From: Bacteroidales bacterium
Lineage (GTDB): Bacteria; Bacteroidota; Bacteroidia; Bacteroidales; WCHB1-69
NCBI GenBank assembly: GCA_024686335.1
Contig: JAILCI010000040.1
Location: 73,680 to 137,679, forward strand
Direction of reading: 5' to 3'
Length of the DNA: 64,000 nt
Shown here: positions 1 to 64,000 of the stretch, piece after piece
Layout: each line of letters starts with the position of its first letter
Numbering within the stretch: the first letter of the stretch is position 1
The notes under the pieces: model-generated
Databases searched by the model: none
Told to the model about the DNA's origin: nothing
What the model saw: only the letters and a program-made list of their open reading frames with translations
Translations under genes and position numbers: made by a program

Positions 1-1039
1 CGGCCTGCTGAAAGTTGTTGGTGACTGCCACGGAGTAGAACTCGCCCACAGAGTTGTCGCCTTTAAGCACACAACCAGGGTATTTCCACGTGATTGCAGA
101 GCCAGTCTCCACCTGCGTCCAGGAGATCTTGGAGTTAGCACCCTTGCAGAGACCGCGCTTTGTGACGAGGTTGTAGATACCGCCGTTGCCATCTTTATCG
201 CCTGGATACCAGTTCTGGACAGTGGAGTATTTGATCTCAGCATCTTTCATAGCGATGAGTTCTACGACTGCAGCATGCAACTGGTTCTCATCACGTTGCG
301 GAGCGGTACAACCCTCCATATAACTCACATAAGCGCCCTCGTCGGCAATGAGCAGCGTACGCTCAAACTGACCCGTACGAGCCGCATTGATACGGAAATA
401 GGTTGACAGCTCGATTGGACAGCGTACGCCCTTCGGGATGTAGCAGAAGGAGCCTTCGCTGAAGACGGCAGAGTTGAGTGCGGCATAGAAATTATCGGTA
501 TAAGGGACCACGGTGCCGATATATTGGCGTACCAGGTCGGGGTATTGTTGGATAGCTTCGCCAAAAGAGCAGAATATGATGCCTTTCTCTTTCAGTGTAT
601 CAGAGAAAGTGGTCTTGACAGAGACAGAGTCCATGACGGCATCCACAGCCACACCGGCCAGCACCTTCTGTTCCTCGAGAGAGATGCCCAGTTTGTTGAA
701 CGTATCCACCAGTTCGGGATCCACCTCATCCATAGAAGAGAGTTGTTTTTTCTTCTTGGGAATAGCCAAATAGGTGATATCCTGATAATCAGGACGTGGA
801 AAGTCGAGGTGACCCCATTGAGGTTCCTCAAGAGTAAGCCAATGGCGATATGCCTTAAGGCGGAACTCTAGAAGCCATTCGGGCTCGTTCTTACGAGCGG
901 AGATCATCCTCACGACCTCCTCGCTGAGACCTTTCGGGAACTCTTCAATTTCTATATCTGAGACAAAACCATATTCATATTCCTTCTCGGTTATGTCTTT
1001 CAAGATACCTTGTTGTTCTTTTTCTTCGTTTTCTTTCAT
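1..1039 (-). CDS. sufB: Fe-S cluster assembly protein SufB (3' end runs off the window)
   Basis: My translation from ATG 1039 gives [10 protein letters not shown]...EYGFVSDIE...[12 protein letters not shown]...[21 protein letters not shown]...[26 protein letters not shown]...[18 protein letters not shown], which are the SufB hallmark motifs. It is absent from the ORF track, presumably because it lacks a stop in the window. Confidence 0.96.
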
Positions 1040-1095
1040 ACTCGCTTAAAAACTAATCATTTAGCTTTCAAATTCCCTATTTTCATCTTTCTAGG

Positions 1096-2037
1096 TTATT
1101 GTTCCATCAGGAAACGGGATGCTTCAATACCAGCAATAGCGCCAGTACCGGCAGCTACTATACCTTGACGGTAGTGTGGGTCTTGGACGTCACCGGCGGC
1201 AAAGACACCAGGGACATTCGTACGACAAGTGCCTGGCTGAGTGATGATATAACCTTGAGCGTCCATATCCAGTTGACCTTTGAACAGATCGCTTTGAGGT
1301 GTCACGCCGATAGCTTCGAATACGCCATTGACCTCAAGAGTGCGTTCCTCGCCAGTCTCGACATGACGAACCTGGAGTCCGGTGACCTTCTTGATGAAGC
1401 CTTCCTGCTGACCGATAATATCCACGGGCACATGGCTCCATACAACCTCGATATTAGGGGTATTGAGGACCTGCTTCTGTAGTGCGGCGGTACCGCGGAA
1501 CTCGTCACGACGATGCACGATATAGACCTTCGTACAGAGTTGAGACAAGTAGAGGGCATCTTCCAAGGCAGTGTCGCCACCACCGATAACTACGGTTGTG
1601 CGTTTGCGGAAGAAGTTGCCGTCACAGGTAGCGCAAGTAGAGACACCAAATCCGCGGAACTTCTGCTCACTGGGGAGTCCGAGCCAACGGGCTTGGGCAC
1701 CAGTAGCCACGACGACAGTGTCGGCGATGATCTCATCCTTATCGTCGACCCAGCAATGGAAGGGACGGGAGGAGAAGTCCACCTTAGTGACGATGCCTGA
1801 GCGCATCTCAGTGCCAACATGGAGGGCTTGGTCGCGGATATCCTCCATGATGACGGGGCCTGAGGAACCTTTGGGGTAACCGGGGAAGTTCTCCACCTCG
1901 TTGGTGATAGTGAGTTGGCCGCCCACCTGAAGACCTTCGATAAGGATAGGTTTGAGGTCTGCGCGGGAGGCGTATATGCCGGCGGTATATCCGGCCGGTC
2001 CGGAGCCTATAATGAGGCATTTAACATGTTCAGCCAT
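1096..2037 (-). CDS. trxB: Thioredoxin-disulfide reductase
   Basis: IIGSGPAGYTA FAD motif, CATCDG redox-active CxxC, GGGDTALE NADPH motif, GVFAAGDV. ATG at 2037 (MAEHVK). Confidence 0.96.
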   Translation of the reverse strand: MAEHVKCLIIGSGPAGYTAGIYASRADLKPILIEGLQVGGQLTITNEVENFPGYPKGSSGPVIMEDIRDQALHVGTEMRSGIVTKVDFSSRPFHCWVDDKDEIIADTVVVATGAQARWLGLPSEQKFRGFGVSTCATCDGNFFRKRTTVVIGGGDTALEDALYLSQLCTKVYIVHRRDEFRGTAALQKQVLNTPNIEVVWSHVPVDIIGQQEGFIKKVTGLQVRHVETGEERTLEVNGVFEAIGVTPQSDLFKGQLDMDAQGYIITQPGTCRTNVPGVFAAGDVQDPHYRQGIVAAGTGAIAGIEASRFLMEQ

Positions 2038-2055
2038 AGTAATAGAATTAGGCGG

Positions 2056-2063
2056 CAAAGGTA
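2056..2063 (-). promoter_or_regulatory. Bacteroidetes -7 promoter box (TACCTTTG) for trxB
   Basis: Matches the TAnnTTTG consensus about 20 bp upstream of the trxB ATG. Confidence 0.6.
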
Positions 2064-2111
2064 CTATTTTATTTTTTAAATTGGAAAAGTAGGGAGTAAT
2101 GATTTTTTTTG

Positions 2112-2119
2112 TATTTTTG
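2112..2119 (+). promoter_or_regulatory. Bacteroidetes -7 promoter box (TATTTTTG) for tRNA-Ala
   Basis: TAnnTTTG ending 17 bp upstream of the tRNA 5' end. Confidence 0.65.
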
Positions 2120-2135
2120 CCGCCGATTTCAGCAC

Positions 2136-2209
2136 GGGGTGTTAGCTCAGTTGGCTAGAGCGTTTGACTGGCAGTCAAGAGGTCGTGAGTTCGATTCTCA
2201 TACACTCCA
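2136..2209 (+). tRNA. tRNA-Ala (anticodon GGC)
   Basis: Acceptor stem GGGGTGT/ACACTCC with the G3:U70 alanine identity pair, D-arm AGCTCAGTTGGCTAGAGC, anticodon loop CT-GGC-AG, T-loop GTTCGATTC. CCA is not fully encoded. Confidence 0.95.
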
Positions 2210-2223
2210 CAAAAGTGAAAGGC

Positions 2224-2253
2224 AAGAGGTTACGGAAGTGACCTCTTTTTTTT
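2224..2253 (+). terminator. Intrinsic terminator after tRNA-Ala
   Basis: Hairpin GAGGTTAC-GGAA-GTGACCTC followed by T8. Confidence 0.8.
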
Positions 2254-2390
2254 GTTTAAGGAGAAGGGGGGGGGGGATGGTAGGGAGAGAGCGATTCTGG
2301 GGCCATTATATTTTTACAACCCACTTCAATAATTACCAGTTGACCGTAGAAAAAAAGTTTCTATACATAATTATGAATTTTTCAATAGGA

Positions 2391-3236
2391 TTATAATGTA
2401 TGTGGGCTTATAAGAGAATAAGGTAAAACTTGTTCCATATTATCAAAAACATTGGAAAATCGATTTCCATTAGACTCTCGAAAGTGTCTTCTTCTAAATA
2501 GAGCTTCATAAACGTAACGATGAAAATGTGACGCAGAAACAAAATGATATATCCCGGCTATCATTCTTTTAAGCTGAATCCAAAAAGAATCTACTATCAC
2601 ATGTCTAAGAGGACGATGAACTCGCGTAAATAGCGGATATGGGTCCTCAATTTTTAGCTCAGGCCGTTCACTCTCAACTAGACTTTGCAAACAGATTAGA
2701 TCATCTTTCAAAACACGGGAATAATTCATAACACGCTTCACCACTTCCGGATGGATCTTATGTTTAGAATCTGGTATTCTTACTTTAAAAGGATTACCTT
2801 TTTTACCCATCTTGACTTCAATAATACCTTGAACATGATCAAAAAAATCATCATTAGAATCTCTGAGTAGCAGTCTGATTTTCTGTAATATGAACCATGC
2901 TGTTTTTTGCGTGACACCTAGGATAAAAGATAATTGACAAGACGAGATACCTTGGCGGCTATTGCACACTAAAAAGATTGCTTTAAACCATGTAAGTAGC
3001 GGTAACTTAGTATTCTGGAAAACAGTGCCAACAAGGATGGAAAAGGTATTACCACATCCTGCACAAACATATCGTCCATCACATTTTTTATAAATCTTAT
3101 TTCCTGAGCAATATGGACATTGAGGAGATCCTTCCCATCGTTTCCAAGCCAGATAATCCAAACAACGACGTTGCGAATTAAAGTAGATTTCAAGATCTCT
3201 GAGCGATTTGAGTTTTTGAGTAATATTTGTTCCCAT
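2391..3236 (-). CDS. IS1595-family transposase-like protein, DDE core apparently degenerate
   Basis: N-terminal zinc ribbon RWEGSPQCPYC...YVCAGC, FSILVGTVFQNTKLPL, HTH GISSCQLSFILGVTQKTAWF, and C-terminal FWIQLKRMIAGIYHFVS...RYVYEALFR. Clearly AT-richer than the flanking genes. Confidence 0.8.
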   Translation of the reverse strand: MGTNITQKLKSLRDLEIYFNSQRRCLDYLAWKRWEGSPQCPYCSGNKIYKKCDGRYVCAGCGNTFSILVGTVFQNTKLPLLTWFKAIFLVCNSRQGISSCQLSFILGVTQKTAWFILQKIRLLLRDSNDDFFDHVQGIIEVKMGKKGNPFKVRIPDSKHKIHPEVVKRVMNYSRVLKDDLICLQSLVESERPELKIEDPYPLFTRVHRPLRHVIVDSFWIQLKRMIAGIYHFVSASHFHRYVYEALFRRRHFRESNGNRFSNVFDNMEQVLPYSLISPHTL

Positions 3237-3522
3237 TATTTTAAATTTTAAACATAATTTTGTTTTTATTTTGCAAATATAATACAACATTTTACAAATG
3301 TCAATACTTTGAAGATAATTTTATAAGATTGATTACCAACAAATTGCAATAGCTATGGTCAACATGTAATTATTGGATAACATCTCGTTGTCCGTATTTT
3401 TGAATATTTTTAAATAAAATACCTTTCAACACCGTCAACTTGAGGTAGGAAACCAACCCCTCTCTATCCCCTCTCCCTCACCCATATCAAAATTATTATT
3501 TTGTTTTTTACCCACAATTTCC

Positions 3523-3530
3523 TACTTTTG
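3523..3530 (+). promoter_or_regulatory. -7 promoter box (TACTTTTG) for the VOC/Fe-S operon
   Basis: TAnnTTTG 23 bp upstream of ATG 3553. Confidence 0.6.
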
Positions 3531-3552
3531 CAAGTTTAAAAATTATACGATA

Positions 3553-4623
3553 ATGAAAAACTATAACATCGTTGGTATACAACAAGTAGGCGTCGGAACT
3601 GAAGACATGGTAAACTCATGGAAATGGTACGCAGATATGTTCCAAATGAATATCCGCATGCTGGAAGACGATACCGTCGCCGAACTCATGTTACCATATA
3701 CTGGCAATAAACCACAAAGACGTCACGCCTGCATAGCCGCCAATCTACAAGGTGGCGGCGGCTTCGAGATATGGCAATACTCCGAACGCAAACCACTCAA
3801 ACCTGATTTCCCTATCCAAGTGGGTGACCTCGGCATCTTTATTGCTAAAATTAAATCTCACAACATCGAAGCTTATCACGATGAACTCATCGCCAAATAT
3901 GAGAAAATAACCCCCGTATATACCGACCCGCGCGGTCTCCCTACTTTCTATGTCCATGACCCATTTGGCAACACCTTCCAAGTAGTTGAGGACAACTACA
4001 TATTCATCGACGAGAATCGCTACTCCGGCGGCATCGTCGGCGCCATGATCGGTGTGACCGACATAGATCGTTCCCTCCCTGTATATCAGGATATCCTGGG
4101 CTATGACACCATCATCTACGACAAAAACGGAACTTTCGCTGACTGGCAAGATCTGCGTGGCGGTACTCAACCGTACCGCCGTGTCCTGCTTGGCCGCTCC
4201 ACTCCTCTCTCCGGACCTTTCTCCCAACTTTACGGCAACGGCACTATTGAACTCGTTCAAGCTCTCGACCGCACCCCTCGTAAAATCTACGAAAACAGAT
4301 TTTGGGGCGATCCTGGCTTCATTCAGATCTGCCTCGACGTCGTCAACATGAAAGCCCTGGAAGAGTACTGCGAAAGCAAAGGATATCCCTTTACCGTGGA
4401 CAGCTGCAAAGATCAAAACAATTTCGACATGGGAAAAGCCTCCGGACACTTCACCTATATCGAAGATCCCGATGGCACCTTGATAGAATTCGTGGAGATT
4501 CATAAAATACCCGTCATCGATAAACTTAACATCGGCATAAATCTGATGAAAAAAGACCGCACCAAACCACTGCCGAGATTCTTCTTTTTCTTAATGAAAC
4601 TCAATCGCGTCAAATTCAAATAG
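3553..4623 (+). CDS. VOC/glyoxalase superfamily protein (tandem domains)
   Basis: Two VOC-like halves: QVGVGT..W..YADMF...FYVHDPFGNTFQVVE and IGVTDIDRSL..YQDILGY...FTYIEDPDGTLIEFVE. Confidence 0.8.
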   Translation: MKNYNIVGIQQVGVGTEDMVNSWKWYADMFQMNIRMLEDDTVAELMLPYTGNKPQRRHACIAANLQGGGGFEIWQYSERKPLKPDFPIQVGDLGIFIAKIKSHNIEAYHDELIAKYEKITPVYTDPRGLPTFYVHDPFGNTFQVVEDNYIFIDENRYSGGIVGAMIGVTDIDRSLPVYQDILGYDTIIYDKNGTFADWQDLRGGTQPYRRVLLGRSTPLSGPFSQLYGNGTIELVQALDRTPRKIYENRFWGDPGFIQICLDVVNMKALEEYCESKGYPFTVDSCKDQNNFDMGKASGHFTYIEDPDGTLIEFVEIHKIPVIDKLNIGINLMKKDRTKPLPRFFFFLMKLNRVKFK

Positions 4624-4625
4624 TC

Positions 4626-5234
4626 ATGAGCACTCTTATTGAAGACATACAAAAAGATGTACGCTTTTCGGAATCTCTGAAAGCGTGCATGAACTGTGGC
4701 ATGTGCACGGCCGTGTGCCCAGCAGCCGAGTTCTACGAATATGATCCTCGCCGAATCTGCGATATAGTACAACGTAAGGACGAAGCCGCCATCGAACAAC
4801 TCCTGCGTTCAGACACAATCTGGTTCTGCGGTCAGTGCATGTCTTGTAAACCCCGTTGTCCCCGTGGCAACGCCCCTGGCGAAATCATCTCCGTGCTTCG
4901 TAACGAATCACAGAAGTTCGGTTACTTCATGGACAGCGAGATGGGACGTCAACAGGTTTTCCTAATGAAAACTTTGGAAACCAACATCCTAGAAATTGGA
5001 TACTGTGTTTACCCTGACCGTGTAGACCCCAACTATCATGTGGAACAAGGGCCCATTTGGGAATGGTACCACAAGCATGTAGCTGATGTGGCCCCTAAAT
5101 TCGGAGCCAACTACCACGGACAAGGCGCTGGTGCTCTCCGAGACATCCCGCACGAGGATATGGAAGAGGTACGCAAGATTTTTGAAGTCACTGGCGGCAT
5201 GGAACTCAGAAAAAAAGTGTTAGACAAAGAATAA
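4626..5234 (+). CDS. 4Fe-4S dicluster protein, heterodisulfide reductase HdrC-like
   Basis: CMNCGMCTAVCP and IWFCGQCMSCKPRCPRG ferredoxin motifs. Confidence 0.85.
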   Translation: MSTLIEDIQKDVRFSESLKACMNCGMCTAVCPAAEFYEYDPRRICDIVQRKDEAAIEQLLRSDTIWFCGQCMSCKPRCPRGNAPGEIISVLRNESQKFGYFMDSEMGRQQVFLMKTLETNILEIGYCVYPDRVDPNYHVEQGPIWEWYHKHVADVAPKFGANYHGQGAGALRDIPHEDMEEVRKIFEVTGGMELRKKVLDKE

Positions 5235-5241
5235 AAACAAC

Positions 5242-5598
5242 ATGGCAGACTTCGGTTTTAGCATCAAAAAAACACGTTCCATTCATCTGTCGGAAGCCAA
5301 CTTACTCAAATTCCGTCAGACTGTGGAAGCTGTCCCCTCTTACAAGAACTGCATCGGCTGTGGCGGCTGTACAGCGACATGTTCAGCCCGCCAATATACT
5401 GACTTCAATATCCGAAAAGTCCACTTCTCTATCCGCAGAGGTCTCTATGATGACGCTGCCACTGAACTTCAAAAGTGCATGCTCTGCGGCAAGTGCACCC
5501 TCGTATGTCCTCGCGGTGTAAACCTGCGCTCACTCATCATCAACATCCGTCAAATAATCTCTAACGCTAACGAACCTTTTGAAGATGGAAAATTTTAG
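5242..5598 (+). CDS. Small 4Fe-4S dicluster protein (HdrC-like)
   Basis: CIGCGGCTATC and CMLCGKCTLVCPRGV. Confidence 0.85.
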   Translation: MADFGFSIKKTRSIHLSEANLLKFRQTVEAVPSYKNCIGCGGCTATCSARQYTDFNIRKVHFSIRRGLYDDAATELQKCMLCGKCTLVCPRGVNLRSLIINIRQIISNANEPFEDGKF

Positions 5599-7366
5599 TC
5601 CTTTCGTACTGCCTTTCGTGCTGGGCGCATTCGCCCTGCTCGGCATCTGCATATACAAATTCGTGCGGTGGATCAAGCAGTTTGACCGCGTACAACAGAA
5701 GACCTTCTTCAAGAACCTCTTCACTGGAAAATTTCTCCCCGCAATATGGGAGATGTTCACCGAGTGCCTTCTTCACCTCCGCATTACCAAAAAGAACTGG
5801 CGATTGGGCTATATGCACCGCAGCATCGCCTTCGGATGGTTCCTGCTCATTTTCGTAGGCGCCATTGAGAGCCGCATTGGTACCGAAGACCATTTTCACT
5901 TCTGGGTGGCTATCTTCTACCGTTTCTTCCATCACACTCCACCTGTCAACGGCACCGAGGTCTTCTTCACCAACCTAATGGATCTGCTCTTGCTCTATGT
6001 TCTCTCAGGCGTTTTCTTGGCTCTCGTCAAGAAGATTCATTCCCGCATCTTGGGTATGAAACGCGCCACCAAACACTCCTTGATGGACAAGATCATCCGC
6101 TACTCTCTGTGGGGAATCTTTCCATTACGTCTTCTCAGCGAGTCTGTGACCGCCTGCATCTATGGCAACGGCGGATTCTTGACTCAAACAATCGGCAACT
6201 GGTTCAGCCTTCCAGTGGCTCAATTTCTCGAGCTGCCTTTGTGGACCCTCTACTCTATCGACCTCTGCGTCTTCTTCCTCCTACTGCCCTTCACTCGTTA
6301 TATGCATATCTTCGCTGAGATTTTCCTGATCTATTTCAGAAAAATGGGACTTCAAGAGCATACGCACATGACCGGTTTCACAAAGTTTGAACTCAGCGCA
6401 TGCTCACGTTGCGGTATCTGTATCGACCATTGCCCACTTTATAAAGACCTCAATATTCCGGAAGTACAATCTGTATACCTGCTCCGTAACCTTCGTAACT
6501 TGGAATACCACAAGGATATTGTCACGGCCGCCAAAAACTGCCTGATGTGCAATCGCTGCGTGGAAGACTGTCCCGTCAACATCGACTTGATGAGCATTCG
6601 CCGCATTGCCCGTGACAAAGGCAAAATAGACATCCCCGACAGCTATCAATATCTGAAAAAGGTTAAAAGTTTCAACGCCATTGGTCGTGTAGCCTACTTT
6701 AGTGGATGCATGTCGCACCTCACCCCTGGCATTACACAAGCAATGGAGACGATTTTCAAAGCCGCTGGACAGGACTATTGGTACATGGACGAGCAACGCA
6801 CCATCTGCTGCGGCCGTCCTCTTTTGCAGCAAGGCTTCGATAGTCAAGCTTCTGAACTGCGTCGCAAGAACACTGAATTCATTAAACAATCTGGTGCAAC
6901 AGCACTGATCACATCCTGTCCTATCTGCTATAAATCTTTTAAAGATGAATACCAACTGCACATCCCTGTGTATCATCATACCGAATACATCAACATGCTT
7001 ATTAAAAATGGCAAGTTGAAAGTAAACAAGAGCGATTTGAAAGTCACCTATCATGATCCTTGTGAGTTGGGCCGTGGACGCCATATTTACAAGGAACCGC
7101 GTCAGGTTCTCGAAGCTGTTGCCAATCTCCAGAAGATTTCTGACGAGAAAGAAAATAGCCTCTGCTGCGGTATGAACCTCGGCAACACAGTGCTCACCCT
7201 TGAACAGCAGACAACTATCCGTGATAACACGTTAGCTTGCCTGAGCGCTCCGAATCCGGATGTCATAGCCACCGCTTGCCCGATGTGCAAAAAGGCCTTC
7301 CAACATGGCACACAAGCCAATATCCGCGACATTGCAGAGATTGTGGCTGACAATATCAAGAAATAA
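5585..7366 (+). CDS. Membrane-anchored Fe-S oxidoreductase (HdrD/GlcF-like, two CCG domains)
   Basis: About five N-terminal hydrophobic helices, two 4Fe-4S motifs (CSRCGICIDHCP, CLMCNRCVEDCP), and two CCG domains (FSGC..ICCG..SCPIC and YHDPC..LCCG..ACPMC). Confidence 0.85.
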   Translation: MENFSPFVLPFVLGAFALLGICIYKFVRWIKQFDRVQQKTFFKNLFTGKFLPAIWEMFTECLLHLRITKKNWRLGYMHRSIAFGWFLLIFVGAIESRIGTEDHFHFWVAIFYRFFHHTPPVNGTEVFFTNLMDLLLLYVLSGVFLALVKKIHSRILGMKRATKHSLMDKIIRYSLWGIFPLRLLSESVTACIYGNGGFLTQTIGNWFSLPVAQFLELPLWTLYSIDLCVFFLLLPFTRYMHIFAEIFLIYFRKMGLQEHTHMTGFTKFELSACSRCGICIDHCPLYKDLNIPEVQSVYLLRNLRNLEYHKDIVTAAKNCLMCNRCVEDCPVNIDLMSIRRIARDKGKIDIPDSYQYLKKVKSFNAIGRVAYFSGCMSHLTPGITQAMETIFKAAGQDYWYMDEQRTICCGRPLLQQGFDSQASELRRKNTEFIKQSGATALITSCPICYKSFKDEYQLHIPVYHHTEYINMLIKNGKLKVNKSDLKVTYHDPCELGRGRHIYKEPRQVLEAVANLQKISDEKENSLCCGMNLGNTVLTLEQQTTIRDNTLACLSAPNPDVIATACPMCKKAFQHGTQANIRDIAEIVADNIKK

Positions 7367-7406
7367 CAAAACTAAATTATTCATAAACAAACAAAACACA
7401 AAAACA

Positions 7407-8867
7407 ATGAATCAAGAATTATTAAATCTCTATCCGCACGATTTGTGGGAAAATTTCGGACACATTTGTGATGCACCACACCCTTCCAAACATGAAGAAG
7501 CTGTTGTAAAATGGCTGAAATCCTGGGCTGCTGACCATCAGGTAAAGTGTGAGCAAGACGCTACTGGCAACTTGCTGTTCACTATTCCCGCAACTCCTGG
7601 TATGGAAAACCGTATGCCTGTCATCCTGCAAGCGCACTGCGACATGGTTCCGCAAGCTGACAGCGACAAAAAACACGACTTCCTCACCGACCCTATCGAG
7701 CCTATCATCGACAACGGTTGGGTACGTGCCAACAAGACTACTCTTGGTGCTGACGACGGCATCGGCGTAGCTGCAGCTTTGGCTGCTGTCACCACTCCTG
7801 GCGTAGAACACGGTCCGCTGGAGATCCTCGTCACCATCGACGAAGAGACTGGTATGACTGGCGCTTTCGGTTTGAAAGAGGGCTTCGTAAAAGGTAAAAT
7901 CCTCATCAACCTCGATTCCGAGACTGAGGGCGAACTCTATGTGGGTTGCGCTGGTGGTCTGGACGCAAACTTCGAGCGTACCTACAAAACGATGAAGACC
8001 CCTGCCGACATGAAGGGATATAAACTCTTTGTCACAGGTCTGCACGGTGGTCACTCCGGTATGGACATCAACTTAGGTCGTGCCAACGCCAACAAGATCG
8101 CTACACGTTTCATGAAACGTGCCGTGGTTCAATTCGGCGCTTGCATCAGCACCGTCAATGGCGGCAGCCTGCGTAACGCTATCCCGCGTGAGGCTACCGT
8201 CATCCTCGCCGTTCCTGCCAGCAAGGCTGCTGAGTTCGAAGCATTCGCTAAAGAATTCGAAGCTACTGTCAAGAATGAGTTCGCCAAGACGGAAGAGGGC
8301 ATGTCCATTACCGTCAGCGGTGTAGATACCCCCAAAGAGGTTATCGAGACTAAGGCTCAGAATCAGTTCATCAACATGATCTTCGCTATTCCTAACGGCG
8401 TTCAGCGCATGAGCGATTCTATGGCTGACCTGGTTGAAACCTCCAACAACCTGGCTGCTATGCATGCTGAGAATGGCAAGATGTCTGCCATCTGTCTGCT
8501 TCGTAGCTCCGTCAACAGCGCTAAGGATGCCCTTGGCGACCGCATGACTGCTGTTGCTGAACTGGCAGAATGCAACATTGAACTCACTGGCGCTTATCCT
8601 GGTTGGAAACCCAATATGGAGTCTCCGATCATGAACACCTGCAAGACTGTCTACAACCAGAAGTTCGGTCACGACCCGAAGATCATGGCTATCCATGCTG
8701 GTCTCGAATGCGGTCTCTTCGGAGTATGCTATCCTGACTGGGATATGGTATCCTTCGGACCTACCATCGAGCACCCGCACTCTCCAGTTGAGCGCGTAAA
8801 CATCGAATCTGTCGGCAAATTCTTCGACTTCTTAGTAGCAGTCCTCAAGAACGTAGCTGTAAGATAA
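7407..8867 (+). CDS. pepD: Aminoacyl-histidine dipeptidase (M20C)
   Basis: LQAHCDMV, TTLGADDGIG, DEETGMTGA, INLDSE, GLHGGHSGMDI, IHAGLECG, SFGPTI..PHSPVE. ATG at 7407. Confidence 0.93.
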   Translation: MNQELLNLYPHDLWENFGHICDAPHPSKHEEAVVKWLKSWAADHQVKCEQDATGNLLFTIPATPGMENRMPVILQAHCDMVPQADSDKKHDFLTDPIEPIIDNGWVRANKTTLGADDGIGVAAALAAVTTPGVEHGPLEILVTIDEETGMTGAFGLKEGFVKGKILINLDSETEGELYVGCAGGLDANFERTYKTMKTPADMKGYKLFVTGLHGGHSGMDINLGRANANKIATRFMKRAVVQFGACISTVNGGSLRNAIPREATVILAVPASKAAEFEAFAKEFEATVKNEFAKTEEGMSITVSGVDTPKEVIETKAQNQFINMIFAIPNGVQRMSDSMADLVETSNNLAAMHAENGKMSAICLLRSSVNSAKDALGDRMTAVAELAECNIELTGAYPGWKPNMESPIMNTCKTVYNQKFGHDPKIMAIHAGLECGLFGVCYPDWDMVSFGPTIEHPHSPVERVNIESVGKFFDFLVAVLKNVAVR

Positions 8868-8882
8868 TCAGAATATTACAGA

Positions 8883-8919
8883 AAGGTGGACCAAAAAATC
8901 GGTCCACCTTCTTTTTTTT
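8883..8919 (+). terminator. Intrinsic terminator after pepD
   Basis: AAGGTGGACC-loop-GGTCCACCTT followed by a T run. Confidence 0.85.
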
Positions 8920-8941
8920 CCAGTTTCTAAAACCTATCTCC

Positions 8942-9895
8942 GTGCAGACATTCAACATCAACACTTTAGATCAAGAATGGCAGATATTATTGAACATCAA
9001 TGCCAATGAAAACACCCTATTGGAAAAATGGGTTGCCATTGCACAACGATTAAAAGCGGCAGGGTATCGATATGAAACCCACCACATCACTGCAATCGGT
9101 GAAGGTATGGCCACAGCTGCACGATTATGTAAAGAAGGTGCTCGACACATCATTGCAGCTGGTGGCGACGGCACCATCAACGAGGTCGTTAACGGTATTT
9201 TCTCTTCTGGCGTGGACACACGGGAAGTCTATCTCGCCATTCTTCCTATGGGACGTGGAAACGATACGGTGAGAACGCATCATTACCCAGAAAATGCCAG
9301 TGAATGTGTTGACATCTTAAAACAAGGTCGCTTCCTAAAACACGACATCGGCAAAGTACGTGTCACAAAAGGAGATGAGATTCTGAAGGAGCGCCATTTT
9401 ATCAACATCGCTGGATTCGGGTTCGATGGCGAAGTGATTCACAATGTCACCTACCGTCCTAAGAAACTGCCCGGACTCTCTATCTACATGTCCGGACTCA
9501 TCACCACCCTTCTCAAACGAAAGGCTCCCACAGTAAAAATCAAGGCTGGAGACAAGGAATATGATGGCAAAATATTCATGGCTTTGGGCTGCATCTGCCA
9601 ATATAACGGCAGTGGCATGCGCGAGGCCAAGATGGCAGATCCTCAGGACGGATTGATGGATATCATCATCATACCCGACATCAGCGCACCACGTGTGGCT
9701 TGGCATCTCAAAGACCTCAAATCTGGAGATCATGTTGATAAAATCAAGTTCGTACAACACTGGCAAACTCGCGAAGTAACTATCTCCTCCGATGAACAGG
9801 TATTAGGTGAAGTGGAAGGGGAAGTGCTCCCTATTGGACAGTATCACATCTCCCTGATACCAAACTCCTTGAACGTCCTGACAAACATAAAATAA
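8942..9895 (+). CDS. Diacylglycerol kinase family lipid kinase (YegS/DagK-like)
   Basis: AAGGDGTINEVVNG, LAILPMGRGND, FINIAGFGFD, ADPQDGLMD, EVEGE. GTG start. Confidence 0.85.
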   Translation: MQTFNINTLDQEWQILLNINANENTLLEKWVAIAQRLKAAGYRYETHHITAIGEGMATAARLCKEGARHIIAAGGDGTINEVVNGIFSSGVDTREVYLAILPMGRGNDTVRTHHYPENASECVDILKQGRFLKHDIGKVRVTKGDEILKERHFINIAGFGFDGEVIHNVTYRPKKLPGLSIYMSGLITTLLKRKAPTVKIKAGDKEYDGKIFMALGCICQYNGSGMREAKMADPQDGLMDIIIIPDISAPRVAWHLKDLKSGDHVDKIKFVQHWQTREVTISSDEQVLGEVEGEVLPIGQYHISLIPNSLNVLTNIK

Positions 9896-9921
9896 GCTCG
9901 ACAATAGATAAATCATCGACC

Positions 9922-10087
9922 TTTCGGAGAAAACTGCGTCCTCGCAGTTTTTTTTTAACTCTAAAATGCACAAAAACCTATGCTTTATTTCGGAGAAAAC
10001 TGCGTCCTCGCAGTTTTTTTTAACCCTAGAAGGCACAAAAACCTATGCTTTATTTCGGAGAAAACTGCGTCCTCGCAGTTTTTTTTA
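9922..10087 (+). repeat. 2.5 tandem copies of a 65-66 bp unit, each with a CGGAG-tagged hairpin
   Basis: CGGAG-AAAACTGCG-TCCT-CGCAGTTTT at 9925, 9991 and 10056, with near-identical linkers (GCACAAAAACCTATGCTTTATTT). Lies between convergent genes. Confidence 0.9.
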
Positions 10088-10090
10088 CAT

Positions 10091-10945
10091 TTAAAATGCA
10101 GAAAATCCTATTCCTAATTTAAATTGCAACCAATAGGCCCCAAGAATTCTTCCATAGGAATACCCTTCAAAAGTCCTCTTGCTAAAATCAGTAAATCCAT
10201 CATATTTCGTGGATATGCCTCTATATCCGCCAAACGTGGTACCCAAAGAGGCTCCAACAGAGAGTTTCATAAAAGAAAGAGGCCAGAAATCGTAACCATA
10301 TTCAACCCTTAAACCAAATAATTTCCCTTTGCCGGTTCGAATCTCTTCCAAAGAGTATTTTACTTCAGGATCATACTCACCTCCAGGCATATAGAAGAGA
10401 GTTTGTTGGATTATAGGCACGCTATCTGTGGCATAGTCAGGAACATCGTCCATAATATATTTGGTAAGGAACAGATCGAAGTTAAATTTAAAATAGTGAC
10501 CAATAGGAGCCTCAGTATTTCCAACATACTGTTTATAATAAAACTGTATGCCATGAGCGGTGACATGGCCAGAGAAAACACTATAATCAGAATAGACGGG
10601 AAATTGATAACCTTGCTGATATTGACCACTATATAAATCATGCTGCATTCCTTCAAACGGAGAGGTGAAAAAGGAATATCCAGCACCTACCGTGCCTTTT
10701 TTCCAGACAGCCACCTCCACGCTCGGAGTAGCAAAGAAGTTAAGGCTGAGAATTCCATGAGACTTATCTTCGCCATATTTGTTAATCAAAGCTTCCGTTA
10801 CAAGGTTGGAATGAAGATAGGCGGGCGACGTGGTACCCTCCAAGTTGAAGATCACTCTCTTGCCAAGAAGTCCATAATATTGGCCGTATCCAACAGTAGC
10901 TACGACGACCATCACGAATAATAAAACTATCTTTTTCATACTCAT
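10091..10945 (-). CDS. Secreted hypothetical protein, probable outer-membrane beta-barrel
   Basis: Signal peptide MKKIVLLF...VGYG-Q, alternating aromatic beta-strand segments, and C-terminal FKLGIGFSAF with terminal Phe. Confidence 0.6.
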   Translation of the reverse strand: MSMKKIVLLFVMVVVATVGYGQYYGLLGKRVIFNLEGTTSPAYLHSNLVTEALINKYGEDKSHGILSLNFFATPSVEVAVWKKGTVGAGYSFFTSPFEGMQHDLYSGQYQQGYQFPVYSDYSVFSGHVTAHGIQFYYKQYVGNTEAPIGHYFKFNFDLFLTKYIMDDVPDYATDSVPIIQQTLFYMPGGEYDPEVKYSLEEIRTGKGKLFGLRVEYGYDFWPLSFMKLSVGASLGTTFGGYRGISTKYDGFTDFSKRTFEGYSYGRILGAYWLQFKLGIGFSAF

Positions 10946-13032
10946 CGGGCTAAATAGGAACGCAATTGGGTGTACACAAAATTATCGAGAATAACGCGGT
11001 TACTAGCCTCATTTTTGCTTAAGCCCTTCGACATCTGAGTCTTGCCCGTAGCAACATCGGCCAATACAAACTGGGCTCGGACTTCACGAATGGGAAAACA
11101 GAAGTTAGCGATAGCCACCGGGATCATCGTCGGATTGGAGAGTGTTGCCAACAAAAAGATGTATTTGCTGTAGGTGTTATAGGTATCGAAATTATGCTCG
11201 GCTGCCACAAAACAGACGTGGTGCGAGCCAACCGAATCCGTGTAGTTCTCCAACTCAGCAGCAGTATGATAAATCATTGACATGGCACGGGCATTGGAGT
11301 AATCCGTCAACCAGCGCTGCCATTTCACTAAATCATTATACTGCTCAGTAGTAGGACGGTTCGAAGCGGGCATATTGCCAGCAACCTCCACAGCCACTTT
11401 GTATCTCTTTGCTGTACGAGTCATCAACCTAAGCAAATGCTCAGACTGACGACGCCCAGCATCGATTCGCTCAGTTTTATTCTTTTTGTAACAATGCACC
11501 TCTGGAGTGACAATCAACAGCGTGTGCGGGGTCTCGCTGCTCGGTTTGGCAATAGCCTCCAAGATCTGCTCATTAGTTGCATCGGCGACTGCCCTGTTCA
11601 TCATGCTGAAAAACAATGAGTCGCGATGAATATCTACCAGCATATAGTTGACTGTCTTAAACTTCTTATCTGGGAGCACCAAGGCAACGGAGTTGTTTTT
11701 AAGACGGTCATATTTATTCTCATATTGGACAGTGTCGACAGGTTCTTCCAAATGAATATCCTCTGCCAACATGCCCTCCGGAAAATCACAGAAGTCGTTA
11801 TACTGCATCTTCTCCTCGACGAAAATATCCTTCATCAAGTCCAAGACCACCTGTTCATAGTACTCCTCACCTGGATTCTCCCGATAAGCCTTCCATGCGT
11901 TGCGCAGAGCCAGCACCGACCACTCATTGCGGGATGGCTTGGTAAGAAAATAACTAACCTGCTGCATCTCACCCTCCACATCCCGATATGAGTTGTGGAT
12001 AGAATTGAACGAGCCTTTAAGTTTATGCTTGGCAATGCCATAAAGGGAGGCCACATAAGCCTTCTCCGGAAAGGGATTATACGGATAAACACTCTTCAAC
12101 ACATAAGCATTGTATAGAGCCTCGTCATACTGATGCCCTTGCAAGAAGAGGTCAATGCAAGCAAATCGAGCCATACGGTTAACCTCCTCAAAACGGGACT
12201 TTTCCTGGAAGAATTCAACTTTCCCTTCATCGGAATAAGCGCCGGAGAGTGCCTTGACCACCTCGCGACGTTTGTCGACATTAGGATGGGTGAAAAGGGT
12301 GTCTATAATTCCCGTCTGATCGGTGACAGGACTCACATTGTTCAGAAAAAAGTTGTCCGGAAAATGATAGAACTCTTCCTCTACTTCCGTTCTCTGAAAT
12401 GGAATCTCATCAAAGGGAAGATAGGCATATTTAAGCACATCAAAGACTCCGTCCAAAGCATCTTTGCTATATGGAGATGGCTGATAGAAGGTGTTGAGTC
12501 CAACACGGTCGGCCTCCAGCTCCTGTTCCCTCGAGTGCTGGTGATAGTTGAGGTATTTTGTCACATAATCGGCCTTCTTATCACTCTTTTCAACATCCAA
12601 AGCATGGTGAAGATAGATATGTGCGATCTCATGCGACATCACGAAAGCCAGTTCCGCCTCATTGGTCACCTGGGCCAGCATGCCGGTAGTTACAAGAATA
12701 ACACCATTGTTAAGAGCATAAGCGTTGACCTTGGGGGAGAGCAGAATATAGAAATGAATCTGATTCTGCAACTGCGGATGATCTTGTAGCAGTTTCTCCG
12801 CAATCCGATCCACATAGTCGTTCATCGGAGTGCCGTAGAGGACACGTCCGCTCTTAAGCAGGCCGACCAACATTGGGTTATAGATCTTGGCGGAGCGCGG
12901 CGTGTTCAAGGCTTCTGTCAGCACCGGCGGAAAATCGCCTTGGCACTCTGGCATGACGAAATCCTCCGTCGACTGTGCACGAAGACCTTCCAAGCAGATG
13001 AGGAATCCTATGATTAATAGCAGTCGTCTCAT
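10942..13032 (-). CDS. M48 family zinc metallopeptidase with signal peptide
   Basis: VNAYAL..G.I.VTTGML...EAELAFVMSHEIAH (HExxH), QELEADRVG, FTHP. Confidence 0.85.
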   Translation of the reverse strand: MRRLLLIIGFLICLEGLRAQSTEDFVMPECQGDFPPVLTEALNTPRSAKIYNPMLVGLLKSGRVLYGTPMNDYVDRIAEKLLQDHPQLQNQIHFYILLSPKVNAYALNNGVILVTTGMLAQVTNEAELAFVMSHEIAHIYLHHALDVEKSDKKADYVTKYLNYHQHSREQELEADRVGLNTFYQPSPYSKDALDGVFDVLKYAYLPFDEIPFQRTEVEEEFYHFPDNFFLNNVSPVTDQTGIIDTLFTHPNVDKRREVVKALSGAYSDEGKVEFFQEKSRFEEVNRMARFACIDLFLQGHQYDEALYNAYVLKSVYPYNPFPEKAYVASLYGIAKHKLKGSFNSIHNSYRDVEGEMQQVSYFLTKPSRNEWSVLALRNAWKAYRENPGEEYYEQVVLDLMKDIFVEEKMQYNDFCDFPEGMLAEDIHLEEPVDTVQYENKYDRLKNNSVALVLPDKKFKTVNYMLVDIHRDSLFFSMMNRAVADATNEQILEAIAKPSSETPHTLLIVTPEVHCYKKNKTERIDAGRRQSEHLLRLMTRTAKRYKVAVEVAGNMPASNRPTTEQYNDLVKWQRWLTDYSNARAMSMIYHTAAELENYTDSVGSHHVCFVAAEHNFDTYNTYSKYIFLLATLSNPTMIPVAIANFCFPIREVRAQFVLADVATGKTQMSKGLSKNEASNRVILDNFVYTQLRSYLAR

Positions 13033-13035
13033 GAA

Positions 13036-14556
13036 TTAGAATGCGTAGTTCACCTTTACAATTTCGCCCATTTTCTTCTTGTTGGTACCGATACCTACCA
13101 CATAGTCATCACCCATTGAAAGAGGAATAATCATACGATATTTGTCGGTCTTGCCATTCAGAATAGCCTTAGTCTCAATAGGTTGCCCCGGGACAATAGC
13201 ACAATATGCGGTTGCATGAGCCGGAGCAAATGACGGCTTGCTCAACATACCAGATTTACCTAAATAGTTCTCCATCGCATCGCAGAAGAAGAGATAAACC
13301 TTGCCGTTATGCATCAAAGGAACATAGGAGAATCCTTGGGCACGCAACGACAATGTCTTTTGCGGCACACCTGAGCCAGCCATCTGATTCTTCTTAATCA
13401 AGGCGAAATCAATGAGCTTACCTGTCTCATCAGCATAGACAACAGGAATATTTCGGGCATAGTATTTATAGGATGTCATACCTTTACTGTCCCTGATAAT
13501 CACGGTGGCTCTCATCTCACCAAGGAGCAAAAGTTTGCCATCAGGATATTCCTCGATATATTGGGCCGTTGTAGCATGCTTATCTGGAGCAGGGATACCC
13601 AACATGGCCTTTCCAGCATAATAGTCACTAGGAAACTCAGCCTTGTCGATAATAAATCCCTCATTCTGCAAGTTGAGGACACCCATAAAATAGCCGGCCT
13701 CGTTTTCTTTAAAGTTTTCACAATAGTAACCACCTACGACAAGATTTCCATTGGAAGTGAGCTTCATCTTGCCAGAGGTTACATATCCGAAATCAATACG
13801 CTCATCAACAGAACGAGTGTTATCGGATGAGATGGTTATGATGTGCAATGCCTCGTCATCGCGAGATGATCTGGTAGCATTAGTATACGAGGAGACTGCA
13901 GTGTATGCCACAGCGTCATTATCCACAACGAAATCAATGATAGAGAAGGTCTTATTGGAGAAGTCGAAATCGACATCGTTCTCCCAAAGTTTCTCACCGC
14001 CGTCACCAAAGGCCATAGCTACAGAACCTTTGAAGTCATTCTTCTTGGTGGCTGCTAAAACGCAGAAAGCCATCTTGCTGTTATCCGGTGAAACACCATG
14101 ATACAGATACAATCCATCTCTCTTCTCAGTAGTGATAGTGAAAACTGGCTCGGGATTCCATTTGGCAGGAGATTGATTTTTAGCAATGGTATTCAGAAAT
14201 AAAGTATATGTTTTGGTCTTATTCTCCCATAGGCTAAACAAAGCGTAAAGATTTTTCTCATCTTCATACATATTGATAAACTCGTATGAATTAAGATGTT
14301 GCAAGTACATCTCGGACACCTTGTTACTTTTCCGATCGATAGAAAAGATAATGTCATCTACAGGTTTGGACGCTGACCATACGGTATTGTCCGTGTAAAA
14401 AAGGTAGGTATGACCATCCGCACTCTCCAACTGTCCTGTTGTCATGTATGAAGCAAGAGGAGCCTTCACAATATTCTCCCTGAGAACCTGATAAGACTGA
14501 CCGAAAAGAGTCATGCTGGCCATAGCCAGAAAACAAACGAATAATAACTTTTTCAT
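13036..14556 (-). CDS. Secreted hypothetical protein, beta-rich (possibly propeller-like)
   Basis: 506-aa ORF with signal peptide MKKLLFV...LFG-Q. First gene of a tightly packed three-gene unit with a TATTTTTG box at 14628-14635. Confidence 0.65.
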   Translation of the reverse strand: MKKLLFVCFLAMASMTLFGQSYQVLRENIVKAPLASYMTTGQLESADGHTYLFYTDNTVWSASKPVDDIIFSIDRKSNKVSEMYLQHLNSYEFINMYEDEKNLYALFSLWENKTKTYTLFLNTIAKNQSPAKWNPEPVFTITTEKRDGLYLYHGVSPDNSKMAFCVLAATKKNDFKGSVAMAFGDGGEKLWENDVDFDFSNKTFSIIDFVVDNDAVAYTAVSSYTNATRSSRDDEALHIITISSDNTRSVDERIDFGYVTSGKMKLTSNGNLVVGGYYCENFKENEAGYFMGVLNLQNEGFIIDKAEFPSDYYAGKAMLGIPAPDKHATTAQYIEEYPDGKLLLLGEMRATVIIRDSKGMTSYKYYARNIPVVYADETGKLIDFALIKKNQMAGSGVPQKTLSLRAQGFSYVPLMHNGKVYLFFCDAMENYLGKSGMLSKPSFAPAHATAYCAIVPGQPIETKAILNGKTDKYRMIIPLSMGDDYVVGIGTNKKKMGEIVKVNYAF

Positions 14557-14785
14557 AATGATATGTTTTTATTTTAATTAATAATCAAAGATGGTATTCA
14601 ACAAGATATTTTGTATAAAAAAACATGCAAAAATAAAAAAAAAGTATCATGATGTCACACTAAACATACAAAGATCCAATCTCCCTCAATGTGACAACAT
14701 ATATTATAGATGCAGGAAAGTAAAAAGGTTGCAGAGGGGAGAAAAAAAAATTAAGGAGTGGGTAGAGATTGACCATAATCACGAT

Positions 14786-14812
14786 TAGAGACGTTCCATG
14801 GAACGTCTCTAC
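14786..14812 (-). repeat. GTAG-tagged REP-like palindrome, second stem family
   Basis: Minus strand reads GTAG-AGACGTTCC-AT-GGAACGTCT. It is a perfect 26-bp palindrome at 14786-14811. Confidence 0.8.
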
Positions 14813-14859
14813 AGGGGAACTCCCATAATCTTCAGTCTCAAGTCTATGGTCTACGGTCT

Positions 14860-16920
14860 TCACTCTCCAGTCTCCTTATTCAACTTCGCCTTTCCCCAGA
14901 AACGTAGGATGGCGATTTCAGCGAGGAAGCAGAGCAGGGCGAGAATCAGGAACCAGATCCAAAGCGGGCGACCATTCATGTTGTCGGTAGCAGCTTTGGC
15001 CATGTCTTTGGTGTCGCCGCGAACAATCTTGATGTCGGCGGGAGCCTCCTTGACCATATCCTGCAAAGCCTTTTCGTCGTAATAAGAGAGATCTGACTCT
15101 TTGCGATCCTGGTTGAAGGCCATAGCACTCTCCACGGTACCGTTGTTTACAACATCATAGAGACCACTTTCTCCCACTTGGTTATGGAAATAGAGAGCCG
15201 TCTCGTTACCGGAAGCACGCTGCTCAGGGATAAACTCGAATTGTCCTTCATGGGATTTCAAAGAAACGGACCCATCTGTGTGAGCACCTGTTAGGCCGAC
15301 TGTCTGCATGTTGTCACGACCAATTATATTGTAGAGTTTCGTCTGCATAGCACTCATGATACCGATATTGTGCAAGGGCACGAAGAAGAGTGCGTGACGG
15401 TGCGCGCTACCGAAGGCATCATCCATGCCTACAGCCGAGAGGACAACTTTACCTTTCCCGACCATGTAGGCAGTCAGAAGAGCATCGCCATTCTCCAGCG
15501 ACATAATAACCTCACTACCCTTGGTGCTGCCACCAATAGTGTAATGCTGCAACGTAATAGGCATATCGAGCTTTTCATCCTGGTTATTGAAAGCGCCTTT
15601 AAAATAAAGGCTCTCACGGTTCACAGACTTGCACTTAACCGAATTCTTGACAAGTTGACCATAGCGGCCCACACCAAGGCCTGAGAGAAATGATGACCAC
15701 GATGCATCCATCTCAGTACCAGGGAGAACCAGAAGCGTTCCCCCACCCTGCACAAACTTGCTCAGTTCATCCGCCATACCAGAAGAAATGGTAGGAACCT
15801 CACTCATCACCACTACATCAGCTTGCTTCATCTGAGTGTAATTAACTTGCGTATAAGGCATTGCCTGATAGTTGAAGACCGAGTCTTTGCCATACAGAGC
15901 CTGCACAAAACGATTGCCCTGCTTGCTCAGAATAGCTACAATATTTGTGTTGTCGGTAACGGTATAGGTTAGATAAAGATTGTCGTCAAAGACAATCGGC
16001 GCATCCTCAATAGTGATGCGGGCATACTGGATACCGGTCGCGTCGATAGTATAAACCATACGGCAATCCACGGAACCGCCCGGCTGCAAATCGACAGTCG
16101 AGATCGCTTTCTGTTTGTCGTTGATATAGAGTTTCACAGGCAACTTCTCCAATGTCTTTTCGCCATAGTTGGTAATCCGCGCATACAGAGTCACCTGATT
16201 ACCCAATTTAAAGACAGGAGAGAGGAACCAGCAACTGTCTATACTCACGTTGTTGGTACCCTCTGCCGGCATCGGAATCAGGAAGATCTGGGCAGTGGTG
16301 TCGCGGCGAAGTTCTGTAGCATCAAAATTTTGCTTTTGAAAATCAGAGATATAATAGTGAACCACATTAGTATGTTGCGACTGCGCAGCGGTATTCTTCT
16401 CAAAAGATAAAACCTCGTCAAATGAGTGGCTATTAGGCGACACCTGAATCTTATCGAGAAGTTCCAAAATTTGGTCCTTGTTGAGCACATGAGACTCTTC
16501 ACCAGAAAAGTCTTGGGTTGTCAATACAAAATCATCGGCATAGTTGAATGTATTGACGATGGATTTAGCAGCATCCACCGCATCATTAAGCATAGTACCA
16601 TTTTTACTGTCGCTCTCCATGGAATAAGAGTTATCCAAGAAGATTGTCACGAGATTGCCTTTCCCGTTCTTATGCTTTGGATTCGGAATATAAGGTTGTG
16701 CGAATGCAAAAACCAAAGCAGCAATACCAAGAACGCGCAAAGCCAGCACGATGAGATGCATAATCTGAGACTCTCGACGTGTCTTCTTCTCGATATCCTC
16801 CAACATCTTCACATTGGAAAAATGAATCGTCTTATATCTTCTAAAATTGAAGAGGTGAATCAGTATGGGGATAGCGATACCGACAAGGCCTATGAGGAGT
16901 AATGGATTGGCGAATGACAT
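14860..16920 (-). CDS. BatA N-terminal domain / vWA-domain membrane protein
   Basis: MSFANPLLLIGL..IAIPILIHLFNFRR...FSN...LALR.L...LVFAFAQPY (BatA), IFLDNSYSM MIDAS-like motif, YYISDFQ, and a C-terminal TM helix LWIWFLILALLCFLAE. Confidence 0.85.
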   Translation of the reverse strand: MSFANPLLLIGLVGIAIPILIHLFNFRRYKTIHFSNVKMLEDIEKKTRRESQIMHLIVLALRVLGIAALVFAFAQPYIPNPKHKNGKGNLVTIFLDNSYSMESDSKNGTMLNDAVDAAKSIVNTFNYADDFVLTTQDFSGEESHVLNKDQILELLDKIQVSPNSHSFDEVLSFEKNTAAQSQHTNVVHYYISDFQKQNFDATELRRDTTAQIFLIPMPAEGTNNVSIDSCWFLSPVFKLGNQVTLYARITNYGEKTLEKLPVKLYINDKQKAISTVDLQPGGSVDCRMVYTIDATGIQYARITIEDAPIVFDDNLYLTYTVTDNTNIVAILSKQGNRFVQALYGKDSVFNYQAMPYTQVNYTQMKQADVVVMSEVPTISSGMADELSKFVQGGGTLLVLPGTEMDASWSSFLSGLGVGRYGQLVKNSVKCKSVNRESLYFKGAFNNQDEKLDMPITLQHYTIGGSTKGSEVIMSLENGDALLTAYMVGKGKVVLSAVGMDDAFGSAHRHALFFVPLHNIGIMSAMQTKLYNIIGRDNMQTVGLTGAHTDGSVSLKSHEGQFEFIPEQRASGNETALYFHNQVGESGLYDVVNNGTVESAMAFNQDRKESDLSYYDEKALQDMVKEAPADIKIVRGDTKDMAKAATDNMNGRPLWIWFLILALLCFLAEIAILRFWGKAKLNKETGE

Positions 16921-16960
16921 ATATTTAAGTTATCAGTTTTCAGTTTTCAATTTAAAAATG

Positions 16961-18145
16961 TTACATATCTTCGACTTCGAGGAGGAGACCTTTGAGATAG
17001 GTGCCTTCCGGATGATAGATACTAACAGGATGGTCAGGTGCCTGTTGCATCTGGTGAACCACCCGTATATTCTTGTGTTCCAAAGCTGCCGCAGAGAAGA
17101 GGATTGTCTTGAAATCCTCCAGACTAATAGCTTGGGAACAAGAGAAAGTAAATAGCAAACCGCCGGGTTTAACAAGCTGCATGGCCTTACGGTTGATGGT
17201 GCGATAACCTTTCGCACCTTGATCTTTAACCTTCAGATGCTTGGCAAAAGCTGGTGGATCGAGCACAATAAGGTCGTAGGGTTGTTCCCGCTTCTCCAGA
17301 AAAGCGAAGACATCCTCGCAACAGGCGGTATGACGCTTTTCAAAATCAGCACCGAGCAATTGTATGTTATTGCGTGTCAAATCAATAGCACCACGAGAAA
17401 TATCCACTGAGTCCACATGGGTAGCACCTCCGCGCAAAGCATATGAAGAGAAGCCTCCAGAGTAGCAGAACATATTGAGAACGGTCTTATCCTTGGCATA
17501 CTGCTCCACCATTGCACGGCTGTCGCGCTGATCCAGGAAGAAACCCGTCTTCTGGCCACCCACGATATCGATTTTATAAGGAATCCCATTCTCTAACGAC
17601 ACAACCTCTTCTGCCAGTTCACCAAGAAGGACACCGTCAGGCTCATCAAGACCGCAGGCATTGTTAAGTGTCTGATTGCTCTTGTTATATACACATCGCA
17701 GGTTGGGGAGCAGTTCTTGCAGAATGCGAGCAAAAGTGTCGCGCAATTGGTACATGCCCAGAGAATGACACTGCACAACTGCATGGTCGCCATAGCAGTC
17801 AACGATCAATCCTGGCATGCCGTCGCCTTCACCATTGATAAGACGAAACATATTGGTACGATTGTCAGGCAGACCAAGCAAGTGACGATAATTCAATGCT
17901 CTCTGGAATTTTCCACGCCAGAAGTCGTTGTTGGGTTCCGTCTTCTCAAAGCTGAAGATACGTACCATGATAGAACTATTGGCATAGTGACCCATAGCGA
18001 GGAAGTTTCCCTTGGCATCGACAACCTCTACGATGTCGCCATCCTGGAGACCTTTATCCTTGTGGGCCACCGCCCCTGAGAACACCCAGGGGTGAAAACG
18101 CTGCAGGGAGCGTTCCTTACCGTTGCGAATACGTATCTGTTTCAT
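16961..18145 (-). CDS. rlmI: Class I SAM-dependent rRNA m5C methyltransferase RlmI
   Basis: PUA domain FHPWVFSG, GEGDGMPGLIVD, GQKTGFFLDQR, VLNMFCYSGGFS, DLIVLDPPAF, TFSCS, PDHP...EGTYLK. Confidence 0.9.
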   Translation of the reverse strand: MKQIRIRNGKERSLQRFHPWVFSGAVAHKDKGLQDGDIVEVVDAKGNFLAMGHYANSSIMVRIFSFEKTEPNNDFWRGKFQRALNYRHLLGLPDNRTNMFRLINGEGDGMPGLIVDCYGDHAVVQCHSLGMYQLRDTFARILQELLPNLRCVYNKSNQTLNNACGLDEPDGVLLGELAEEVVSLENGIPYKIDIVGGQKTGFFLDQRDSRAMVEQYAKDKTVLNMFCYSGGFSSYALRGGATHVDSVDISRGAIDLTRNNIQLLGADFEKRHTACCEDVFAFLEKREQPYDLIVLDPPAFAKHLKVKDQGAKGYRTINRKAMQLVKPGGLLFTFSCSQAISLEDFKTILFSAAALEHKNIRVVHQMQQAPDHPVSIYHPEGTYLKGLLLEVEDM

Positions 18146-18213
18146 ATTGACACTAGACTACCTATTTATTAAAGAAGTGGCAAAAATACGATTTTTTCAA
18201 TTATCGTGATTCG

Positions 18214-18334
18214 GTAGGGTCGATGCGTGCATCGACCACCTGCCACGACAAAACAATCCTATATCGAAAAAAATCATCCATCCCTGTAGGGTCGATGCGT
18301 GCATCGACCACATATATTGATGCGTGCATCGATC
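18214..18334 (+). repeat. GTAG REP copies downstream of the RAYT gene
   Basis: GTAG-GGTCGATGC-GT-GCATCGACC at 18214-18237 and 18286-18309, plus a degenerate copy at about 18318-18334. Confidence 0.9.
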
Positions 18335-18356
18335 ACCCACCACGACAATCGAATCA

Positions 18357-18983
18357 TCAGCCTGGGTGAAAACGATCATATTCCCATTTTGCAACATTAG
18401 TCTCAATATATTTGGCAATTATATGTAAAGTGCTCTCATTTCGGATAATATGATCGAAGAATCCAGATTGCCAAACGAACGGTTTATTTTGTTTACGGGC
18501 AAATTTTGTCACTGCGCTTTTCAAACCTCCAACGACTGTAGACAATCTACCTTTACGCAACGAAACATTCTGCATTTTTTCATCCACATTGTTATTTTTC
18601 CAACGTAAATGTGAATTTGATGTGGTTTCCCTTGGCGTTTCACGCAATCCCTCAGGGGAAACATTTTGAATATTTTTGATGTTTAAGGGACGAAGAGAAA
18701 AATCATCTATTTCATCAATGATGATAATACAATGGAGATGATTGGGCATAACAACCCATAAAGGAATTTCAGCATACGGATAATGTGATGAAATATTATT
18801 GAATTGTTCGTTAACATATTGGCCAATGGTTGACAGGTTCATTTGACCATTAGAAATATTCCCAAAATAGTGTTTCTGATCTTTAGTACAGATAGTTATA
18901 AAATACATCCCTCCATTATAATCATGCCATTGAGCACGAGGAGAATTATTATTAAACCGTTTTTGTAAATTTTCATTTTTCAT
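18357..18983 (-). mobile_element. REP-associated tyrosine transposase (RAYT, Y1 HUH)
   Basis: SPRAQWHDY..GMYFITICT, VVMPNHLHCII (HUH), WQSGFFDHIIRNE, KYIETN..W (catalytic Tyr). AT-rich and flanked by GTAG REPs. Confidence 0.9.
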
Positions 18984-19070
18984 CGTTACAATAATTTATT
19001 TTAAATAATTGGTGAAAATATAAAAGATTTTTAATAATAACATAATAATTTTATAAAATTTTAAGATCAA

Positions 19071-19127
19071 TGGTCGATGCACGCAGTGGTCGATGCACGC
19101 AGTGGTCGATGCACGCATCGACCCTAC
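19071..19127 (-). repeat. GTAG REP upstream of the RAYT, inverted, with two 16-bp half-copies
   Basis: (TGGTCGATGCACGCAG)x2 followed by TGGTCGATGCACGCATCGACCCTAC, the reverse complement of the REP at 18214. Confidence 0.9.
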
Positions 19128-19253
19128 AGGGGATTCTCCAGTATGACCAACTATCATCACCCATTTTTTCGGCACAATATTTGTATAATGATTTCTGCCA
19201 TAAGGCATATTTTTTTTTATTATTTTTGCACCCTTAAAATAGAAAGGTTTTTT

Positions 19254-21800
19254 ATGGAATACAATTTCTCACCGGAGATGGTTTTTGCCTTTGAAGAGGC
19301 TAAAAAAATCGCCATTCAATATAAATCCCCGTTTATCGGCGTGGAGCATATCATGCTGGCCATCCTCCGATACCCGGAACAGAGCATCACCAAGAATCTA
19401 TTCGACCTGTATCAGGTGGACAGAGATGCCTTGGCCAACAAATTTGAGGAGATGTTAAGTCAGGTGGAATCGGACGGCACTGCTGAAGAGAATCCTCGTC
19501 TGTCAGTACAGGCCGAGAACACCATCCGCGTTACCTACCTCTTATCCAAGAAGTTCCGCAGCAACAAGATGGAAGCACATTTCTTCGTATTGGCAGTTCT
19601 GAAAGAGGACCGTATGAGCAACAGCAATGCCACGCGAGCACTCTTGACACGCGCCGGCTTGTCATATCAATCATTTTTGAATGAGGTTCAGCGCGCTTTG
19701 AACATTCCCACTGACAGTGAGGAAGACGAAATGGTTGGCGCCGGCAACGACGATGACGATGAACGCGTAACGTCACGGTCCAAGAAAAGTGGTTCTGCAA
19801 CCCCTATTCTCGACAGTTTTGGCAAAGACCTGACACAGTATGCTATGAAAGGTAAACTGGACCCTGTCGTTGGTCGCCAAAAAGAGTTGGAACGCATCGC
19901 CCAGATTCTGAGTCGCCGTAAGAAGAACAATCCCGTGCTCATCGGCGAGCCGGGCGTAGGTAAATCTGCACTGGCAGAAGGTCTTGCCACCAATATCGTA
20001 GAAGGTCGCGTCCCCCGCAACCTACTCAACAAGCGCGTGGTCACTCTCGACATGGCCTCTCTCGTGGCAGGCACCAAATATCGTGGCCAGTTTGAAGAGC
20101 GTGTCAAATCTATTCTCTCTGAATTACAGAAGAATCCCAACGTCATCCTTTTCATTGACGAGGTCCACACTATGGTCGGCGCCGGCAACCCATCCGGTGG
20201 CATGGACGCCTCCAACCTTTTCAAGCCGGCTCTGGCGCGCGGCGAAATCCAATGCATCGGTGCCACCACCCTCGACGAATACCGCGAACATATCGAAAAA
20301 GATGGAGCCCTGGAACGCCGTTTCCAAAAGATCATTATGGAACCGACAACCACCGAGGAGACTCTCGAAATTCTGAACAATATCAAAGACAAATACGAAG
20401 ACCATCACGGTGTACGATATAGCGAAGATGCTCTCAAAGCTTGCGTTGCTTTGAGCAACCGCTATATTTCTGACCGCTGTCTGCCCGACAAGGCCATCGA
20501 TGCCCTAGACGAGGCCGGCGCACGTCTCCACATCCAGAACATCCACGTTCCTGAGGGTGTTCTTCAATTGGAAGAGGAGATCGCCAAAGTGGAGAAACTC
20601 AAGGCTGAAGCCATCAAGGAGAAACAATACAACATGGCATCCAGTTACCGCGATCAGATCAAAGAACTTGAGACCACTCTTAATGATGTCCGCACACGTT
20701 GGGAACAGGAGAACGACAAAGACAGACCTGTCGTCACAGAAGACACCGTGGCAGAAGTCATAGCAATGATGACCGGTGTACCCGTTCAGCGTATCGTAAA
20801 GAACGAAGGCGAACGACTTATGCAGATGAGTGAAGAACTGAAGGGCAAGGTTATCGGACAAGACGAAGCCATCGTCAAGATTTCGAAGGCAATCCGCCGT
20901 AACCGTGCAGGTCTTAAGGATCCTAACCGTCCCATCGGTTCCTTCTTCTTCCTTGGACCTACTGGCGTTGGTAAAACTTACCTTGCCAAAATTCTGTCAG
21001 AATATCTCTTCGACTCACAAGATGCCTTGATCCGTATCGACATGAGTGAGTATATGGAGAAACATACCATCTCCCGCCTCATCGGTGCGCCTCCAGGATA
21101 TGTGGGCTATGAAGAGGGCGGACAGCTCACCGAGAAAGTGCGTCGCAAACCCTACTCCATCGTTCTGCTCGATGAGATTGAAAAAGCACATCACGACGTC
21201 TACAACGTTCTGTTACAAGTTCTTGACGAAGGACAACTAACCGACGGCATTGGCCGCAAAGTAGACTTTAAGAACACTATCCTCATCATGACATCCAATA
21301 TCGGAACACGCGAATTGAAGGACTTTGGCACAGGTGTCGGCTTTGACACTGAAGCTACAAACTCCTCCAAGCACAAAGTGGAACAAGGCATTCTAGAGAA
21401 AGCCCTCAAGGCTAACTTCTCGCCCGAATTTCTCAACCGCGTGGACGATGTCATCTATTTCAATTCTCTCAACAAAGAAGACATCCTCAAGATTGTCAAC
21501 ATCGAGTTGGAGAAGGTACTCTCACGCGTCAGAGAAATCGGTGTCACTGTTAACATCACCGACGAAGCTAAAGAGTATTTGGTCGACTCCGGATGGGATC
21601 CCAACTACGGTGCTCGTCCTTTGCGCAGAGCTATCCAAAAGAATGTGGAAGACCTGCTCGCTGAGGAAATCCTGATGCAAGCACTTCCCTCCGGCACTGT
21701 CGTCACGCTCGACTATGACACACTGACCGAGGAATTTGTTATCCGCCAAAAGGAGACGCCCGCCTTGGAAACTGCAGAACCTCAAGCACTTCCCGAATAA
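19254..21800 (+). CDS. clpC: ATP-dependent Clp protease ATP-binding subunit ClpC
   Basis: Clp N-domain, two AAA+ modules (GEPGVGKS/LFIDEVH and GPTGVGKT/LLDEIEKAH), UVR-like middle domain, GARPLRRAIQ. ATG at 19254 with a TATTTTTG box at 19221-19228. Confidence 0.93.
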   Translation: MEYNFSPEMVFAFEEAKKIAIQYKSPFIGVEHIMLAILRYPEQSITKNLFDLYQVDRDALANKFEEMLSQVESDGTAEENPRLSVQAENTIRVTYLLSKKFRSNKMEAHFFVLAVLKEDRMSNSNATRALLTRAGLSYQSFLNEVQRALNIPTDSEEDEMVGAGNDDDDERVTSRSKKSGSATPILDSFGKDLTQYAMKGKLDPVVGRQKELERIAQILSRRKKNNPVLIGEPGVGKSALAEGLATNIVEGRVPRNLLNKRVVTLDMASLVAGTKYRGQFEERVKSILSELQKNPNVILFIDEVHTMVGAGNPSGGMDASNLFKPALARGEIQCIGATTLDEYREHIEKDGALERRFQKIIMEPTTTEETLEILNNIKDKYEDHHGVRYSEDALKACVALSNRYISDRCLPDKAIDALDEAGARLHIQNIHVPEGVLQLEEEIAKVEKLKAEAIKEKQYNMASSYRDQIKELETTLNDVRTRWEQENDKDRPVVTEDTVAEVIAMMTGVPVQRIVKNEGERLMQMSEELKGKVIGQDEAIVKISKAIRRNRAGLKDPNRPIGSFFFLGPTGVGKTYLAKILSEYLFDSQDALIRIDMSEYMEKHTISRLIGAPPGYVGYEEGGQLTEKVRRKPYSIVLLDEIEKAHHDVYNVLLQVLDEGQLTDGIGRKVDFKNTILIMTSNIGTRELKDFGTGVGFDTEATNSSKHKVEQGILEKALKANFSPEFLNRVDDVIYFNSLNKEDILKIVNIELEKVLSRVREIGVTVNITDEAKEYLVDSGWDPNYGARPLRRAIQKNVEDLLAEEILMQALPSGTVVTLDYDTLTEEFVIRQKETPALETAEPQALPE

Positions 21801-21807
21801 GCAATCT

Positions 21808-22329
21808 ATGAAGAACCTAACAGATAAACTACAAAAAATCAACACTTTCATCTTCGACTTCGACGGTGTTTTATCCGACGGCAAAGTGTATACTATGGCC
21901 GACGGAGAACAGGTGCGTGCCACCAACGTCAAGGACGGGTACGCACTGCATTATGCTTTGAATAAGGGCTACAACATCGCCGTCATTTCTGGTGGTTATG
22001 CTGAGTCGATGCGTCATCGTTTCAAAGCTTTCCACGGCATGGAAATCTTCCTTCAAGTTGGTGATAAAATTGAACGATTCAACCAATATCTTGCGGATCA
22101 CAATCTCACTGCTGAACAAGTGTTGGTGATGGGTGATGATATCCCAGATTATCCGATGTTAAAACTTGCAGGCATCAAATGTTGCCCACAAGATGCCTCC
22201 GAAGAGATCAAAAACATTGTAGACTACATTTCACCACGTAATGGAGGCAATGGGGCTGTCCGGGATGTCATCGAGCAGGTGATGAAAGCACAGGGCAAGT
22301 GGATGAACGAAGACGCATTTATTTGGTAA
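21808..22329 (+). CDS. kdsC: KDO 8-phosphate phosphatase (HAD, YrbI family)
   Basis: FIFDFDGVLSDG, NVKDGYA, ISGG, MGDDIPD, GGNGAVRDVIEQV. Confidence 0.85.
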   Translation: MKNLTDKLQKINTFIFDFDGVLSDGKVYTMADGEQVRATNVKDGYALHYALNKGYNIAVISGGYAESMRHRFKAFHGMEIFLQVGDKIERFNQYLADHNLTAEQVLVMGDDIPDYPMLKLAGIKCCPQDASEEIKNIVDYISPRNGGNGAVRDVIEQVMKAQGKWMNEDAFIW

Positions 22330-22346
22330 TCAAACATATATAAAAG

Positions 22347-23177
22347 ATGGGTTGTTTATTTTCTTTTATTGGTTTTCTCATCGGCGGTCTTCTTTTGGGT
22401 TGGCCCGGAGCAATCGGAGGAGCTTTATTAGGTTCTTTGCTCGATGGTGGCAGTACCATAAAGATTAACAAAGGGAAACACTACTATCAAGCCAATATGT
22501 TCCTTGAACATGAGCTAGTTCTTGCTGCATTTGTAGCCCGCGCTGACAATAACCGCCTGCTAAAGTCGGAACTCAACTACATGAAACAGTTTCTCCTTAA
22601 GAACCTCGACGAAACCCATGCACAAGCTGCACTTCTCAGATTTAGGGACATCCTTGATGAAAATATCGATATCAACGCCGTCTGTCAAGATATACGAGAA
22701 CATGCTGAAATCTCCGAGAAACTGATGATTCTCCATTTCCTCTTTGGTTTCAGCTATTCAGATGGAAATTTCAACAATCTGGAATTAAACGCCATTCAGG
22801 AAATTTCAGACTTGTGCGGCATCAACCGGACAAGTTTCGAAGCTATCAAGTCTCTTTATGCCAATCAAGGTTATCAATATGACTATGGCGGCTACGGCAG
22901 TGGTGGCTACAGCAATGGCTACGGCGGAAACCAATATGGAGGCAACGACACCTATACTACCAGAAATTACAATATAGAAGACGACTATAGGATTCTTGAG
23001 GTATCACCTGATGCTACTGACGATGAGGTTAAGAAAGCCTATCGTGCAGCTGCCAAGAAACACCATCCAGACAAGGTAAGTCACTTAGGCGAGGATGTGC
23101 GCAAAGCTGCTGAAGAGAAGTTCGCACAGGTCAACAATGCCTATAACCGTATCAAGAAGGCCCGTGGCATGAACTAA
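22347..23177 (+). CDS. djlA: TerB-domain / C-terminal DnaJ-domain co-chaperone (DjlA-like)
   Basis: N-terminal Gly-rich TM helix, TerB-like middle, and J-domain YRILEV...VKKAYR...HHPDKV. Confidence 0.8.
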   Translation: MGCLFSFIGFLIGGLLLGWPGAIGGALLGSLLDGGSTIKINKGKHYYQANMFLEHELVLAAFVARADNNRLLKSELNYMKQFLLKNLDETHAQAALLRFRDILDENIDINAVCQDIREHAEISEKLMILHFLFGFSYSDGNFNNLELNAIQEISDLCGINRTSFEAIKSLYANQGYQYDYGGYGSGGYSNGYGGNQYGGNDTYTTRNYNIEDDYRILEVSPDATDDEVKKAYRAAAKKHHPDKVSHLGEDVRKAAEEKFAQVNNAYNRIKKARGMN

Positions 23178-23237
23178 AATTGCTGCAAATTTCGTATCTT
23201 TGCGCCCTTTGATTTTTTCTTGAAAAACATTAACTCT

Positions 23238-26066
23238 ATGGACAACAACTCCTTTGCCGAAGATGCACTGGTAGTTACTGGTGCGCGAGAAAACAACCTT
23301 AAAAATGTGGATGTCGCCATACCGCAGCAGCAGCTGGTAGTCATCACTGGGTTGAGCGGCAGCGGCAAGTCGTCTCTAGCCTTTGACACCATCTACGCTG
23401 AAGGTCAGCGCCGATATATGGAGACCTTCTCCGCCTACGCTCGTCATTTCCTCGGCAACTTGGAACACCCCGACGTGGACAAGATTACCGGTTTGAATCC
23501 TGTCATCTCCATTGAACAGAAAACCGTCAACAAGAACCCTCGCTCCACCGTCGGCACCATCACAGAGGTCTATGACTTTCTGCGTCTGCTTTATGCCCGC
23601 ATCGGTGAAGCCTACTCCTACAACACTGGCGAAAAGATGGTTCACTATACTGAGAAGGATCTTATCGAACTGCTGATCACCCGTTATCAGGGTTGCTCTA
23701 TCACCCTTCTCTCCCCCATCGTAAAACGTCGTAAAGGACATTATCGTGAACTCTTCGAGAACATTCGAAGTCAAGGATTCACACGTGTACGCATCGATGG
23801 TGTCATGCATAAGCTGATCCAAAATATGATGGCGGACCGATATAAAATCCACGACATTGAACTTGTCGTCGACACTATAGATGTCTCAGACAGATCGTCA
23901 ATCCGCCTTAACCACAGCATACATCTAGCGATGAAGTATGGTAAAGGCACGGTGATGGTCATGGACAACAACACCAACGAAATCAAGACATACAGCAAGT
24001 TCTTGATGTGCCCCACCACAGGCATCTCCTATCCAGAGCCCGAACCCAACACCTTCTCATTCAACTCCCCATACGGAGCTTGCGAGCATTGTAACGGTCT
24101 CGGTTTCGTTTCGGAACTGGACATCAAGAAAATCATCCCCGACGATAGCAAGTCCATTAAAGATGGTGGCATCATCGCCATTGGCGAGTATAAAAAGACT
24201 ATGATTTTCAGAGAGTTGGAAGCATTGGCTGAAAAATATCACTTCTCTCTTTCAGATCCCATCCGCGACCTCTCTGAACAAAATCTCAACATGGTTCTCT
24301 ACGGCACTACCGAAATCCTTCGCGTCAAACGCGAAGTTGCAGGTCTTGCTCCCATCAAAAAGACCTTTGACGGTGTCGTCAATTATCTGACCAATCTCAA
24401 CGCAGAAGCTCTTCCTGCTTCCATGCGCAAGTGGCTCAACCAGTTCGTCAACATGACTGCCTGTCCGGAATGTCACGGAGCCCGTTTGCGCAAGGAGTCA
24501 TTGCATTTCAAAATCCAAGGCAAAAACATCGCAGAGTTAGCGGCTATGGACCTCTCCGACCTCTTAAAATGGACAGAGGAGTTGCCCAAGTTTCTGAGCA
24601 CGCAGGAGAAGGCTATCGCCTCTGAGATTTTACGCGAAATCAACTTCCGGCTTCACTTTCTTTGTGATGTCGGCATCCAATATCTGTCTTTGGAACGTTC
24701 AGCCTCATCGCTCTCTGGCGGAGAGGCCCAGCGTATCCGTCTGGCCACGCAGATCAGTTCCCAGCTTGTCAACGTGATGTACATTCTCGACGAGCCCAGT
24801 ATTGGTCTGCATCAACGTGACAACCATTTGCTGATAGAATCCCTAAAAAACCTCCGCGACCTCGGCAATTCCGTCATCGTAGTGGAACATGACCGCGACA
24901 TCATGAAGGCTGCCGACTACATCGTGGACGTCGGCCCCAAGGCTGGCGAATCTGGCGGCGAGATCATCGCTGCTGGCACCTATCAGGAGATTTTGAAAAG
25001 CAACGGCATCACCGCCGACTATCTGACTGGTAGAAAAAAGATTGCCGTTCCTAAGAAACGTCGCAAAGGCAATGGCTCCTCGTTGACAATCATCGGCGCC
25101 ACCGGCAACAACCTGAAGGACATCACGGTAGAGTTTCCTCTCGGGACACTCATCTGCGTCACAGGTGTCTCCGGCAGCGGCAAGTCAACCCTCATCAACG
25201 AGACTCTTTACCCCATTTTGAATCATTATATCTACCGCAGTGACAAAAAACCGCTGCCATATGATGAGATTCTCGGTTTGGAGAATATCGACAAGATCAT
25301 CGAAATCGACCAGCAGCCCATCGGACGTACACCACGTTCCAACCCGGCTACATATGTGGGTGTTTTGGACCATATCCGCAAACTGTTCACGGCGCTGCCA
25401 GAATCCAAGATCCGTGGCTACAAACCCGGAAGATTCTCCTTCAACGTTACGGGCGGGCGCTGCGAGACTTGTAAAGGCACAGGTGTAGAAACCATCGAGA
25501 TGAACTTCCTCCCTGACGTTTACGTAACATGTTCCGAATGCGGCGGCAAGCGTTTCAACAACGAAACTCTAGAAATCCGCTATAAAGGCAAGTCCATCAA
25601 TGATGTGCTCAACATGGACATTGAACAAGCTTTGCATTTCTTTGAAAACATCCCTGCCATCACCTCGCAACTGCAGACGATGGTAGATGTTGGTCTTGGC
25701 TATCTGCATCTTGGCCAATCCTCCACCACCCTTTCCGGCGGTGAAGCGCAGCGTGTCAAACTGGCCTCAGAGTTGGCCCGCAAAGACACCGGACGTACCG
25801 TCTATATCCTCGACGAGCCCACCACTGGCCTTCACTTCCACGACATCAGTATCCTTCTCGATGTGCTGAACAAGTTGGTAGACAAAGGCAATACCGTCAT
25901 CGTTATCGAGCACAATATGGATGTCATCAAGATGGCTGACTACATTATCGACATGGGTCCTGAAGGAGGTCGCTATGGCGGTGAAATTCTGGCCACTGGA
26001 ACTCCCGAGCAGATTGCAAAAAAGAAAATTGGTTATACCTCTAAATATTTAGCACGCGAGTTATGA
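23238..26066 (+). CDS. uvrA: Excinuclease ABC subunit A
   Basis: [33 protein letters not shown], two LSGGEAQR signatures, zinc fingers, [16 protein letters not shown] box at 23195-23202. Confidence 0.97.
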
Positions 26067-26074
26067 TAAAAAAA

Positions 26075-26914
26075 ATGGACTATTTCCTGGACACTGACGA
26101 GGTCTGCTCTCTGGAAGATGCACGCTATGTGATAATGGGAGTGCCTTACGACGGCACCAGTACTTTTGTCAAAGGTGCCGACCGCGGACCACAAGCCATC
26201 CTCGATGCCTCCGACAGTCTGGAACTCCTAGACATCCAATATGGCATTGAAGCGTGTAATGCCGGCATCCACACAGACCATCACAGCTACGACTTCACGA
26301 CTCCTGAAACAATGGAAGCTTCAGTATATGCCCGGACAAGAGAGATGCTGAATCTTGGCAAGACTCCCGTGCTGATTGGCGGAGAGCATTCCATCTCTGC
26401 TGGTTCCATCCGTGCTGTCAGCGAACGTTATCCCAATCTGACTGTTCTGCAAATTGACGCTCATGCTGACTTGAGAGACAGTTATCATGGTTCTCCTTTC
26501 AACCACGCCTGCGTCATGCGTCGCGCTCAAGAGCACGCTCGCGTTGTCCAAGTGGGCATCCGTAGTGTCTGCTCCGAAGAACGCGAGCACATCGTTCCGG
26601 AGAACATCTTCTATGCCCATAACATTGTAGGGCACTCAGAGTGGATGCAACAGGCTGTCGACAGACTTACTGAACATGTCTATGTCACCTTTGACCTGGA
26701 CGGACTTGATCCGGCCATCTTGCCCGCAACCGGCACACCGCTGCCTGGAGGTCTTTCTTGGTATCCCACCATCCAATTTCTACACGAAGTCTTTACACAA
26801 CGCAATGTCGTCGCCTTCGACGTGGTCGAACTCTGCCCACAGCCCTACGACAAAGCCTCCGACGTACTCGCCGCCTCTTTAGTTTATAAGATGATTACGA
26901 TGCGAGAGAAATAG
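26075..26914 (+). CDS. speB: Agmatinase (ureohydrolase)
   Basis: GVPYDGTST...GP.AI, GGEHSIS, IDAHADLR, TFDLDGLDP..PATGTP.PGG, DVVEL. The start could be 26063. Confidence 0.88.
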   Translation: MDYFLDTDEVCSLEDARYVIMGVPYDGTSTFVKGADRGPQAILDASDSLELLDIQYGIEACNAGIHTDHHSYDFTTPETMEASVYARTREMLNLGKTPVLIGGEHSISAGSIRAVSERYPNLTVLQIDAHADLRDSYHGSPFNHACVMRRAQEHARVVQVGIRSVCSEEREHIVPENIFYAHNIVGHSEWMQQAVDRLTEHVYVTFDLDGLDPAILPATGTPLPGGLSWYPTIQFLHEVFTQRNVVAFDVVELCPQPYDKASDVLAASLVYKMITMREK

Positions 26915-26980
26915 TTATCAGTTTTCAGTTATCAGTTAAACAGTTCAACAATTAAACATCATCAACAGTTCAACAACAAA

Positions 26981-27595
26981 ATGAAACGAAATCTCATTAT
27001 TACCGCAATTATATGCCTGACATCTCTTCTTCCTGTCATGGCTCAGAAAAATATTTACGAATTCTCAGCTAAAGATGCCGACGGAAAGGTCGTCTCGATG
27101 GAAGAATACAAAGGTAAAGTCTTATTGATTGTAAATACTGCCACCGAATGTGGTTTTACGCCACAATATCTCGAACTTGAAGCCCTTTATGAAAAATATG
27201 CCGAGAAGGGATTTGTTGTCCTTGACTTTCCTTGCAACCAGTTCGGAGGTCAGGCTCCTGGCACCATTGATGAGATCCAGCAGTTCTGCACCCAATACAA
27301 CGTGCAATTCCCGCAATTCGACAAAATAGAGGTGAATGGCAACAATGCCTTACCATTGTTTAAATATCTGAAGAAGAAACAGAAATTCAGAGGATTTGAC
27401 AAGGACAACCAGCTTACACCGCTGTTGGACAATATGCTGTCGCGTCAATATCCCGACTACAAGCAAACTTCCGACATCAAGTGGAATTTCACCAAATTCT
27501 TGATTGACCGCAATGGAAAAGTAATAGCTCGCTTTGAGCCCACCGCCAATATGGAACGTGTTGAAGAAGCCGTGGAAAAAGCGTTAGCAAAATAG
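26981..27595 (+). CDS. Cys-type glutathione peroxidase with signal peptide
   Basis: GKVLLIVNTATECGFTPQY, LDFPCNQFGGQ, IKWNFTKFLIDRNG. N-terminus MKRNLIITA...VMA-Q. Confidence 0.9.
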   Translation: MKRNLIITAIICLTSLLPVMAQKNIYEFSAKDADGKVVSMEEYKGKVLLIVNTATECGFTPQYLELEALYEKYAEKGFVVLDFPCNQFGGQAPGTIDEIQQFCTQYNVQFPQFDKIEVNGNNALPLFKYLKKKQKFRGFDKDNQLTPLLDNMLSRQYPDYKQTSDIKWNFTKFLIDRNGKVIARFEPTANMERVEEAVEKALAK

Positions 27596-27616
27596 AAGAT
27601 AATTATAACCATTAAT

Positions 27617-27654
27617 AAAAACGCCCATTGATCAAATGATTAATGGGCGTTTTT
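27617..27654. terminator. Bidirectional intrinsic terminator between convergent genes
   Basis: AAAAACGCCCATT...AATGGGCGTTTTT. Confidence 0.85.
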
Positions 27655-27669
27655 ATAATAGGTTGAGTC

Positions 27670-29358
27670 TTATTCTTTCACCACCTTGCCAATATAGGTT
27701 AATTTATCGGCCACAATCTTCACCAAATAGATACCTTGAGGATAAGATTCCATATTGACGATAGTGTTTTTCTCATTAAGAGATTGTGCAAACACTTTCT
27801 GACCAGCTGCGTTGTAGAGAATCAGTTCGGCTTTACATCCATCCAACTGCGGACAACGGATCTGCAGTATGTCAGATGTCGGGTTTGGATAAACCTCCAC
27901 CATTAGTTGCGGACGGTTCTCAACACCATAGCCATAAGGCACCAACTCCACATCTTGAGTCAATGTAGCTCCATCTGTGGCGGTCAGAGTCAAGGTCTTC
28001 GGATAATATCCCTGAGCGGAATAGGTCACCTGGTATGTGCCGCCTTTGATAGGACGATGATAGGCGCCAGCAGGCATGACCGTATTGACGAAACTGACAT
28101 TGTCGTCATGGTTTTCAACCACGACAGTCGCATCGAGCGGCTGTCCCGTAATAGAGTCCGTCACCACACCATGGATACCGTAGGTAGCCTCCTTGATGTA
28201 ATTCAGAAAAGAGCGATAGATGAAGCCCCAATAGTATGGCAAGTAACTGGAATTCACCACCTTGTCGTTGCTAACCTCGATAGTCACCTCACGGCATTGG
28301 AGATAGTAGTTATAGCAATCCTGACGGGAACCTGTGATGACATACCAGTCACCGCCCTCTGTAACGCCATTATCTTCTTCATACATATAATAATAGGAAT
28401 GGGCGTGGCAGGTGTCGGCAAACTTACGGCCCACATAGTACCACCAGTCGTCGTCGGCGTGGGTACGGTAATAGGAGGGCCAGGTGTCCCAGGGATAGTT
28501 GAAGACCTCTGCGCCGCCGTGTAGGTTGGCAGAGAGCGTGAAGTCGTGGGCAGCGCCGAAATTGTACATCGCCTGCACCTCAGGTTCCAAATCACGCATG
28601 GCCGTCACGGCACCGATCTCCGGGTAGGAACGATTAAGATCTATGCCGTTATAATTGTAACGCGTCGAATAGGGGGATTCGTTGAGGGTATTATCGCTAG
28701 TATAGTAGGTACCGTCCGGGTTCTCAATCGGGCAGATCCAAATATCGACATTGTCGACCAGATCTTGGACCGTCGCGTCGGTAGCGTAATTATTAAGGAG
28801 ATAGTGTATCAAGCGGATCATCATATAGTAGCCCACTGGCTCGTCGCCATGGATGGTTGAAGAGTAGAAGACGGCGGGTTTTGTGCCTCTATCTTGTAAA
28901 TTATTACTTATGTGAGCAACTAATATGGAGTGATTGTTAGGTGTCTGGGCGAGAATCGTGTCAATCTGGCAAAGCTGCGGAAACTGGCTCTGGAAGGTGT
29001 CCATCGTAGCCAGATAGGTGCTATAGGTAGGATAGCGGTTCCACTGCTGGGAGAACTGATAGTAGCTGTTGGCCATGTTGACATTAGCCTTCGGGGTGGA
29101 GAGTATTGTGTATGGAATACCGGTGGCTTTGAAGGCTTCGTACTCTTTGCTCCCTATACAGAGTTTCACGTCAAAGGTACCATCGGCATGGCGTTTCACG
29201 TCGTCAACAGAGAAATTGAGAGAGAGATCGTGCAGTTGGCTCTTGTTGACAGATACCTTCACATAGGTCTCAGGCATCTGAGCATCAAACGCAACGGACT
29301 GGCCTACAGCCATAAAGAAGAGGGAGAGACTGCAGACGAAGAGGAATATTTTTTTCAT
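27670..29358 (-). CDS. M14 zinc carboxypeptidase with T9SS type A C-terminal domain
   Basis: IHGDE, NPDG, RYNYNGIDLNRSYP, NLHGG, carboxypeptidase-regulatory domain GIHGVVTDSITGQPL, and CTD VYPNPTSD...LYNAAGQKV...GIYLVKI...GKVVKE. Confidence 0.9.
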   Translation of the reverse strand: MKKIFLFVCSLSLFFMAVGQSVAFDAQMPETYVKVSVNKSQLHDLSLNFSVDDVKRHADGTFDVKLCIGSKEYEAFKATGIPYTILSTPKANVNMANSYYQFSQQWNRYPTYSTYLATMDTFQSQFPQLCQIDTILAQTPNNHSILVAHISNNLQDRGTKPAVFYSSTIHGDEPVGYYMMIRLIHYLLNNYATDATVQDLVDNVDIWICPIENPDGTYYTSDNTLNESPYSTRYNYNGIDLNRSYPEIGAVTAMRDLEPEVQAMYNFGAAHDFTLSANLHGGAEVFNYPWDTWPSYYRTHADDDWWYYVGRKFADTCHAHSYYYMYEEDNGVTEGGDWYVITGSRQDCYNYYLQCREVTIEVSNDKVVNSSYLPYYWGFIYRSFLNYIKEATYGIHGVVTDSITGQPLDATVVVENHDDNVSFVNTVMPAGAYHRPIKGGTYQVTYSAQGYYPKTLTLTATDGATLTQDVELVPYGYGVENRPQLMVEVYPNPTSDILQIRCPQLDGCKAELILYNAAGQKVFAQSLNEKNTIVNMESYPQGIYLVKIVADKLTYIGKVVKE

Positions 29359-29363
29359 AATGT

Positions 29364-30248
29364 CTATGAGTTGACTATTGATTCAATACGCTTTTGGAGA
29401 TCCTCAGAGACGGGCACGAGGGGCAGTCTCAGCACATTGTGTATACGGCCTTGGGCTGCCAGAAAAGCCTTCACTCCGCAAGGATTACCTTCAGCAAAGC
29501 ATGCCTTGGTGATATCGAAAAGACGGTCATGATAGATTCTAGCTTTGATAAACTGATCCGCAAGAGCCAAATGAACCATATTGGCCACTTCAGATGGGTA
29601 GGCATTGGCAACCACGGAGATAAGTCCGTCCATGCCAGCAGCCATGAGGGGCAGCGTCAGAAGATCGTCGCCAGAGATGACGAGGAAGTCTTCGGGCTTA
29701 TGGTTCAGGAGATAAAGGATTTGATGCATATTACCAGAAGCCTCTTTAATACCGCAAACGTTTGGGCAAGACTCCGCAATCTGAAGGGTTGTTTCAGCTT
29801 TGAGGTTACATGATGTACGTCCCGGAACATTATACAGGAGTATTGGCAGCGGACTATGTTCTGCAATGACCTTATAGTGAGCTACTAAACCAGCCTGACT
29901 AGGATTGTTATAATAGGGAGTCACGGAGAGGATAGCATCAGGTTCATACTCCACTACAGTTTCCATACGACGCAAGACGGCTTTAGTGTTCGGGCCTCCA
30001 ACACCGACAATCAACGGCAAACGGCCAGCATTTGCCTCAGAGATACAGCGCAAGACATCGGCCTTCTCATCCGGTGGGATAGTAGGATACTCGCTAGTAG
30101 TGCCCAAGGCAACCAGATAGTCCACATGATTCTCAATCATATTTTCCACCAAGGACTCCAAAGCTTTAAAATCAATACTTTCGTCTGGCTTGAATGGCGT
30201 CACAATTGCGACACCTAACCCTCTAAATTTTTTCAGATCCTTATTCAT
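29364..30248 (-). CDS. dapA: 4-hydroxy-tetrahydrodipicolinate synthase
   Basis: AIVTPF, LGTTSE, VTPYYNNPSQ, LYNVPGRT, GIKEASG, ISGDD, GLISVVAN. Confidence 0.93.
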   Translation of the reverse strand: MNKDLKKFRGLGVAIVTPFKPDESIDFKALESLVENMIENHVDYLVALGTTSEYPTIPPDEKADVLRCISEANAGRLPLIVGVGGPNTKAVLRRMETVVEYEPDAILSVTPYYNNPSQAGLVAHYKVIAEHSPLPILLYNVPGRTSCNLKAETTLQIAESCPNVCGIKEASGNMHQILYLLNHKPEDFLVISGDDLLTLPLMAAGMDGLISVVANAYPSEVANMVHLALADQFIKARIYHDRLFDITKACFAEGNPCGVKAFLAAQGRIHNVLRLPLVPVSEDLQKRIESIVNS

Positions 30249-30774
30249 CTCCTGACAATTTACTGGTATATTTATAGATGGCATTTAAAAAGTTACCATA
30301 CTGTTTGTTGCTGTCATTGATAAAAAGATCATAATACTGGGCTGTTCCAGGATTCTGGCCGATGATAAAATGAGCTTTTGTCAGGGCAAGAAGTGACTCG
30401 ATGGGAGCTGTATCCTGATAACTGAAATCAATCAGGATGTCAAGATCCAGTTTCAAAAAATCCTGCAGTTGAGGCATCATTGGTTTTCCGTACCAATTAA
30501 GATGCTTATTGCTAAAGAAGTCACAAGTAAGCTGAGGGAGACAGTAGAAAGGCACCTCTTTGTCATCAATATAACCAACCAAGCGCACGTTATGATTTTC
30601 AGCTTGAAGCTTAGAAAAAATGGCATAGATGCTCTTATAGGAGTCTTCGTTGGTTATCTGACAGAGGACACCGATAGAGCGTGCTTTTTTCAAAGAGATC
30701 ATCTCCCTATTGCGAGCCACTCTGTTCTCCTTTAAATATTTTCGAAGAAAAAATCTTTTAATTCCGTTAAACAT
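30241..30774 (-). CDS. Conserved Bacteroidetes hypothetical protein upstream of dapA (DUF6913-like)
   Basis: 177 aa with LNWYGKP...FLKLDLDILIDFS...AHFIIG. Overlaps the dapA start; TATGTTTG box at 30802-30809. Confidence 0.65.
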   Translation of the reverse strand: MFNGIKRFFLRKYLKENRVARNREMISLKKARSIGVLCQITNEDSYKSIYAIFSKLQAENHNVRLVGYIDDKEVPFYCLPQLTCDFFSNKHLNWYGKPMMPQLQDFLKLDLDILIDFSYQDTAPIESLLALTKAHFIIGQNPGTAQYYDLFINDSNKQYGNFLNAIYKYTSKLSGDE

Positions 30775-30836
30775 AAAAGTCACTATTATGGTAAGAGGCT
30801 GCAAACATACACAAAATTCGTGAGACTTTAGCAGAT

Positions 30837-30870
30837 AAAAAAAGTGCCACCGGGGAGGAGGCACTTTTTT
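30837..30870 (-). terminator. Intrinsic terminator downstream of lpxC
   Basis: AAAAAAGTGCC-loop-GGCACTTTTTT. Confidence 0.8.
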
Positions 30871-30951
30871 CAAACCATTAACCTATGTAAGATACTTGAA
30901 AACTTTGCATTTTCAAAATCATTTATTTCTTACGAACAATGTTTCAAAAAG

Positions 30952-31869
30952 TTACAAAAAAAATTCATCGCTCTCCAAAATCATCTTTGCGAAGGCTGTA
31001 TTAGCGAAGTGACCTGGACGGTTAGCGACGATCTCTGCCTGCAACGGAACCCCTAATAAATAGAGGTCTCCAACAAGGTCGAGCAGCTTGTGTCTTGCAG
31101 GCTCATTAGGGTGTCTAAGTGACGTATTATTAAGGATATGATCCGGCGTCACCTCGACCATTTTTTTCTGGAAAAAGGTTGCCAATTGTTTGAGAACAGC
31201 CTTATCCGGCACCTGATCTACAAAAACAATAGCATTGTCCAGGTCACCACCTTTCACCAAATTATTGGCGATGAGGAACTGCAGTTCGCGCAAGAAGACG
31301 AAGGTGCGGCAGTCGTAGAACTCGGGGTAGAAATATTGGATATTGTCGAGCACGGCCGTCTGGGCAGCGAGGACCTTCGTGCCATAGTCGACGTTGACGG
31401 TCATCTTGAAATGGTCGGCGGGACGGATGGTCAGTTCTATCTGCTGTTCAGGGACCGAGAAGGTGATCTCCTTGCGGACCTTGCCGACGCGCTGAGGTGC
31501 GTCGAGTTCGCGCAAGCCAGCCTCTTTGAGCATCTCAACATAGACACGGGAACTACCGTCAAGGATAGGGGTCTCCATGCCATGGACATGGACGAGCACG
31601 TTGTCGATGCCGAGACCAGCAAGGGCGGCCATCAGATGTTCGATAGTATGGACGACGGCATCACCATCTTTGATAGAAGTGCCGCGGGAAGTGTCAAAAA
31701 CATTGAGCGGAGAAGCCTTGACCGTGGGTTGGCCAGGGAGATCGTCACGCATGAATACTATGCCGCTGTTAGCGGGTGCAGGTTCAAAGGTGACCGTGAC
31801 CTGTTGACCTGTATGAAGTCCTTTACCTGAAATAGAAATGGACGAGTGAACAGTTTTTTGAAGATTCAT
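30952..31869 (-). CDS. lpxC: UDP-3-O-acyl-GlcNAc deacetylase (no FabZ fusion)
   Basis: QKT...GKGLHTG, TIEHLMAALAGLGIDN, ETPILDGSS, CRTFVF, GGDLDNA, EPARHKLLDLVGDL, PGH..N. Confidence 0.92.
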   Translation of the reverse strand: MNLQKTVHSSISISGKGLHTGQQVTVTFEPAPANSGIVFMRDDLPGQPTVKASPLNVFDTSRGTSIKDGDAVVHTIEHLMAALAGLGIDNVLVHVHGMETPILDGSSRVYVEMLKEAGLRELDAPQRVGKVRKEITFSVPEQQIELTIRPADHFKMTVNVDYGTKVLAAQTAVLDNIQYFYPEFYDCRTFVFLRELQFLIANNLVKGGDLDNAIVFVDQVPDKAVLKQLATFFQKKMVEVTPDHILNNTSLRHPNEPARHKLLDLVGDLYLLGVPLQAEIVANRPGHFANTAFAKMILESDEFFL

Positions 31870-31891
31870 ATAGCTAATATTCAGAAAAGGG

Positions 31892-32908
31892 TTATCGATT
31901 ATCTTTTAAGTCTTTCAGATCTTGGTAAATCTCGGGGAGACGACGACGTAAGACTATCAGTTCTTTCTCGCGATCTGCGGAGATGGCGGGGCTGCCAAGG
32001 TATATGCCGCTCTTAAGAGAACGGGTGACACCTGACTGAGCGCCCACAATAGTCTTGTCGGCGATTTGAATGTGTCCTGCCACACCAGTCTGTCCAGCGA
32101 AGATGCAGTGTTTGCCAATCTTAGCAGATCCGGCCACACCTGATTGAGCAGCAAAGGCAGTGCCCTCACCGACCTCAACATTATGTGCAATCTGAACCAA
32201 ATTGTCAATTTTTACATAGTCAGCAATCTTTGTGGAGCCCATAGTAGCACGATCGACACAGGTGTTGGCGCCAATCTCGACATGGTTACCGATAACTACA
32301 TTACCGATCTGAGGTATTTTGAGATATTGTCCGTCTTGGTTAGCGAAACCGAAGCCGTCAGCGCCGATGACGCATCCAGCATGCAAGATGCAGTCGTCAC
32401 CGACCACACACTGTTCATAGATAGTGACGCCGGCGAAAAGGGTTGTCTTGTTGCCAACGCGTGCGCCATCGCCCACACATACATGCGGATAGAGACGAGC
32501 TCCGTCGCCAATGACGGCATTCTCTCCAATGCTGACAAATTCAGCAATATAGACGTTCTGGCCTATCTTCGCGCTCTCAGCTATGCAGGCATGCGGGGAG
32601 ATGCCCGTCTTGGCCTTGGCGGCCTGCTGCTCCTGATAGAAGTTAAGCAACTGAGCGAAGGCAATATAGGAGTTCTCCACTTTGATGAGCACACAGGGAA
32701 CCTCCGACTCCGGGACGAAGTCTTTGTTCACAATAGCGGCTGATGCTTTAGTGGTATAGATATAATGTGTATATTTCGGATTTGAGAGAAAAGTGAGCCC
32801 GCCGGGCGCACCTTCTTCAATTTTACAGATGGTGGAAATCTCTACTGAAGCATCTCCAACCACCTCTGCTGAAAGCAGTTGTGCGATTTGTGCTACTGTA
32901 TATTTCAT
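31892..32908 (-). CDS. lpxD: UDP-3-O-(3-hydroxymyristoyl)glucosamine N-acyltransferase
   Basis: LTFLSNPKY, hexapeptide repeats, IGADGFGFA, KIPQIGNV, EIGANTCVDRA, KIDNLVQIAHNV. Confidence 0.95.
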   Translation of the reverse strand: MKYTVAQIAQLLSAEVVGDASVEISTICKIEEGAPGGLTFLSNPKYTHYIYTTKASAAIVNKDFVPESEVPCVLIKVENSYIAFAQLLNFYQEQQAAKAKTGISPHACIAESAKIGQNVYIAEFVSIGENAVIGDGARLYPHVCVGDGARVGNKTTLFAGVTIYEQCVVGDDCILHAGCVIGADGFGFANQDGQYLKIPQIGNVVIGNHVEIGANTCVDRATMGSTKIADYVKIDNLVQIAHNVEVGEGTAFAAQSGVAGSAKIGKHCIFAGQTGVAGHIQIADKTIVGAQSGVTRSLKSGIYLGSPAISADREKELIVLRRRLPEIYQDLKDLKDNR

Positions 32909-32951
32909 ATCTCAGAATTGAACGGCAAAAATAACAATATTTTGCAAACAA

Positions 32952-33530
32952 TCATTCTTTAAAATCCAGACTCATTTTCCAATATAGGTAATTGAAGGCA
33001 ATACACTCCCCTACCCGCTTGAAACCGAGGCTTTGGTAAATGCGCTGACCCTGAAGATTCACCGGGTCTACAAGGAGTGTCACGGAAAGATCCGGGTATC
33101 TTTCTGCGACCCATTGGATGCGATGTTGCATCAAGCGGCGGCCGATGCCCTGACGACGGTATTGAGGGAGCACAGCCAGTGTGTCAAGGTAAAACTCGCC
33201 CTCACCTGCCTCATCGGCCATGGAGTCCACGTCCAGATCTTTGAAATTCTCGATATAGGGAAAAGTCTCGTTGCGCAGGGTGTGGTAAAGAGCGCCCTCG
33301 TAGGAAATCAAGGCGCCTACAGGATGTCCATCGACTTCTGCTACCAATGCATGCTGGAAACTGTATAGAGTGCCCTCACGGGCCGCCAAGGCAGCAATCT
33401 CTTTTGCCGTGGTTTCCAGTTTTTCATCCTGATGTTCAAAGATCTCAAAGCCGAGCCCCTCGCATACACAATGGCCTAGGAAATCAGCATCCTCTATAGT
33501 TGCCGGACGAATTGTCTCTAGCGTCATCAT
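32952..33530 (-). CDS. GNAT family N-acetyltransferase
   Basis: IRPATIED, EFYLDTLAVLPQYRRQGIGRRL, YQSLGF. TATTTTTG box at 33550-33557. Confidence 0.85.
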   Translation of the reverse strand: MMTLETIRPATIEDADFLGHCVCEGLGFEIFEHQDEKLETTAKEIAALAAREGTLYSFQHALVAEVDGHPVGALISYEGALYHTLRNETFPYIENFKDLDVDSMADEAGEGEFYLDTLAVLPQYRRQGIGRRLMQHRIQWVAERYPDLSVTLLVDPVNLQGQRIYQSLGFKRVGECIAFNYLYWKMSLDFKE

Positions 33531-33595
33531 TTCACAATTTTTCATGCGGCAAAAATACAAAAATCTATCACGGGTCTGCTCGCCACCCTGCACCT

Positions 33596-33651
33596 GTAGG
33601 GTCGATGCGTGCATCGACCATCCTCGGAGCAATCTGCGTCCTCGCAGATTG
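33596..33651 (+). repeat. Dispersed GTAG REP abutting a CGGAG-tagged hairpin
   Basis: Exact copy of the RAYT REP at 33596-33619, then CGGAG-CAATCTGCG-TCCT-CGCAGATTG at 33625-33651. Confidence 0.85.
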
Positions 33652-33679
33652 TTATATTCAAAACACAGATTCGACCAAA

Positions 33680-33712
33680 TAAAAAGAGAGGATGCATAGC
33701 GACATCCTCTCT
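33680..33712 (-). terminator. Intrinsic terminator of the giant gene
   Basis: Minus strand GAGAGGATG-loop-CATCCTCTC-TTTTT, about 25 bp after the stop. Confidence 0.8.
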
Positions 33713-33736
33713 AATAATTTCATCCGTAAAGAAAGA

Positions 33737-36700
33737 CTACTCTTTCTCCTTGATACATCTGATGCTGTATCCGTTAGGATTGTTGGAGGAGACGTTCGTC
33801 ACGCGGAGACAGTTGACGGTGAGTTCGATCTCTACCGGCACCACGGTGCCACCAACGGTGGTCGTTGCCCAGTAGTAATCCATCAAGGTCATGTCTTCGT
33901 AACGATCCAAAGCGCCGTTGTACTTGCCACCAGGCAGGCCGGTGAAGCCCGTGGTGTTGGTACCAGCACCGTCAACCCACAAGGTGGTTGCACGCAATGC
34001 GTCAGGACCGTAAGCGTTCAGTTCCTCGTACTGCTCCTTAGTCGGCAGATACCAACCGTTAGGACAGATACCCGGCACGTGACCGTAACTGTTCGTCGTT
34101 CCACCATTGACAGCTGCTTCCCATGTGTACAAGTGACCGTAAGTAGCCAGGTTGGCTGCCTCGTCGTTGTAGTACAACGGTGAGTAGTACGTCATCACAT
34201 CCGGAATGTCAGCACCGCCAACATAGTGCTCGGACTTGAGGTTGGTCTTCGTCCAGCACTCGCAACCGATACGCACGCTCTCGTAAGTGATGTTGTCGGC
34301 ATCCGTTGCCGTAGGACATTCTGGGAAGTTGACTGTCACAGTCTGAGGACATGTGGCCATCACATTGCCGCAAGTGTCTGACAATGTCCAAGTGATGGTA
34401 TGATCACCCACTGCCAACGGATTCTGGCTTGCCAGGTCGTTGGCAACGACATAGCTGTTAGGCGTCATGCCTGTGCCTACCGTTGCTTCGCCTGTCAGCG
34501 TGTACTCGATGTCGCACTCGCCGAAGTTCAGCGTCACGGTCTCATTGGCAGGACAGGTGAAGTCCGTGAAGTTGGTCACCTCCAGAGTACCGGCGTGACG
34601 TACAATGGTGTACTGGTCGGTAACATCCGTGGTACCGTCCTTCATGACAATCACTGCACCGATGGTGTGCTCGGAAGTGCCCACGCAGGTCTGGCTGCCG
34701 GCATGTGCGATAGTGGCAACATCGCCAGTTGCTAGACTGTCAACAGCGGCAATCGTGTAACCATTGCTGGTCAGAGCAGTACCGTCGTAAACCTTGGTGG
34801 CATCAGCAGCAGTGATGTCCAAAGTGCGCAGGGTGATATCCAACTTGAGGTTGTAGGAAACCGAGTAGTTGGAGATACCCTTCGTCGTGCCGAACGGAGT
34901 CGTGATGTTGGCAACACCGGAAACCGGTGCCATGCTCAACATTGCGAAGCCGCTAGGTGTGAAGACGTAGGTGTAGGTGCCAACTCTGAAGTCGGATGTG
35001 GTAACCTCACCGGCATTCAGGGCGTCACCATCAACAAGACCGGTAACCACCACGTCAGCGCTTGTGTAGTCTACAACAAACGGTGTGCCGTCGTAAATCT
35101 TGGATGCATTGGAGATGGTGATGGTCAAGTTGGCAGGAGTGATGATCAGAGCGCCAGGCACCAAAGTGATATTGTAGTTGGATGTCACATCCTCAGTACC
35201 ATTCATAATCTTGTTAGTACCAGAGAATACGCCATCGTAAGTACCTACATTCGTGCCGGTAGCGCTATAGGTGGTAGTCCAAGTGTGACCAGCCACCAGG
35301 TTATCAGCAGTAACACCAGTTATTGTCTGAGCTGCACCAGTGTATACCACGCTGCTGGATTCACCCGTCAGAGTCAACGGACGAGCCGTCACTGCCAGGG
35401 TGCCTTCCACCTTAGTTACGTTAGTGTAATAGGTAGAGGTGGCGATGGTATAATCGAATGTATTGTCAGCAGTACCCACATTCGTAATGCTTGCAGGTGT
35501 CGTCACCGTGATGATGTCACCGTTCGGCAATTCGAACTTCGTGCTGTCGGTAGCCAGACGTGCCACAGCGACACCGTCGAAGGTTACAGAGTAGCTCGGG
35601 TAGGTATGAGCCTCACCGTCATAGGTCCAACTTTGAGAGTTGGAGGTGATGACCACAGGCAGACTGATACCAGAGACTACCAACTGACCGAATGTCACGG
35701 TGATGTCATAGTTGTTGGCATTGGTACCAGAATTGAGTGTGTAGGTGAAGCTGTTGTCGCTATGACCGATTTCGGTCTGGGTGCCGGTGAAGGTGTAAGT
35801 AGCGCCTTGACCAGATACCCAGCCAGTCTCAACTGCGAGCGGTTCAGTACCGTTCACGAGCGGAGTACCGTCATAGGTCTTAGACAGCGTTGCTGATGTC
35901 AGAGTCACAGGACGTCTTGTCACGCTCAAAGAGAAGACAGAATCCACAGGGTTGTAGTTCGGGCAGGTAGCCGTCACTTTAACCATTATGGTGTCAACGT
36001 CGGTGACAGACGGAACAACGGTAGAAGGAGTCCAGGTGGTGCCGCCGTCAGTGCTGTACTGGTAGGTTACGGTCGGCGTTGAAGTGCCGTAAGGAGCATC
36101 AGCGGTGCTGGTGCCACTCAAGGCAGTGCCGTCATAAACCTGAGTACGCTCCGTCGGAGGAGTGATAGTCAAAGCATCGCTTGGAGTCACAGCCTGATAA
36201 CCGTCGGTAACCGTGAAGGTCACGCCAGAGAAGTTAGTGTTCGTGTTGGTGAACTGAGTAGCAAGCAAGCCCATGTTTGTGGTGCCGACATCCGTTCTGG
36301 AAGCACTTGCGGTGCCGCTGAATGAGAAGTCGCTGGCCACATTATACAGCGTGCTGCTAGCAGTAGCAACATAACCGGTGGTGGTGTAAGCAGTACCGTT
36401 GTATACATCGGTACTGTTGTTACCAACGATGGTCACCGTCACGCCAGTGAGCGGATTAACGGTCAGAGTGCCTGCCGTTGTCGTGATGGTGTAGTCACCG
36501 GCTTGAGTATCGCTGTTCAATGTGTAGGTAAAGGCGTTGCTGGAGAAACCGGCATTGGTCTGAGTACCTGTCACACTGTAAGAAGCGCCCTCGCCCGTCA
36601 CGAAACCGTCGCCGCCGACAGTCACGGTATTGTTGGTCAATGCCGTGCCGTCATAGACCTTGCTGTCGGTTGCAGATGTCAAGGTTACGTTACGTTTCGT

Positions 36701-39700
36701 CACCTCAAGAATACCGTTTACAGGAGTTGCAAAGGTGTAGTTTGCAGTCACGTCGGTGGTACCGCGCATTACCTTGTAGGAAGTCACCACGTTGTTGGCA
36801 GTACCCACATGCGTGATGGTACCTTCCACAGTGGCGGTCAAGACATCACCTGTCAACAGGACACCCGTAGTGTAGGTGTAGCCAGCGTCAGTCAAGGCGC
36901 TTCCGTCATAGGTCTTATTGTCGGAATCAGCAGTAATAATGATCGGGGTTGTGATCGGGGTTACTGTCTGGTAACCGTCAACAACCGTGAAGGTCACTTC
37001 GGCGAAGTTGGTGTTCGTGTTGGTGAACATAGCGGCGGTCAGGCCCATATTCGTCGTACCGACATCCAGGCGAGAGGCTGAAGCCGTACCACTGAAGGTA
37101 AAGTCAGTATTGACGTTATACAGACTGTTGTCTGCCGTAGCAACATAACCAGTCGTCGTATAGGTTGTGCCGTTGTAAACATTTGAGTTTTGATTACCGG
37201 TGATGGTCACAACCACGCTGTTGACTGAATGTACGGTCAAGGTACCCTCTGTCTTGGTGATATTGTAATCACCTGCAGAGGTGTTGCTGTTCAGCGTATA
37301 GGTGAAGGTGTTGGCGGATGCTCCAGTTGCCAACTGGCTACCCGTCACATTGTAGGTTGCACCCTCGCCATCAGCGAAGCCGTCGCCGCCGACAGTCACA
37401 GTACTGTTGGTCAATGCTGTACCGTCAAACACTTTGCTGTCTGTTGCAGATGTCAAGGTTACGTTACGTTTCGTCACCTCAAGAGTACCGTTCACAGATG
37501 TTGCAAAGGTGTAGTTTGCGGTCACGTCTACAGCGCCGCGCATTACCTTGTAGGAGGTCACCACATTGTTGGCAGTGCCCACATGAGTGATGGTACCTTC
37601 CACAGTAGCGGTCAGCACATCACCAGTCAGGAGAACACCGTCAGTGAAGGTATAACCGGCATTGGTCAATGCACTTCCGTTATACTTTCTAGTGTCAGAG
37701 TTAGCCGTGATGGTAATCGAAGTCGTAATCGGAGTCACAGTCTGATAACCATCTGCTGTAACCGTGAAGGTAACACCGGAGAAGTTGCTGTTCGTGTTGG
37801 TGAACTGAGTAGCAAGCAAGCCCATGTTCGTGGTGCCGACATCCGTTCTGGAAGCACTTGCGGTGCCGCTGAATGAGAAGTCGCTAGCCACATTATACAG
37901 CGTGCTGTTAGCAGTAGCAACATAACCGGTGGTAGTGTAAGCAGTACCGTTGTATACATTGGTATTGTGGTTACCAACGATGGTGACCGTAACGCCAGTG
38001 AGCGGGCTGATGGTCAGCACGCCAGGTGTCAACGTGATGGTGTAGTTGTCCGTCACATCGACAGTGCCGTTCATAATGCTATTGGTACCAGAGAATGAAC
38101 CATTATAGTCACCGGCATTGGTACCTGCAGCCGCGTATGCGATGGTCCAGGTATGACCGCTCACAAGGTTGTCGGCAGTGATGCCCGTGATGGACTGCTC
38201 CGTACCGTTGTAGGTGCGCGTTGCAGTCTCACCGGTCAGGGTCACCGGACGCTTGCTGATGGCGATAGTGCCCTCATTGGCGGTAATGGCGGTGTAGAAG
38301 GTCTGGTTCTCGATAGAGTAAGCATAAGTGTTGGCAACACCGGCAGTGTAGTCGGTTACGCTGGCAGGCGTGCTGATGGTCAGCGTGTCGCCTGTAGGCA
38401 GCTTGAATCTGGTGCTGTCGCCCGTGATGTGGGCAACCTCGGCACCGGCATAGGTCACCGTGTAGCTCGGATAGGTGTGGGCCTCTCCGTCATACGTCCA
38501 GGTCTTGCTGTTGGAGTTGATGACCAGGGCGCTGGTGTTGGCGGTCACCTCAAGGGTACCAGGCGTTGTCGTGATGTTGTAGTTGTTGGCATCGGTGTTG
38601 GCGTTCAGCGTATAGGTGAAGGTATTGTCGGATTGACCAACCTCCGTCTGGCTGCCCGTCACACTGTAGGTAGCGCCCTCGCCGTCTGCGAAGCCGTCGC
38701 CGCCGACAGTCACGGTACTGTTGGTCAATGCCGTGCCGTCATAAGGCTTGGTGTCGCCTGCAGAGGTCAGGGTCACATTGCGTCTCGTCACGCTCAACGT
38801 GAAGACAGAATCCACAGAGTTGTAGTTCGGGCAGGTTGCCGTCACCTTAACCATGATGGTGTCCACATCGGTGATGGACGGAGCATCGGTAGTTGATGTC
38901 CAGGTGTTACCGCCATCCGTGCTGTACTGGTAGGTTACGGTCGGAGCGGTGGTGCCGTAAGCAGCCGCTGCCGAGCTGGTGCCTGCCAGTTCAGTGCCGT
39001 CGTATGTCTTCGTGCGCTCCGTCGGAGGAGTGATGGTCAGGGCATCGCTCGGCGTAATTGCCTGGTAGCCATCCGTCACATTGAAGGTCACTGTCGTGAA
39101 GTTGTCGTTCGTGTTGGCGAACTGACTTGCAGCAAGGCCCATGAACGTGGTATCCACATCCGTTCTAGTTGCTGTAGAGTCTCCGCTGAACGTGAAATCG
39201 TCGACGGTGTACAGCTGGTTGCTGATGGCAACATCGTAGCCATGTACGCTGTGTGCGGTACCGTCATAGGTCGTAGTGTTGTTATGACCGGTGATGGTGA
39301 CCACAACCACGTCAATAGGCGTGATCGTCTGGTAACCGTCCGTGACGTTGAAGGTCACCGTACCGAAGTTGCTGTTCGTGTTGGTGAACTGGTTCTCGGT
39401 TCCTGCGTCTGTACCCTTCAAATTCATATAGGTCGTACCCTCTACCATTCTGGCAGCTGTCGAGTCGCCACTGAAGGAGAAGTCGTTGATGGTGTACAGC
39501 GGAGTGCTGAATGTCGCATCATAGCCATGGACACTGTGCTCAGCACCGTCATAGGTCGTGGTGTTGCTATGACCGGTGATGGTAACGGTAACGTCGATCG
39601 GAGTAATCACCTGGTAACCGTCAGTAACGTTGAAGGTCACCGTACTGAAGTTCGTGTTCGTGTTGGTGAACTGGCCTGCAGCAAGACCCATATCGGTCTG

Positions 39701-42700
39701 GCCATCGGTGTCCGTACCCTCCACAACATTCGTTCTGGTGGCGCTGGCGGTTCCGCTGAACGTGAAGTCAACGGTCTCGCCTGTCACCTTGTACAGCGTG
39801 TTCTCCGTAGTGGCCGTGTAGCCCTCCACAGTATGAGCCGTACCGTCGTATGCGTTCGTAGCAGTGTTACCAACGATGGTCACTTCCGCCGTAATCGGGG
39901 TAATTACCTGATAACCGTCAGTAACATTGAAGGTCACCGTACTGAAGTTCGGATTAGCATTGGCGAACTGGCTGGCAGCAAGACCCATATCGGTCTTTCC
40001 GTCAGTGTCCGTACCCTCCACAACATTCGTTCTGGTGGCACTTGCTGTTCCGCTGAACGTGAAGTCAACGGTCTCGCCTGTCACCTTGTACAGCGTGCTC
40101 TCCGTAGTGGCCGTGTAGCCCTCCACAGTATGAGACTCACCGTCGTATGCGTTCGTCGCCGTATTACCAACGATGGTAACTGCCGCCGTAATCGGGGTAA
40201 TTACCTGATAGCCGTCAGTAACATTGAAGGTAACAGTAGCAAAGTTCGGATTGGCATTGGCGAACTGGCCTGCAGCAAGACCCATGTCGGTCTTTCCGTC
40301 AGTGTCAGTACCCTCCACAACATTCGTTCTGGTGGCGCTGGCGGTTCCGCTGAACGTGAAGTCAACAGTCTCACCTGTCACCTTGTACAGCGTGCTCTCC
40401 GTAGTGGCCGTGTAGCCCTCCACAGTATGAGCCGTACCGTCGTATGCGTTCGTAGCAGTGTTACCAACGATGGAAACCGTCACGTCGATCGGAGTAATTA
40501 TTTGGTAACCGTCCGTAACCTCGAAGGTCACTGTACCGAAGTTCGGATTGGCATTGGCGAACTGGCCGGAAGCGAGACCCATGTCGGTCTTTCCGTCCGT
40601 ATCCTCGCCCTCCACAACATTCGTTCTGGTGGCGCTGGCGGTTCCGCTGAACGTGAAGTCAACAGTCTCGCCTGTCACCTTGTACAGCGTGCTCTCCGTA
40701 GTGGCCGTGTAGCCCTCCACAGTATGAGCCGTACCGTCGTATGCGTTCGTCGCCGTGTTACCAACGATGGCAACCGTCACGTCGATCGGAGTAATTATTT
40801 GGTAACCGTCAGTAACAGTGAAGGTGACAGTAGCAAAGTTCGGGTTATTGTTGACGAAGGATGCGCTGGTCAAGCCCATGTCGGTCTTTCCGTCCGTATC
40901 CTCGCCCTCCACTACATTCGTTCTGGTGGCGCTGGCAACCACGCCTGTAGCAAGACCGAAGTCATTTGCAGTGTATAAAGTGCTGCTGATAGCATCCACT
41001 GTATAACCCTCGACAGTGTGAGCCGTGCCGTCGTACGGCAGTGTGCTGTTGTTACCATGCAACGTAACCGTCACGTCGATCGGATTAATCTTCAACTCCC
41101 CATTCACCTTGCTAACATTATAGTAGCAGGTCACATCGGTCTCATCGCGCATCACTTTCACTGAGGAAACGGTGTTGGTCTGCGTGCCAGCTTCGGTAAT
41201 ACTACCCGTAACCACTGCAGTGACCACGTCACCGTTGATCAAAGCATGACCGTTAGCAGCATCAGCAGCAGCGACGTTGTAGCTTTCAGTGCCGAAAGCG
41301 ATGTTGTAACCGGCATCGGTGTGAGCAGTTCCATCATAATCCCAGGTATGATCAACAGCCGTTACCGTTAAGGTCTGGGCTATTTGCTCAACAGTTTGGG
41401 TGGTGGAGACTTTACAACCCTTACTGTCAGTTACGGAGATGGAGTAGCTGCCATCAGCCAAGTTGCTGATGGTATATACGCCATTGCCGAGAGAACCTGT
41501 ACTGCCGTTGGCATTCCATGTAACAGTATAGTTAGGTGTACCGGCAGCCAGATTCAAGGTGATGAAACCATCAGCCGTATTGAAACACTGGCTGTTGTAA
41601 TCTGTAACCTCAACAGTAGGTTTCGGGAATACATTCACTGTGGTAGTGGATGTAGTCGTACAGTTATTGCCATCTTTGAAGGTTACCGTAACGGTCTTCT
41701 CCCCTACTGAGCTCCATTGAGCCTCAATAGCATCGGTTTCACCCGTAAAGGTTCCGTCTTGACCAACGGTCCATACATAATCGCTCATTCCACTCTGCGT
41801 GGAGAGGTTGAATGTGGTGTTGGCCTCGGAAGTGTCGATACATACGTCGCCACCTGTCAAGGTCGGAACCGTCAAGGCATTCACCGTGATGGTCTTGGAT
41901 GCAGGTGTCGGGTTGGTACAACCGTTAGCATTCTTGTAGTTGACCGTGACGGTCTTGCTACCCGTAGTGGTCCAGGTCAAGGTAACCGTACTATCTGTTG
42001 ACGTACCGCCAGAGACCACGGTTGCATCACCCGTATTCCACACATAGTCGGTCATACCCGGCTGAGTCTTCAGCGTCAACTCCGTATTGGTGGCGGAAGT
42101 GCTGATACAGATATTATCCGCACCCTCAATAGTCGGGATCGGGTTCGGATATACTGTCACGGCATGTTCTGTAGCGGTCGGATTGGTACAGCCAGCTGCA
42201 TTGGTGTAGTTCACTGTAACAGTCTTGGCGCCGTCAGAAGTCCACTCTACCGTAATGGCATTCGTACCGGAACCGCTGATAATGTTACCGCCGTTTACAG
42301 ACCAAATATAGCTGGTCATATTAGATTCGGTGCTCAGACTCAGCACATCGGTCGTGCTGGAGTTGCTGACACAGATAGCATGATCACCTGTTATAGTAGG
42401 AGTAGAGATGTCATTGACTGTGATAGTAGCAGAAATGCTGGCCGTACAGTTGTCACTATTCGTCATGGCAACGGTGACGGTTTTGGCACCTGCTTGAGTC
42501 CAATATGCGGTAAGACTAGAGGTGCCCTGGCCGGCAGAAATCGTACCGTCAGATTCAGCCAATGTCCATACGTATGAACTCATACCTGAATTGGTATTTA
42601 AGGTAATCGTATTATTAGTAGTAGAACCGTATACACAGACAGCGCTGTTGCTCAGTACCGGAACAGGGACAGCCTTCACTTGAACCACCTTGGTAGTGGT

Positions 42701-45700
42701 AGCGCGACAACCGTGTGCATCCGTATAGGTAACGGTAACGGTCTTGTTGCCGATGCTGCTCCACTGAGCCTCAACAGAGTTACCGGAACCAGTGTAGGTA
42801 CCATCAGTTCCGACGGTCCAAGCGTAATCATTCTGATCAGCATCTGTTGTCAGCGTCAAGGTGTTATTAGTAGAAGATGTAGAGATACAAACGTTCTCGT
42901 TATTCAACGCCGGAGTAGGAACATTATAAACTGTGATGGTCTTCTTAGCGTGAGACTGACAACCGGTGGCACTGTTCGTAGCCACGAGGGACACTGTCTT
43001 CTCGCCTGCGGATGTCCATACCGCAGTAATGGCGTTGCTGTTAACCGGAGTCGAAGTGATAGAGCCGCCGTCTCCGAGTGTCCATGTATAGGTATAGTCA
43101 GTAGCATTTCCGTTTTCATCGGTAATGCCCAATTCATTCTTGATGAGAGAAGAGTTGACGCAGACATCGTCATTGGAAACGATGTTCGGCACAAGGGTGT
43201 CGTTCACCATAATGGTAGCGATGGTGCGGGTGCTGTCGCCGCAACCGGCTGCATCGTGAACAGTCACCTTATAGACGAAGGTGCCGGCATCGGCAGTGCT
43301 CGGAGTGTAAGTATCGGCATCAGCGCCCTCGATTGCGACGTCATTCTTCAACCATTGGTAAGTATAGGAACCGCTACCGGCATTGGCGGTCACAGCCAAT
43401 GCTGCAACATTCTCCTCGCCCTTACAATAGGTAGCGTCCGGAGAGGTCTCCGCGAGGGTGAGCTGTCCGTAAACCGGAACTGTCACGGTAAAGGTGCTGC
43501 CCACACAGACGTTGCCGGTGGTCGGGGTGACGGTGTAAACAGCATCCTGGGAAGCACTCGTAGTATTGCTGAGTGTACCGTTGACGTTCGCTTGTGCGGT
43601 AGCAGCCGCACCACCTGTGATGTCCGTTACAGCAGGTGCATCCCAAGCATAGGTAGTGGTATAATTCTGGAAGTCTGGTGCATCAGGCGTAGCCGTAAAG
43701 GTAGCACCGCTGCAGATAGTAGGAACCTCAATATCAGAGATATTCTGTGCCGGATACGGACTGTCGAGGGTCACCTCGATGGTAGCGGAAGCGGAACAAC
43801 CCTCCACCAATGAATAGGTAACCGGATCAAAGGATGCTGCCCAAACAGTCACAACATGTTCGCCTGCTGCCAGTCCAGTGTATTCTTTTGTAGTACCAAT
43901 GCCGGGGATCTGCACATGCTCTGTTGCATTATCCAAAGCGATAAAGATATTGTTATTCGCTGACATACCATTCTGATAGGTGGCCGTAATGGTTGCATCG
44001 TTGCCCGTACAGCTCTCTTGAGTAGAGACTAACGTCACCGTCGGGGCGGGTTTCACCGTGATGGTGCCTGTCAAGGTCTGGGTACCGCAACCGGTTACGT
44101 CACCAGCACTCTGGTTGGAGGTGGCGGTGATGATGTACGGATAGGAGGTTCCGGCAGGCGCCGGAGTGGCAGTAGGAGTACCGCTGATAACACCCGTCTC
44201 GGCATCCAAGGTCACACCTTCCGGCAGACCTGTAGCCGTAAGCGTAGCATTGGAGAAGGTCAACACAATATCGTCAATCGGCTGACCGAAACACTTGGTC
44301 TGATTTGCAAGATCTGCATCCTCAAAATCAACGGCAGGATTCGGAAGAACAGTAATGGTAAATGAACATTCAACACCTTCGTATTCCTTGCATTCATCTT
44401 CAGTATAATAAGCTACTGTCGTTTCACCGATAGGATAATGATTTTCAGATGCGTTAAGGGCAACTTCTATATCAGTAAAGTTAGCCGTCGTATTCAGTTC
44501 AGGAACAGTGAAGTTCACACCCGGAATCACTGTTGCGTAGGTTTGTCCTGCATCGCAGCAGAAGACCATGTCGGTCGGGCAGTTCTCCCAAGCGAGTTCA
44601 ACCGGCGAGGCAATGGTCACCGTAGTGGTAGCTTGACAACCGTGAGCATCTGAGGCCGTCACCGTATAGTCACCATACCAGATGCCGCCCTGGGCATTCG
44701 TGCCGGAGGTCGGGTTGGCAGGGACAGAAAGATCCGTAAACACACCTGCCAGATTTTGAGTGGCAGTGGTGTTGATACTGTACTGATACGGGGAAGTGCC
44801 CGTACCCGTTGTCACTTCAACTTTCACACTACCATCAGAACCATTAAAACAGGTCACATTATGGTGTTCGGAGGCCACCTCGGCAACCGTCAGTTTGGCG
44901 GGAACGGTAACATAAATGGTCGTGGTGGAAGAAATGCCGCAGCCGTTGGTGGCCGTCACGACCACAGGCAGATTCTGAACCGCATCCGTCTGCTTGATAG
45001 CCGTTCCGGCTGTCGTGTCCTGACTGTAGCTGATGGCTGAGTTGACACCGCTGCAGTTGGCCGTAGCGACCACCTCACCATCAGTCAGATTCGGGTAGGT
45101 GTAGTAACACCCGTTGGCATCTGAGGTGTGGTCGGCCATAACCGTATTATTCGCAGGCAGCGTCGTGAATGTCGGAGCCACACTGTCGTTCACATGGTAG
45201 GTATAGACCCATTGATGTTCATGATTCTGACAATCCTTATAGGTGTAGGTGTAGGTCACGTTGCCGGTACAACCCGTGAAGTTTTCAGGACTGATAACCA
45301 GACCTGTCGGGGTGAGGATATTATTACAAGCATCCTTCACCACAGGAAGGGTCGGGGCCGTAATGGCACTGTAGCAAGCCACCGTAGAGCCTTGGTTATC
45401 CGGCATGGTAAAGTCTACCGGTTTCACCGTCTCGGTATAAGTCCACGTATAGGCCGTACCGTTCACCGTGTAGTCATAAAGGTAGGTACGCGTACCGCAG
45501 TCCAGGGTAAAGTTATCTTGCGGATAACCTGTACGCAGGGTGAAGTCGATATGGGTGCCGCAAATGCTGAAGTTGGGCACAGGAATATCCGCTGCCGCAA
45601 TCAGCTCGCTCTTACAATTTCTCGTCACCTCCACATTCTCCTCAGGAGTATAAGCGGCAGGATTGACGGTATAGACATAGTACCAATCGCTCACCGCGCC

Positions 45701-48700
45701 GTCACAGGTGGTATAGGTGTAATGGTAGGTCACCGTACCGCTACCGTTTGTGACAGTGCTGACCGGGTTTGGATTCTCTGTCGTGTTGTCCACGAGGACA
45801 GCAGGCACAGCGCGGTCGCAAGCATCGATCAGGGTTTGCGGAGTGGCCGGAGTTACGGCATCGCTCTCACAAACGACGGTGGCTGCACCCGGATCCGGCA
45901 AGGTCAAAGCGGGAGCTTGGATATGATAGGTGTATGTGTAATCCTTCGTGTTGCCATTACAATCACTGTAGGTATAGGTAAAGACCTGATCTCCGTTGCA
46001 AGGCACATTGAAAGTACTTACGTTAAAGTCAATATAATGATTATATTCGATTACCTGACCGCATGCATCCACAATGCTGGTCGGCATCTTGTGACGCAGC
46101 ATATGAGGTGTCTTCACATCAGCAAAACAGTTAACCGTAGTATCCACTGATGTCGGCGGGGTAATCACAATACCGTCTTCTACCGTAACGGTTACATTAC
46201 CGCTGGCGCTGTTCGTACAAACGCCATCCGTGTAAGAAACGATATAAGGATAGGTCGTGTTGCAATCATCAGAAGGAATATCCACCACCTGGGTCTCAGT
46301 ATAGGTGCTGGAAGGATTATTATGGTATTCCACAATCGGAGTGCCGTTGTTGAAGGTCCAGGTCAAGGTGTCCTTATCCGCATAGACGTGAGCAATTACA
46401 GCGCTCAACTCCTGCGTGCCCACATTCGGGCAGACAGTGAAGTCTGCTGGAGTGATGGTCACCTGAGGACGTACCGTAGCATTTACAGTCATCACCAAAG
46501 CAGCATCGTAAGTACAAACGCCATTATGAGCCGTCACGTTGTAGGTCAAGGTGACGGGTTCTTGATTTGCCGTCACGTTCTCCAAGTTGGAACCGTTGAT
46601 CGTGGTCTCGTTGCTTCCGGAAGCAGCCGTATTGCTTACACCATTCTCAATGCTCTGGGTAGGAGCATTCCAAGTGTAAGTGGTGGTACCCGGCGTGCTG
46701 GTCACGGGCTGTACGGCAAAACTACCGCCGGAACAGAGAGGCTTCGGAGTCGGAATACTCGTAATCTCCAAGTTGTTGTCCAAAGTAATTTCAAAATCTT
46801 CCTCAATAGAGCAATCGTTGTTATCCGTGATAGTCACCGTATAGGAGCCCACTTCGAGGGTGCTAATAGAATGAGGTGAAACAGAGGAAGCACTATTAGT
46901 ATAGTCACCTGCACTATAAGTCAATTCACCCGCATATTGGAATGCGTAACCTGTCACGGATGATGGTGTACCACCTGTAACTACCACACTTACCGCACCG
47001 TTGTTGTTGGCACAGGTAGCAGGTGTAGTCGAAATCGTCACATCAAATGCATCGGGTTGCGTTATCACCACATCCTTTGTAGCCGTACACCCGTTTGCAT
47101 CCTTGGCTGTCAGGTGGTGCGTACCAGCTGTCAGTCCAGAGAACGTATATTCACTTCCATACTGTCCAGCATCCACCGTATAGGTGAACGGAGCTGTACC
47201 ACCGACAATGTGATCCACGTCAATCATCGCCTGACCATCATGGCCACCAGGACATGTAACATTTTGATGACCTAACGTATTCTCCACAATGGTGAAGGCA
47301 TCAGGTACCGTCACGACGATGGTCGTGGTAGCCGTATGGTTACAGCCGTCGGTAATCGTTACGGTCACCGGCGTGGTCTCGGAAATGGTTGTACCGGCAG
47401 TCACAGACTGGGTGAGTGTATTTTGCAAAGTAGTCGCTAACGTACAGTTATCTTCAACAGTGTAGGTTATAGCTGTAGTCAGATCAGGCATAGTATAGGT
47501 ACAACCCGTACCACCAGCGGTACTAGCTTGGATAGTTGTCACGCTAGGCGTTATCGTCGGGTTCTCCTCATCTTTCACGGTCACCGTGTTGGTGGTGCTG
47601 GCCTGACAGTTATGAGCTGTTTCCGTCACCTCTACACTCACCGTGTAGGTGGTCGCCGTGCAAGTGTTCGGAATACTCGATAATGTTTGCGTGTTAGTAG
47701 TGCCCTGTTCGGAAGCCGAAGCCGTCCAGCTCAGGGACTCGCAGCTCCAACTGTAGTTGAATGTCGGGTTGTCCGCGTCCTCCAAATCAGCCGTAGCCGT
47801 CAGGGTCGTGCTGCCGGCGTTCGGACAGAGATCTGCCACATCGGCAATCGTAACGGTAGGCAGTGTGTAGACATTCACGGTCTGGGTGGCCGTTGCAGAA
47901 CAACCGTTGCCGTCGCGAGCAGTCACCGTGTATTCCGTAGTCGTAGTCGGGGTGGCTGTCACAGCTGCCGTATTGGTGGCGGAGAGTCCCGTGTTCGGGC
48001 TCCAGGTGAAGGTCATGCCCTCAGTGCCGTTGCCGGAAGTGGCGCTGGCTGTCAGCGTGGTATTGTCGCCCAAGCAGACGCCCTCGGCACCTGCCGTGAT
48101 GGTGACAGCCACAGCATCAGGCTTCTTAACCGTGATGGTCACAGTAGCCTTCTTGCCGCAACCGTCCGTCACCGTCACGACCACATCCTTGGAGGTCTCT
48201 GTAGCGGTGAACTGGGTACCGGCTGCAACACTTTGCGTCACAGCCAAAGTCTGGGTGGTGCAATCGTCAGCCACCGTCACATAGTCGGAGGTGGTCAGGT
48301 TCGGCACCGTATATTTACAGTTACCAATGGAGGTGGCCGTCACAACATTGTTGTTAGCTGCCACAGCGGCGACTGTAGAGATGGTCGGAGTGGTCTCATC
48401 CTTCACGGTCATCGTCTTCGTGGCCGTGGCCTGACAGCCGTAATTGTCGGTAACCGTCAAGTTGATGGCGTAACTGTTGTCACATACCACAGGAACAGCG
48501 GCAGATACTTCGTTGGAAGTATTAGCTGTGGTGGTATTGGCCGGAGTCAGCACTACCCCACCCGTCCAAGCGTACGTATAGTTAGCGGTAGTCGGGGTGG
48601 TGATGTTGGCCGTGATGGCCTGCGTGCCGCTGGCCGGACAAACCGTCGGGATGGTAGCAATAGCAGCCACCGGATTCGGATGTACGGTAATGGTAATCTG

Positions 48701-51700
48701 TTTGGGTGCAGGATCACAAGTCGGATCCGTCTGGTTACTGACGGCTACAATATTATATGTATAGCCATCCTCATTAGCCGTGGCAATGCTACCCGTAATG
48801 GTGGCATTGAAGTCGTCGGTGCGAGTATAGGTCAAACCTTCAGCCAAACTCAGCGTCGCAGGCAATGTGCCGTTCACGCTGGTGAGCGTGATATCTTGGA
48901 TATTGCCGCCGGCGCAGATTTCCTGCGTAAGCGGGGTCACCGTCAGCTGCACGGTCGGGTTCACCTTGATGGTACCGGTGATCGTGACAGGGTCACACTC
49001 CGGGTTGGTCTGGTTGGAGGCGGCTTTGATGGTGTATTCAAACGTACCCGTCTGGGTCGGAGTACCGGAAATGGTCTTCGTCGAAGGGTCGAAGGTCACA
49101 CCCGCGGGCAGCACACCTGCCGACTGGCTGATGGTCGCATTCTGGATATTGAAGACGATAGGCGTCAGGGCAGTGTTGGCACAGAGGTTCTGGTCCTTAG
49201 CACCGGAACCATCCGCCAATGTCAGCACCACATCCGGGTTGACCTTGATGGTAGATGTTGCCGTGTTTTGACAGCCGTTACCGTCAATACCGGTAACCGT
49301 CACTGTATATTCGCCAGCTGCAGCAGCCGCGAAGGTGGCGTTGGCATTGTTCACGGTCAGATACGTGGCAGGATCCCACGTGTAGGTCTGTGCGCCGTTG
49401 GCCATCAATGTGGCGGTGCCGGAAGCACAGATATTGGCGCTGTTCACCGTAACGGTCGGCAACGTATGGTTGCTGATCGTCACCGTGTTGGATTCTGCAT
49501 AACAACCCTCACTGTCGCTTACTTTCACCTTGTAGGTTCCCGTCACAGAGGTAGTATAGCTGGTAGGTTCTGTAGGAGTGATGGTTGTCTCGCCCAACGT
49601 CCAAACGTATGTATAAGTATTGCCATTCTCCAGTGTGCCGCCGTTGGCAGTAGCCGTCAAAGCAGCGTTCTGCTGACCTTCCGGACAGATGGTGGCGTCA
49701 TCGGCAGCCAGGGTCACCGTCGGCATCGGGTTGGCCGTCACCGTGGCACTGACACTGCCCTTACATCCATTGGCATCCGTCACAGTCACCGTATAGGTAC
49801 CGGCAGCACCAACCGTGATAGTCTGATCTTCAGCATTGTTATAGTTCCATTTATATTGGGGGAATCCGCCTGTGGCGGCCAGTGTCGTCGTCTGCTGGCC
49901 TTGGCAGATGCTCAAGTTGGGGGAGGTAATCTCAGGAACCGGCAACGCATTCACCGTGATGGCAACATCGTCGGTAGCGGAACAACCGTTGCTGTTGGTA
50001 CCAGTCACGGTTACAGTGTACTGACCAGCCGTTGCGGAACTGAAGTTGACGCTCGCACCTGTGGTGGCACTCAAGGTCACGCCCTCGGGAGCGGCCCATT
50101 CGTAAGTGGCGCCATTAGAAGCTGTCAACTGCAGCGTGCTGTTGGCACAAACTGTCGTAATCTCGTTGGTGATCTGGATGTTCGGAATGGTATCCAAACT
50201 CAGATGACCCATACCACTGTTCACACAACCATTATTATCGGTTACGGTCACGGTGTAGTCCTGAGCAATGGTCGGGTTAACGATTGTCAAAGTATCGTCT
50301 TTATTGTCATTATCCTGAACCTCAACTCCGGAGACTGTCCACACACAAGTATAAGGTTCAGCGGCCGTCACCGATGCGACAAGCTCTGCGGTACCCTGAC
50401 CGTTACAAACCACGTCGTTGCTGACCGTCACCACCGGCAAGGCGTTCACCGACACCGTGGTGCTCAGGTTGACAGTACAACCATTGCCATCGGTAGCCGT
50501 AACATTATAGGTAGTATTAGCTGTCGGGGTTACGGATATGACGTTATCCGTTATATCGAAAGCCTCACTGGTAGAAGATGACCAATTATAAGTGACTGTG
50601 CCAGAAGCCTGGGACGGTGTCACAGTAATAGTAGTTGCATCAGCACCATAACAGATGGCGTATGGGTCGGTAATCTCTGCCGTGAAGTTGTTGGCCGGGA
50701 TAATCACATTCACATCCTTGTTGGCCGTGTTGCCGCAAGCATCCTTCACCACCACGTTCACTACGATGGTCTGTGCAGAAGTAGTTTGCGTGTAGGAGGT
50801 TCCTGCCGGCACACTCTGGCTTACGAAGGTCACATTATTGCCCGTGTATCCGCATTCACTGTCTTGAGTAGCAGCCAGTACTGTAGCAGAGAGGTTCGGC
50901 ATCTCATATTTACAACTACCTGCAGCTGTAGCAGTAACATCGGCAATAGTGCCAATCACCGGAGCAGCCTCGTCTTTCACCACCACGCTGATCGGTTCAG
51001 CCGTAGCAGTACAACCTTCTGCATCCACAATGTTCAAGTTCACCGTGTAGGTATTGTTACAACCCGTGCCGAAGGAGGCAGTTACCTGAGAGGTGGCGGC
51101 ATTGTCAGTCTGAGCACTCAAGCTCAGACCTGTACTTGCACTCCAGTTGTAAGTGTACGGAGTAGCAGTAGTGGTGGTCACCTCAGCCGTAACGGTTGTG
51201 GAGCCGGCGCTCGGACAAAGCGGGTCAACGGCGTTGATCGCGACTACCGGCAGCGGATTTACCGTAATGGTGGATGTTGCCGTGCTGGTACAGTTGTGGT
51301 CATCGGTACCGGTGACCGTTACCGTGTAGCTACCGGCTTCGGCGCCACTGAAGGTGACGGAAGCACCCGTGGAGGCACTCAGGTAGGTAGATGGTGCCCA
51401 GCTATATAACGGAGAGCTCTGTTCTGCCATATTGGCCGTCAAGGTAGCGGTACCGTCTGCACAGATTTCAGCATTGTTTACTGTAACTTGTACAGGAGTA
51501 TATATATATATTGTACCCGTAGTACTGTTCTGACAGCCGTTGCCATCGGTCACCTCAACCGTGTAGGAGGTCTCTGTGGAAGGAGCAGGCACGGTTAAGG
51601 TAGGACCTGTGGTGGGATTCGTCGCATCATCGTTCCACACATATTGCAATGTACCCGTACCATTTCCCACTGCGGAGAGCGTAGCAGTGCCCTGACCGGA

Positions 51701-54700
51701 ACATACGGTGGTATTGGCAACGTTCACGGTAGGCAACTCGTTAACCACAATGTTCTGGGTCTTCACCACGTAACAGCCGTTGTCGCCCGTCACGGTGACG
51801 GTATAGACCGTAGAGGTGGTCGGCGAAACGGTGGTGGTATTGGTGCTGTTGGTCTCATGTGCCCAAGCGTATGTCGGTGTGCCCGTCACACCCTCGACGC
51901 TGGTCACCGAGATGGTAGAGGATGCACCCTTACAGATCGGGGTGTTGCCGCTGATAGTAGCCGCCAGCGTGTTGGCAGGGATGGTCACATTGACCGTCTG
52001 GGAAACCGTGTTGTGGCAGGCATCCTCCACGACAACCGTCACCGGAATAGTCTGCTCAACAGAAGATTGGTTATAGGAGGTACCCACTGGGACGCTCTGG
52101 CTCACAAAGGCGATATCGCCGTAGCTGCAGTTGTCGTTGGTGACGCGGCTCAAGACAGCCGGAATGTTCAGACTCGGCATCGTGTAGGTACAGTTGGCAG
52201 CCGCCGTTGCGGGGATAGGATCACCCGTTGCAAAGGTCGGAGCGGTGGCATCCTTCACCGTGATGGTGAACGGGGTGGCATTGGCGGAACAGCCGTTGCC
52301 GTCGGTCACCTTCAGGGCGATGGTATAATTGGTATTACAAACATCCGGCACATCGGTAACAGTCACTGTTGAGGATGTTGTCGTGATATCTTGTGTCTGA
52401 TTGGTAAAGAGACCGCCGCCATTCCATTCGTATTTATAGTTCGGAGTAGCGGTAGAGGTCACAGTACCGGTAATGGTCTGGCTGGTAGCGCTCGGGCAAA
52501 CCTCATCGGTAGCACTGATGACCGCTACAGGAATGTCGTTCACCGTGATGGTCTTGCTTGTGCGGGATACACAACCCGTAGTGCCATTAGTCACGGTAAG
52601 GTACACATGTTTCTCGCCCGTGGTAGACCAGGAGGCTGCAAAGTTACGAGTGGTAGCAGAACCGCTGACCGTTCCGTTCTCACCGTTACCCAGTGTCCAC
52701 TGGTAACTGTATCCGGAAGGATCTGTTGCTGTTTCAACCAACTCGAGTGTAGTGTTGTCCAATGAGGTGCTGATACAGATGTCGTCCTCACCGCTGATAA
52801 CCGGCACGATGGTGTCGTTGACGGTAAGAGTATAGGTGCCTGTGGAGGGCATCCAGTCGCCGCAGGTAGCGTTCTTCACTTTACGGATAAAGGTATAAGT
52901 AGCTGTACCAGAGATGTTCTGGGCATAAGAAGTCGCTGGAGTGTAGGTGGATTCACTGTTCGTTCCAGCTGCATCCGAGTAATTATTTCCATTATCAGTA
53001 CTAACCTGCCATAAATATTGGAACTCGCCTTGACCGCCGCTAGGCAGGGTGCCAGCGCCAATAGCAGACGGAGTAGCACCTTCACAGATGGTTTCGCTGC
53101 CACTAATAGCGCCAGCGTTGAGTTCCGGATAGACGGTCAGCACCCAGCTGCCCGTGCTCTGCTCGAACTCGGTGTTACAGGTGCCGTCCTTCGCCTTGCG
53201 GGTGAAGGTATGCGTGCCGGCAACACTAGTGTAGTCACTGTTCGGAGTATATGTTGCACTATTGGTATTATTGATAGCTTCATCATTGTGATACCACTGA
53301 TAGGTTATGTTGCTGTCACCACCAAAAGCGGATGTTGCATTGCCAATCTCTGTAAAACCATCCGTTGCGCCAAAACAGATGCTCTGGCCCGTAGTGGCAA
53401 TAGCACCAGCGGTGAACTGCGGACGGACATTGACCGTACAGGTAGCCGTTGTAGAGCAAGTGGCATCTGCCAAATCGCTAACCGTGACGGTATATTCAGT
53501 CGTAACCGTAGGAGCGACATTGACCGTAGCCTGGCTACCGGCTTCGCTACTCCACACATAGGTATAATTACCACTACCGCCCTGTGCCGTAACCGAGATG
53601 TTTTTATTTCCGCCATAGCAGATAATCTTGTCGGCAGCAGTAGCCGTCAACGCGTCAATATTGTTCACTGTGACAGCGAGATTAGCCGTACAGCCATTAG
53701 CATCGGTGGCAACAACTGTGTAATTACCTGCGGAGAGACCGCTGAAGGTAAGATTAGTTGCTGTTACATTATTAATATTATAGGTATAGGGTGACGTGCC
53801 GCCAGTGGCAGCTGCAATCGTCACAGTGCCGTTGTTACCGTCATGACAGGTCACGGCTGTAGAGCTGTAGGTTGACAAAGCCAAGGTCTCCGGCAATGTA
53901 ACCGTCACCGTCTTTGTGGATGAATTATTGCAGAGGTCTTTTACCGTTACCGTAATGGTGCGGTTATCTGTGGTAACCACCGTATTGGCAGCAGGTGATT
54001 GGGTGATGCTCAGCAAGTTCGTTGCCGTACAGTTGTCTTGGGCCACCACCTGACTTACCACATCGGGGATGAGATAGGTACAGCTGGGCGTCACGCCTTC
54101 ACCGTTGTTCGGCAAAGCCACCACGGTAGCAGGACAGCTCTGGATAGTCGGAGCCGTTTCATCTTTAGAGGTGATGCTGGTTGTAGCCGTATTAGAGGTA
54201 CAACTTCCATCAGTTATTGTAGCACTTACCGCATAGGTGTGACAAATGCCGTCAGATGCTATGTTGAGTGTGGGACCTTCTGCAGATTGGGTCTCACCGC
54301 CATCAATGGTGTAACTCCAAGCATAGGTCGGCAAGGTTAATGTAACGCCACCCGCAACGGAAGCCGTAAAGGTGTAGTTCTGGCCGGAAGCCAGCGGACA
54401 GGTGTTGTTTACAATGTCATGGGTAATCTGCGCTTGCAGAATCGTTTGGGTCGTATTCAACGTTACCGCATAGTTAGCGGTGCGGTTGTTAGTGCCCTCC
54501 ATAATAGCCAGATCCGCAGGAGTGGCCGTATTGGAGGAAGAGGATGAACTATAGGTGTAAACACCGCCCGTAGCCTGGTTGGTCGTTACAGTACCAGCGG
54601 AAATCGTATGGTTGGTCACCAATTCACCTTCCGTCACAGTGGCGCCATTCAAGTTGCTGACCATCTGGTTGCCTGTCCATGCAGCGCACTCTGTCGACGT

Positions 54701-57700
54701 GAGCGTGATAGGACGCGGGGTTACCGTCATGGTGAACTGGCAGGTGTTTTCGCTATATTGCGTGTGAGTAGCTTTCACCGTCACTTGGATAGTGCCGGCA
54801 TCGGTAATGGTCGGCCTAGTTGAACTGAAGTTTTCGCCATCTGTACTATATGATAAGGTATAACCTGTAATAGCATTGTTATCGGCATCCCTTACGGTAA
54901 TTTCATTCGTTGTGAACTCAAGTGCGCTGCCGTCATATACCTTGGTCTTGTCGCCCGGACAGTGGACGGTCATCACGTTCTGTGCCACCGTAAGGGTGCA
55001 GGTCTCGGTCTTGCTCAAGCAATCGCCGAGGTTACCCGTCTTGGAGATAGTTGCAGTCACAATAACTTGGCCTACATTATCGCCGTGAACCGTTACGGAG
55101 GCATCTGTAGAACCAGGTGTAGTTGTAAAGGATGCATTGGTATTGCTCAAGCTCCATGCAATAGTCTCGCCCGTCACAAGCGGACGAACGCTGAGGGTTC
55201 CGTTGGTGTTGTACTGGATAGTGCCGGGGCAGTTGAGTGCCACATCGGCGGGAGCGGTGTTCACGGTCACGTTTACCTGGGCGGAGGCGGTACAGCCATT
55301 CGCGTCCTGTGCGTTCACCGTGAAGGTGTTGGTGCTCTGCGGAGTGTATGAAAAGCTATTGTTAGCTGCAGCATACGTGTCATGACCTGAGATTCCCGGC
55401 CATTGGTATGTGACATCCCCTACTCCATTGGTAGCAGTAGCAGAGAAAGCAACACTTGTGCCTTCACAAACAACCGTAGAAGTAGGAGTAGCCTCCAAGG
55501 TCATCTTGGCAGGAACGGTAATGGTAACCGTCTCAGAAGAAGAAAGGCCACAAGCATTGGTAGCCGTGATAACCACATCATGTGAGGTTGCTGTCGTCCC
55601 TTGTGCTATAGAAGTACCGGCAACAGGACTTTGACTCAATGTATAGTTGGAGCAAGTCTCAGTAACTGACACCACGCCATCTGCCATATAATTGGGAACA
55701 ACATAGGTACAGTTATCGTTGGCAATCGCAGACAATGTAGAGATTGTTCCTATTACAGGAGCCGTTGCATCATTCACTGTCAGCGTCACTGCTTCAGCAG
55801 TAGCGGTACATCCATGATTATCCACGATGGAAACACCGACGCTGTAGCTTTGTCCGCACTGTGTAGGCAAGGTGAAGGTAGCGGTGTTATCTTGCGTAGC
55901 ATTGGGGGTAAGGTTTCCACTCCATGTGTATATGTAAGAGTTAGCTCCACTAGCCGTAGCATCAAGTGTTATATCACCAGTGTTAGGGCAATACGGATTC
56001 TGCAATTGAGTAGTGATGCTTACTGTCGGAGTTTCATGAACAGTAAGGGTATAGGTCTCAGCAGTATAGATACCGGTGGTATTACATGTCTCGTCTTTCG
56101 CCAGACGTTTAAAGATATAGGTACCGGCGGTATTGGTATAGGCTGATGTAGGAGTATAGTTGAGCTGGTCATTGGTGCCATCCGCTGCAACGAATGCACC
56201 GTTTTCACCGGTATTCACCTGCCACTGGTAGGTAATGGTACCGTTACCGCCAGCGGCTTGCACACTGTTGAGGATAGCAGATGCCGTAGCGCCTTTACAG
56301 ATCTCCTGACCGGCATTGTTAATGCTACCGGGTGTCATCTGCGGATATACGGTCAGCACCCAGCTGCCCGTACTCTGCACAAAGTCGGTGTTACAGAGGC
56401 CGTCATGTGCCTTGCGGGTGAAGGTGTGGGTACCGGCGGTGGTAGTATAGTTGGCAGCATCAGGTGTAAATGTAGCATCTGTTGCGTCCTCAATTTCCAC
56501 ATCGTTATGATACCATTGATAGGTAATGTTTTCGTCACCACCAGAAGCATCAGTAGTGCTACCTATTGCTGTAAGAGAGGTTGCACCGTAGCAGACAGAT
56601 TGACCCGTAGTAGCGATAGCGCCGGCGGTGAACTGCGGACGGACGGTAACCGTGCAAGTCTTCACAATAGGTTCGGTAGTACAATTACCAACAGTAGCGG
56701 TAACAGATACCGTATAAACATGCTCACCCGCCGTGAGGTTGCTCGGCGTAGTATAGTTTGCAGCAGTACCTACAGTATTGTCTTCAGCATCTTTCCAAAC
56801 GAAAGTCAAATCTCCATTGACATCAGAGGTGACTGTCTCAAACGTATGAGTTGTACCATAACAGATGGTCTCCGAAGCAATGTCTGCAACTGAGACTTGC
56901 GGGTCATTGACAGTGACAGTGACAGTTGCCGTATCCGTAGCTGTACAAGCATCGTCACCCGTGCCTACAGTAGCCGTGGCCACAACCGTATATGTACCAG
57001 CTTCTGTAACATCACTAAGGGTAGAGCCTGTGGATAGAGGTGTCCCCGTGGTAGCATCACCGCTATACCACTGATAGGTTACCTCACCCGTGAAACTCTG
57101 GGTGGTAACAGTGAGATCCGTTGAACTGCCAGCGCAAATGGTCTGGTTTGTCATATCATTCAACTCAACAGCAGGAGCATAGATGGTGATGGTTCCTGTG
57201 GCTGACTGCTGAGGACAACCATACTGACTGAAAGCCATAACGGTATAGTTATAGACACCAGACACCGTAGGCGTACCACTGATGATGCCATTACTCAAGC
57301 TAACGCCTGTGGGCAGACCATTAGCAATCATATTGTTGGAAGGAACATTGGTCTCAATATTAATATCTTCAATAGCATTTTTGAAACATACAATCTGGGT
57401 GGCCTTCTCGCCAAGATTTAATGTGACTTGAGGGTTGATCGTGATTTTAACAGAATCTCTACTTACACATCCCTTCGCATCTGTCACGGTCACATGATAG
57501 GTTGTGGTTCCCGTAGGAGTAACCATAACAATTGCAGAGGTAGAAGAGGACGGATCATCCCAAACATATTCATAACTTCCATTGCCACCATTGGCAGAGA
57601 CAAAGATAGTAGTAGTGTTACCTGCACAAATGGCAGCATCTGGTGTCACCTGAGTAGTGAGATTTAACGACGGTTCATTAACCGTAACCGTAGCCGTAGT

Positions 57701-60700
57701 TGTACAACCATTTGCGTCTTTAACATTTACTTGATATTGGTTAGCAGACAAACCACTAAAAGTACCATTAGGAGAATACGCACTTTCCTCTTGAGTACTC
57801 AACTTATATTGATAGTTCGGAGTACCATTAACACCTGTAATGGTAAAACTACCTGTATTATTACCCTTACAATCCACGTCTGTCTCATCAGAAATAGTAG
57901 CATACAACAAGGAAGGCTCTGCAACAGTCACCATCTGGGTAGCCGTACAGCCATTGGCATCCTTGACGATAATCATATGGTTTCCGCCATCCACGTCAGT
58001 AAAGTTCAATTCATTCTTATAGGCACCGGCATCCAAACGATATTGATAGTTCGGAGTACCGCCTGTCGTATTTCCATTTGCAGTAATTGTCGCATTATCG
58101 TCCCCATAACACAACAAATCCGTATGATTGGGAAGCGGTAATGTCAGAGCCTCGGGCACCGTAACATTAATGGTAGTGGAGGCTGTCTGGCCGCATGCAT
58201 CTGTTACTGTCACCGTCACTGGTGTAGTCTCGGTAATAAGAGTGTTAACGGCAGGAGATTGTGTCACCACAAGATCTGTCGTTGCTGTACAAGTATAAGG
58301 ATCGGCAACCGTCACATAGGTGGTTCCAGTAAGGTCAGGGATTTTGTAGCCGCAAGAACCGGTAGTAGTGGCTGCCACACCAGCATCGGCCAGCGTTGTT
58401 TTGGTAATAGTGGGCGCATCACTTTCGTGCTGCACCACGTATGTATAAGTCCAATCGCGGTAGTTGTCTTCACAACTATCTACCGAATAACGATAGGTAT
58501 AAGTAAACGTACCGTTACATTTGAGTTCATCTGCAGAAGGGGAGGAAATCAAAGTTCGCGTGGTGGGCATGTTACAACCAGCCGTCACATCTGATGGCAC
58601 TTCTGTAGGATCAGGAGTCTTCACATCAGTGATACAATTCACCACCTTAGGAGTAGTTTGTGCCGTAATGCTCCAGTCGTCAATCTCCACCGTGACATGC
58701 TTGCCTATTTCAGCCACACAACCGATGGCATCGGTGTAAGAAATTGTATAATCATATTCTGCCGCGCAAGTGCCAGACGGGATAGGCACTTCATACGTGG
58801 TAGTAGTGGTACCTGTAGCAACCGTATCTGTTTTCACCACCTCATTGCCTAACTTCCATTCCACGGTATTGCCAGAGGTGGAGTTTGAAATATTCACCAA
58901 GACTGTTCTGTCCGTGGTAGAAGCATTCGGACAAAGTATATCGTCTGTCTGGCTTAGTATTACGGGGTTAGCACCCTGACTGACCTCAACATTTACGGTG
59001 ATCGGATCACCTATACAGTAGAAGCCTTTGGTAGGTGTTACAGAATAGGTAACAGTGATAGTATGATCAGTAGAGTTTGTGATCGTACCATGTACATTAG
59101 GTTCTGAATAACCTGCCTCGCCGCCCGTAAAGGCATCATCTGAAGTGGGCTCACTCCAACTATAGCGCGTACCTGACGGTATTGAATCAACAGCCGTCAT
59201 CTGAACAGTGAAGGGATATCCGCTGCAGACATTTTGTTTCGTAATAGGACTAACAAAATTAAACGGATTAGAACGTGCATTGATAGTAGTTGACTCTGAC
59301 ACATGACATCCATTAGCATCTGTAACCGTTACATTATAACCTTGTGGGGTGAAATTAGAAAGTATGGTATAACTTGTCTGGCTGATGTCGGTAGACGATA
59401 TTGTTGATGTCGGGGCGGCATCATTATCGCCCCGCCAAGAAATAGTATATGGCTGAGTACCACCAGTATACACCACATCAATAGAACCATCCTGACTGTC
59501 GCAGTTCGGATCATGAGCTGTTAATGTAATAATCCTTAATTCATCCGGTTCCTTTACCGTAATCGTATCACTTTTTATACACCCTTCGCCATCTGAAGTA
59601 TGAAACGCATCCTTCACCGTTACCGTATAGGTACCAGCAAGCAGCCCATCAAAAACCGCAGAAGTAGTACTACTAGCTGTGACAGGGTCTTTTGGCGTAA
59701 GACCATCACTAATGAGATATACCGTATAGCTGCCATCTGAACCGACTGTACCACCAGTAATATTGCTTACTGTTATCTTACCAGTATTTTCACCATTACA
59801 TTTCACTGGGTCCTGTTTCAAATCAAAATCAATATTTTGTTCCCATTGGGCATAGAGGGTTGTTTGGTCATCTGCATTTTGGAATTGTGTGGTGCCCATT
59901 ATGGTATTACCATCATCATCTTTCCATCCACGGAAAGTGTAGTTTTCGCGTGAGACCTCGTCTGAAAAATCCCAACGAGGATTAGACCCATAGGTTGTAT
60001 TATATTTCAAATGAAATGTATCAGAAGCAGATAAACTTGCGCCATTACCATTGGGATCCAAACGGACATAATAGGTTTTGGGCTCCCATTTCGCATATAT
60101 ATTACAATCACCTGCTTGCCAAGTACCTGTCAAATCAACTTGAGTTCCAGTCAATGATTCATTCCAATACCATCCCTCTATTTCATACCCATCCTTAGTA
60201 ATACCATTGGACGAACTGAGATTGCAACTGGCCAAGTTAACATTCATCTGTTGATCATAAACTACTGTAAATTGATAATCATCACCAATTTGTGTAAGGC
60301 AATCTCCAATTAAAGAACCTCCATTGGTGTGCACTGTACACACATATTCATTGGCTTTCCATTTAGCATAAAGTTTAAAATTAGTGGTTTGCTTACAATT
60401 ACTAGAATCATTGACCGATTTAGTACATGCAGCGTCAAAAAACCAACCTACAAATGTATAACCATTACGTGATGGATTTGTGGAAGGAATGATACTTGAA
60501 TAAAGATTATAATAGGGTAGCGTTGTTGTGCTTGTGGAACCTCCCGTATAATTTTCATTAAATGTGACTGTCAGGGTAAGTGTCGTATAAGTAATCCACA
60601 CTGCACCATTGGCACCGGAACCGCCGGTATTAGAGCCTCCGCCTAGGCCCTCCCAACAATTTCTCACCGCGCCTCCTCCACCTCCGCCAGGTGCATTTCC

Positions 60701-61414
60701 GCCTCTACCATCATGAGTATCAGTACCGTCATAACCTTCACCTCCAGTTCCTCCACCGCCACCGGCAGCTCCTCCTGTACCTGAATATGCATCACCTCCC
60801 CAACCTGCTCCCCAGGCGGATTCCGTTGCAGCTCCTCCACCTGGAGAACCTGATTCACCATTACCAGACACCACAGTTCCTCCTAATCCACCTTCTGCAC
60901 TGTTTGTTCCGTTACAACTATTACCCTTCTTTCCTCCACCAGCTTCAACCTCAATTGAATAGGATGAACTAGAAAAAACAATTCTAGAATTACCACCATC
61001 ATTGGATCCACCACCACCCGAACCTACTTCATATGTGATAGTTCTACTATTTGACAATGTAAATGGAGTTTCACTTTTAACATAAGCACCGCCGCCACCG
61101 CCAGCACCAGCGCCATGTTTGTTGGCACCATTATAAGCATTACCACCGCCACCGCCGCCGCCCCAGGCTTCAATTTTGACAACCTGGTATGCGCCTACGG
61201 GAGCAGTCCAAGTACCCGAACCTGAAGTATACTTCACAGGATCCTGTTGCACTGGTGTTTGTCCCCACGCGTCTCCCATGCCGACCATAAGGGCGAGGCA
61301 GAGAGTGAAGAGAATTTGAGAGAATGAAAGGATAGGCTTTTTACGTTGAGCGGGGTTGTAGTCCGCAGTCGTCATCGTAGCCTTCGTTCCGTCAAAATTG
61401 TAATTGTTGTTCAT
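33737..61414 (-). CDS. Giant (~9,225 aa) repetitive surface protein/adhesin with C-terminal FISUMP-like domain
   Basis: One open frame of 27,678 bp. Signal peptide ...LCLALMVGMGDAWG-Q; Gly-rich domain (IEAWGGGGGGG); InlB-B-like repeats (GYTFVGWF...LYAKW); many SprB-like repeats (C.G...G.I...GGT.PY.Y...YTVTVTDANGC); HYR-like (KDETAPTI..CP); He_PIG-like (GLP.GV....ISGTPT); MBG-like (KVYDGTAL); C-terminus CWTKTNL...YGHLYTW...ICPNGWYLPT...GFTGLPGG...YYW...GYSIRCIKE. Confidence 0.88.
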   Translation of the reverse strand: MNNNYNFDGTKATMTTADYNPAQRKKPILSFSQILFTLCLALMVGMGDAWGQTPVQQDPVKYTSGSGTWTAPVGAYQVVKIEAWGGGGGGGNAYNGANKHGAGAGGGGGAYVKSETPFTLSNSRTITYEVGSGGGGSNDGGNSRIVFSSSSYSIEVEAGGGKKGNSCNGTNSAEGGLGGTVVSGNGESGSPGGGAATESAWGAGWGGDAYSGTGGAAGGGGGTGGEGYDGTDTHDGRGGNAPGGGGGGAVRNCWEGLGGGSNTGGSGANGAVWITYTTLTLTVTFNENYTGGSTSTTTLPYYNLYSSIIPSTNPSRNGYTFVGWFFDAACTKSVNDSSNCKQTTNFKLYAKWKANEYVCTVHTNGGSLIGDCLTQIGDDYQFTVVYDQQMNVNLASCNLSSSNGITKDGYEIEGWYWNESLTGTQVDLTGTWQAGDCNIYAKWEPKTYYVRLDPNGNGASLSASDTFHLKYNTTYGSNPRWDFSDEVSRENYTFRGWKDDDGNTIMGTTQFQNADDQTTLYAQWEQNIDFDLKQDPVKCNGENTGKITVSNITGGTVGSDGSYTVYLISDGLTPKDPVTASSTTSAVFDGLLAGTYTVTVKDAFHTSDGEGCIKSDTITVKEPDELRIITLTAHDPNCDSQDGSIDVVYTGGTQPYTISWRGDNDAAPTSTISSTDISQTSYTILSNFTPQGYNVTVTDANGCHVSESTTINARSNPFNFVSPITKQNVCSGYPFTVQMTAVDSIPSGTRYSWSEPTSDDAFTGGEAGYSEPNVHGTITNSTDHTITVTYSVTPTKGFYCIGDPITVNVEVSQGANPVILSQTDDILCPNASTTDRTVLVNISNSTSGNTVEWKLGNEVVKTDTVATGTTTTTYEVPIPSGTCAAEYDYTISYTDAIGCVAEIGKHVTVEIDDWSITAQTTPKVVNCITDVKTPDPTEVPSDVTAGCNMPTTRTLISSPSADELKCNGTFTYTYRYSVDSCEDNYRDWTYTYVVQHESDAPTITKTTLADAGVAATTTGSCGYKIPDLTGTTYVTVADPYTCTATTDLVVTQSPAVNTLITETTPVTVTVTDACGQTASTTINVTVPEALTLPLPNHTDLLCYGDDNATITANGNTTGGTPNYQYRLDAGAYKNELNFTDVDGGNHMIIVKDANGCTATQMVTVAEPSLLYATISDETDVDCKGNNTGSFTITGVNGTPNYQYKLSTQEESAYSPNGTFSGLSANQYQVNVKDANGCTTTATVTVNEPSLNLTTQVTPDAAICAGNTTTIFVSANGGNGSYEYVWDDPSSSTSAIVMVTPTGTTTYHVTVTDAKGCVSRDSVKITINPQVTLNLGEKATQIVCFKNAIEDINIETNVPSNNMIANGLPTGVSLSNGIISGTPTVSGVYNYTVMAFSQYGCPQQSATGTITIYAPAVELNDMTNQTICAGSSTDLTVTTQSFTGEVTYQWYSGDATTGTPLSTGSTLSDVTEAGTYTVVATATVGTGDDACTATDTATVTVTVNDPQVSVADIASETICYGTTHTFETVTSDVNGDLTFVWKDAEDNTVGTAANYTTPSNLTAGEHVYTVSVTATVGNCTTEPIVKTCTVTVRPQFTAGAIATTGQSVCYGATSLTAIGSTTDASGGDENITYQWYHNDVEIEDATDATFTPDAANYTTTAGTHTFTRKAHDGLCNTDFVQSTGSWVLTVYPQMTPGSINNAGQEICKGATASAILNSVQAAGGNGTITYQWQVNTGENGAFVAADGTNDQLNYTPTSAYTNTAGTYIFKRLAKDETCNTTGIYTAETYTLTVHETPTVSITTQLQNPYCPNTGDITLDATASGANSYIYTWSGNLTPNATQDNTATFTLPTQCGQSYSVGVSIVDNHGCTATAEAVTLTVNDATAPVIGTISTLSAIANDNCTYVVPNYMADGVVSVTETCSNYTLSQSPVAGTSIAQGTTATSHDVVITATNACGLSSSETVTITVPAKMTLEATPTSTVVCEGTSVAFSATATNGVGDVTYQWPGISGHDTYAAANNSFSYTPQSTNTFTVNAQDANGCTASAQVNVTVNTAPADVALNCPGTIQYNTNGTLSVRPLVTGETIAWSLSNTNASFTTTPGSTDASVTVHGDNVGQVIVTATISKTGNLGDCLSKTETCTLTVAQNVMTVHCPGDKTKVYDGSALEFTTNEITVRDADNNAITGYTLSYSTDGENFSSTRPTITDAGTIQVTVKATHTQYSENTCQFTMTVTPRPITLTSTECAAWTGNQMVSNLNGATVTEGELVTNHTISAGTVTTNQATGGVYTYSSSSSSNTATPADLAIMEGTNNRTANYAVTLNTTQTILQAQITHDIVNNTCPLASGQNYTFTASVAGGVTLTLPTYAWSYTIDGGETQSAEGPTLNIASDGICHTYAVSATITDGSCTSNTATTSITSKDETAPTIQSCPATVVALPNNGEGVTPSCTYLIPDVVSQVVAQDNCTATNLLSITQSPAANTVVTTDNRTITVTVKDLCNNSSTKTVTVTLPETLALSTYSSTAVTCHDGNNGTVTIAAATGGTSPYTYNINNVTATNLTFSGLSAGNYTVVATDANGCTANLAVTVNNIDALTATAADKIICYGGNKNISVTAQGGSGNYTYVWSSEAGSQATVNVAPTVTTEYTVTVSDLADATCSTTATCTVNVRPQFTAGAIATTGQSICFGATDGFTEIGNATSAFGGDSNITYQWYHNDEAINNTNSATYTPNSDYTSVAGTHTFTRKAKDGTCNTEFEQSTGSWVLTVYPELNAGAISGSETICEGATPSAIGAGTLPSGGQGEFQYLWQVSTDNGNNYSDAAGTNSESTYTPATSYAQNISGTATYTFIRKVKNATCGDWMPSTGTYTLTVNDTIVPVISGEDDICISTSLDNTTLELVETATDPSGYSYQWTLGNGENGTVSGSATTRNFAASWSTTGEKHVYLTVTNGTTGCVSRTSKTITVNDIPVAVISATDEVCPSATSQTITGTVTSTATPNYKYEWNGGGLFTNQTQDITTTSSTVTVTDVPDVCNTNYTIALKVTDGNGCSANATPFTITVKDATAPTFATGDPIPATAAANCTYTMPSLNIPAVLSRVTNDNCSYGDIAFVSQSVPVGTSYNQSSVEQTIPVTVVVEDACHNTVSQTVNVTIPANTLAATISGNTPICKGASSTISVTSVEGVTGTPTYAWAHETNSTNTTTVSPTTSTVYTVTVTGDNGCYVVKTQNIVVNELPTVNVANTTVCSGQGTATLSAVGNGTGTLQYVWNDDATNPTTGPTLTVPAPSTETSYTVEVTDGNGCQNSTTGTIYIYTPVQVTVNNAEICADGTATLTANMAEQSSPLYSWAPSTYLSASTGASVTFSGAEAGSYTVTVTGTDDHNCTSTATSTITVNPLPVVAINAVDPLCPSAGSTTVTAEVTTTTATPYTYNWSASTGLSLSAQTDNAATSQVTASFGTGCNNTYTVNLNIVDAEGCTATAEPISVVVKDEAAPVIGTIADVTATAAGSCKYEMPNLSATVLAATQDSECGYTGNNVTFVSQSVPAGTSYTQTTSAQTIVVNVVVKDACGNTANKDVNVIIPANNFTAEITDPYAICYGADATTITVTPSQASGTVTYNWSSSTSEAFDITDNVISVTPTANTTYNVTATDGNGCTVNLSTTVSVNALPVVTVSNDVVCNGQGTAELVASVTAAEPYTCVWTVSGVEVQDNDNKDDTLTIVNPTIAQDYTVTVTDNNGCVNSGMGHLSLDTIPNIQITNEITTVCANSTLQLTASNGATYEWAAPEGVTLSATTGASVNFSSATAGQYTVTVTGTNSNGCSATDDVAITVNALPVPEITSPNLSICQGQQTTTLAATGGFPQYKWNYNNAEDQTITVGAAGTYTVTVTDANGCKGSVSATVTANPMPTVTLAADDATICPEGQQNAALTATANGGTLENGNTYTYVWTLGETTITPTEPTSYTTSVTGTYKVKVSDSEGCYAESNTVTISNHTLPTVTVNSANICASGTATLMANGAQTYTWDPATYLTVNNANATFAAAAAGEYTVTVTGIDGNGCQNTATSTIKVNPDVVLTLADGSGAKDQNLCANTALTPIVFNIQNATISQSAGVLPAGVTFDPSTKTISGTPTQTGTFEYTIKAASNQTNPECDPVTITGTIKVNPTVQLTVTPLTQEICAGGNIQDITLTSVNGTLPATLSLAEGLTYTRTDDFNATITGSIATANEDGYTYNIVAVSNQTDPTCDPAPKQITITVHPNPVAAIATIPTVCPASGTQAITANITTPTTANYTYAWTGGVVLTPANTTTANTSNEVSAAVPVVCDNSYAINLTVTDNYGCQATATKTMTVKDETTPTISTVAAVAANNNVVTATSIGNCKYTVPNLTTSDYVTVADDCTTQTLAVTQSVAAGTQFTATETSKDVVVTVTDGCGKKATVTITVKKPDAVAVTITAGAEGVCLGDNTTLTASATSGNGTEGMTFTWSPNTGLSATNTAAVTATPTTTTEYTVTARDGNGCSATATQTVNVYTLPTVTIADVADLCPNAGSTTLTATADLEDADNPTFNYSWSCESLSWTASASEQGTTNTQTLSSIPNTCTATTYTVSVEVTETAHNCQASTTNTVTVKDEENPTITPSVTTIQASTAGGTGCTYTMPDLTTAITYTVEDNCTLATTLQNTLTQSVTAGTTISETTPVTVTITDGCNHTATTTIVVTVPDAFTIVENTLGHQNVTCPGGHDGQAMIDVDHIVGGTAPFTYTVDAGQYGSEYTFSGLTAGTHHLTAKDANGCTATKDVVITQPDAFDVTISTTPATCANNNGAVSVVVTGGTPSSVTGYAFQYAGELTYSAGDYTNSASSVSPHSISTLEVGSYTVTITDNNDCSIEEDFEITLDNNLEITSIPTPKPLCSGGSFAVQPVTSTPGTTTYTWNAPTQSIENGVSNTAASGSNETTINGSNLENVTANQEPVTLTYNVTAHNGVCTYDAALVMTVNATVRPQVTITPADFTVCPNVGTQELSAVIAHVYADKDTLTWTFNNGTPIVEYHNNPSSTYTETQVVDIPSDDCNTTYPYIVSYTDGVCTNSASGNVTVTVEDGIVITPPTSVDTTVNCFADVKTPHMLRHKMPTSIVDACGQVIEYNHYIDFNVSTFNVPCNGDQVFTYTYSDCNGNTKDYTYTYHIQAPALTLPDPGAATVVCESDAVTPATPQTLIDACDRAVPAVLVDNTTENPNPVSTVTNGSGTVTYHYTYTTCDGAVSDWYYVYTVNPAAYTPEENVEVTRNCKSELIAAADIPVPNFSICGTHIDFTLRTGYPQDNFTLDCGTRTYLYDYTVNGTAYTWTYTETVKPVDFTMPDNQGSTVACYSAITAPTLPVVKDACNNILTPTGLVISPENFTGCTGNVTYTYTYKDCQNHEHQWVYTYHVNDSVAPTFTTLPANNTVMADHTSDANGCYYTYPNLTDGEVVATANCSGVNSAISYSQDTTAGTAIKQTDAVQNLPVVVTATNGCGISSTTTIYVTVPAKLTVAEVASEHHNVTCFNGSDGSVKVEVTTGTGTSPYQYSINTTATQNLAGVFTDLSVPANPTSGTNAQGGIWYGDYTVTASDAHGCQATTTVTIASPVELAWENCPTDMVFCCDAGQTYATVIPGVNFTVPELNTTANFTDIEVALNASENHYPIGETTVAYYTEDECKEYEGVECSFTITVLPNPAVDFEDADLANQTKCFGQPIDDIVLTFSNATLTATGLPEGVTLDAETGVISGTPTATPAPAGTSYPYIITATSNQSAGDVTGCGTQTLTGTITVKPAPTVTLVSTQESCTGNDATITATYQNGMSANNNIFIALDNATEHVQIPGIGTTKEYTGLAAGEHVVTVWAASFDPVTYSLVEGCSASATIEVTLDSPYPAQNISDIEVPTICSGATFTATPDAPDFQNYTTTYAWDAPAVTDITGGAAATAQANVNGTLSNTTSASQDAVYTVTPTTGNVCVGSTFTVTVPVYGQLTLAETSPDATYCKGEENVAALAVTANAGSGSYTYQWLKNDVAIEGADADTYTPSTADAGTFVYKVTVHDAAGCGDSTRTIATIMVNDTLVPNIVSNDDVCVNSSLIKNELGITDENGNATDYTYTWTLGDGGSITSTPVNSNAITAVWTSAGEKTVSLVATNSATGCQSHAKKTITVYNVPTPALNNENVCISTSSTNNTLTLTTDADQNDYAWTVGTDGTYTGSGNSVEAQWSSIGNKTVTVTYTDAHGCRATTTKVVQVKAVPVPVLSNSAVCVYGSTTNNTITLNTNSGMSSYVWTLAESDGTISAGQGTSSLTAYWTQAGAKTVTVAMTNSDNCTASISATITVNDISTPTITGDHAICVSNSSTTDVLSLSTESNMTSYIWSVNGGNIISGSGTNAITVEWTSDGAKTVTVNYTNAAGCTNPTATEHAVTVYPNPIPTIEGADNICISTSATNTELTLKTQPGMTDYVWNTGDATVVSGGTSTDSTVTLTWTTTGSKTVTVNYKNANGCTNPTPASKTITVNALTVPTLTGGDVCIDTSEANTTFNLSTQSGMSDYVWTVGQDGTFTGETDAIEAQWSSVGEKTVTVTFKDGNNCTTTSTTTVNVFPKPTVEVTDYNSQCFNTADGFITLNLAAGTPNYTVTWNANGSTGSLGNGVYTISNLADGSYSISVTDSKGCKVSTTQTVEQIAQTLTVTAVDHTWDYDGTAHTDAGYNIAFGTESYNVAAADAANGHALINGDVVTAVVTGSITEAGTQTNTVSSVKVMRDETDVTCYYNVSKVNGELKINPIDVTVTLHGNNSTLPYDGTAHTVEGYTVDAISSTLYTANDFGLATGVVASATRTNVVEGEDTDGKTDMGLTSASFVNNNPNFATVTFTVTDGYQIITPIDVTVAIVGNTATNAYDGTAHTVEGYTATTESTLYKVTGETVDFTFSGTASATRTNVVEGEDTDGKTDMGLASGQFANANPNFGTVTFEVTDGYQIITPIDVTVSIVGNTATNAYDGTAHTVEGYTATTESTLYKVTGETVDFTFSGTASATRTNVVEGTDTDGKTDMGLAAGQFANANPNFATVTFNVTDGYQVITPITAAVTIVGNTATNAYDGESHTVEGYTATTESTLYKVTGETVDFTFSGTASATRTNVVEGTDTDGKTDMGLAASQFANANPNFSTVTFNVTDGYQVITPITAEVTIVGNTATNAYDGTAHTVEGYTATTENTLYKVTGETVDFTFSGTASATRTNVVEGTDTDGQTDMGLAAGQFTNTNTNFSTVTFNVTDGYQVITPIDVTVTITGHSNTTTYDGAEHSVHGYDATFSTPLYTINDFSFSGDSTAARMVEGTTYMNLKGTDAGTENQFTNTNSNFGTVTFNVTDGYQTITPIDVVVVTITGHNNTTTYDGTAHSVHGYDVAISNQLYTVDDFTFSGDSTATRTDVDTTFMGLAASQFANTNDNFTTVTFNVTDGYQAITPSDALTITPPTERTKTYDGTELAGTSSAAAAYGTTAPTVTYQYSTDGGNTWTSTTDAPSITDVDTIMVKVTATCPNYNSVDSVFTLSVTRRNVTLTSAGDTKPYDGTALTNSTVTVGGDGFADGEGATYSVTGSQTEVGQSDNTFTYTLNANTDANNYNITTTPGTLEVTANTSALVINSNSKTWTYDGEAHTYPSYTVTYAGAEVAHITGDSTRFKLPTGDTLTISTPASVTDYTAGVANTYAYSIENQTFYTAITANEGTIAISKRPVTLTGETATRTYNGTEQSITGITADNLVSGHTWTIAYAAAGTNAGDYNGSFSGTNSIMNGTVDVTDNYTITLTPGVLTISPLTGVTVTIVGNHNTNVYNGTAYTTTGYVATANSTLYNVASDFSFSGTASASRTDVGTTNMGLLATQFTNTNSNFSGVTFTVTADGYQTVTPITTSITITANSDTRKYNGSALTNAGYTFTDGVLLTGDVLTATVEGTITHVGTANNVVTSYKVMRGAVDVTANYTFATSVNGTLEVTKRNVTLTSATDSKVFDGTALTNSTVTVGGDGFADGEGATYNVTGSQLATGASANTFTYTLNSNTSAGDYNITKTEGTLTVHSVNSVVVTITGNQNSNVYNGTTYTTTGYVATADNSLYNVNTDFTFSGTASASRLDVGTTNMGLTAAMFTNTNTNFAEVTFTVVDGYQTVTPITTPIIITADSDNKTYDGSALTDAGYTYTTGVLLTGDVLTATVEGTITHVGTANNVVTSYKVMRGTTDVTANYTFATPVNGILEVTKRNVTLTSATDSKVYDGTALTNNTVTVGGDGFVTGEGASYSVTGTQTNAGFSSNAFTYTLNSDTQAGDYTITTTAGTLTVNPLTGVTVTIVGNNSTDVYNGTAYTTTGYVATASSTLYNVASDFSFSGTASASRTDVGTTNMGLLATQFTNTNTNFSGVTFTVTDGYQAVTPSDALTITPPTERTQVYDGTALSGTSTADAPYGTSTPTVTYQYSTDGGTTWTPSTVVPSVTDVDTIMVKVTATCPNYNPVDSVFSLSVTRRPVTLTSATLSKTYDGTPLVNGTEPLAVETGWVSGQGATYTFTGTQTEIGHSDNSFTYTLNSGTNANNYDITVTFGQLVVSGISLPVVITSNSQSWTYDGEAHTYPSYSVTFDGVAVARLATDSTKFELPNGDIITVTTPASITNVGTADNTFDYTIATSTYYTNVTKVEGTLAVTARPLTLTGESSSVVYTGAAQTITGVTADNLVAGHTWTTTYSATGTNVGTYDGVFSGTNKIMNGTEDVTSNYNITLVPGALIITPANLTITISNASKIYDGTPFVVDYTSADVVVTGLVDGDALNAGEVTTSDFRVGTYTYVFTPSGFAMLSMAPVSGVANITTPFGTTKGISNYSVSYNLKLDITLRTLDITAADATKVYDGTALTSNGYTIAAVDSLATGDVATIAHAGSQTCVGTSEHTIGAVIVMKDGTTDVTDQYTIVRHAGTLEVTNFTDFTCPANETVTLNFGECDIEYTLTGEATVGTGMTPNSYVVANDLASQNPLAVGDHTITWTLSDTCGNVMATCPQTVTVNFPECPTATDADNITYESVRIGCECWTKTNLKSEHYVGGADIPDVMTYYSPLYYNDEAANLATYGHLYTWEAAVNGGTTNSYGHVPGICPNGWYLPTKEQYEELNAYGPDALRATTLWVDGAGTNTTGFTGLPGGKYNGALDRYEDMTLMDYYWATTTVGGTVVPVEIELTVNCLRVTNVSSNNPNGYSIRCIKEKE
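39591..41085 (-). repeat. Five tandem 297-bp (99-aa) coding repeats inside the giant gene
   Basis: GAAGGT anchor at 39632, 39929, 40226, 40523 and 40820. Unit peptide NTATNAYDGTAHTVEGYTATTESTLYKVTGETVDFTFSGTASATRTNVVEG..TDGKTDMGL. Four copies are near-identical and the fifth is diverged. Confidence 0.95.
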
Positions 61415-61501
61415 ATTGATAATTTTTATTTTTTCCAAATCCATTGGCACGCTGCCTATATAAAAATATAATATGTATACGCACGCGCGCAAAAAACGTT
61501 G

Positions 61502-61509
61502 CAAAAGTA
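61502..61509 (-). promoter_or_regulatory. -7 promoter box (TACTTTTG) for the giant gene
   Basis: TAnnTTTG about 90 bp upstream of ATG 61414. This supports that start over the longer ORF-track start at 61522. Confidence 0.6.
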
Positions 61510-61619
61510 CAATTTTAAACAATACGATGTTAACATTTCAGCAGAAAAATTTGCAAATATAACGGACTGATTGACAAAGGGTTGGGAAAGTGAGGGATTT
61601 TTGGACCAAAAAGGACGGA

Positions 61620-61910
61620 CTCGCTGCGCTCGTAGGTTTGCGCCCGGAGTTCCCGCAGATTTAGGATTTTTTTGTTCGCTGCGCTCACTGTTTTGTGCCC
61701 GCAGATTACGCAGATCTCGCAGATGAACGCAGATTTTTGTTCTCGCTGCGCGAGGAGATTACGCAGAGTTTTTTGTTCGCTGCGCTCACGGTTTGCTCCC
61801 GCAGATTACGCAGATTACGCAGATGAACGCAGAGTTTTGTTCTCGCTGCGCGAGGAGATTACGCAGAGTTTTTTTGTTCGCTGCGCTCACGGGTTTGTGC
61901 CCGCAGATGG
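61620..61910 (+). repeat. 101-bp tandem repeat (~2.4 copies) built of CGCAGA and TCGCTGCGC motifs
   Basis: GTTCGCTGCGCTCAC at 61674, 61775 and 61876, with internal CGCAGATTACGCAGAT..CGCAGATGAACGCAGA. Partial copy at 61620. Confidence 0.9.
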
Positions 61911-61927
61911 ACACAACTCGCTTCACA

Positions 61928-62254
61928 GTCAGCGACAGTGAGGAGCCGCCGCGTGCTGAAGGCACGCCATCCTAGTAACCCCGCACTCGCAGTGTGGGGT
62001 GGTCTCGCGCAATCCGGGGCGGGTCAGCGACAGTGAGGACACGCCGCGTGCTGAAGGCACGCCATCCTATTAGCCCCGCACTCGCAGTGTGGGGTTGTCC
62101 CGCACAATACGGGGGCGGGTCAGAGACAGTGAGGACACGCCGCGTGCTGAAGGCACGCCATCCTAGTAACCCCGCACTCGCAGTGTGGGGTGGACTCGCG
62201 CAATCCGGGGGCGGGTCAGAGACAGTGAGGAGTCGCCGCGTGCTGAAGGCACGC
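61928..62254 (+). repeat. Array of 95-96 bp double-hairpin repeats on the 3' side of tnpA
   Basis: GCGTGCTGAAGGCACGC at 61951, 62046, 62142 and 62238. The first three continue CATCCTA.TA.CCCCGCACTCGCAGTGTGGGGT. Confidence 0.92.
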
Positions 62255-62256
62255 AA

Positions 62257-62709
62257 CTACTTGTCTACCAGAAAATACCGCTCATCAATCGCAATCCCGT
62301 TATCGACCAGAAAGGCCCTGTACTCCTCAGCAAAGGAGAGTCGCCGATGATGCTCCTTCTGCCTCATGATATAGCCCACAACCATATCCTTGTCACGGAC
62401 ACTGTAACTGAAGCCAGCATACTCATGACCCCAGCCGCGGAAATCAGGGAAATTCGGGTTCATCTTCAGCCACTTGCTGCTGTCGGTCTTCACCCGCTGA
62501 ACGAAAGAGGAAAGAGGCAACGTGGGTGGCAAAGAGACGAAGATGTGGACATGATCCGGCATCCCGCCGATGCGGTAGGTCTGACACCGGAGATTCTTTG
62601 CGATGCCGTAGATGTAAGCGTAGAGCTCCCGCTCGTGCGCCTCGGGGATGGTCTTACCGCTACGGTATGTGCGGAAAACGATGTGGTAGTAGGAGGTAGT
62701 GTAGCTCAT
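62257..62709 (-). mobile_element. tnpA: IS200/IS605-type Y1 HUH transposase TnpA (150 aa), no TnpB
   Basis: YYHIVFRT, LYAYIYGI, IGGMPDHVHIFV (HUH), VKTDSSKW, WGHEYAGFSYS...VVGYIMRQKEHH (catalytic Y and Q). Confidence 0.9.
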
Positions 62710-62782
62710 GAGTAGTTGATAGTTGATAGTTGATAGTGGTCGGTAATCAGTCTGGGGAGCTTCGGTGGTCAGGGAGACCGTG

Positions 62783-63023
62783 CGGCAGCCTGTCACCCCA
62801 CACTGCGCTGCGCGGGAGACTCCTCCGTCGGGCTCCACACTGCACGCAGGGTGTCACGGACGGCAGCCTGCCACCCCACACTGCGAGACTACGTCTCTGG
62901 TGAGGGGTTACTAGGATGGCGTGCCTTCTGCACGCAGGGTGTCACGGACGGCAGCCTGTCACCCCACACTGCGAGACTACGTCTCTGGTGAGGGGTTACT
63001 AGGATGGCGTGCCTTCTGCACGC
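62783..63023 (-). repeat. Inverted array of related 88-bp double-hairpin repeats on the 5' side of tnpA
   Basis: Minus strand GCGTGCAGAAGGCACGC-CATCCTAGTAACCCC-TCACCAGAGACGTAGTCTC-GCAGTGTGGGGT. Two full copies with period 88 and one partial. Confidence 0.9.
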
Positions 63024-63033
63024 GGTTCGGAGG

Positions 63034-63041
63034 CAAAAATA
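63034..63041 (-). promoter_or_regulatory. -7 promoter box (TATTTTTG) facing the repeat array and tnpA
   Basis: TAnnTTTG on the minus strand, 11 bp outside the outermost hairpin. Confidence 0.5.
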
Positions 63042-63467
63042 CAAAATTGAGGAGAGATCGTCAAGTGTTTTGAGGTGTTTTTTTGTTATTATGTGTCAGC
63101 AATATACAATTCGTTATTTATCTTTTTAGGAGTTATTTATTAAATTTATGTAATGAAATTGGATAAAATGGGATAATAGTATGGACTTTTAGGGAAATTT
63201 CGGGAGGGTTTTGGGATGAGATTTTTGAGAAATTTTAAGGAAATTTTGGGTGAATTTTGGGTGAATTTGGGGTGGGTTTTGGGGTGGGTTTTGGGGGTTG
63301 GAGGGCGGGCGGGAAAGGGCCGTTTGGGGCGAAGAGGGATGGGGATATTTTGTTAATAACTTATTATATTTTTAAACAATCAATTGTTGATAAAAAATAT
63401 ATCTTTGCAGTTTGTATCTATGGGTGGCGGGGGTCCGCCGTTAACAATCGTAAGTATTTGGTATCCA

Positions 63468-64000
63468 ATGCACAGCATTAGAAAAAAAGACAAGTTTTTA
63501 ACATTCCGCATCGCCGCGATGGCGGTGCTTATACTGCAGTTTTTCAACGTTGGTGCACAGTCGTATCACGACTGCACACCAGACGGCCATCCCATCTACA
63601 CCTACTGGGGTTTTCCCCAGACCGTCTGCGCCGGCCAGCAGATCAACTTCTCCGTCGGCTACGACGAGACCGTCAACACGATGGTGCTCGCACCCTTCAC
63701 CCCGAAAGTGGATTCCGCCCAGCGCATGTTCATCCCCGACGGTATAGCCTGCGGCGACGAGAACAGCTGTGTCTACCGCTCCCCTATCACCTTTACAGGT
63801 TACACTGGCACCATCTCCAGCGCAGACGACATCAGATACGTATTGCTGAATCTAGAGCACTCTAATGCTGGCGACCTCTATATCGGTCTCGAGTGCCCGA
63901 CAGGACAGATGGCCTCCATCATGAAAGCAGGCAATAACATCACAAACAGTTGTGTATCAGCACTCTCATGGAATGTTCCACAAGGTTGGTCCGTCAACGG
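63468..64000 (+). CDS. Secreted protein, N-terminal part (runs off the window), with a proprotein-convertase P-domain-like motif
   Basis: My translation gives MHSIRKKDKFLTFRIAAMAVLILQFFNVGA-QSYHDC...FIPDG...IRYVLLNLEHSNAGDLYIGLECPTG, open to the window end. TATCTTTG box at 63400-63407. Confidence 0.7.
   Translation, partial: MHSIRKKDKFLTFRIAAMAVLILQFFNVGAQSYHDCTPDGHPIYTYWGFPQTVCAGQQINFSVGYDETVNTMVLAPFTPKVDSAQRMFIPDGIACGDENSCVYRSPITFTGYTGTISSADDIRYVLLNLEHSNAGDLYIGLECPTGQMASIMKAGNNITNSCVSALSWNVPQGWSVN

Follow-up and report, generated by a model that had tools for sequence, protein, structure and literature searches.

The window considered here, a 64,000-nucleotide stretch from the genome of an uncultured gut member of the Bacteroidales, encodes a predicted acidic, Thr-rich product of ~953 kDa that ends in a FISUMP domain. 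The locus thus raises the question of how so large a protein leaves the cell and what this domain does at its end. Few cell-surface investments of gut Bacteroidales are larger than giant repeat proteins, and this family is itself large, with dozens of database proteins of 0.9–7 thousand residues and several per genome in the genus. At stake is the rule that defines T9SS cargo, i.e., a Sec leader combined with a type A, B, or C CTD. If these proteins use the T9SS without a known CTD, T9SS cargo prediction misses a whole adhesin class.

Gene and assembly

The initial annotation described a single 27.7-kb frame, which holds, with 9,225 codons and no internal stop (Table 1). In the ORF listing, the frame runs uninterrupted from 33737 to 61522 on the (-) strand; a TTG at 61522 would extend the product to 9,261 aa, and ATGs at 61444 and 61375 are other candidate starts. 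The window contains no N, and the gene is carried by a 141 kb contig of a draft assembly (64 contigs, 99.85% complete). Upstream, TATATTTG fits TAnnTTTG, the Bacteroidetes -7 promoter motif, and is a candidate promoter element. The neighboring genes encode GNAT, LpxD, LpxC, DUF6913, and DapA, as well as an M14 peptidase (27670-29358), and no phage genes occur in the neighborhood. No RNA run containing the gene was among the 10 runs listed.

It is highly improbable that the frame arose artificially, by chimeric joining or collapse during short-read assembly, or that the gene is a silent, unexpressed relic. The draft state of the genome favors such a reading, as does the lack of an ortholog in three same-genus genomes, in which no DNA match exceeds 38 nt and the best protein match (43% identity) covers the final 280 aa and comes from frames no longer than 3,036 aa. 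No short-read unitig bridges the gene, and unitig depth rises 5-9 fold within 39870-41203, so the number of stalk repeats is uncertain. However, 9,261 stop-free codons are impossible by chance. DNA repeats inside the gene are at most 90% identical and the sole second copy of any part of it, on contig C5, is 88% identical, making a mis-join unlikely. Unitigs cover 30 of the 30 bins of 33200-53199, and many of them, from three runs, show no difference from the gene, although these runs are perhaps the source sample and hence not independent (the check used short unitigs from four runs, three of them from one study that is possibly the source sample). In addition, public data contain seven further giants (5,083-7,139 aa) that bear FISUMP.

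Table 1. Features of the giant gene and its product, with positions in the window.
Feature	Position	Strand	Description
Promoter-motif match	61554..61561	(-)	TATATTTG; putative
Coding sequence, giant protein	33737..61414	(-)	9,225 aa from ATG 61414; stop 33737-33739
Sec leader, 51 aa	61262..61414	(-)	Long n-region with RKK; h-region PILSFSQILFTLCLALMVGMG; AWG|Q signal-peptidase-I type site, Gln at +1
Gly-rich head, Gly_rich_2 (PF21722)	60587..61225	(-)	E 7.7e-11
Listeria-Bacteroides (Flg_new / InlB-B-like) repeats	59846..60571	(-)	PF09479 E 3.1e-22; TIGR02543 E 2.9e-18
Cys-bearing Ig-like modules, ~6,000 aa	41573..59725	(-)	SprB, HYR_4C, HYR, PKD_4/5/6, K319L-PKD, He_PIG, Ig_7, Big_9
Tandem repeats	39030..41089	(-)	267-nt (89-aa) offset, 74-84% identical
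Cys-poor, Thr-rich MBG/YDG-like stalk, ~2,150 aa	34553..40975	(-)	Sub-threshold MBG_2 and YDG
Conserved C-terminal cassette, ~470 residues	33740..35149	(-)	Last MBG repeats, HYR-like domain, FISUMP; paralog and database similarity
HYR-like Ig domain just N-terminal of FISUMP	34331..34561	(-)	HYR E 0.0057, sub-threshold
FISUMP / Fib_succ_major	33749..34276	(-)	PF09603, TIGR02145; ends ...GYSIRCIKEKE; predicted C-type-lectin/FGE fold
Terminator-like hairpin with T-run	33685..33712	(-)	25 nt past stop codon; 1 found vs shuffle mean 0.5

Domain architecture

The leader, read by eye, is of the signal-peptidase-I (SPI) type, in agreement with the signal peptide originally proposed. The Q-rule, as given in the available part of PMC5837995, was applied to its +1 Gln. 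The sole Cys of the leader lies within the h-region; it therefore contains no lipobox.

The Gly-rich tip and the InlB-B-like repeats noted initially are both recovered by profile matches, the latter as three Flg_new stretches, with one further stretch in the next protein piece of the 19-piece scan. The predicted fold of the N-terminal Gly-rich head (model pLDDT 75) resembles phage fibre domains. The model matches the Pam3 cyanophage fiber 7ypx (Z 16.2, rmsd 2.6, 180 residues aligned, 27% identity), the Bxb1 tail tip (Z 11.2), and the ALK glycine-rich domain (Z 6.2).

Profile matches and Cys counts likewise bear out the Cys-bearing SprB/HYR/PKD/He_PIG-like Ig modules. SprB repeats (PF13573) score above cut-off in 7 of the 19 protein pieces, and HYR_4C occurs three times (E 2.6e-54). 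The Cys count per 500 aa is 12-20 up to approximately residue 6,600 and 0-3 between residues 7,001 and 9,000, and the final 261 aa contain 9. The stalk is Cys-poor, as the initial annotation described, and is called MBG/YDG-like here because homologs of the cassette bear PF18676/PF18657; in the giant itself, MBG_2 (18.9 bits) and YDG (23.5 bits, seven stretches) remain below the cut-off of 25.

A paralog frame of 3,142 aa, located on contig C5, shares the C-terminal cassette, with 81% identity in protein and 88% in DNA (33738-34846), and the cassette recurs in other metagenomic proteins at 100% query cover and 45-56% identity. Overall, the giant agrees with fibrillar adhesins in its repetitive stalk and candidate adhesive domain.

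The FISUMP domain

The FISUMP-like end was confirmed by the HMM scan that the initial annotation called for. PF09603 matches over its full length (profile 1-187/187; 86.9 bits, cut-off 33.9; E 2.6e-24), ending three residues before the stop, and TIGR02145 scores 80.5 bits (cut-off 41.65; E 2.4e-22). All 15 aligned paralog domains preserve, without exception, the GxCPxGW motif and the RC that closes the domain (C86, P87, G89, W90, R188, and C189). FISUMP also occurs in tandem or internal copies, with four or more in one protein.

The 194-aa model of the domain (pLDDT 86.9) was compared with known structures in VIA-align. It matches TvpA (Z 9.0, rmsd 3.7, 159 residues aligned), InvE (Z 8.2, rmsd 3.2, 112 aligned), PorK (Z 7.1), Mtd (Z 7.0), the Lcl C-terminal domain (Z 6.9, rmsd 2.8, 99 aligned), invasin (Z 6.5), and the Bd2740 C-terminal domain (Z within 6.5-7.0); Z values of 7-9 fall in the range that the tool calls common, and it is the consistency of the matches as a group, rather than an individual Z, that supports the fold. 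Nearly all of the best 50 rows are C-type-lectin-like or FGE-sulfatase-fold proteins, as judged by their entry titles. Foldseek against the PDB returned no match for FISUMP at E <= 0.001 and gave weak lectin rows at E 0.05 or higher. When the C-terminal 261 aa were searched against the sequences of solved structures, nothing meaningful emerged; the top match, a viral VP1 (E 0.01), fell on the HYR-like portion.

Judging by this model, FISUMP is most likely a binding module and not a T9SS-type β-sandwich signal, because the predicted C-type-lectin/FGE fold is shared with TvpA, InvE, and Lcl and is unlike the CTD sandwich. The structurally analyzed T9SS CTDs have an Ig-like sandwich in common, an architecture called essential in the accessible text of PMC11285876. 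The DUF1566/DUF823/Fib_succ_major group is described, in the portion of PMC5758913 available, as a DGR-diversified C-type-lectin class of ligand-binding domains, and the C-terminal region in which the Lcl stalk ends is a binder of glycosaminoglycans (PMC11162425). The statement that FISUMP function is unknown was therefore too strong, given the lectin/FGE-fold model and this ligand-binding class. DGR diversification of FISUMP itself was considered and rejected, as the 99.85%-complete genome has no RVT_1; a template repeat for the 3′ end of the gene was also sought, and the only second copy is the 88% identical paralog.

Sorting signals and secretion machinery

The T9SS is present in this genome, as shown by SprA (2,437 bits), PorV (476 bits), and three PorP-family genes. 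Matches above cut-off number 66 for the type A CTD and 17 for the type B CTD. One type A match is on the M14 peptidase near the giant (Por_Secre_tail, E 2.6e-11), which together with SprA and PorV upholds the earlier statement that the genome uses the T9SS.

On the giant, no type A CTD was detected (no PF18962/TIGR04183 in the 19 pieces; none of the 73 genome matches on the gene), nor was a type B CTD (no TIGR04131; none of the 19 genome matches on the gene). Type C was considered as well, and the 24 NF033708 matches of the genome, all sub-threshold, lie in other frames, many of which have a type A CTD match. The profile scans and the reading of the leader thus substantiate the absence of a type A or B CTD and of a lipobox and add type C to the list. 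Among cell-surface anchors, the giant protein has no CTD, lipobox, LPXTG, OmpA, or SLH domain.

No PorP/SprF gene lies beside the giant, the three PorP-family genes being on contigs C35, C54, and C15. A comparison of five multi-domain FISUMP loci (C5, C20, C62, C26, and C60) and the giant identified no shared accessory, barrel, or shuttle gene. A type II or other secretin route was rejected, there being no PF00263 match in the 99.85%-complete genome. A search for a ShlB/FhaC-type two-partner transporter (PF03865) gave no matches, but it also gave none in 14 control genomes. Prediction of a PorV-FISUMP complex gave a score of 0.21 where the mark is 0.32, which is no verdict either way on binding.

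Distribution of FISUMP ends, CTDs, and leaders

The FISUMP-ended giant design is common in databases. Among FISUMP-ended database matches of at least 824 aa, 34 of 57 have signal-like N-termini by a crude script filter; 32 of these read as SPI-type, and a true lipobox is absent throughout. Within the genome of the giant, repeat-protein paralogs of 2,000-4,500 aa end in type A CTDs. The Gram-positive relatives of the stalk and Gly-rich head carry LPXTG/membrane anchors, SLH, or OmpA domains at their C-ends.

Long frames bearing Gly_rich_2 were collected from a sample of the order; 33 C-ends were computed, six that were too short or misplaced were dropped, and 27 were Pfam-scanned. Por_Secre_tail is found at 11 C-ends (six over cut-off) and FISUMP at two, and five more C-ends are CTD-like by eye alone. 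FISUMP lies precisely where relatives that share this head have a type A CTD. The initial annotation asked whether terminal FISUMP and CTDs are mutually exclusive, and the two co-occur terminally in none of the 27 frames.

The class of leader, assigned throughout by eye and with simple patterns, differs between genomes with and without SprA. Twelve SprA-negative genomes, spanning three families (four with G271), contain 17 over-cut-off FISUMP matches; one (G152:C8) was left out, and all 16 parsed matches have lipoprotein leaders, as classed by eye and simple patterns. In 16 SprA-positive genomes from 16 other families, the 14 complete FISUMP-ended ORFs are divided equally between SPI-type (7) and lipoprotein (7) leaders (Fisher 7/14 vs 0/16, p = 0.0017, relatedness ignored). 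The genome of the giant itself encodes 10 SPI-type (10/12 complete), two lipoprotein, and three truncated FISUMP proteins, with a 219-aa fragment frame left out. Within the sampled genomes, non-lipidated FISUMP-ended proteins are therefore seen in SprA-positive genomes only, which is what T9SS dependence predicts. The SprA contrast also provides a cheap, falsifiable prediction, namely that FISUMP proteins are lipidated without SprA and often unlipidated with it. The existence of FISUMP lipoproteins in SprA-less genomes and of internal tandem copies indicates that the domain does not inherently act as a C-terminal secretion signal.

Two broader comparisons were set aside. SprA is found in 289 of the 301 genomes of the order, such that most presence/absence contrasts carry little information; the co-occurrence of Gly_rich_2 and SprA (39/39) is uninformative for this reason. 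A phylum-wide FISUMP scan (401 genomes, 151 matching) was swamped by ~250 aa proteins of one family and was of no help.

Models of export and retention

The account that we prefer is a tentative one, with chances, taken as a whole, a little short of even. It describes the giant as a binding-ended ~953 kDa fibre with a ligand-binding FISUMP, T9SS-aided export, and lectin-type retention. The Sec leader would be cut by signal peptidase I, and the fibre would pass the outer membrane helped by the T9SS, using an export signal that would lie outside the three known CTD types, maybe within the cassette. No other exporter of large cargo was detected in the genome, and export of the giant probably depends on the T9SS. 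FISUMP may work as a ligand-binding module, probably for glycan, as its predicted fold suggests. Outside the cell, lectin-type binding would hold the fibre or mediate its action, with no covalent lipopolysaccharide link. With a binding-type domain at either end, the giant might link its own cell with plant fibre or with other cells.

Two observations bear on the orientation of the fibre and on its route. The C-terminal position of FISUMP argues equally for an anchor and for a distal head, the Gram-positive and CTD-bearing relatives being tethered by their C-ends. T9SS cargo is defined in the available part of PMC11285876 by a C-terminal Ig-like CTD, which FISUMP lacks, and this counts against a T9SS account.

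An unlikely alternative, albeit one with several observations in its favor, is that FISUMP or the MBG-HYR-FISUMP cassette constitutes a fourth class of C-terminal module, recognized by the T9SS or a dedicated shuttle and held noncovalently, with the C-end cell-proximal and the Gly-rich head distal. The cassette is a conserved C-terminal part on variable bodies, FISUMP stands in the CTD position on same-head relatives (two against 11 Por_Secre_tail among the 27), the stalk relatives are anchored by their C-ends, and non-lipidated FISUMP-ended proteins are confined to SprA-positive genomes. Moreover, CTD classes beyond A and B exist, ChiA being type C in the section of PMC10202324 available. However, the modelled fold is lectin-like and not the CTD sandwich described in the available text of PMC11285876; FISUMP can be tandem or internal, with four or more copies per protein; it is found on lipoproteins of SprA-negative genomes; and no conserved barrel or shuttle gene accompanies it at the five FISUMP loci or beside the giant. 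The original suggestion that FISUMP acts as an export or anchoring module thus survives with regard to its CTD position and its SprA-positive restriction, while the lectin fold and the lipidated and internal copies speak against it. The distinct surface-display route via FISUMP that it implied is retained here as a hypothesis.

A narrower form, which we consider rather improbable, is that the cassette would be a lectin-fold, T9SS-dependent module, tethering the fibre by a cell-surface glycan instead of by cleavage and lipopolysaccharide linkage. Such a module would explain both the replacement of the CTD on same-head relatives and the restriction of non-lipidated FISUMP to SprA-positive genomes.

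Equally doubtful is a T9SS-independent adhesin with FISUMP pointing outward at its distal tip, as in Lcl, invasin, and InvE, which would be released by vesicles, lysis, or another route or be held by its N-terminus. The C-terminal domains of InvE, invasin, Mtd, and Bd2740 match the modelled fold. The lectin-like C-termini of these proteins are distal binding heads. The lectin-like C-terminal region of Lcl likewise forms a globular head that tops a stalk and binds ligand, and an N-terminal helix of Lcl is proposed as an extracellular membrane anchor (PMC11162425, in the part available). On the other hand, a secretin was not found in the genome, nor was a ShlB-type transporter, although the control genomes are equally silent on the latter. 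The mature N-terminus of the giant is at once the Gly-rich domain, with no amphipathic helix or barrel, and such a route leaves the absence of SPI-type FISUMP from SprA-negative genomes unexplained.

Export by a secretion tag in trans, with the fibre leaving bound to a small CTD partner via FISUMP or another domain, is very improbable: an ORF of 161 aa, whose N-terminus is signal-like and which matches Por_Secre_tail (29.5 bits), does lie directly upstream of a 2,687-aa collagen/4xFISUMP gene on the same strand of contig C26, but this pairing occurs at one of the five multi-domain FISUMP loci inspected in the genome, and no such small gene lies beside the giant or its C5 paralog.

Comparison with known systems

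The binding-ended, probably T9SS-exported fibre that we favor shares parts with several known systems. Among FISUMP proteins (TIGR02145, PF09603) of Fibrobacter and Bacteroidota, it is alike in its extreme C-terminal, full-length domain, conserved Cys, CPxGW motif, and extracytoplasmic nature. Published members often have a lipoprotein signal, as stated in the available part of PMC5758913, and one listed F. succinogenes member is ~70 kDa (PMC4619616), whereas the giant is non-lipidated, has 9,225 aa, and carries a stalk cassette.

The giant resembles Flavobacterium johnsoniae SprB and the type A CTD repeat proteins in its SprB and HYR/PKD/Ig_7 modules, Sec leader, and T9SS host. In contrast to SprB, which has a type B CTD and SprF, it carries none of the three CTD types, and no PorP/SprF gene adjoins it.

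The Legionella pneumophila Lcl (DUF1566/Lcl_C head, PDB 8q4e) is, like the giant, a Sec-exported stalk with a C-terminal C-type-lectin-like domain, which in the giant is predicted. Surface retention of Lcl is achieved without a covalent anchor, and its N-terminal helix is proposed to serve as the extracellular membrane anchor, according to the accessible portion of PMC11162425. However, Lcl has ~400 aa, is trimeric via collagen repeats, and uses type II secretion, while the genome of the giant has no secretin.

The inverse autotransporters invasin, intimin, and InvE combine a long Ig-like array with a C-terminal C-type-lectin-like domain, as does the model of the giant. Their N-terminal β-barrel both exports and anchors them, and the profile scan detected no N-terminal barrel domain in the giant.

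The Gram-positive Flg_new/MBG fibrillar adhesins have a homologous stalk and repeats (30-40% identity over ~40% of the cassette query). They end in LPXTG/transmembrane anchors, at the position where the giant, in a diderm host, has FISUMP. Lastly, the glycine-rich domain is like those of phage fibres (Pam3 and Bxb1) and the ALK receptor, but in the giant it heads a cellular, Sec-exported protein.

Gene and Predicted Product

The giant is encoded by a minus-strand frame without interruption, which is followed 3′ of the stop codon by a terminator-like hairpin. The window contains 0 N bases, and the contig has a length of 141 kb. A mis-join is unlikely because DNA repeats inside the gene are at most 90% identical and its sole partial copy elsewhere is 88% identical. 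Unitigs from three runs of one study, which may derive from the source sample, leave no gap among the 30 bins into which 33200-53199 was divided; many of them show 0 differences, and no single unitig spans this stretch. Their depth rises in one segment within 267-nt tandem repeats. The 89-aa tandem stalk repeats may be present in more copies than assembled or may contain words common to other genes or organisms, and the repeat number of the stalk, hence the length of the giant, may depart from the assembly. No RNA run containing the gene is among the runs listed.

Coordinates of the features discussed (window positions unless a contig of the source genome, G000, or a sampled locus, L073 or L075, is named)
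Feature	Position	Strand	Remarks
Giant frame from TTG	33737-61522	-	9,261 codons
Giant from ATG 61414, as in the initial annotation	33737-61414	-	9,225 codons
Giant leader, long n-region	61262-61414	-	
Raised unitig depth	39870-41203		5-9 fold above flanks in three runs; summed depth 76-98 vs ~10 flanking in run X1
IS1595-type transposase	2391-3290		
Weak second Y1_Tnp ORF	18357-18983		
Two tandem-repeat families, intergenic	61640-62300		units GC-rich, ~120 nt, 3-4 copies; other ~60 nt
IS200-like Y1 transposase ORF	62257-62838	-	PF01797, E 1.9e-20
Large repeat protein, divergent from giant	63359-64000, on to contig end (G000:C44:137038-141160)	+	frame of 1,374 aa or more, still open at the contig end
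472-aa FISUMP protein	G000:C58:16675-18090 (L075:76-1491)	-	Por_Secre_tail-like domain at residues 88-160, 30.7 bits
2,687-aa collagen/FISUMP gene	G000:C26, L073:4036-12096	-	same strand as 161-aa ORF
161-aa ORF	G000:C26, L073:12140-12622	-	type A CTD match

Read by eye, the leader shows a lengthy n-region, the basic residues RKK, a hydrophobic core of 21 residues, and a cleavage site between AWG and Q. The +1 Gln conforms to the Q-rule for Bacteroidetes substrates of signal peptidase I (SPI), as given in excerpts of PMC5837995. No lipobox is seen because the sole leader Cys falls within the hydrophobic core. The computed mature protein has 9,174 aa, ~953 kDa, a pI of 4.1, and 19% Thr. Giants of the family tend to have an unusually long n-region of 25-35 residues ahead of the hydrophobic core, with further examples in the database proteins P0137, P0139, and P0140 and in the paralog on contig C5.

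Pfam and NCBIfam searches of 19 overlapping 600-aa pieces place a Gly_rich_2 head at the N-terminus, followed by Listeria-Bacteroides (Flg_new) repeats, three or four in number, an extended series of SprB, HYR_4C, HYR, PKD-type, He_PIG, and Ig_7 modules, ~2,150 residues in which Pfam matches are almost absent, an HYR-like domain, and a full-length Fib_succ_major domain (FISUMP) that stops three residues short of the stop codon. The Pfam-poor stretch gives sub-threshold MBG_2 and YDG matches only and is homologous in sequence searches to proteins carrying these domains. Until roughly residue 6,600, each 500 aa contain 12-20 Cys residues; the number is 0-3 per 500 aa in residues 7,001-9,000 and stands at 9 in the final 261 aa. 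Frame, domains, and Cys distribution agree in every element with the initial annotation.

Upstream of the giant, the Y1 transposase ORF adjoins both tandem-repeat families, and together they look, from their sequences, like REP-type elements with an RAYT-like transposase. The repeats of the divergent protein are rich in Cys and Tyr and resemble CESYEWHGSTYTVSGEYTY, and its 205 aa within the window have no Pfam match.

Relatives

The last 470 residues of the giant (MBG repeats, HYR, and FISUMP) share 81% identity with the end of the 3,142-aa C5 paralog frame (88% in DNA across 1,109 nt), and identity outside this cassette is below 37%. At 45-56% identity and full cover, the cassette ends many metagenomic proteins. 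Bacteroidales proteins of 926-2,240 aa repeat the order of SPI leader, Gly_rich_2, Flg_new/SprB/PKD_5/HYR_4C, MBG, and FISUMP. Seven other FISUMP-bearing giants of 5,083-7,139 aa all have SPI-type leaders, and the window's giant is the longest protein found in that search. Three same-genus genomes encode many FISUMP-ended proteins of 1,100-2,000 aa and no ortholog of the giant. A crude script filter marked signal-like N-termini in 34 of 57 FISUMP-ended database matches; by eye, 2 are false positives and 32 are SPI-type, and five with a Cys in the hydrophobic core were not read as lipobox.

FISUMP-ended proteins of different families (L086, L092, L102, L107, and one on contig C26 of the source genome) share Q-x-P-x-K-[FIM]-[SN]-Y-Q-A-[VA]-[IVL]-R-[DN] right after the cleavage site, which may be a conserved module of the N-terminus that has no description so far.

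FISUMP at the Position of the Sorting Domain

The giant gene is unmatched by type A, B, and C sorting domains (CTDs) in Pfam, NCBIfam, and genome-wide profile searches, which, with the leader, bears out the earlier statement that type A and B CTDs and a lipobox are missing. Of the 301 genomes sampled from the order, 41 encode Gly_rich_2. C-ends were computed for 33 long Gly_rich_2 frames, six of which were dropped as too short or misplaced. Por_Secre_tail ends 11 of the 27 scanned (6 over cut-off), and five more are CTD-like by eye only; FISUMP ends 2, dockerin 1, and 8 have no clear class. In none of the 27 does a CTD follow FISUMP, which therefore occupies the place of the CTD. The proposed mutual exclusion of FISUMP and CTD holds among these 27 C-ends and, taken strictly, fails within a polypeptide: the 472-aa protein and P0120 (residues 68-141, 45.5 bits), which are unrelated to each other, both carry a Por_Secre_tail-like domain near the N-terminus, ahead of FISUMP, and so place the T9SS “tail” fold internally. 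At their ends, Gram-positive relatives of stalk and head carry an LPXTG or membrane anchor, an SLH, or an OmpA domain.

Leader Type and the T9SS

The source genome (2.74 Mb, 64 contigs, 99.85% complete) encodes three PorP-family proteins as well as SprA (2,437 bits) and PorV (476 bits). Its CTD matches above cut-off number 66 for type A and 17 for type B. Type A CTDs end most of its other giants of 2,000-4,500 aa. The giant is flanked by housekeeping genes and a CTD-bearing M14 peptidase, and T9SS use by this genome, as initially annotated, is upheld. No PorP/SprF-like gene was seen among the giant's neighbors, and no neighbor gene is common to the giant and five multi-domain FISUMP loci of the genome. 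Profile searches of the genome found no secretin and no ShlB-type transporter, the latter profile being silent in control genomes as well.

Co-occurrence of Gly_rich_2 with SprA (39/39) carries no meaning because SprA is present in 289 of 301 genomes. The 12 SprA-negative genomes do carry information: seven of them have FISUMP, with all over-cut-off matches in frames of at most 634 aa. Lipoprotein-type leaders were read in 16 of 16 parsed proteins (of 17 matches), or 15 of 15 from three families when the one from G271, a genome that is 82% complete and whose family otherwise has SprA, is excluded. FISUMP occurs in nine of 16 SprA-positive genomes from 16 other families, whose 14 complete FISUMP-ended ORFs comprise 7 SPI-type and 7 lipoprotein leaders. 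The difference (7/14 vs 0/16 SPI-type) gives p = 0.0017 in Fisher's test, relatedness being ignored. The source genome has 10 SPI-type, 2 lipoprotein, and 3 truncated FISUMP proteins, a 219-aa fragment frame being left out. The control Bacteroides thetaiotaomicron, matched by PF09603 and not by SprA or Por_Secre_tail, points in the same direction. In our reading, lipidated FISUMP proteins take the lipoprotein route to the surface in any genome, and unlipidated ones occur only where a T9SS is available. Outer-membrane passage of the giant may well depend on the T9SS.

A small CTD-bearing partner could possibly supply the secretion tag in trans. The 161-aa ORF, with a signal-like N-terminus, lies directly upstream of the 2,687-aa gene, whose product has collagen repeats, a CFSR repeat, four FISUMP matches, and a split fifth at the C-terminal end; however, no such small CTD gene flanks the window's giant. 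It is unlikely that the cassette on its own serves as signal or tether: the proposal of FISUMP as an export or anchoring module gains from its CTD position (2 of 27 C-ends) and loses from its lectin-like predicted fold and its occurrence internally, in tandem, and on lipoproteins of genomes without SprA.

Predicted Folds of the Two Ends

The last 194 residues were modeled with AlphaFold2 from an alignment of 15 paralog domains of the source genome (pLDDT 86.9). Foldseek returned weak lectin rows only. Among the 50 rows listed by exhaustive VIA-align, almost all are, by entry title, C-type-lectin-like or FGE-sulfatase-fold: TvpA (Z 9.0), CarF (8.7), the Yersinia adhesin InvE (8.2), PvdO (8.0), PorK (7.1), the phage tropism protein Mtd (7.0), the C-terminal domains of Bdellovibrio Bd2740 (7.0) and Lcl (6.9), and invasin (6.5), with many animal lectin domains below. 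Individual values are moderate, and the weight lies in the consistency of the whole list. The predicted fold agrees with the grouping of Fib_succ_major with DUF1566 and DUF823 in the CLec2 class of DGR-diversified ligand-binding domains, as set out in part of PMC5758913. The source genome has no reverse transcriptase, and FISUMP is therefore not diversified here. Lcl's C-terminal region binds glycosaminoglycans at the stalk end (PMC11162425, in extract), and TIGR02145 of Fibrobacter was proposed as a cohesin analog or cellulose-binding protein (PMC4704652, in extract). In contrast to the predicted FISUMP fold, structurally analyzed T9SS CTDs have an Ig-like sandwich in common, according to the available text of PMC11285876. 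FISUMP is probably a binding module.

The Gly_rich_2 head was modeled at pLDDT 75, and its matches include the fiber of cyanophage Pam3 (Z 16.2, 27% identity), the Bxb1 tail tip (Z 11.2), and, at Z 6.2, the glycine-rich domain of ALK. The matches of both models therefore point to a binding-type domain at both fiber ends. Elsewhere in the order, Gly_rich_2-bearing frames reach 3,100-7,200 aa (e.g., 4,492 aa in G133:C13); a 7,192-aa frame (G203:C1) has two matches, and the domain is thus not always N-terminal.

Comparison with Known Systems

Giant CTD-less proteins ending in FISUMP were not found described in the accessible portions of the literature on FISUMP/Fib_succ_major. This analysis adds a tally of what occupies the CTD position, a comparison of lipoprotein with SPI leaders in genomes that have or lack SprA, and the phage-fiber-like predicted fold of the head. 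The giant is filed as a Bacteroidota giant repeat adhesin with a lectin-fold cassette in place of the defining T9SS tail. The long leaders of the family recall the extended signal peptides of autotransporter and two-partner-secretion proteins of very large size. By analogy, both polarities of the giant have precedents. The lectin-like domain is the distal head in invasin and InvE. It is likewise distal in Lcl (PMC11162425, in extract), whereas CTD-bearing and LPXTG relatives have their C-end at the cell.

Follow-up and report, generated by a model that had tools for sequence, protein, structure and literature searches.

The window, by which we mean the whole 64,000-nucleotide stretch of DNA analysed here, carries a tnpA gene which, together with the structured repeats on its two sides, probably forms a system of the REPtron kind that belongs to the IS200 side of the transposase family. 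The original prediction of such an arrangement is borne out by inward-facing flanking units at 50 of 64 homologous loci, by dispersed gene-less copies and by a repeat that co-varies with the protein. The sequence basis of this reading comprises the unit itself, its inward placement, its clade-specific stems, its dispersed copies, their presence or absence among species, the low copy number of the gene and the purifying selection acting on it.

Architecture of the locus

The tnpA gene occupies positions 62257-62709 on the minus strand and encodes a Y1/HUH transposase of 150 amino acids with the signature of subclass 1.2, namely DHVH at residues 52-55, W93 and YIMRQKEHH at residues 113-121 (as laid out in Table 1 of PMC6006769). 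No tnpB adjoins it among the open reading frames of the window. Its location between two inward-facing arrays of hairpins, as originally described, was confirmed down to the positions of the individual features.

The 3' array (61928..62254, plus strand, on which its loops read GAA) consists of three successive sets of small hairpin, linker, hp2 and spacer, followed by a terminal small hairpin. The four small hairpins, GCGTGC-TGAAG-GCACGC, are located at 61951, 62046, 62142 and 62238 (spacing of 95, 96 and 96), and TRF describes the array as 3.4 copies of period 96 with 91% matches. The last of them, the gene-proximal hp3 (62238..62254, plus strand), ends 2 bp from the tnpA stop, and its 5' foot on the minus strand, GTTG, overlaps the stop codon. 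Four units had been claimed on this side. Four small hairpins are indeed present, but the fourth unit is a first hairpin only, so that there are three hp2 stems, and the second unit departs from the claimed sequence in having CATCCTATTA and GCCCC.

The 5' array (62840..63023, minus strand) holds two near-identical periods of 88 nt with hairpins at 62919-62935 and 63007-63023. Here the GAA loops are on the minus (coding) strand, and TRF reports inverted copies of period 88 (2.1 copies, 98% matches). Its hp2 contains an inner hairpin with a GTA loop, and the GAGAC-GTA-GTCTC sequence ascribed to these copies is present at 62885 and 62973. The count of about 2.5 inverted units is correct in so far as two full periods are followed by a degenerate third (62783..62839, minus strand), a broken copy spanning about 62783-62847, but the gene-proximal hairpin has been lost on this side. 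A promoter-like TAnnTTTG box is present where it had been placed, at 63034..63041 on the minus strand, about 10 nt outside the 5' array.

Other repeats surround these features. A microsatellite of 3.6 copies of 7 nt (62713..62737) lies directly upstream of the tnpA start codon, and a low-complexity G/T-rich tandem stretch with periods of 11-12 (63184-63300) follows beyond the 5' array, ahead of the next gene. On the other side, an array of a different dispersed repeat family with a period of 100 (61612..61908, plus strand) adjoins the 3' array, and the two are arranged and oriented as they are in the mosaic clusters found at other places of the source genome. A 65-bp tandem repeat of 2.9 copies at 9922-10111 belongs to yet another dispersed family. 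From 33737 to 61522 the minus strand is a single open frame encoding about 9,260 aa. Its product looks like a giant surface adhesin, since the N-terminal 1,200 residues include glycine-rich, Listeria-Bacteroides, SprB, PKD-like and HYR-like domains. The frame also contains a tandem repeat of 297 bp at 39578-40936.

The unit is not a chance pattern, because its profile matches 39 places in the source genome (G000) and none in the reversed genome. The copy number of the arrays depends on the assembly, as no contig from sequencing runs spans an array. Joints skipping tnpA were absent from these contigs (four DNA runs of one study), and the joints that were listed derive from other copies of the repeat.

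Classification of the transposase

TnpA is a Y1/HUH protein of Quentin subclass 1.2, neither a RAYT by protein criteria nor a canonical IS200 transposase. It matches Pfam Y1_Tnp and scores 57 bits with the NCBIfam IS200/IS605 transposase model NF033573, just over the cut-off of 55, and 24.4 bits with REP_Tyr_transpos NF047646 against a cut-off of 80. Instead of the Y---NP motif of RAYT class 2 it has YIMRQ. The motif of subclass 1.2 (Y---Q--HH with DH[IV]H and W) is present, with WG replacing the consensus WQ, as are the length of ~150 aa (about 148 expected), the short C-terminal extension, the low copy number and the divergent paralogues of the subclass. None of the residues H53, H55, Y113 and Q117 varies among 59 homologues, and the close relatives are from Bacteroidales, mostly of the animal gut. 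The structure model (pLDDT 84) predicts an extra helix at residues 126-136. Its fold matches the TnpA of IS200, IS608 and ISDra2 and the E. coli RAYT about equally (TM 0.57-0.63 versus 0.59), and fold search was rejected as a means of discriminating between IS200 and RAYT.

In a tree of 26 rows based on core domains, class 1 is split at 99/97 from three class-2-type rows, one of them the RAYT at 18357, which places TnpA on the IS200 side and apart from that RAYT, as predicted. The canonical IS200 rows group together (90/89), and the TnpA of the window is outside their clade. Monophyly of subclass 1.2 is neither supported nor rejected (78/4), and therefore we claim no order of events. The idea that this enzyme adopted its repeats independently thus finds no support, since subclass 1.2 falls outside the canonical clade, its monophyly stands at 78/4 and a single domestication is raised in the part of PMC5581495 available to us. 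The RAYT-type gene itself (18357-18983, minus strand) encodes a protein of 208 aa scoring 72.7 bits with NF047646, under the cut-off of 80, and a 16-nt repeat lies beside it at 19071-19117.

The three-hairpin unit across homologous loci

The repeat had been described as a unit of two hairpins. Homologous loci reveal that the true unit is an end of three hairpins: a small hairpin hp1, a 10-nt linker, a larger hp2, a variable spacer and a small hp3, which is a direct repeat of hp1. One such end precedes the gene and an inverted end follows it. From 80 fetched loci, 69 rows including the window passed 70% identity, and removal of five without flank left 64. All 64 (at least 70% identity, both flanks) have a unit match within 500 nt, as against 4 of 132 windows taken 2 kb away as controls; 56 units from these same flanks went into the profile, and the loci are kin. 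Units face inward on both sides at 50 of the loci and are not so arranged at the other 14, and some clades are without an upstream unit. A strict regular expression, which undercounts degenerate units, finds any unit at 62 loci and two-sided units at 31; the profile was used instead.

Exactly two profile matches are present at 16 of the 64 loci, and arrays are thus not essential to the arrangement. The window pattern of (hp-hp2-spacer)n-hp can be explained by slippage because hp1 and hp3 are direct repeats, and the tandem arrays of the window are probably local elaborations of the three-hairpin end. Expansion and collapse of one unit are visible across species at the L125 site.

Two clades have unusual arrangements. 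In one (L019, L031 and L049) tnpA is in the opposite orientation to its flanking units. In the other (L069, L072 and L073) the element is flanked on either side by the last 25-113 nt of the neighbouring gene (88-92% identity), an unusually long duplication, and the conserved bases beside the hairpins also differ.

Co-variation of repeat and enzyme

The source genome contains five subclass-1.2 paralogues, at 100, 80, 42, 35 and 31% identity, each with its own flanking repeat, which is dispersed at 18, 4, 16, 4 and 1 places, respectively. Flanks of these paralogues cross-match only between the 80% pair. Over protein identities of 31-84% the stem differs in sequence from one protein clade to the next, while its length of 6 bp and a GNA loop are conserved, as is the orientation of the hairpin relative to the gene; with the strict rule, 8 of the 41 loci yielded no hairpin. 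The repeat therefore co-varies with the protein, as had been anticipated. In Bacteroidota generally, a flank repeat of at least 30 nt is present at 17 of 23 subclass-1.2 loci, three loci having been re-labelled from the tree and five fetched loci having given no usable ORF. The canonical IS200 loci, 7 in number, have no such repeat, and among 100 control ORFs three have one. The property 'no REP', which is tabulated for subclass 1.2 in PMC6006769, does not apply to the loci studied here, where cognate repeats are present.

Dispersed gene-less copies

Gene-less copies of the unit are found in the source genome as expected, with 24 units at 19 places away from the paralogues (profile score of at least 30 bits; none in the reversed genome). 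They are single units, not doublets, and lie between long ORFs. Sixteen of the 19 places are within fixed-order mosaic clusters with other repeat families, and 11 share their cluster with the repeat of the C8 paralogue. The former proportion weakens the attribution of these copies to this TnpA alone; another enzyme may have dispersed the mosaic copies in composite form. The clusters are located in C5, C12, C34, C36, C55 and C61 of the source genome and at 61612-61967 of the window. They involve at least three unrelated families, in the order period-100 family, three-hairpin unit and unit of the C8 paralogue, and the fixed order suggests a composite copied as one piece.

Other genera, among them the related genus of G178, give a clearer view, with copies of another form. 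In the 11 stretches fetched around pattern pairs of genome G178, 12 inverted doublets lacking the gene were called (183-217 nt), and G177 has three; in both, a doublet is the element with its gene replaced by 10-25 nt. Seven of the ten genomes of the G178 genus have 7-46 pattern matches (none for the reversed pattern), and all seven have a homologue of at least 70% identity, truncated in G181. The three pattern-negative genomes have only homologues of 48-60%.

Three doublets are missing from the corresponding site of 3 of 4, 3 of 4 and 4 of 5 aligned relatives, which are kin, and either gain or loss could underlie the difference. The filled allele at L125 is longer by about 330 nt and shows no target duplication. 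Because the added sequence includes about 80 and 48 nt outside the hairpins, and because the left flank recurs at three other sites, the comparison of alleles points to insertion with captured flanks. This pattern resembles the cutting by E. coli TnpA-REP at CT 5' or 3' of a hairpin (described in the available part of PMC8266576). Filled and empty alleles here are too diverged to fix a conserved cleavage dinucleotide. No usable empty allele was found for L130 and L133, nor one of the window's own site among 60 relatives, in which only tnpA and the repeats matched. Compared with L124:2637-2837, locus L271 of G180 has a different small gene with its own inverted GGGGAG-type repeats, and G178, G181 and G188 have the doublet. 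Doublet sites appear to be hot spots at which several systems of gene plus repeat settle.

Mobility of the gene

Judged from its neighbours, tnpA appears to behave between an IS and a non-jumping RAYT, because long residence and few divergent copies are combined with many contexts. The 78 loci fall into up to 33 groups by neighbouring genes (contexts), an upper bound, since short contigs split groups and L012 and L024 may be one site; a quick tree of the 78 close homologues was used only for viewing contexts. L012 and L024 were rejected as a case of clean relocation, as they share a 129-nt upstream stretch and may be one site where the gene was gained or lost. Residence can be long: six context groups of same-site orthologues have median dS of 0.35-1.27 and dN/dS of 0.04-0.11 (saturated pairs dropped), and one site is occupied in 13 species at 77-95% aa identity. 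The neighbouring gene at this site, from a reading of its sequence, is presumably asnS. Genomes carry few and divergent copies, with paralogues of the same assembly 71-79% identical in three of six pairs and 30% in one. A 97% pair is at overlapping contig ends and likely tandem, and a 95% pair has the same neighbours. One subclass-1.2 gene is on a 602-kb record labelled plasmid.

The many contexts could also reflect a slow autonomous IS with long, inverted, structured ends (TIRtron-like), the whole unit of which transposes and of which the doublets are MITEs formed by internal deletion. The doublet is exactly the element with its gene replaced by 10-25 nt, a site with a doublet in G178 is occupied in G180 by a complete element from a different clade, and in L041, L045 and L053 the similarity between contexts begins and ends near the outer hairpins. 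All of this is in keeping with such an IS, which we nevertheless consider unlikely. Near-identical dispersed copies of the gene are absent, whereas a canonical IS200 genome (G294) shows dozens of equal-scoring copies; the residence in 13 species is long; the flanks captured at L125 are variable and not fixed ends; and the inverted ends lie on opposite strands, whereas excision of single-strand IS200 works otherwise.

Strand and nature of the repeat

On the strand with TTC loops, the foot of hp3 reads GTAG in 30, GTTG in 7 and GTGG in 4 of the 54 distinct units, and that of the outer hairpin hp1 is mostly ATNN. The 5' foot is the position of IS200 guides and of the GTAG of REPs. The designation of the repeats as non-GTAG is therefore valid for one strand only, the other having GTAG 5' of hp3 in those 30 units, with GTTG in the window's own copy. 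On the GNA-loop strand, non-standard pairs are G-T in 42 cases and A-C in one among 56 units, alike upstream and downstream, a count which is inflated by kin and an excess of G-T which mutational bias could produce. The GNA strand folds lower in 42 of 54 units. Stem pairing is kept through changes of C-G to T-A at two positions. GAA or GGA makes up the loop in 94 of 108 cases, and mini-hairpins with GNA loops have a much higher stability as DNA than as RNA (PMC13037366, in the part available). We lean slightly towards the GNA-loop strand, rather than the TTC-loop strand, as the one that folds, and DNA fits better than RNA as the form of the unit.

Part of the unit resembles a catalogued RNA. 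The segment hp2-linker-hp1 at 62047..62094 (minus strand) matches Rfam RF01687, Acido-Lenti-1, at 26.3 bits against a cut-off of 37 (E 0.0024), and the repeat of the C8 paralogue passes the cut-off with 38.8 bits. In Acido-Lenti-1 the consensus runs hp2, linker, hp1 on the TTC strand, and its spacing equals that of the unit. The source genome has 33 matches at E <= 0.01, five of them over the cut-off, and matches occur in 23 of 101 genomes of the phylum. A tnpA lies within 1.5 kb of the match at 7 of 30 fetched loci, which is expected for dispersed copies and is not proof. Acido-Lenti-1 is listed as a probable RNA, not cis-regulatory, in the accessible part of Weinberg 2010 (PMC2864571). GUCCY-hairpin, a candidate match to other subclass-1.2 repeats, was dropped on its alignment.

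The proposal that the array is transcribed from the upstream box into a structured, Acido-Lenti-1-like RNA that regulates or guides TnpA is disfavoured, and we regard it as very improbable in spite of the RF01687 match, the promoter-like box situated 10 nt beyond the 5' array and the tolerance of wobble pairs in RNA too. The box occurs at 0.5 per kb per strand in the source genome and is weak alone; in 64 upstream flanks it is sense in 18 and antisense in 19. The 3' unit is antisense, the same wobble bias is found in sense upstream and antisense downstream units, and some clades do without the upstream unit. The GAA and GGA loops are of a DNA-stabilising type (PMC13037366, as far as available), Rfam models the strand opposite to the wobble-favoured one, and a variable guide-like segment paired to a target was not found. 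It is scarcely credible that the repeats are passive products of slippage, hitch-hiking in intergenic hot spots and spread by recombination or another enzyme beside a relic tnpA, for although the arrays are clearly local expansions and most dispersed units of the source genome are in fixed-order mosaics with other families, tnpA is under purifying selection, the stems show compensatory and clade-specific changes and free-standing doublets occur in other genera.

A possible mechanism and its implications

In the REPtron-like system that we favour, TnpA would bind the three-hairpin repeat as folded single-stranded DNA and nick nearby by means of Tyr113 with His53, His55 and Gln117. Gene-less units or inverted doublets would slowly be copied to other intergenic sites, as is thought for RAYT and REP. 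Tandem arrays would arise locally, through slippage or unequal exchange between hp1 and hp3, and the gene itself would move rarely, together with its two ends. Several observations speak against the REPtron-like reading. Copy numbers, in the tens, are low compared with Proteobacterial REPs; with up to 33 contexts for 78 loci, the gene is more mobile than the 'non-jumping' RAYTs; the dispersed copies of the source genome are single and mosaic-bound; 14 of 64 loci are not two-sided and inward; and no REP is reported for the subclass in the available part of PMC6006769.

A more far-reaching version is tentative. The subclass-1.2 TnpAs may constitute a phylum-wide third HUH repeat system between IS200 and RAYT, reading the GNA-loop strand of three-hairpin ssDNA, with conserved bases on the 3' side in place of a 5' guide tetranucleotide, and moving doublets and occasionally the gene. 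Acido-Lenti-1 might then be a wrong-strand reading of a DNA substrate. The REPtron-like reading would change the annotation of many genes of Bacteroidota now called 'IS200/IS605 transposase', and probably also that of an Rfam entry which has stood since 2010 as an RNA without known function. A widespread uncharacterised HUH subclass gains a defined candidate substrate, of which binding, strand and cleavage site can be addressed with short oligonucleotides. The system also bears on the origin of REP/RAYT from IS200-like elements, being a class-1 enzyme with REPIN-like doublets that still changes site occasionally. The kind of system was already known, and a RAYT-like IS200 group had been noted in 2017 (PMC5581495, available part), which limits the surprise.

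Comparison with known systems

The protein agrees with subclass 1.2 as characterised in the available part of PMC6006769, sharing Y---Q--HH, about 150 aa, a short C-terminal extension, low copy number, divergent paralogues and occurrence in Bacteroidetes. That source gives REP as 'no' and places the subclass close to IS200 without IS properties and generally without terminal IS200 structures; in contrast, the loci studied here have cognate three-hairpin repeats that flank the gene and disperse. IS200 Group 3 of Bertels, Gallie and Rainey (2017, PMC5581495), as far as the available text goes, has no duplicates, none on plasmids and abundant flanking 16-mers (21 occurrences), and is the closest IS200 group to RAYTs, for which a single domestication is suggested. 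Its repeats are undescribed in that text, and it may be the same as subclass 1.2. Searches of the openly accessible literature brought up no paper that ties cognate repeats to subclass 1.2 or to Acido-Lenti-1. Acido-Lenti-1 itself is catalogued as an RNA, with two hairpins only and on the TTC-loop strand, and the window unit falls below its cut-off.

TIRtrons/TIRYTs (Di Nocera 2013, PMC3733652) and class 3 TnpA-Y1 (Quentin 2018), in the available parts of these sources, likewise have Y1 genes with long inverted repeats or atypical hairpins and dispersed, non-GTAG families. However, TIRYTs are mostly of subclass 2.1 with an HTH tail, and class 3 has YxxxxQ and a CnGA foot. With canonical IS200/IS605 elements (IS608, ISDra2 and IS200; subclass 1.1) the fold and catalytic core are shared. 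Those elements have one subterminal hairpin per end, both on one strand, and fixed ends, whereas here the multi-hairpin ends are inverted across the gene, the captured flanks are variable, identical multi-copies and tnpB are lacking and the enzyme falls outside the canonical clade.

The REPtron (available parts of PMC8266576 and of bioRxiv 2021.07.10.451892; PDB 4er8) shares with the present system a low-copy HUH gene, inverted flanking palindromes (here cognate, at 50 of 64 loci), intergenic gene-less doublets, co-evolution and the lack of target duplication, the dispersed extragenic copies here being doublets in G178 and G177 and single units in the source genome. It differs in its protein, which has YxxxNP in TnpA-REP/RAYT instead of the class 1 YxxxQ found here, and in the REP, which is one hairpin, whereas the three-hairpin unit is about 90-120 nt long and its foot is not uniformly GTAG. 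Compared with a RAYT, the gene described here changes its site more often.
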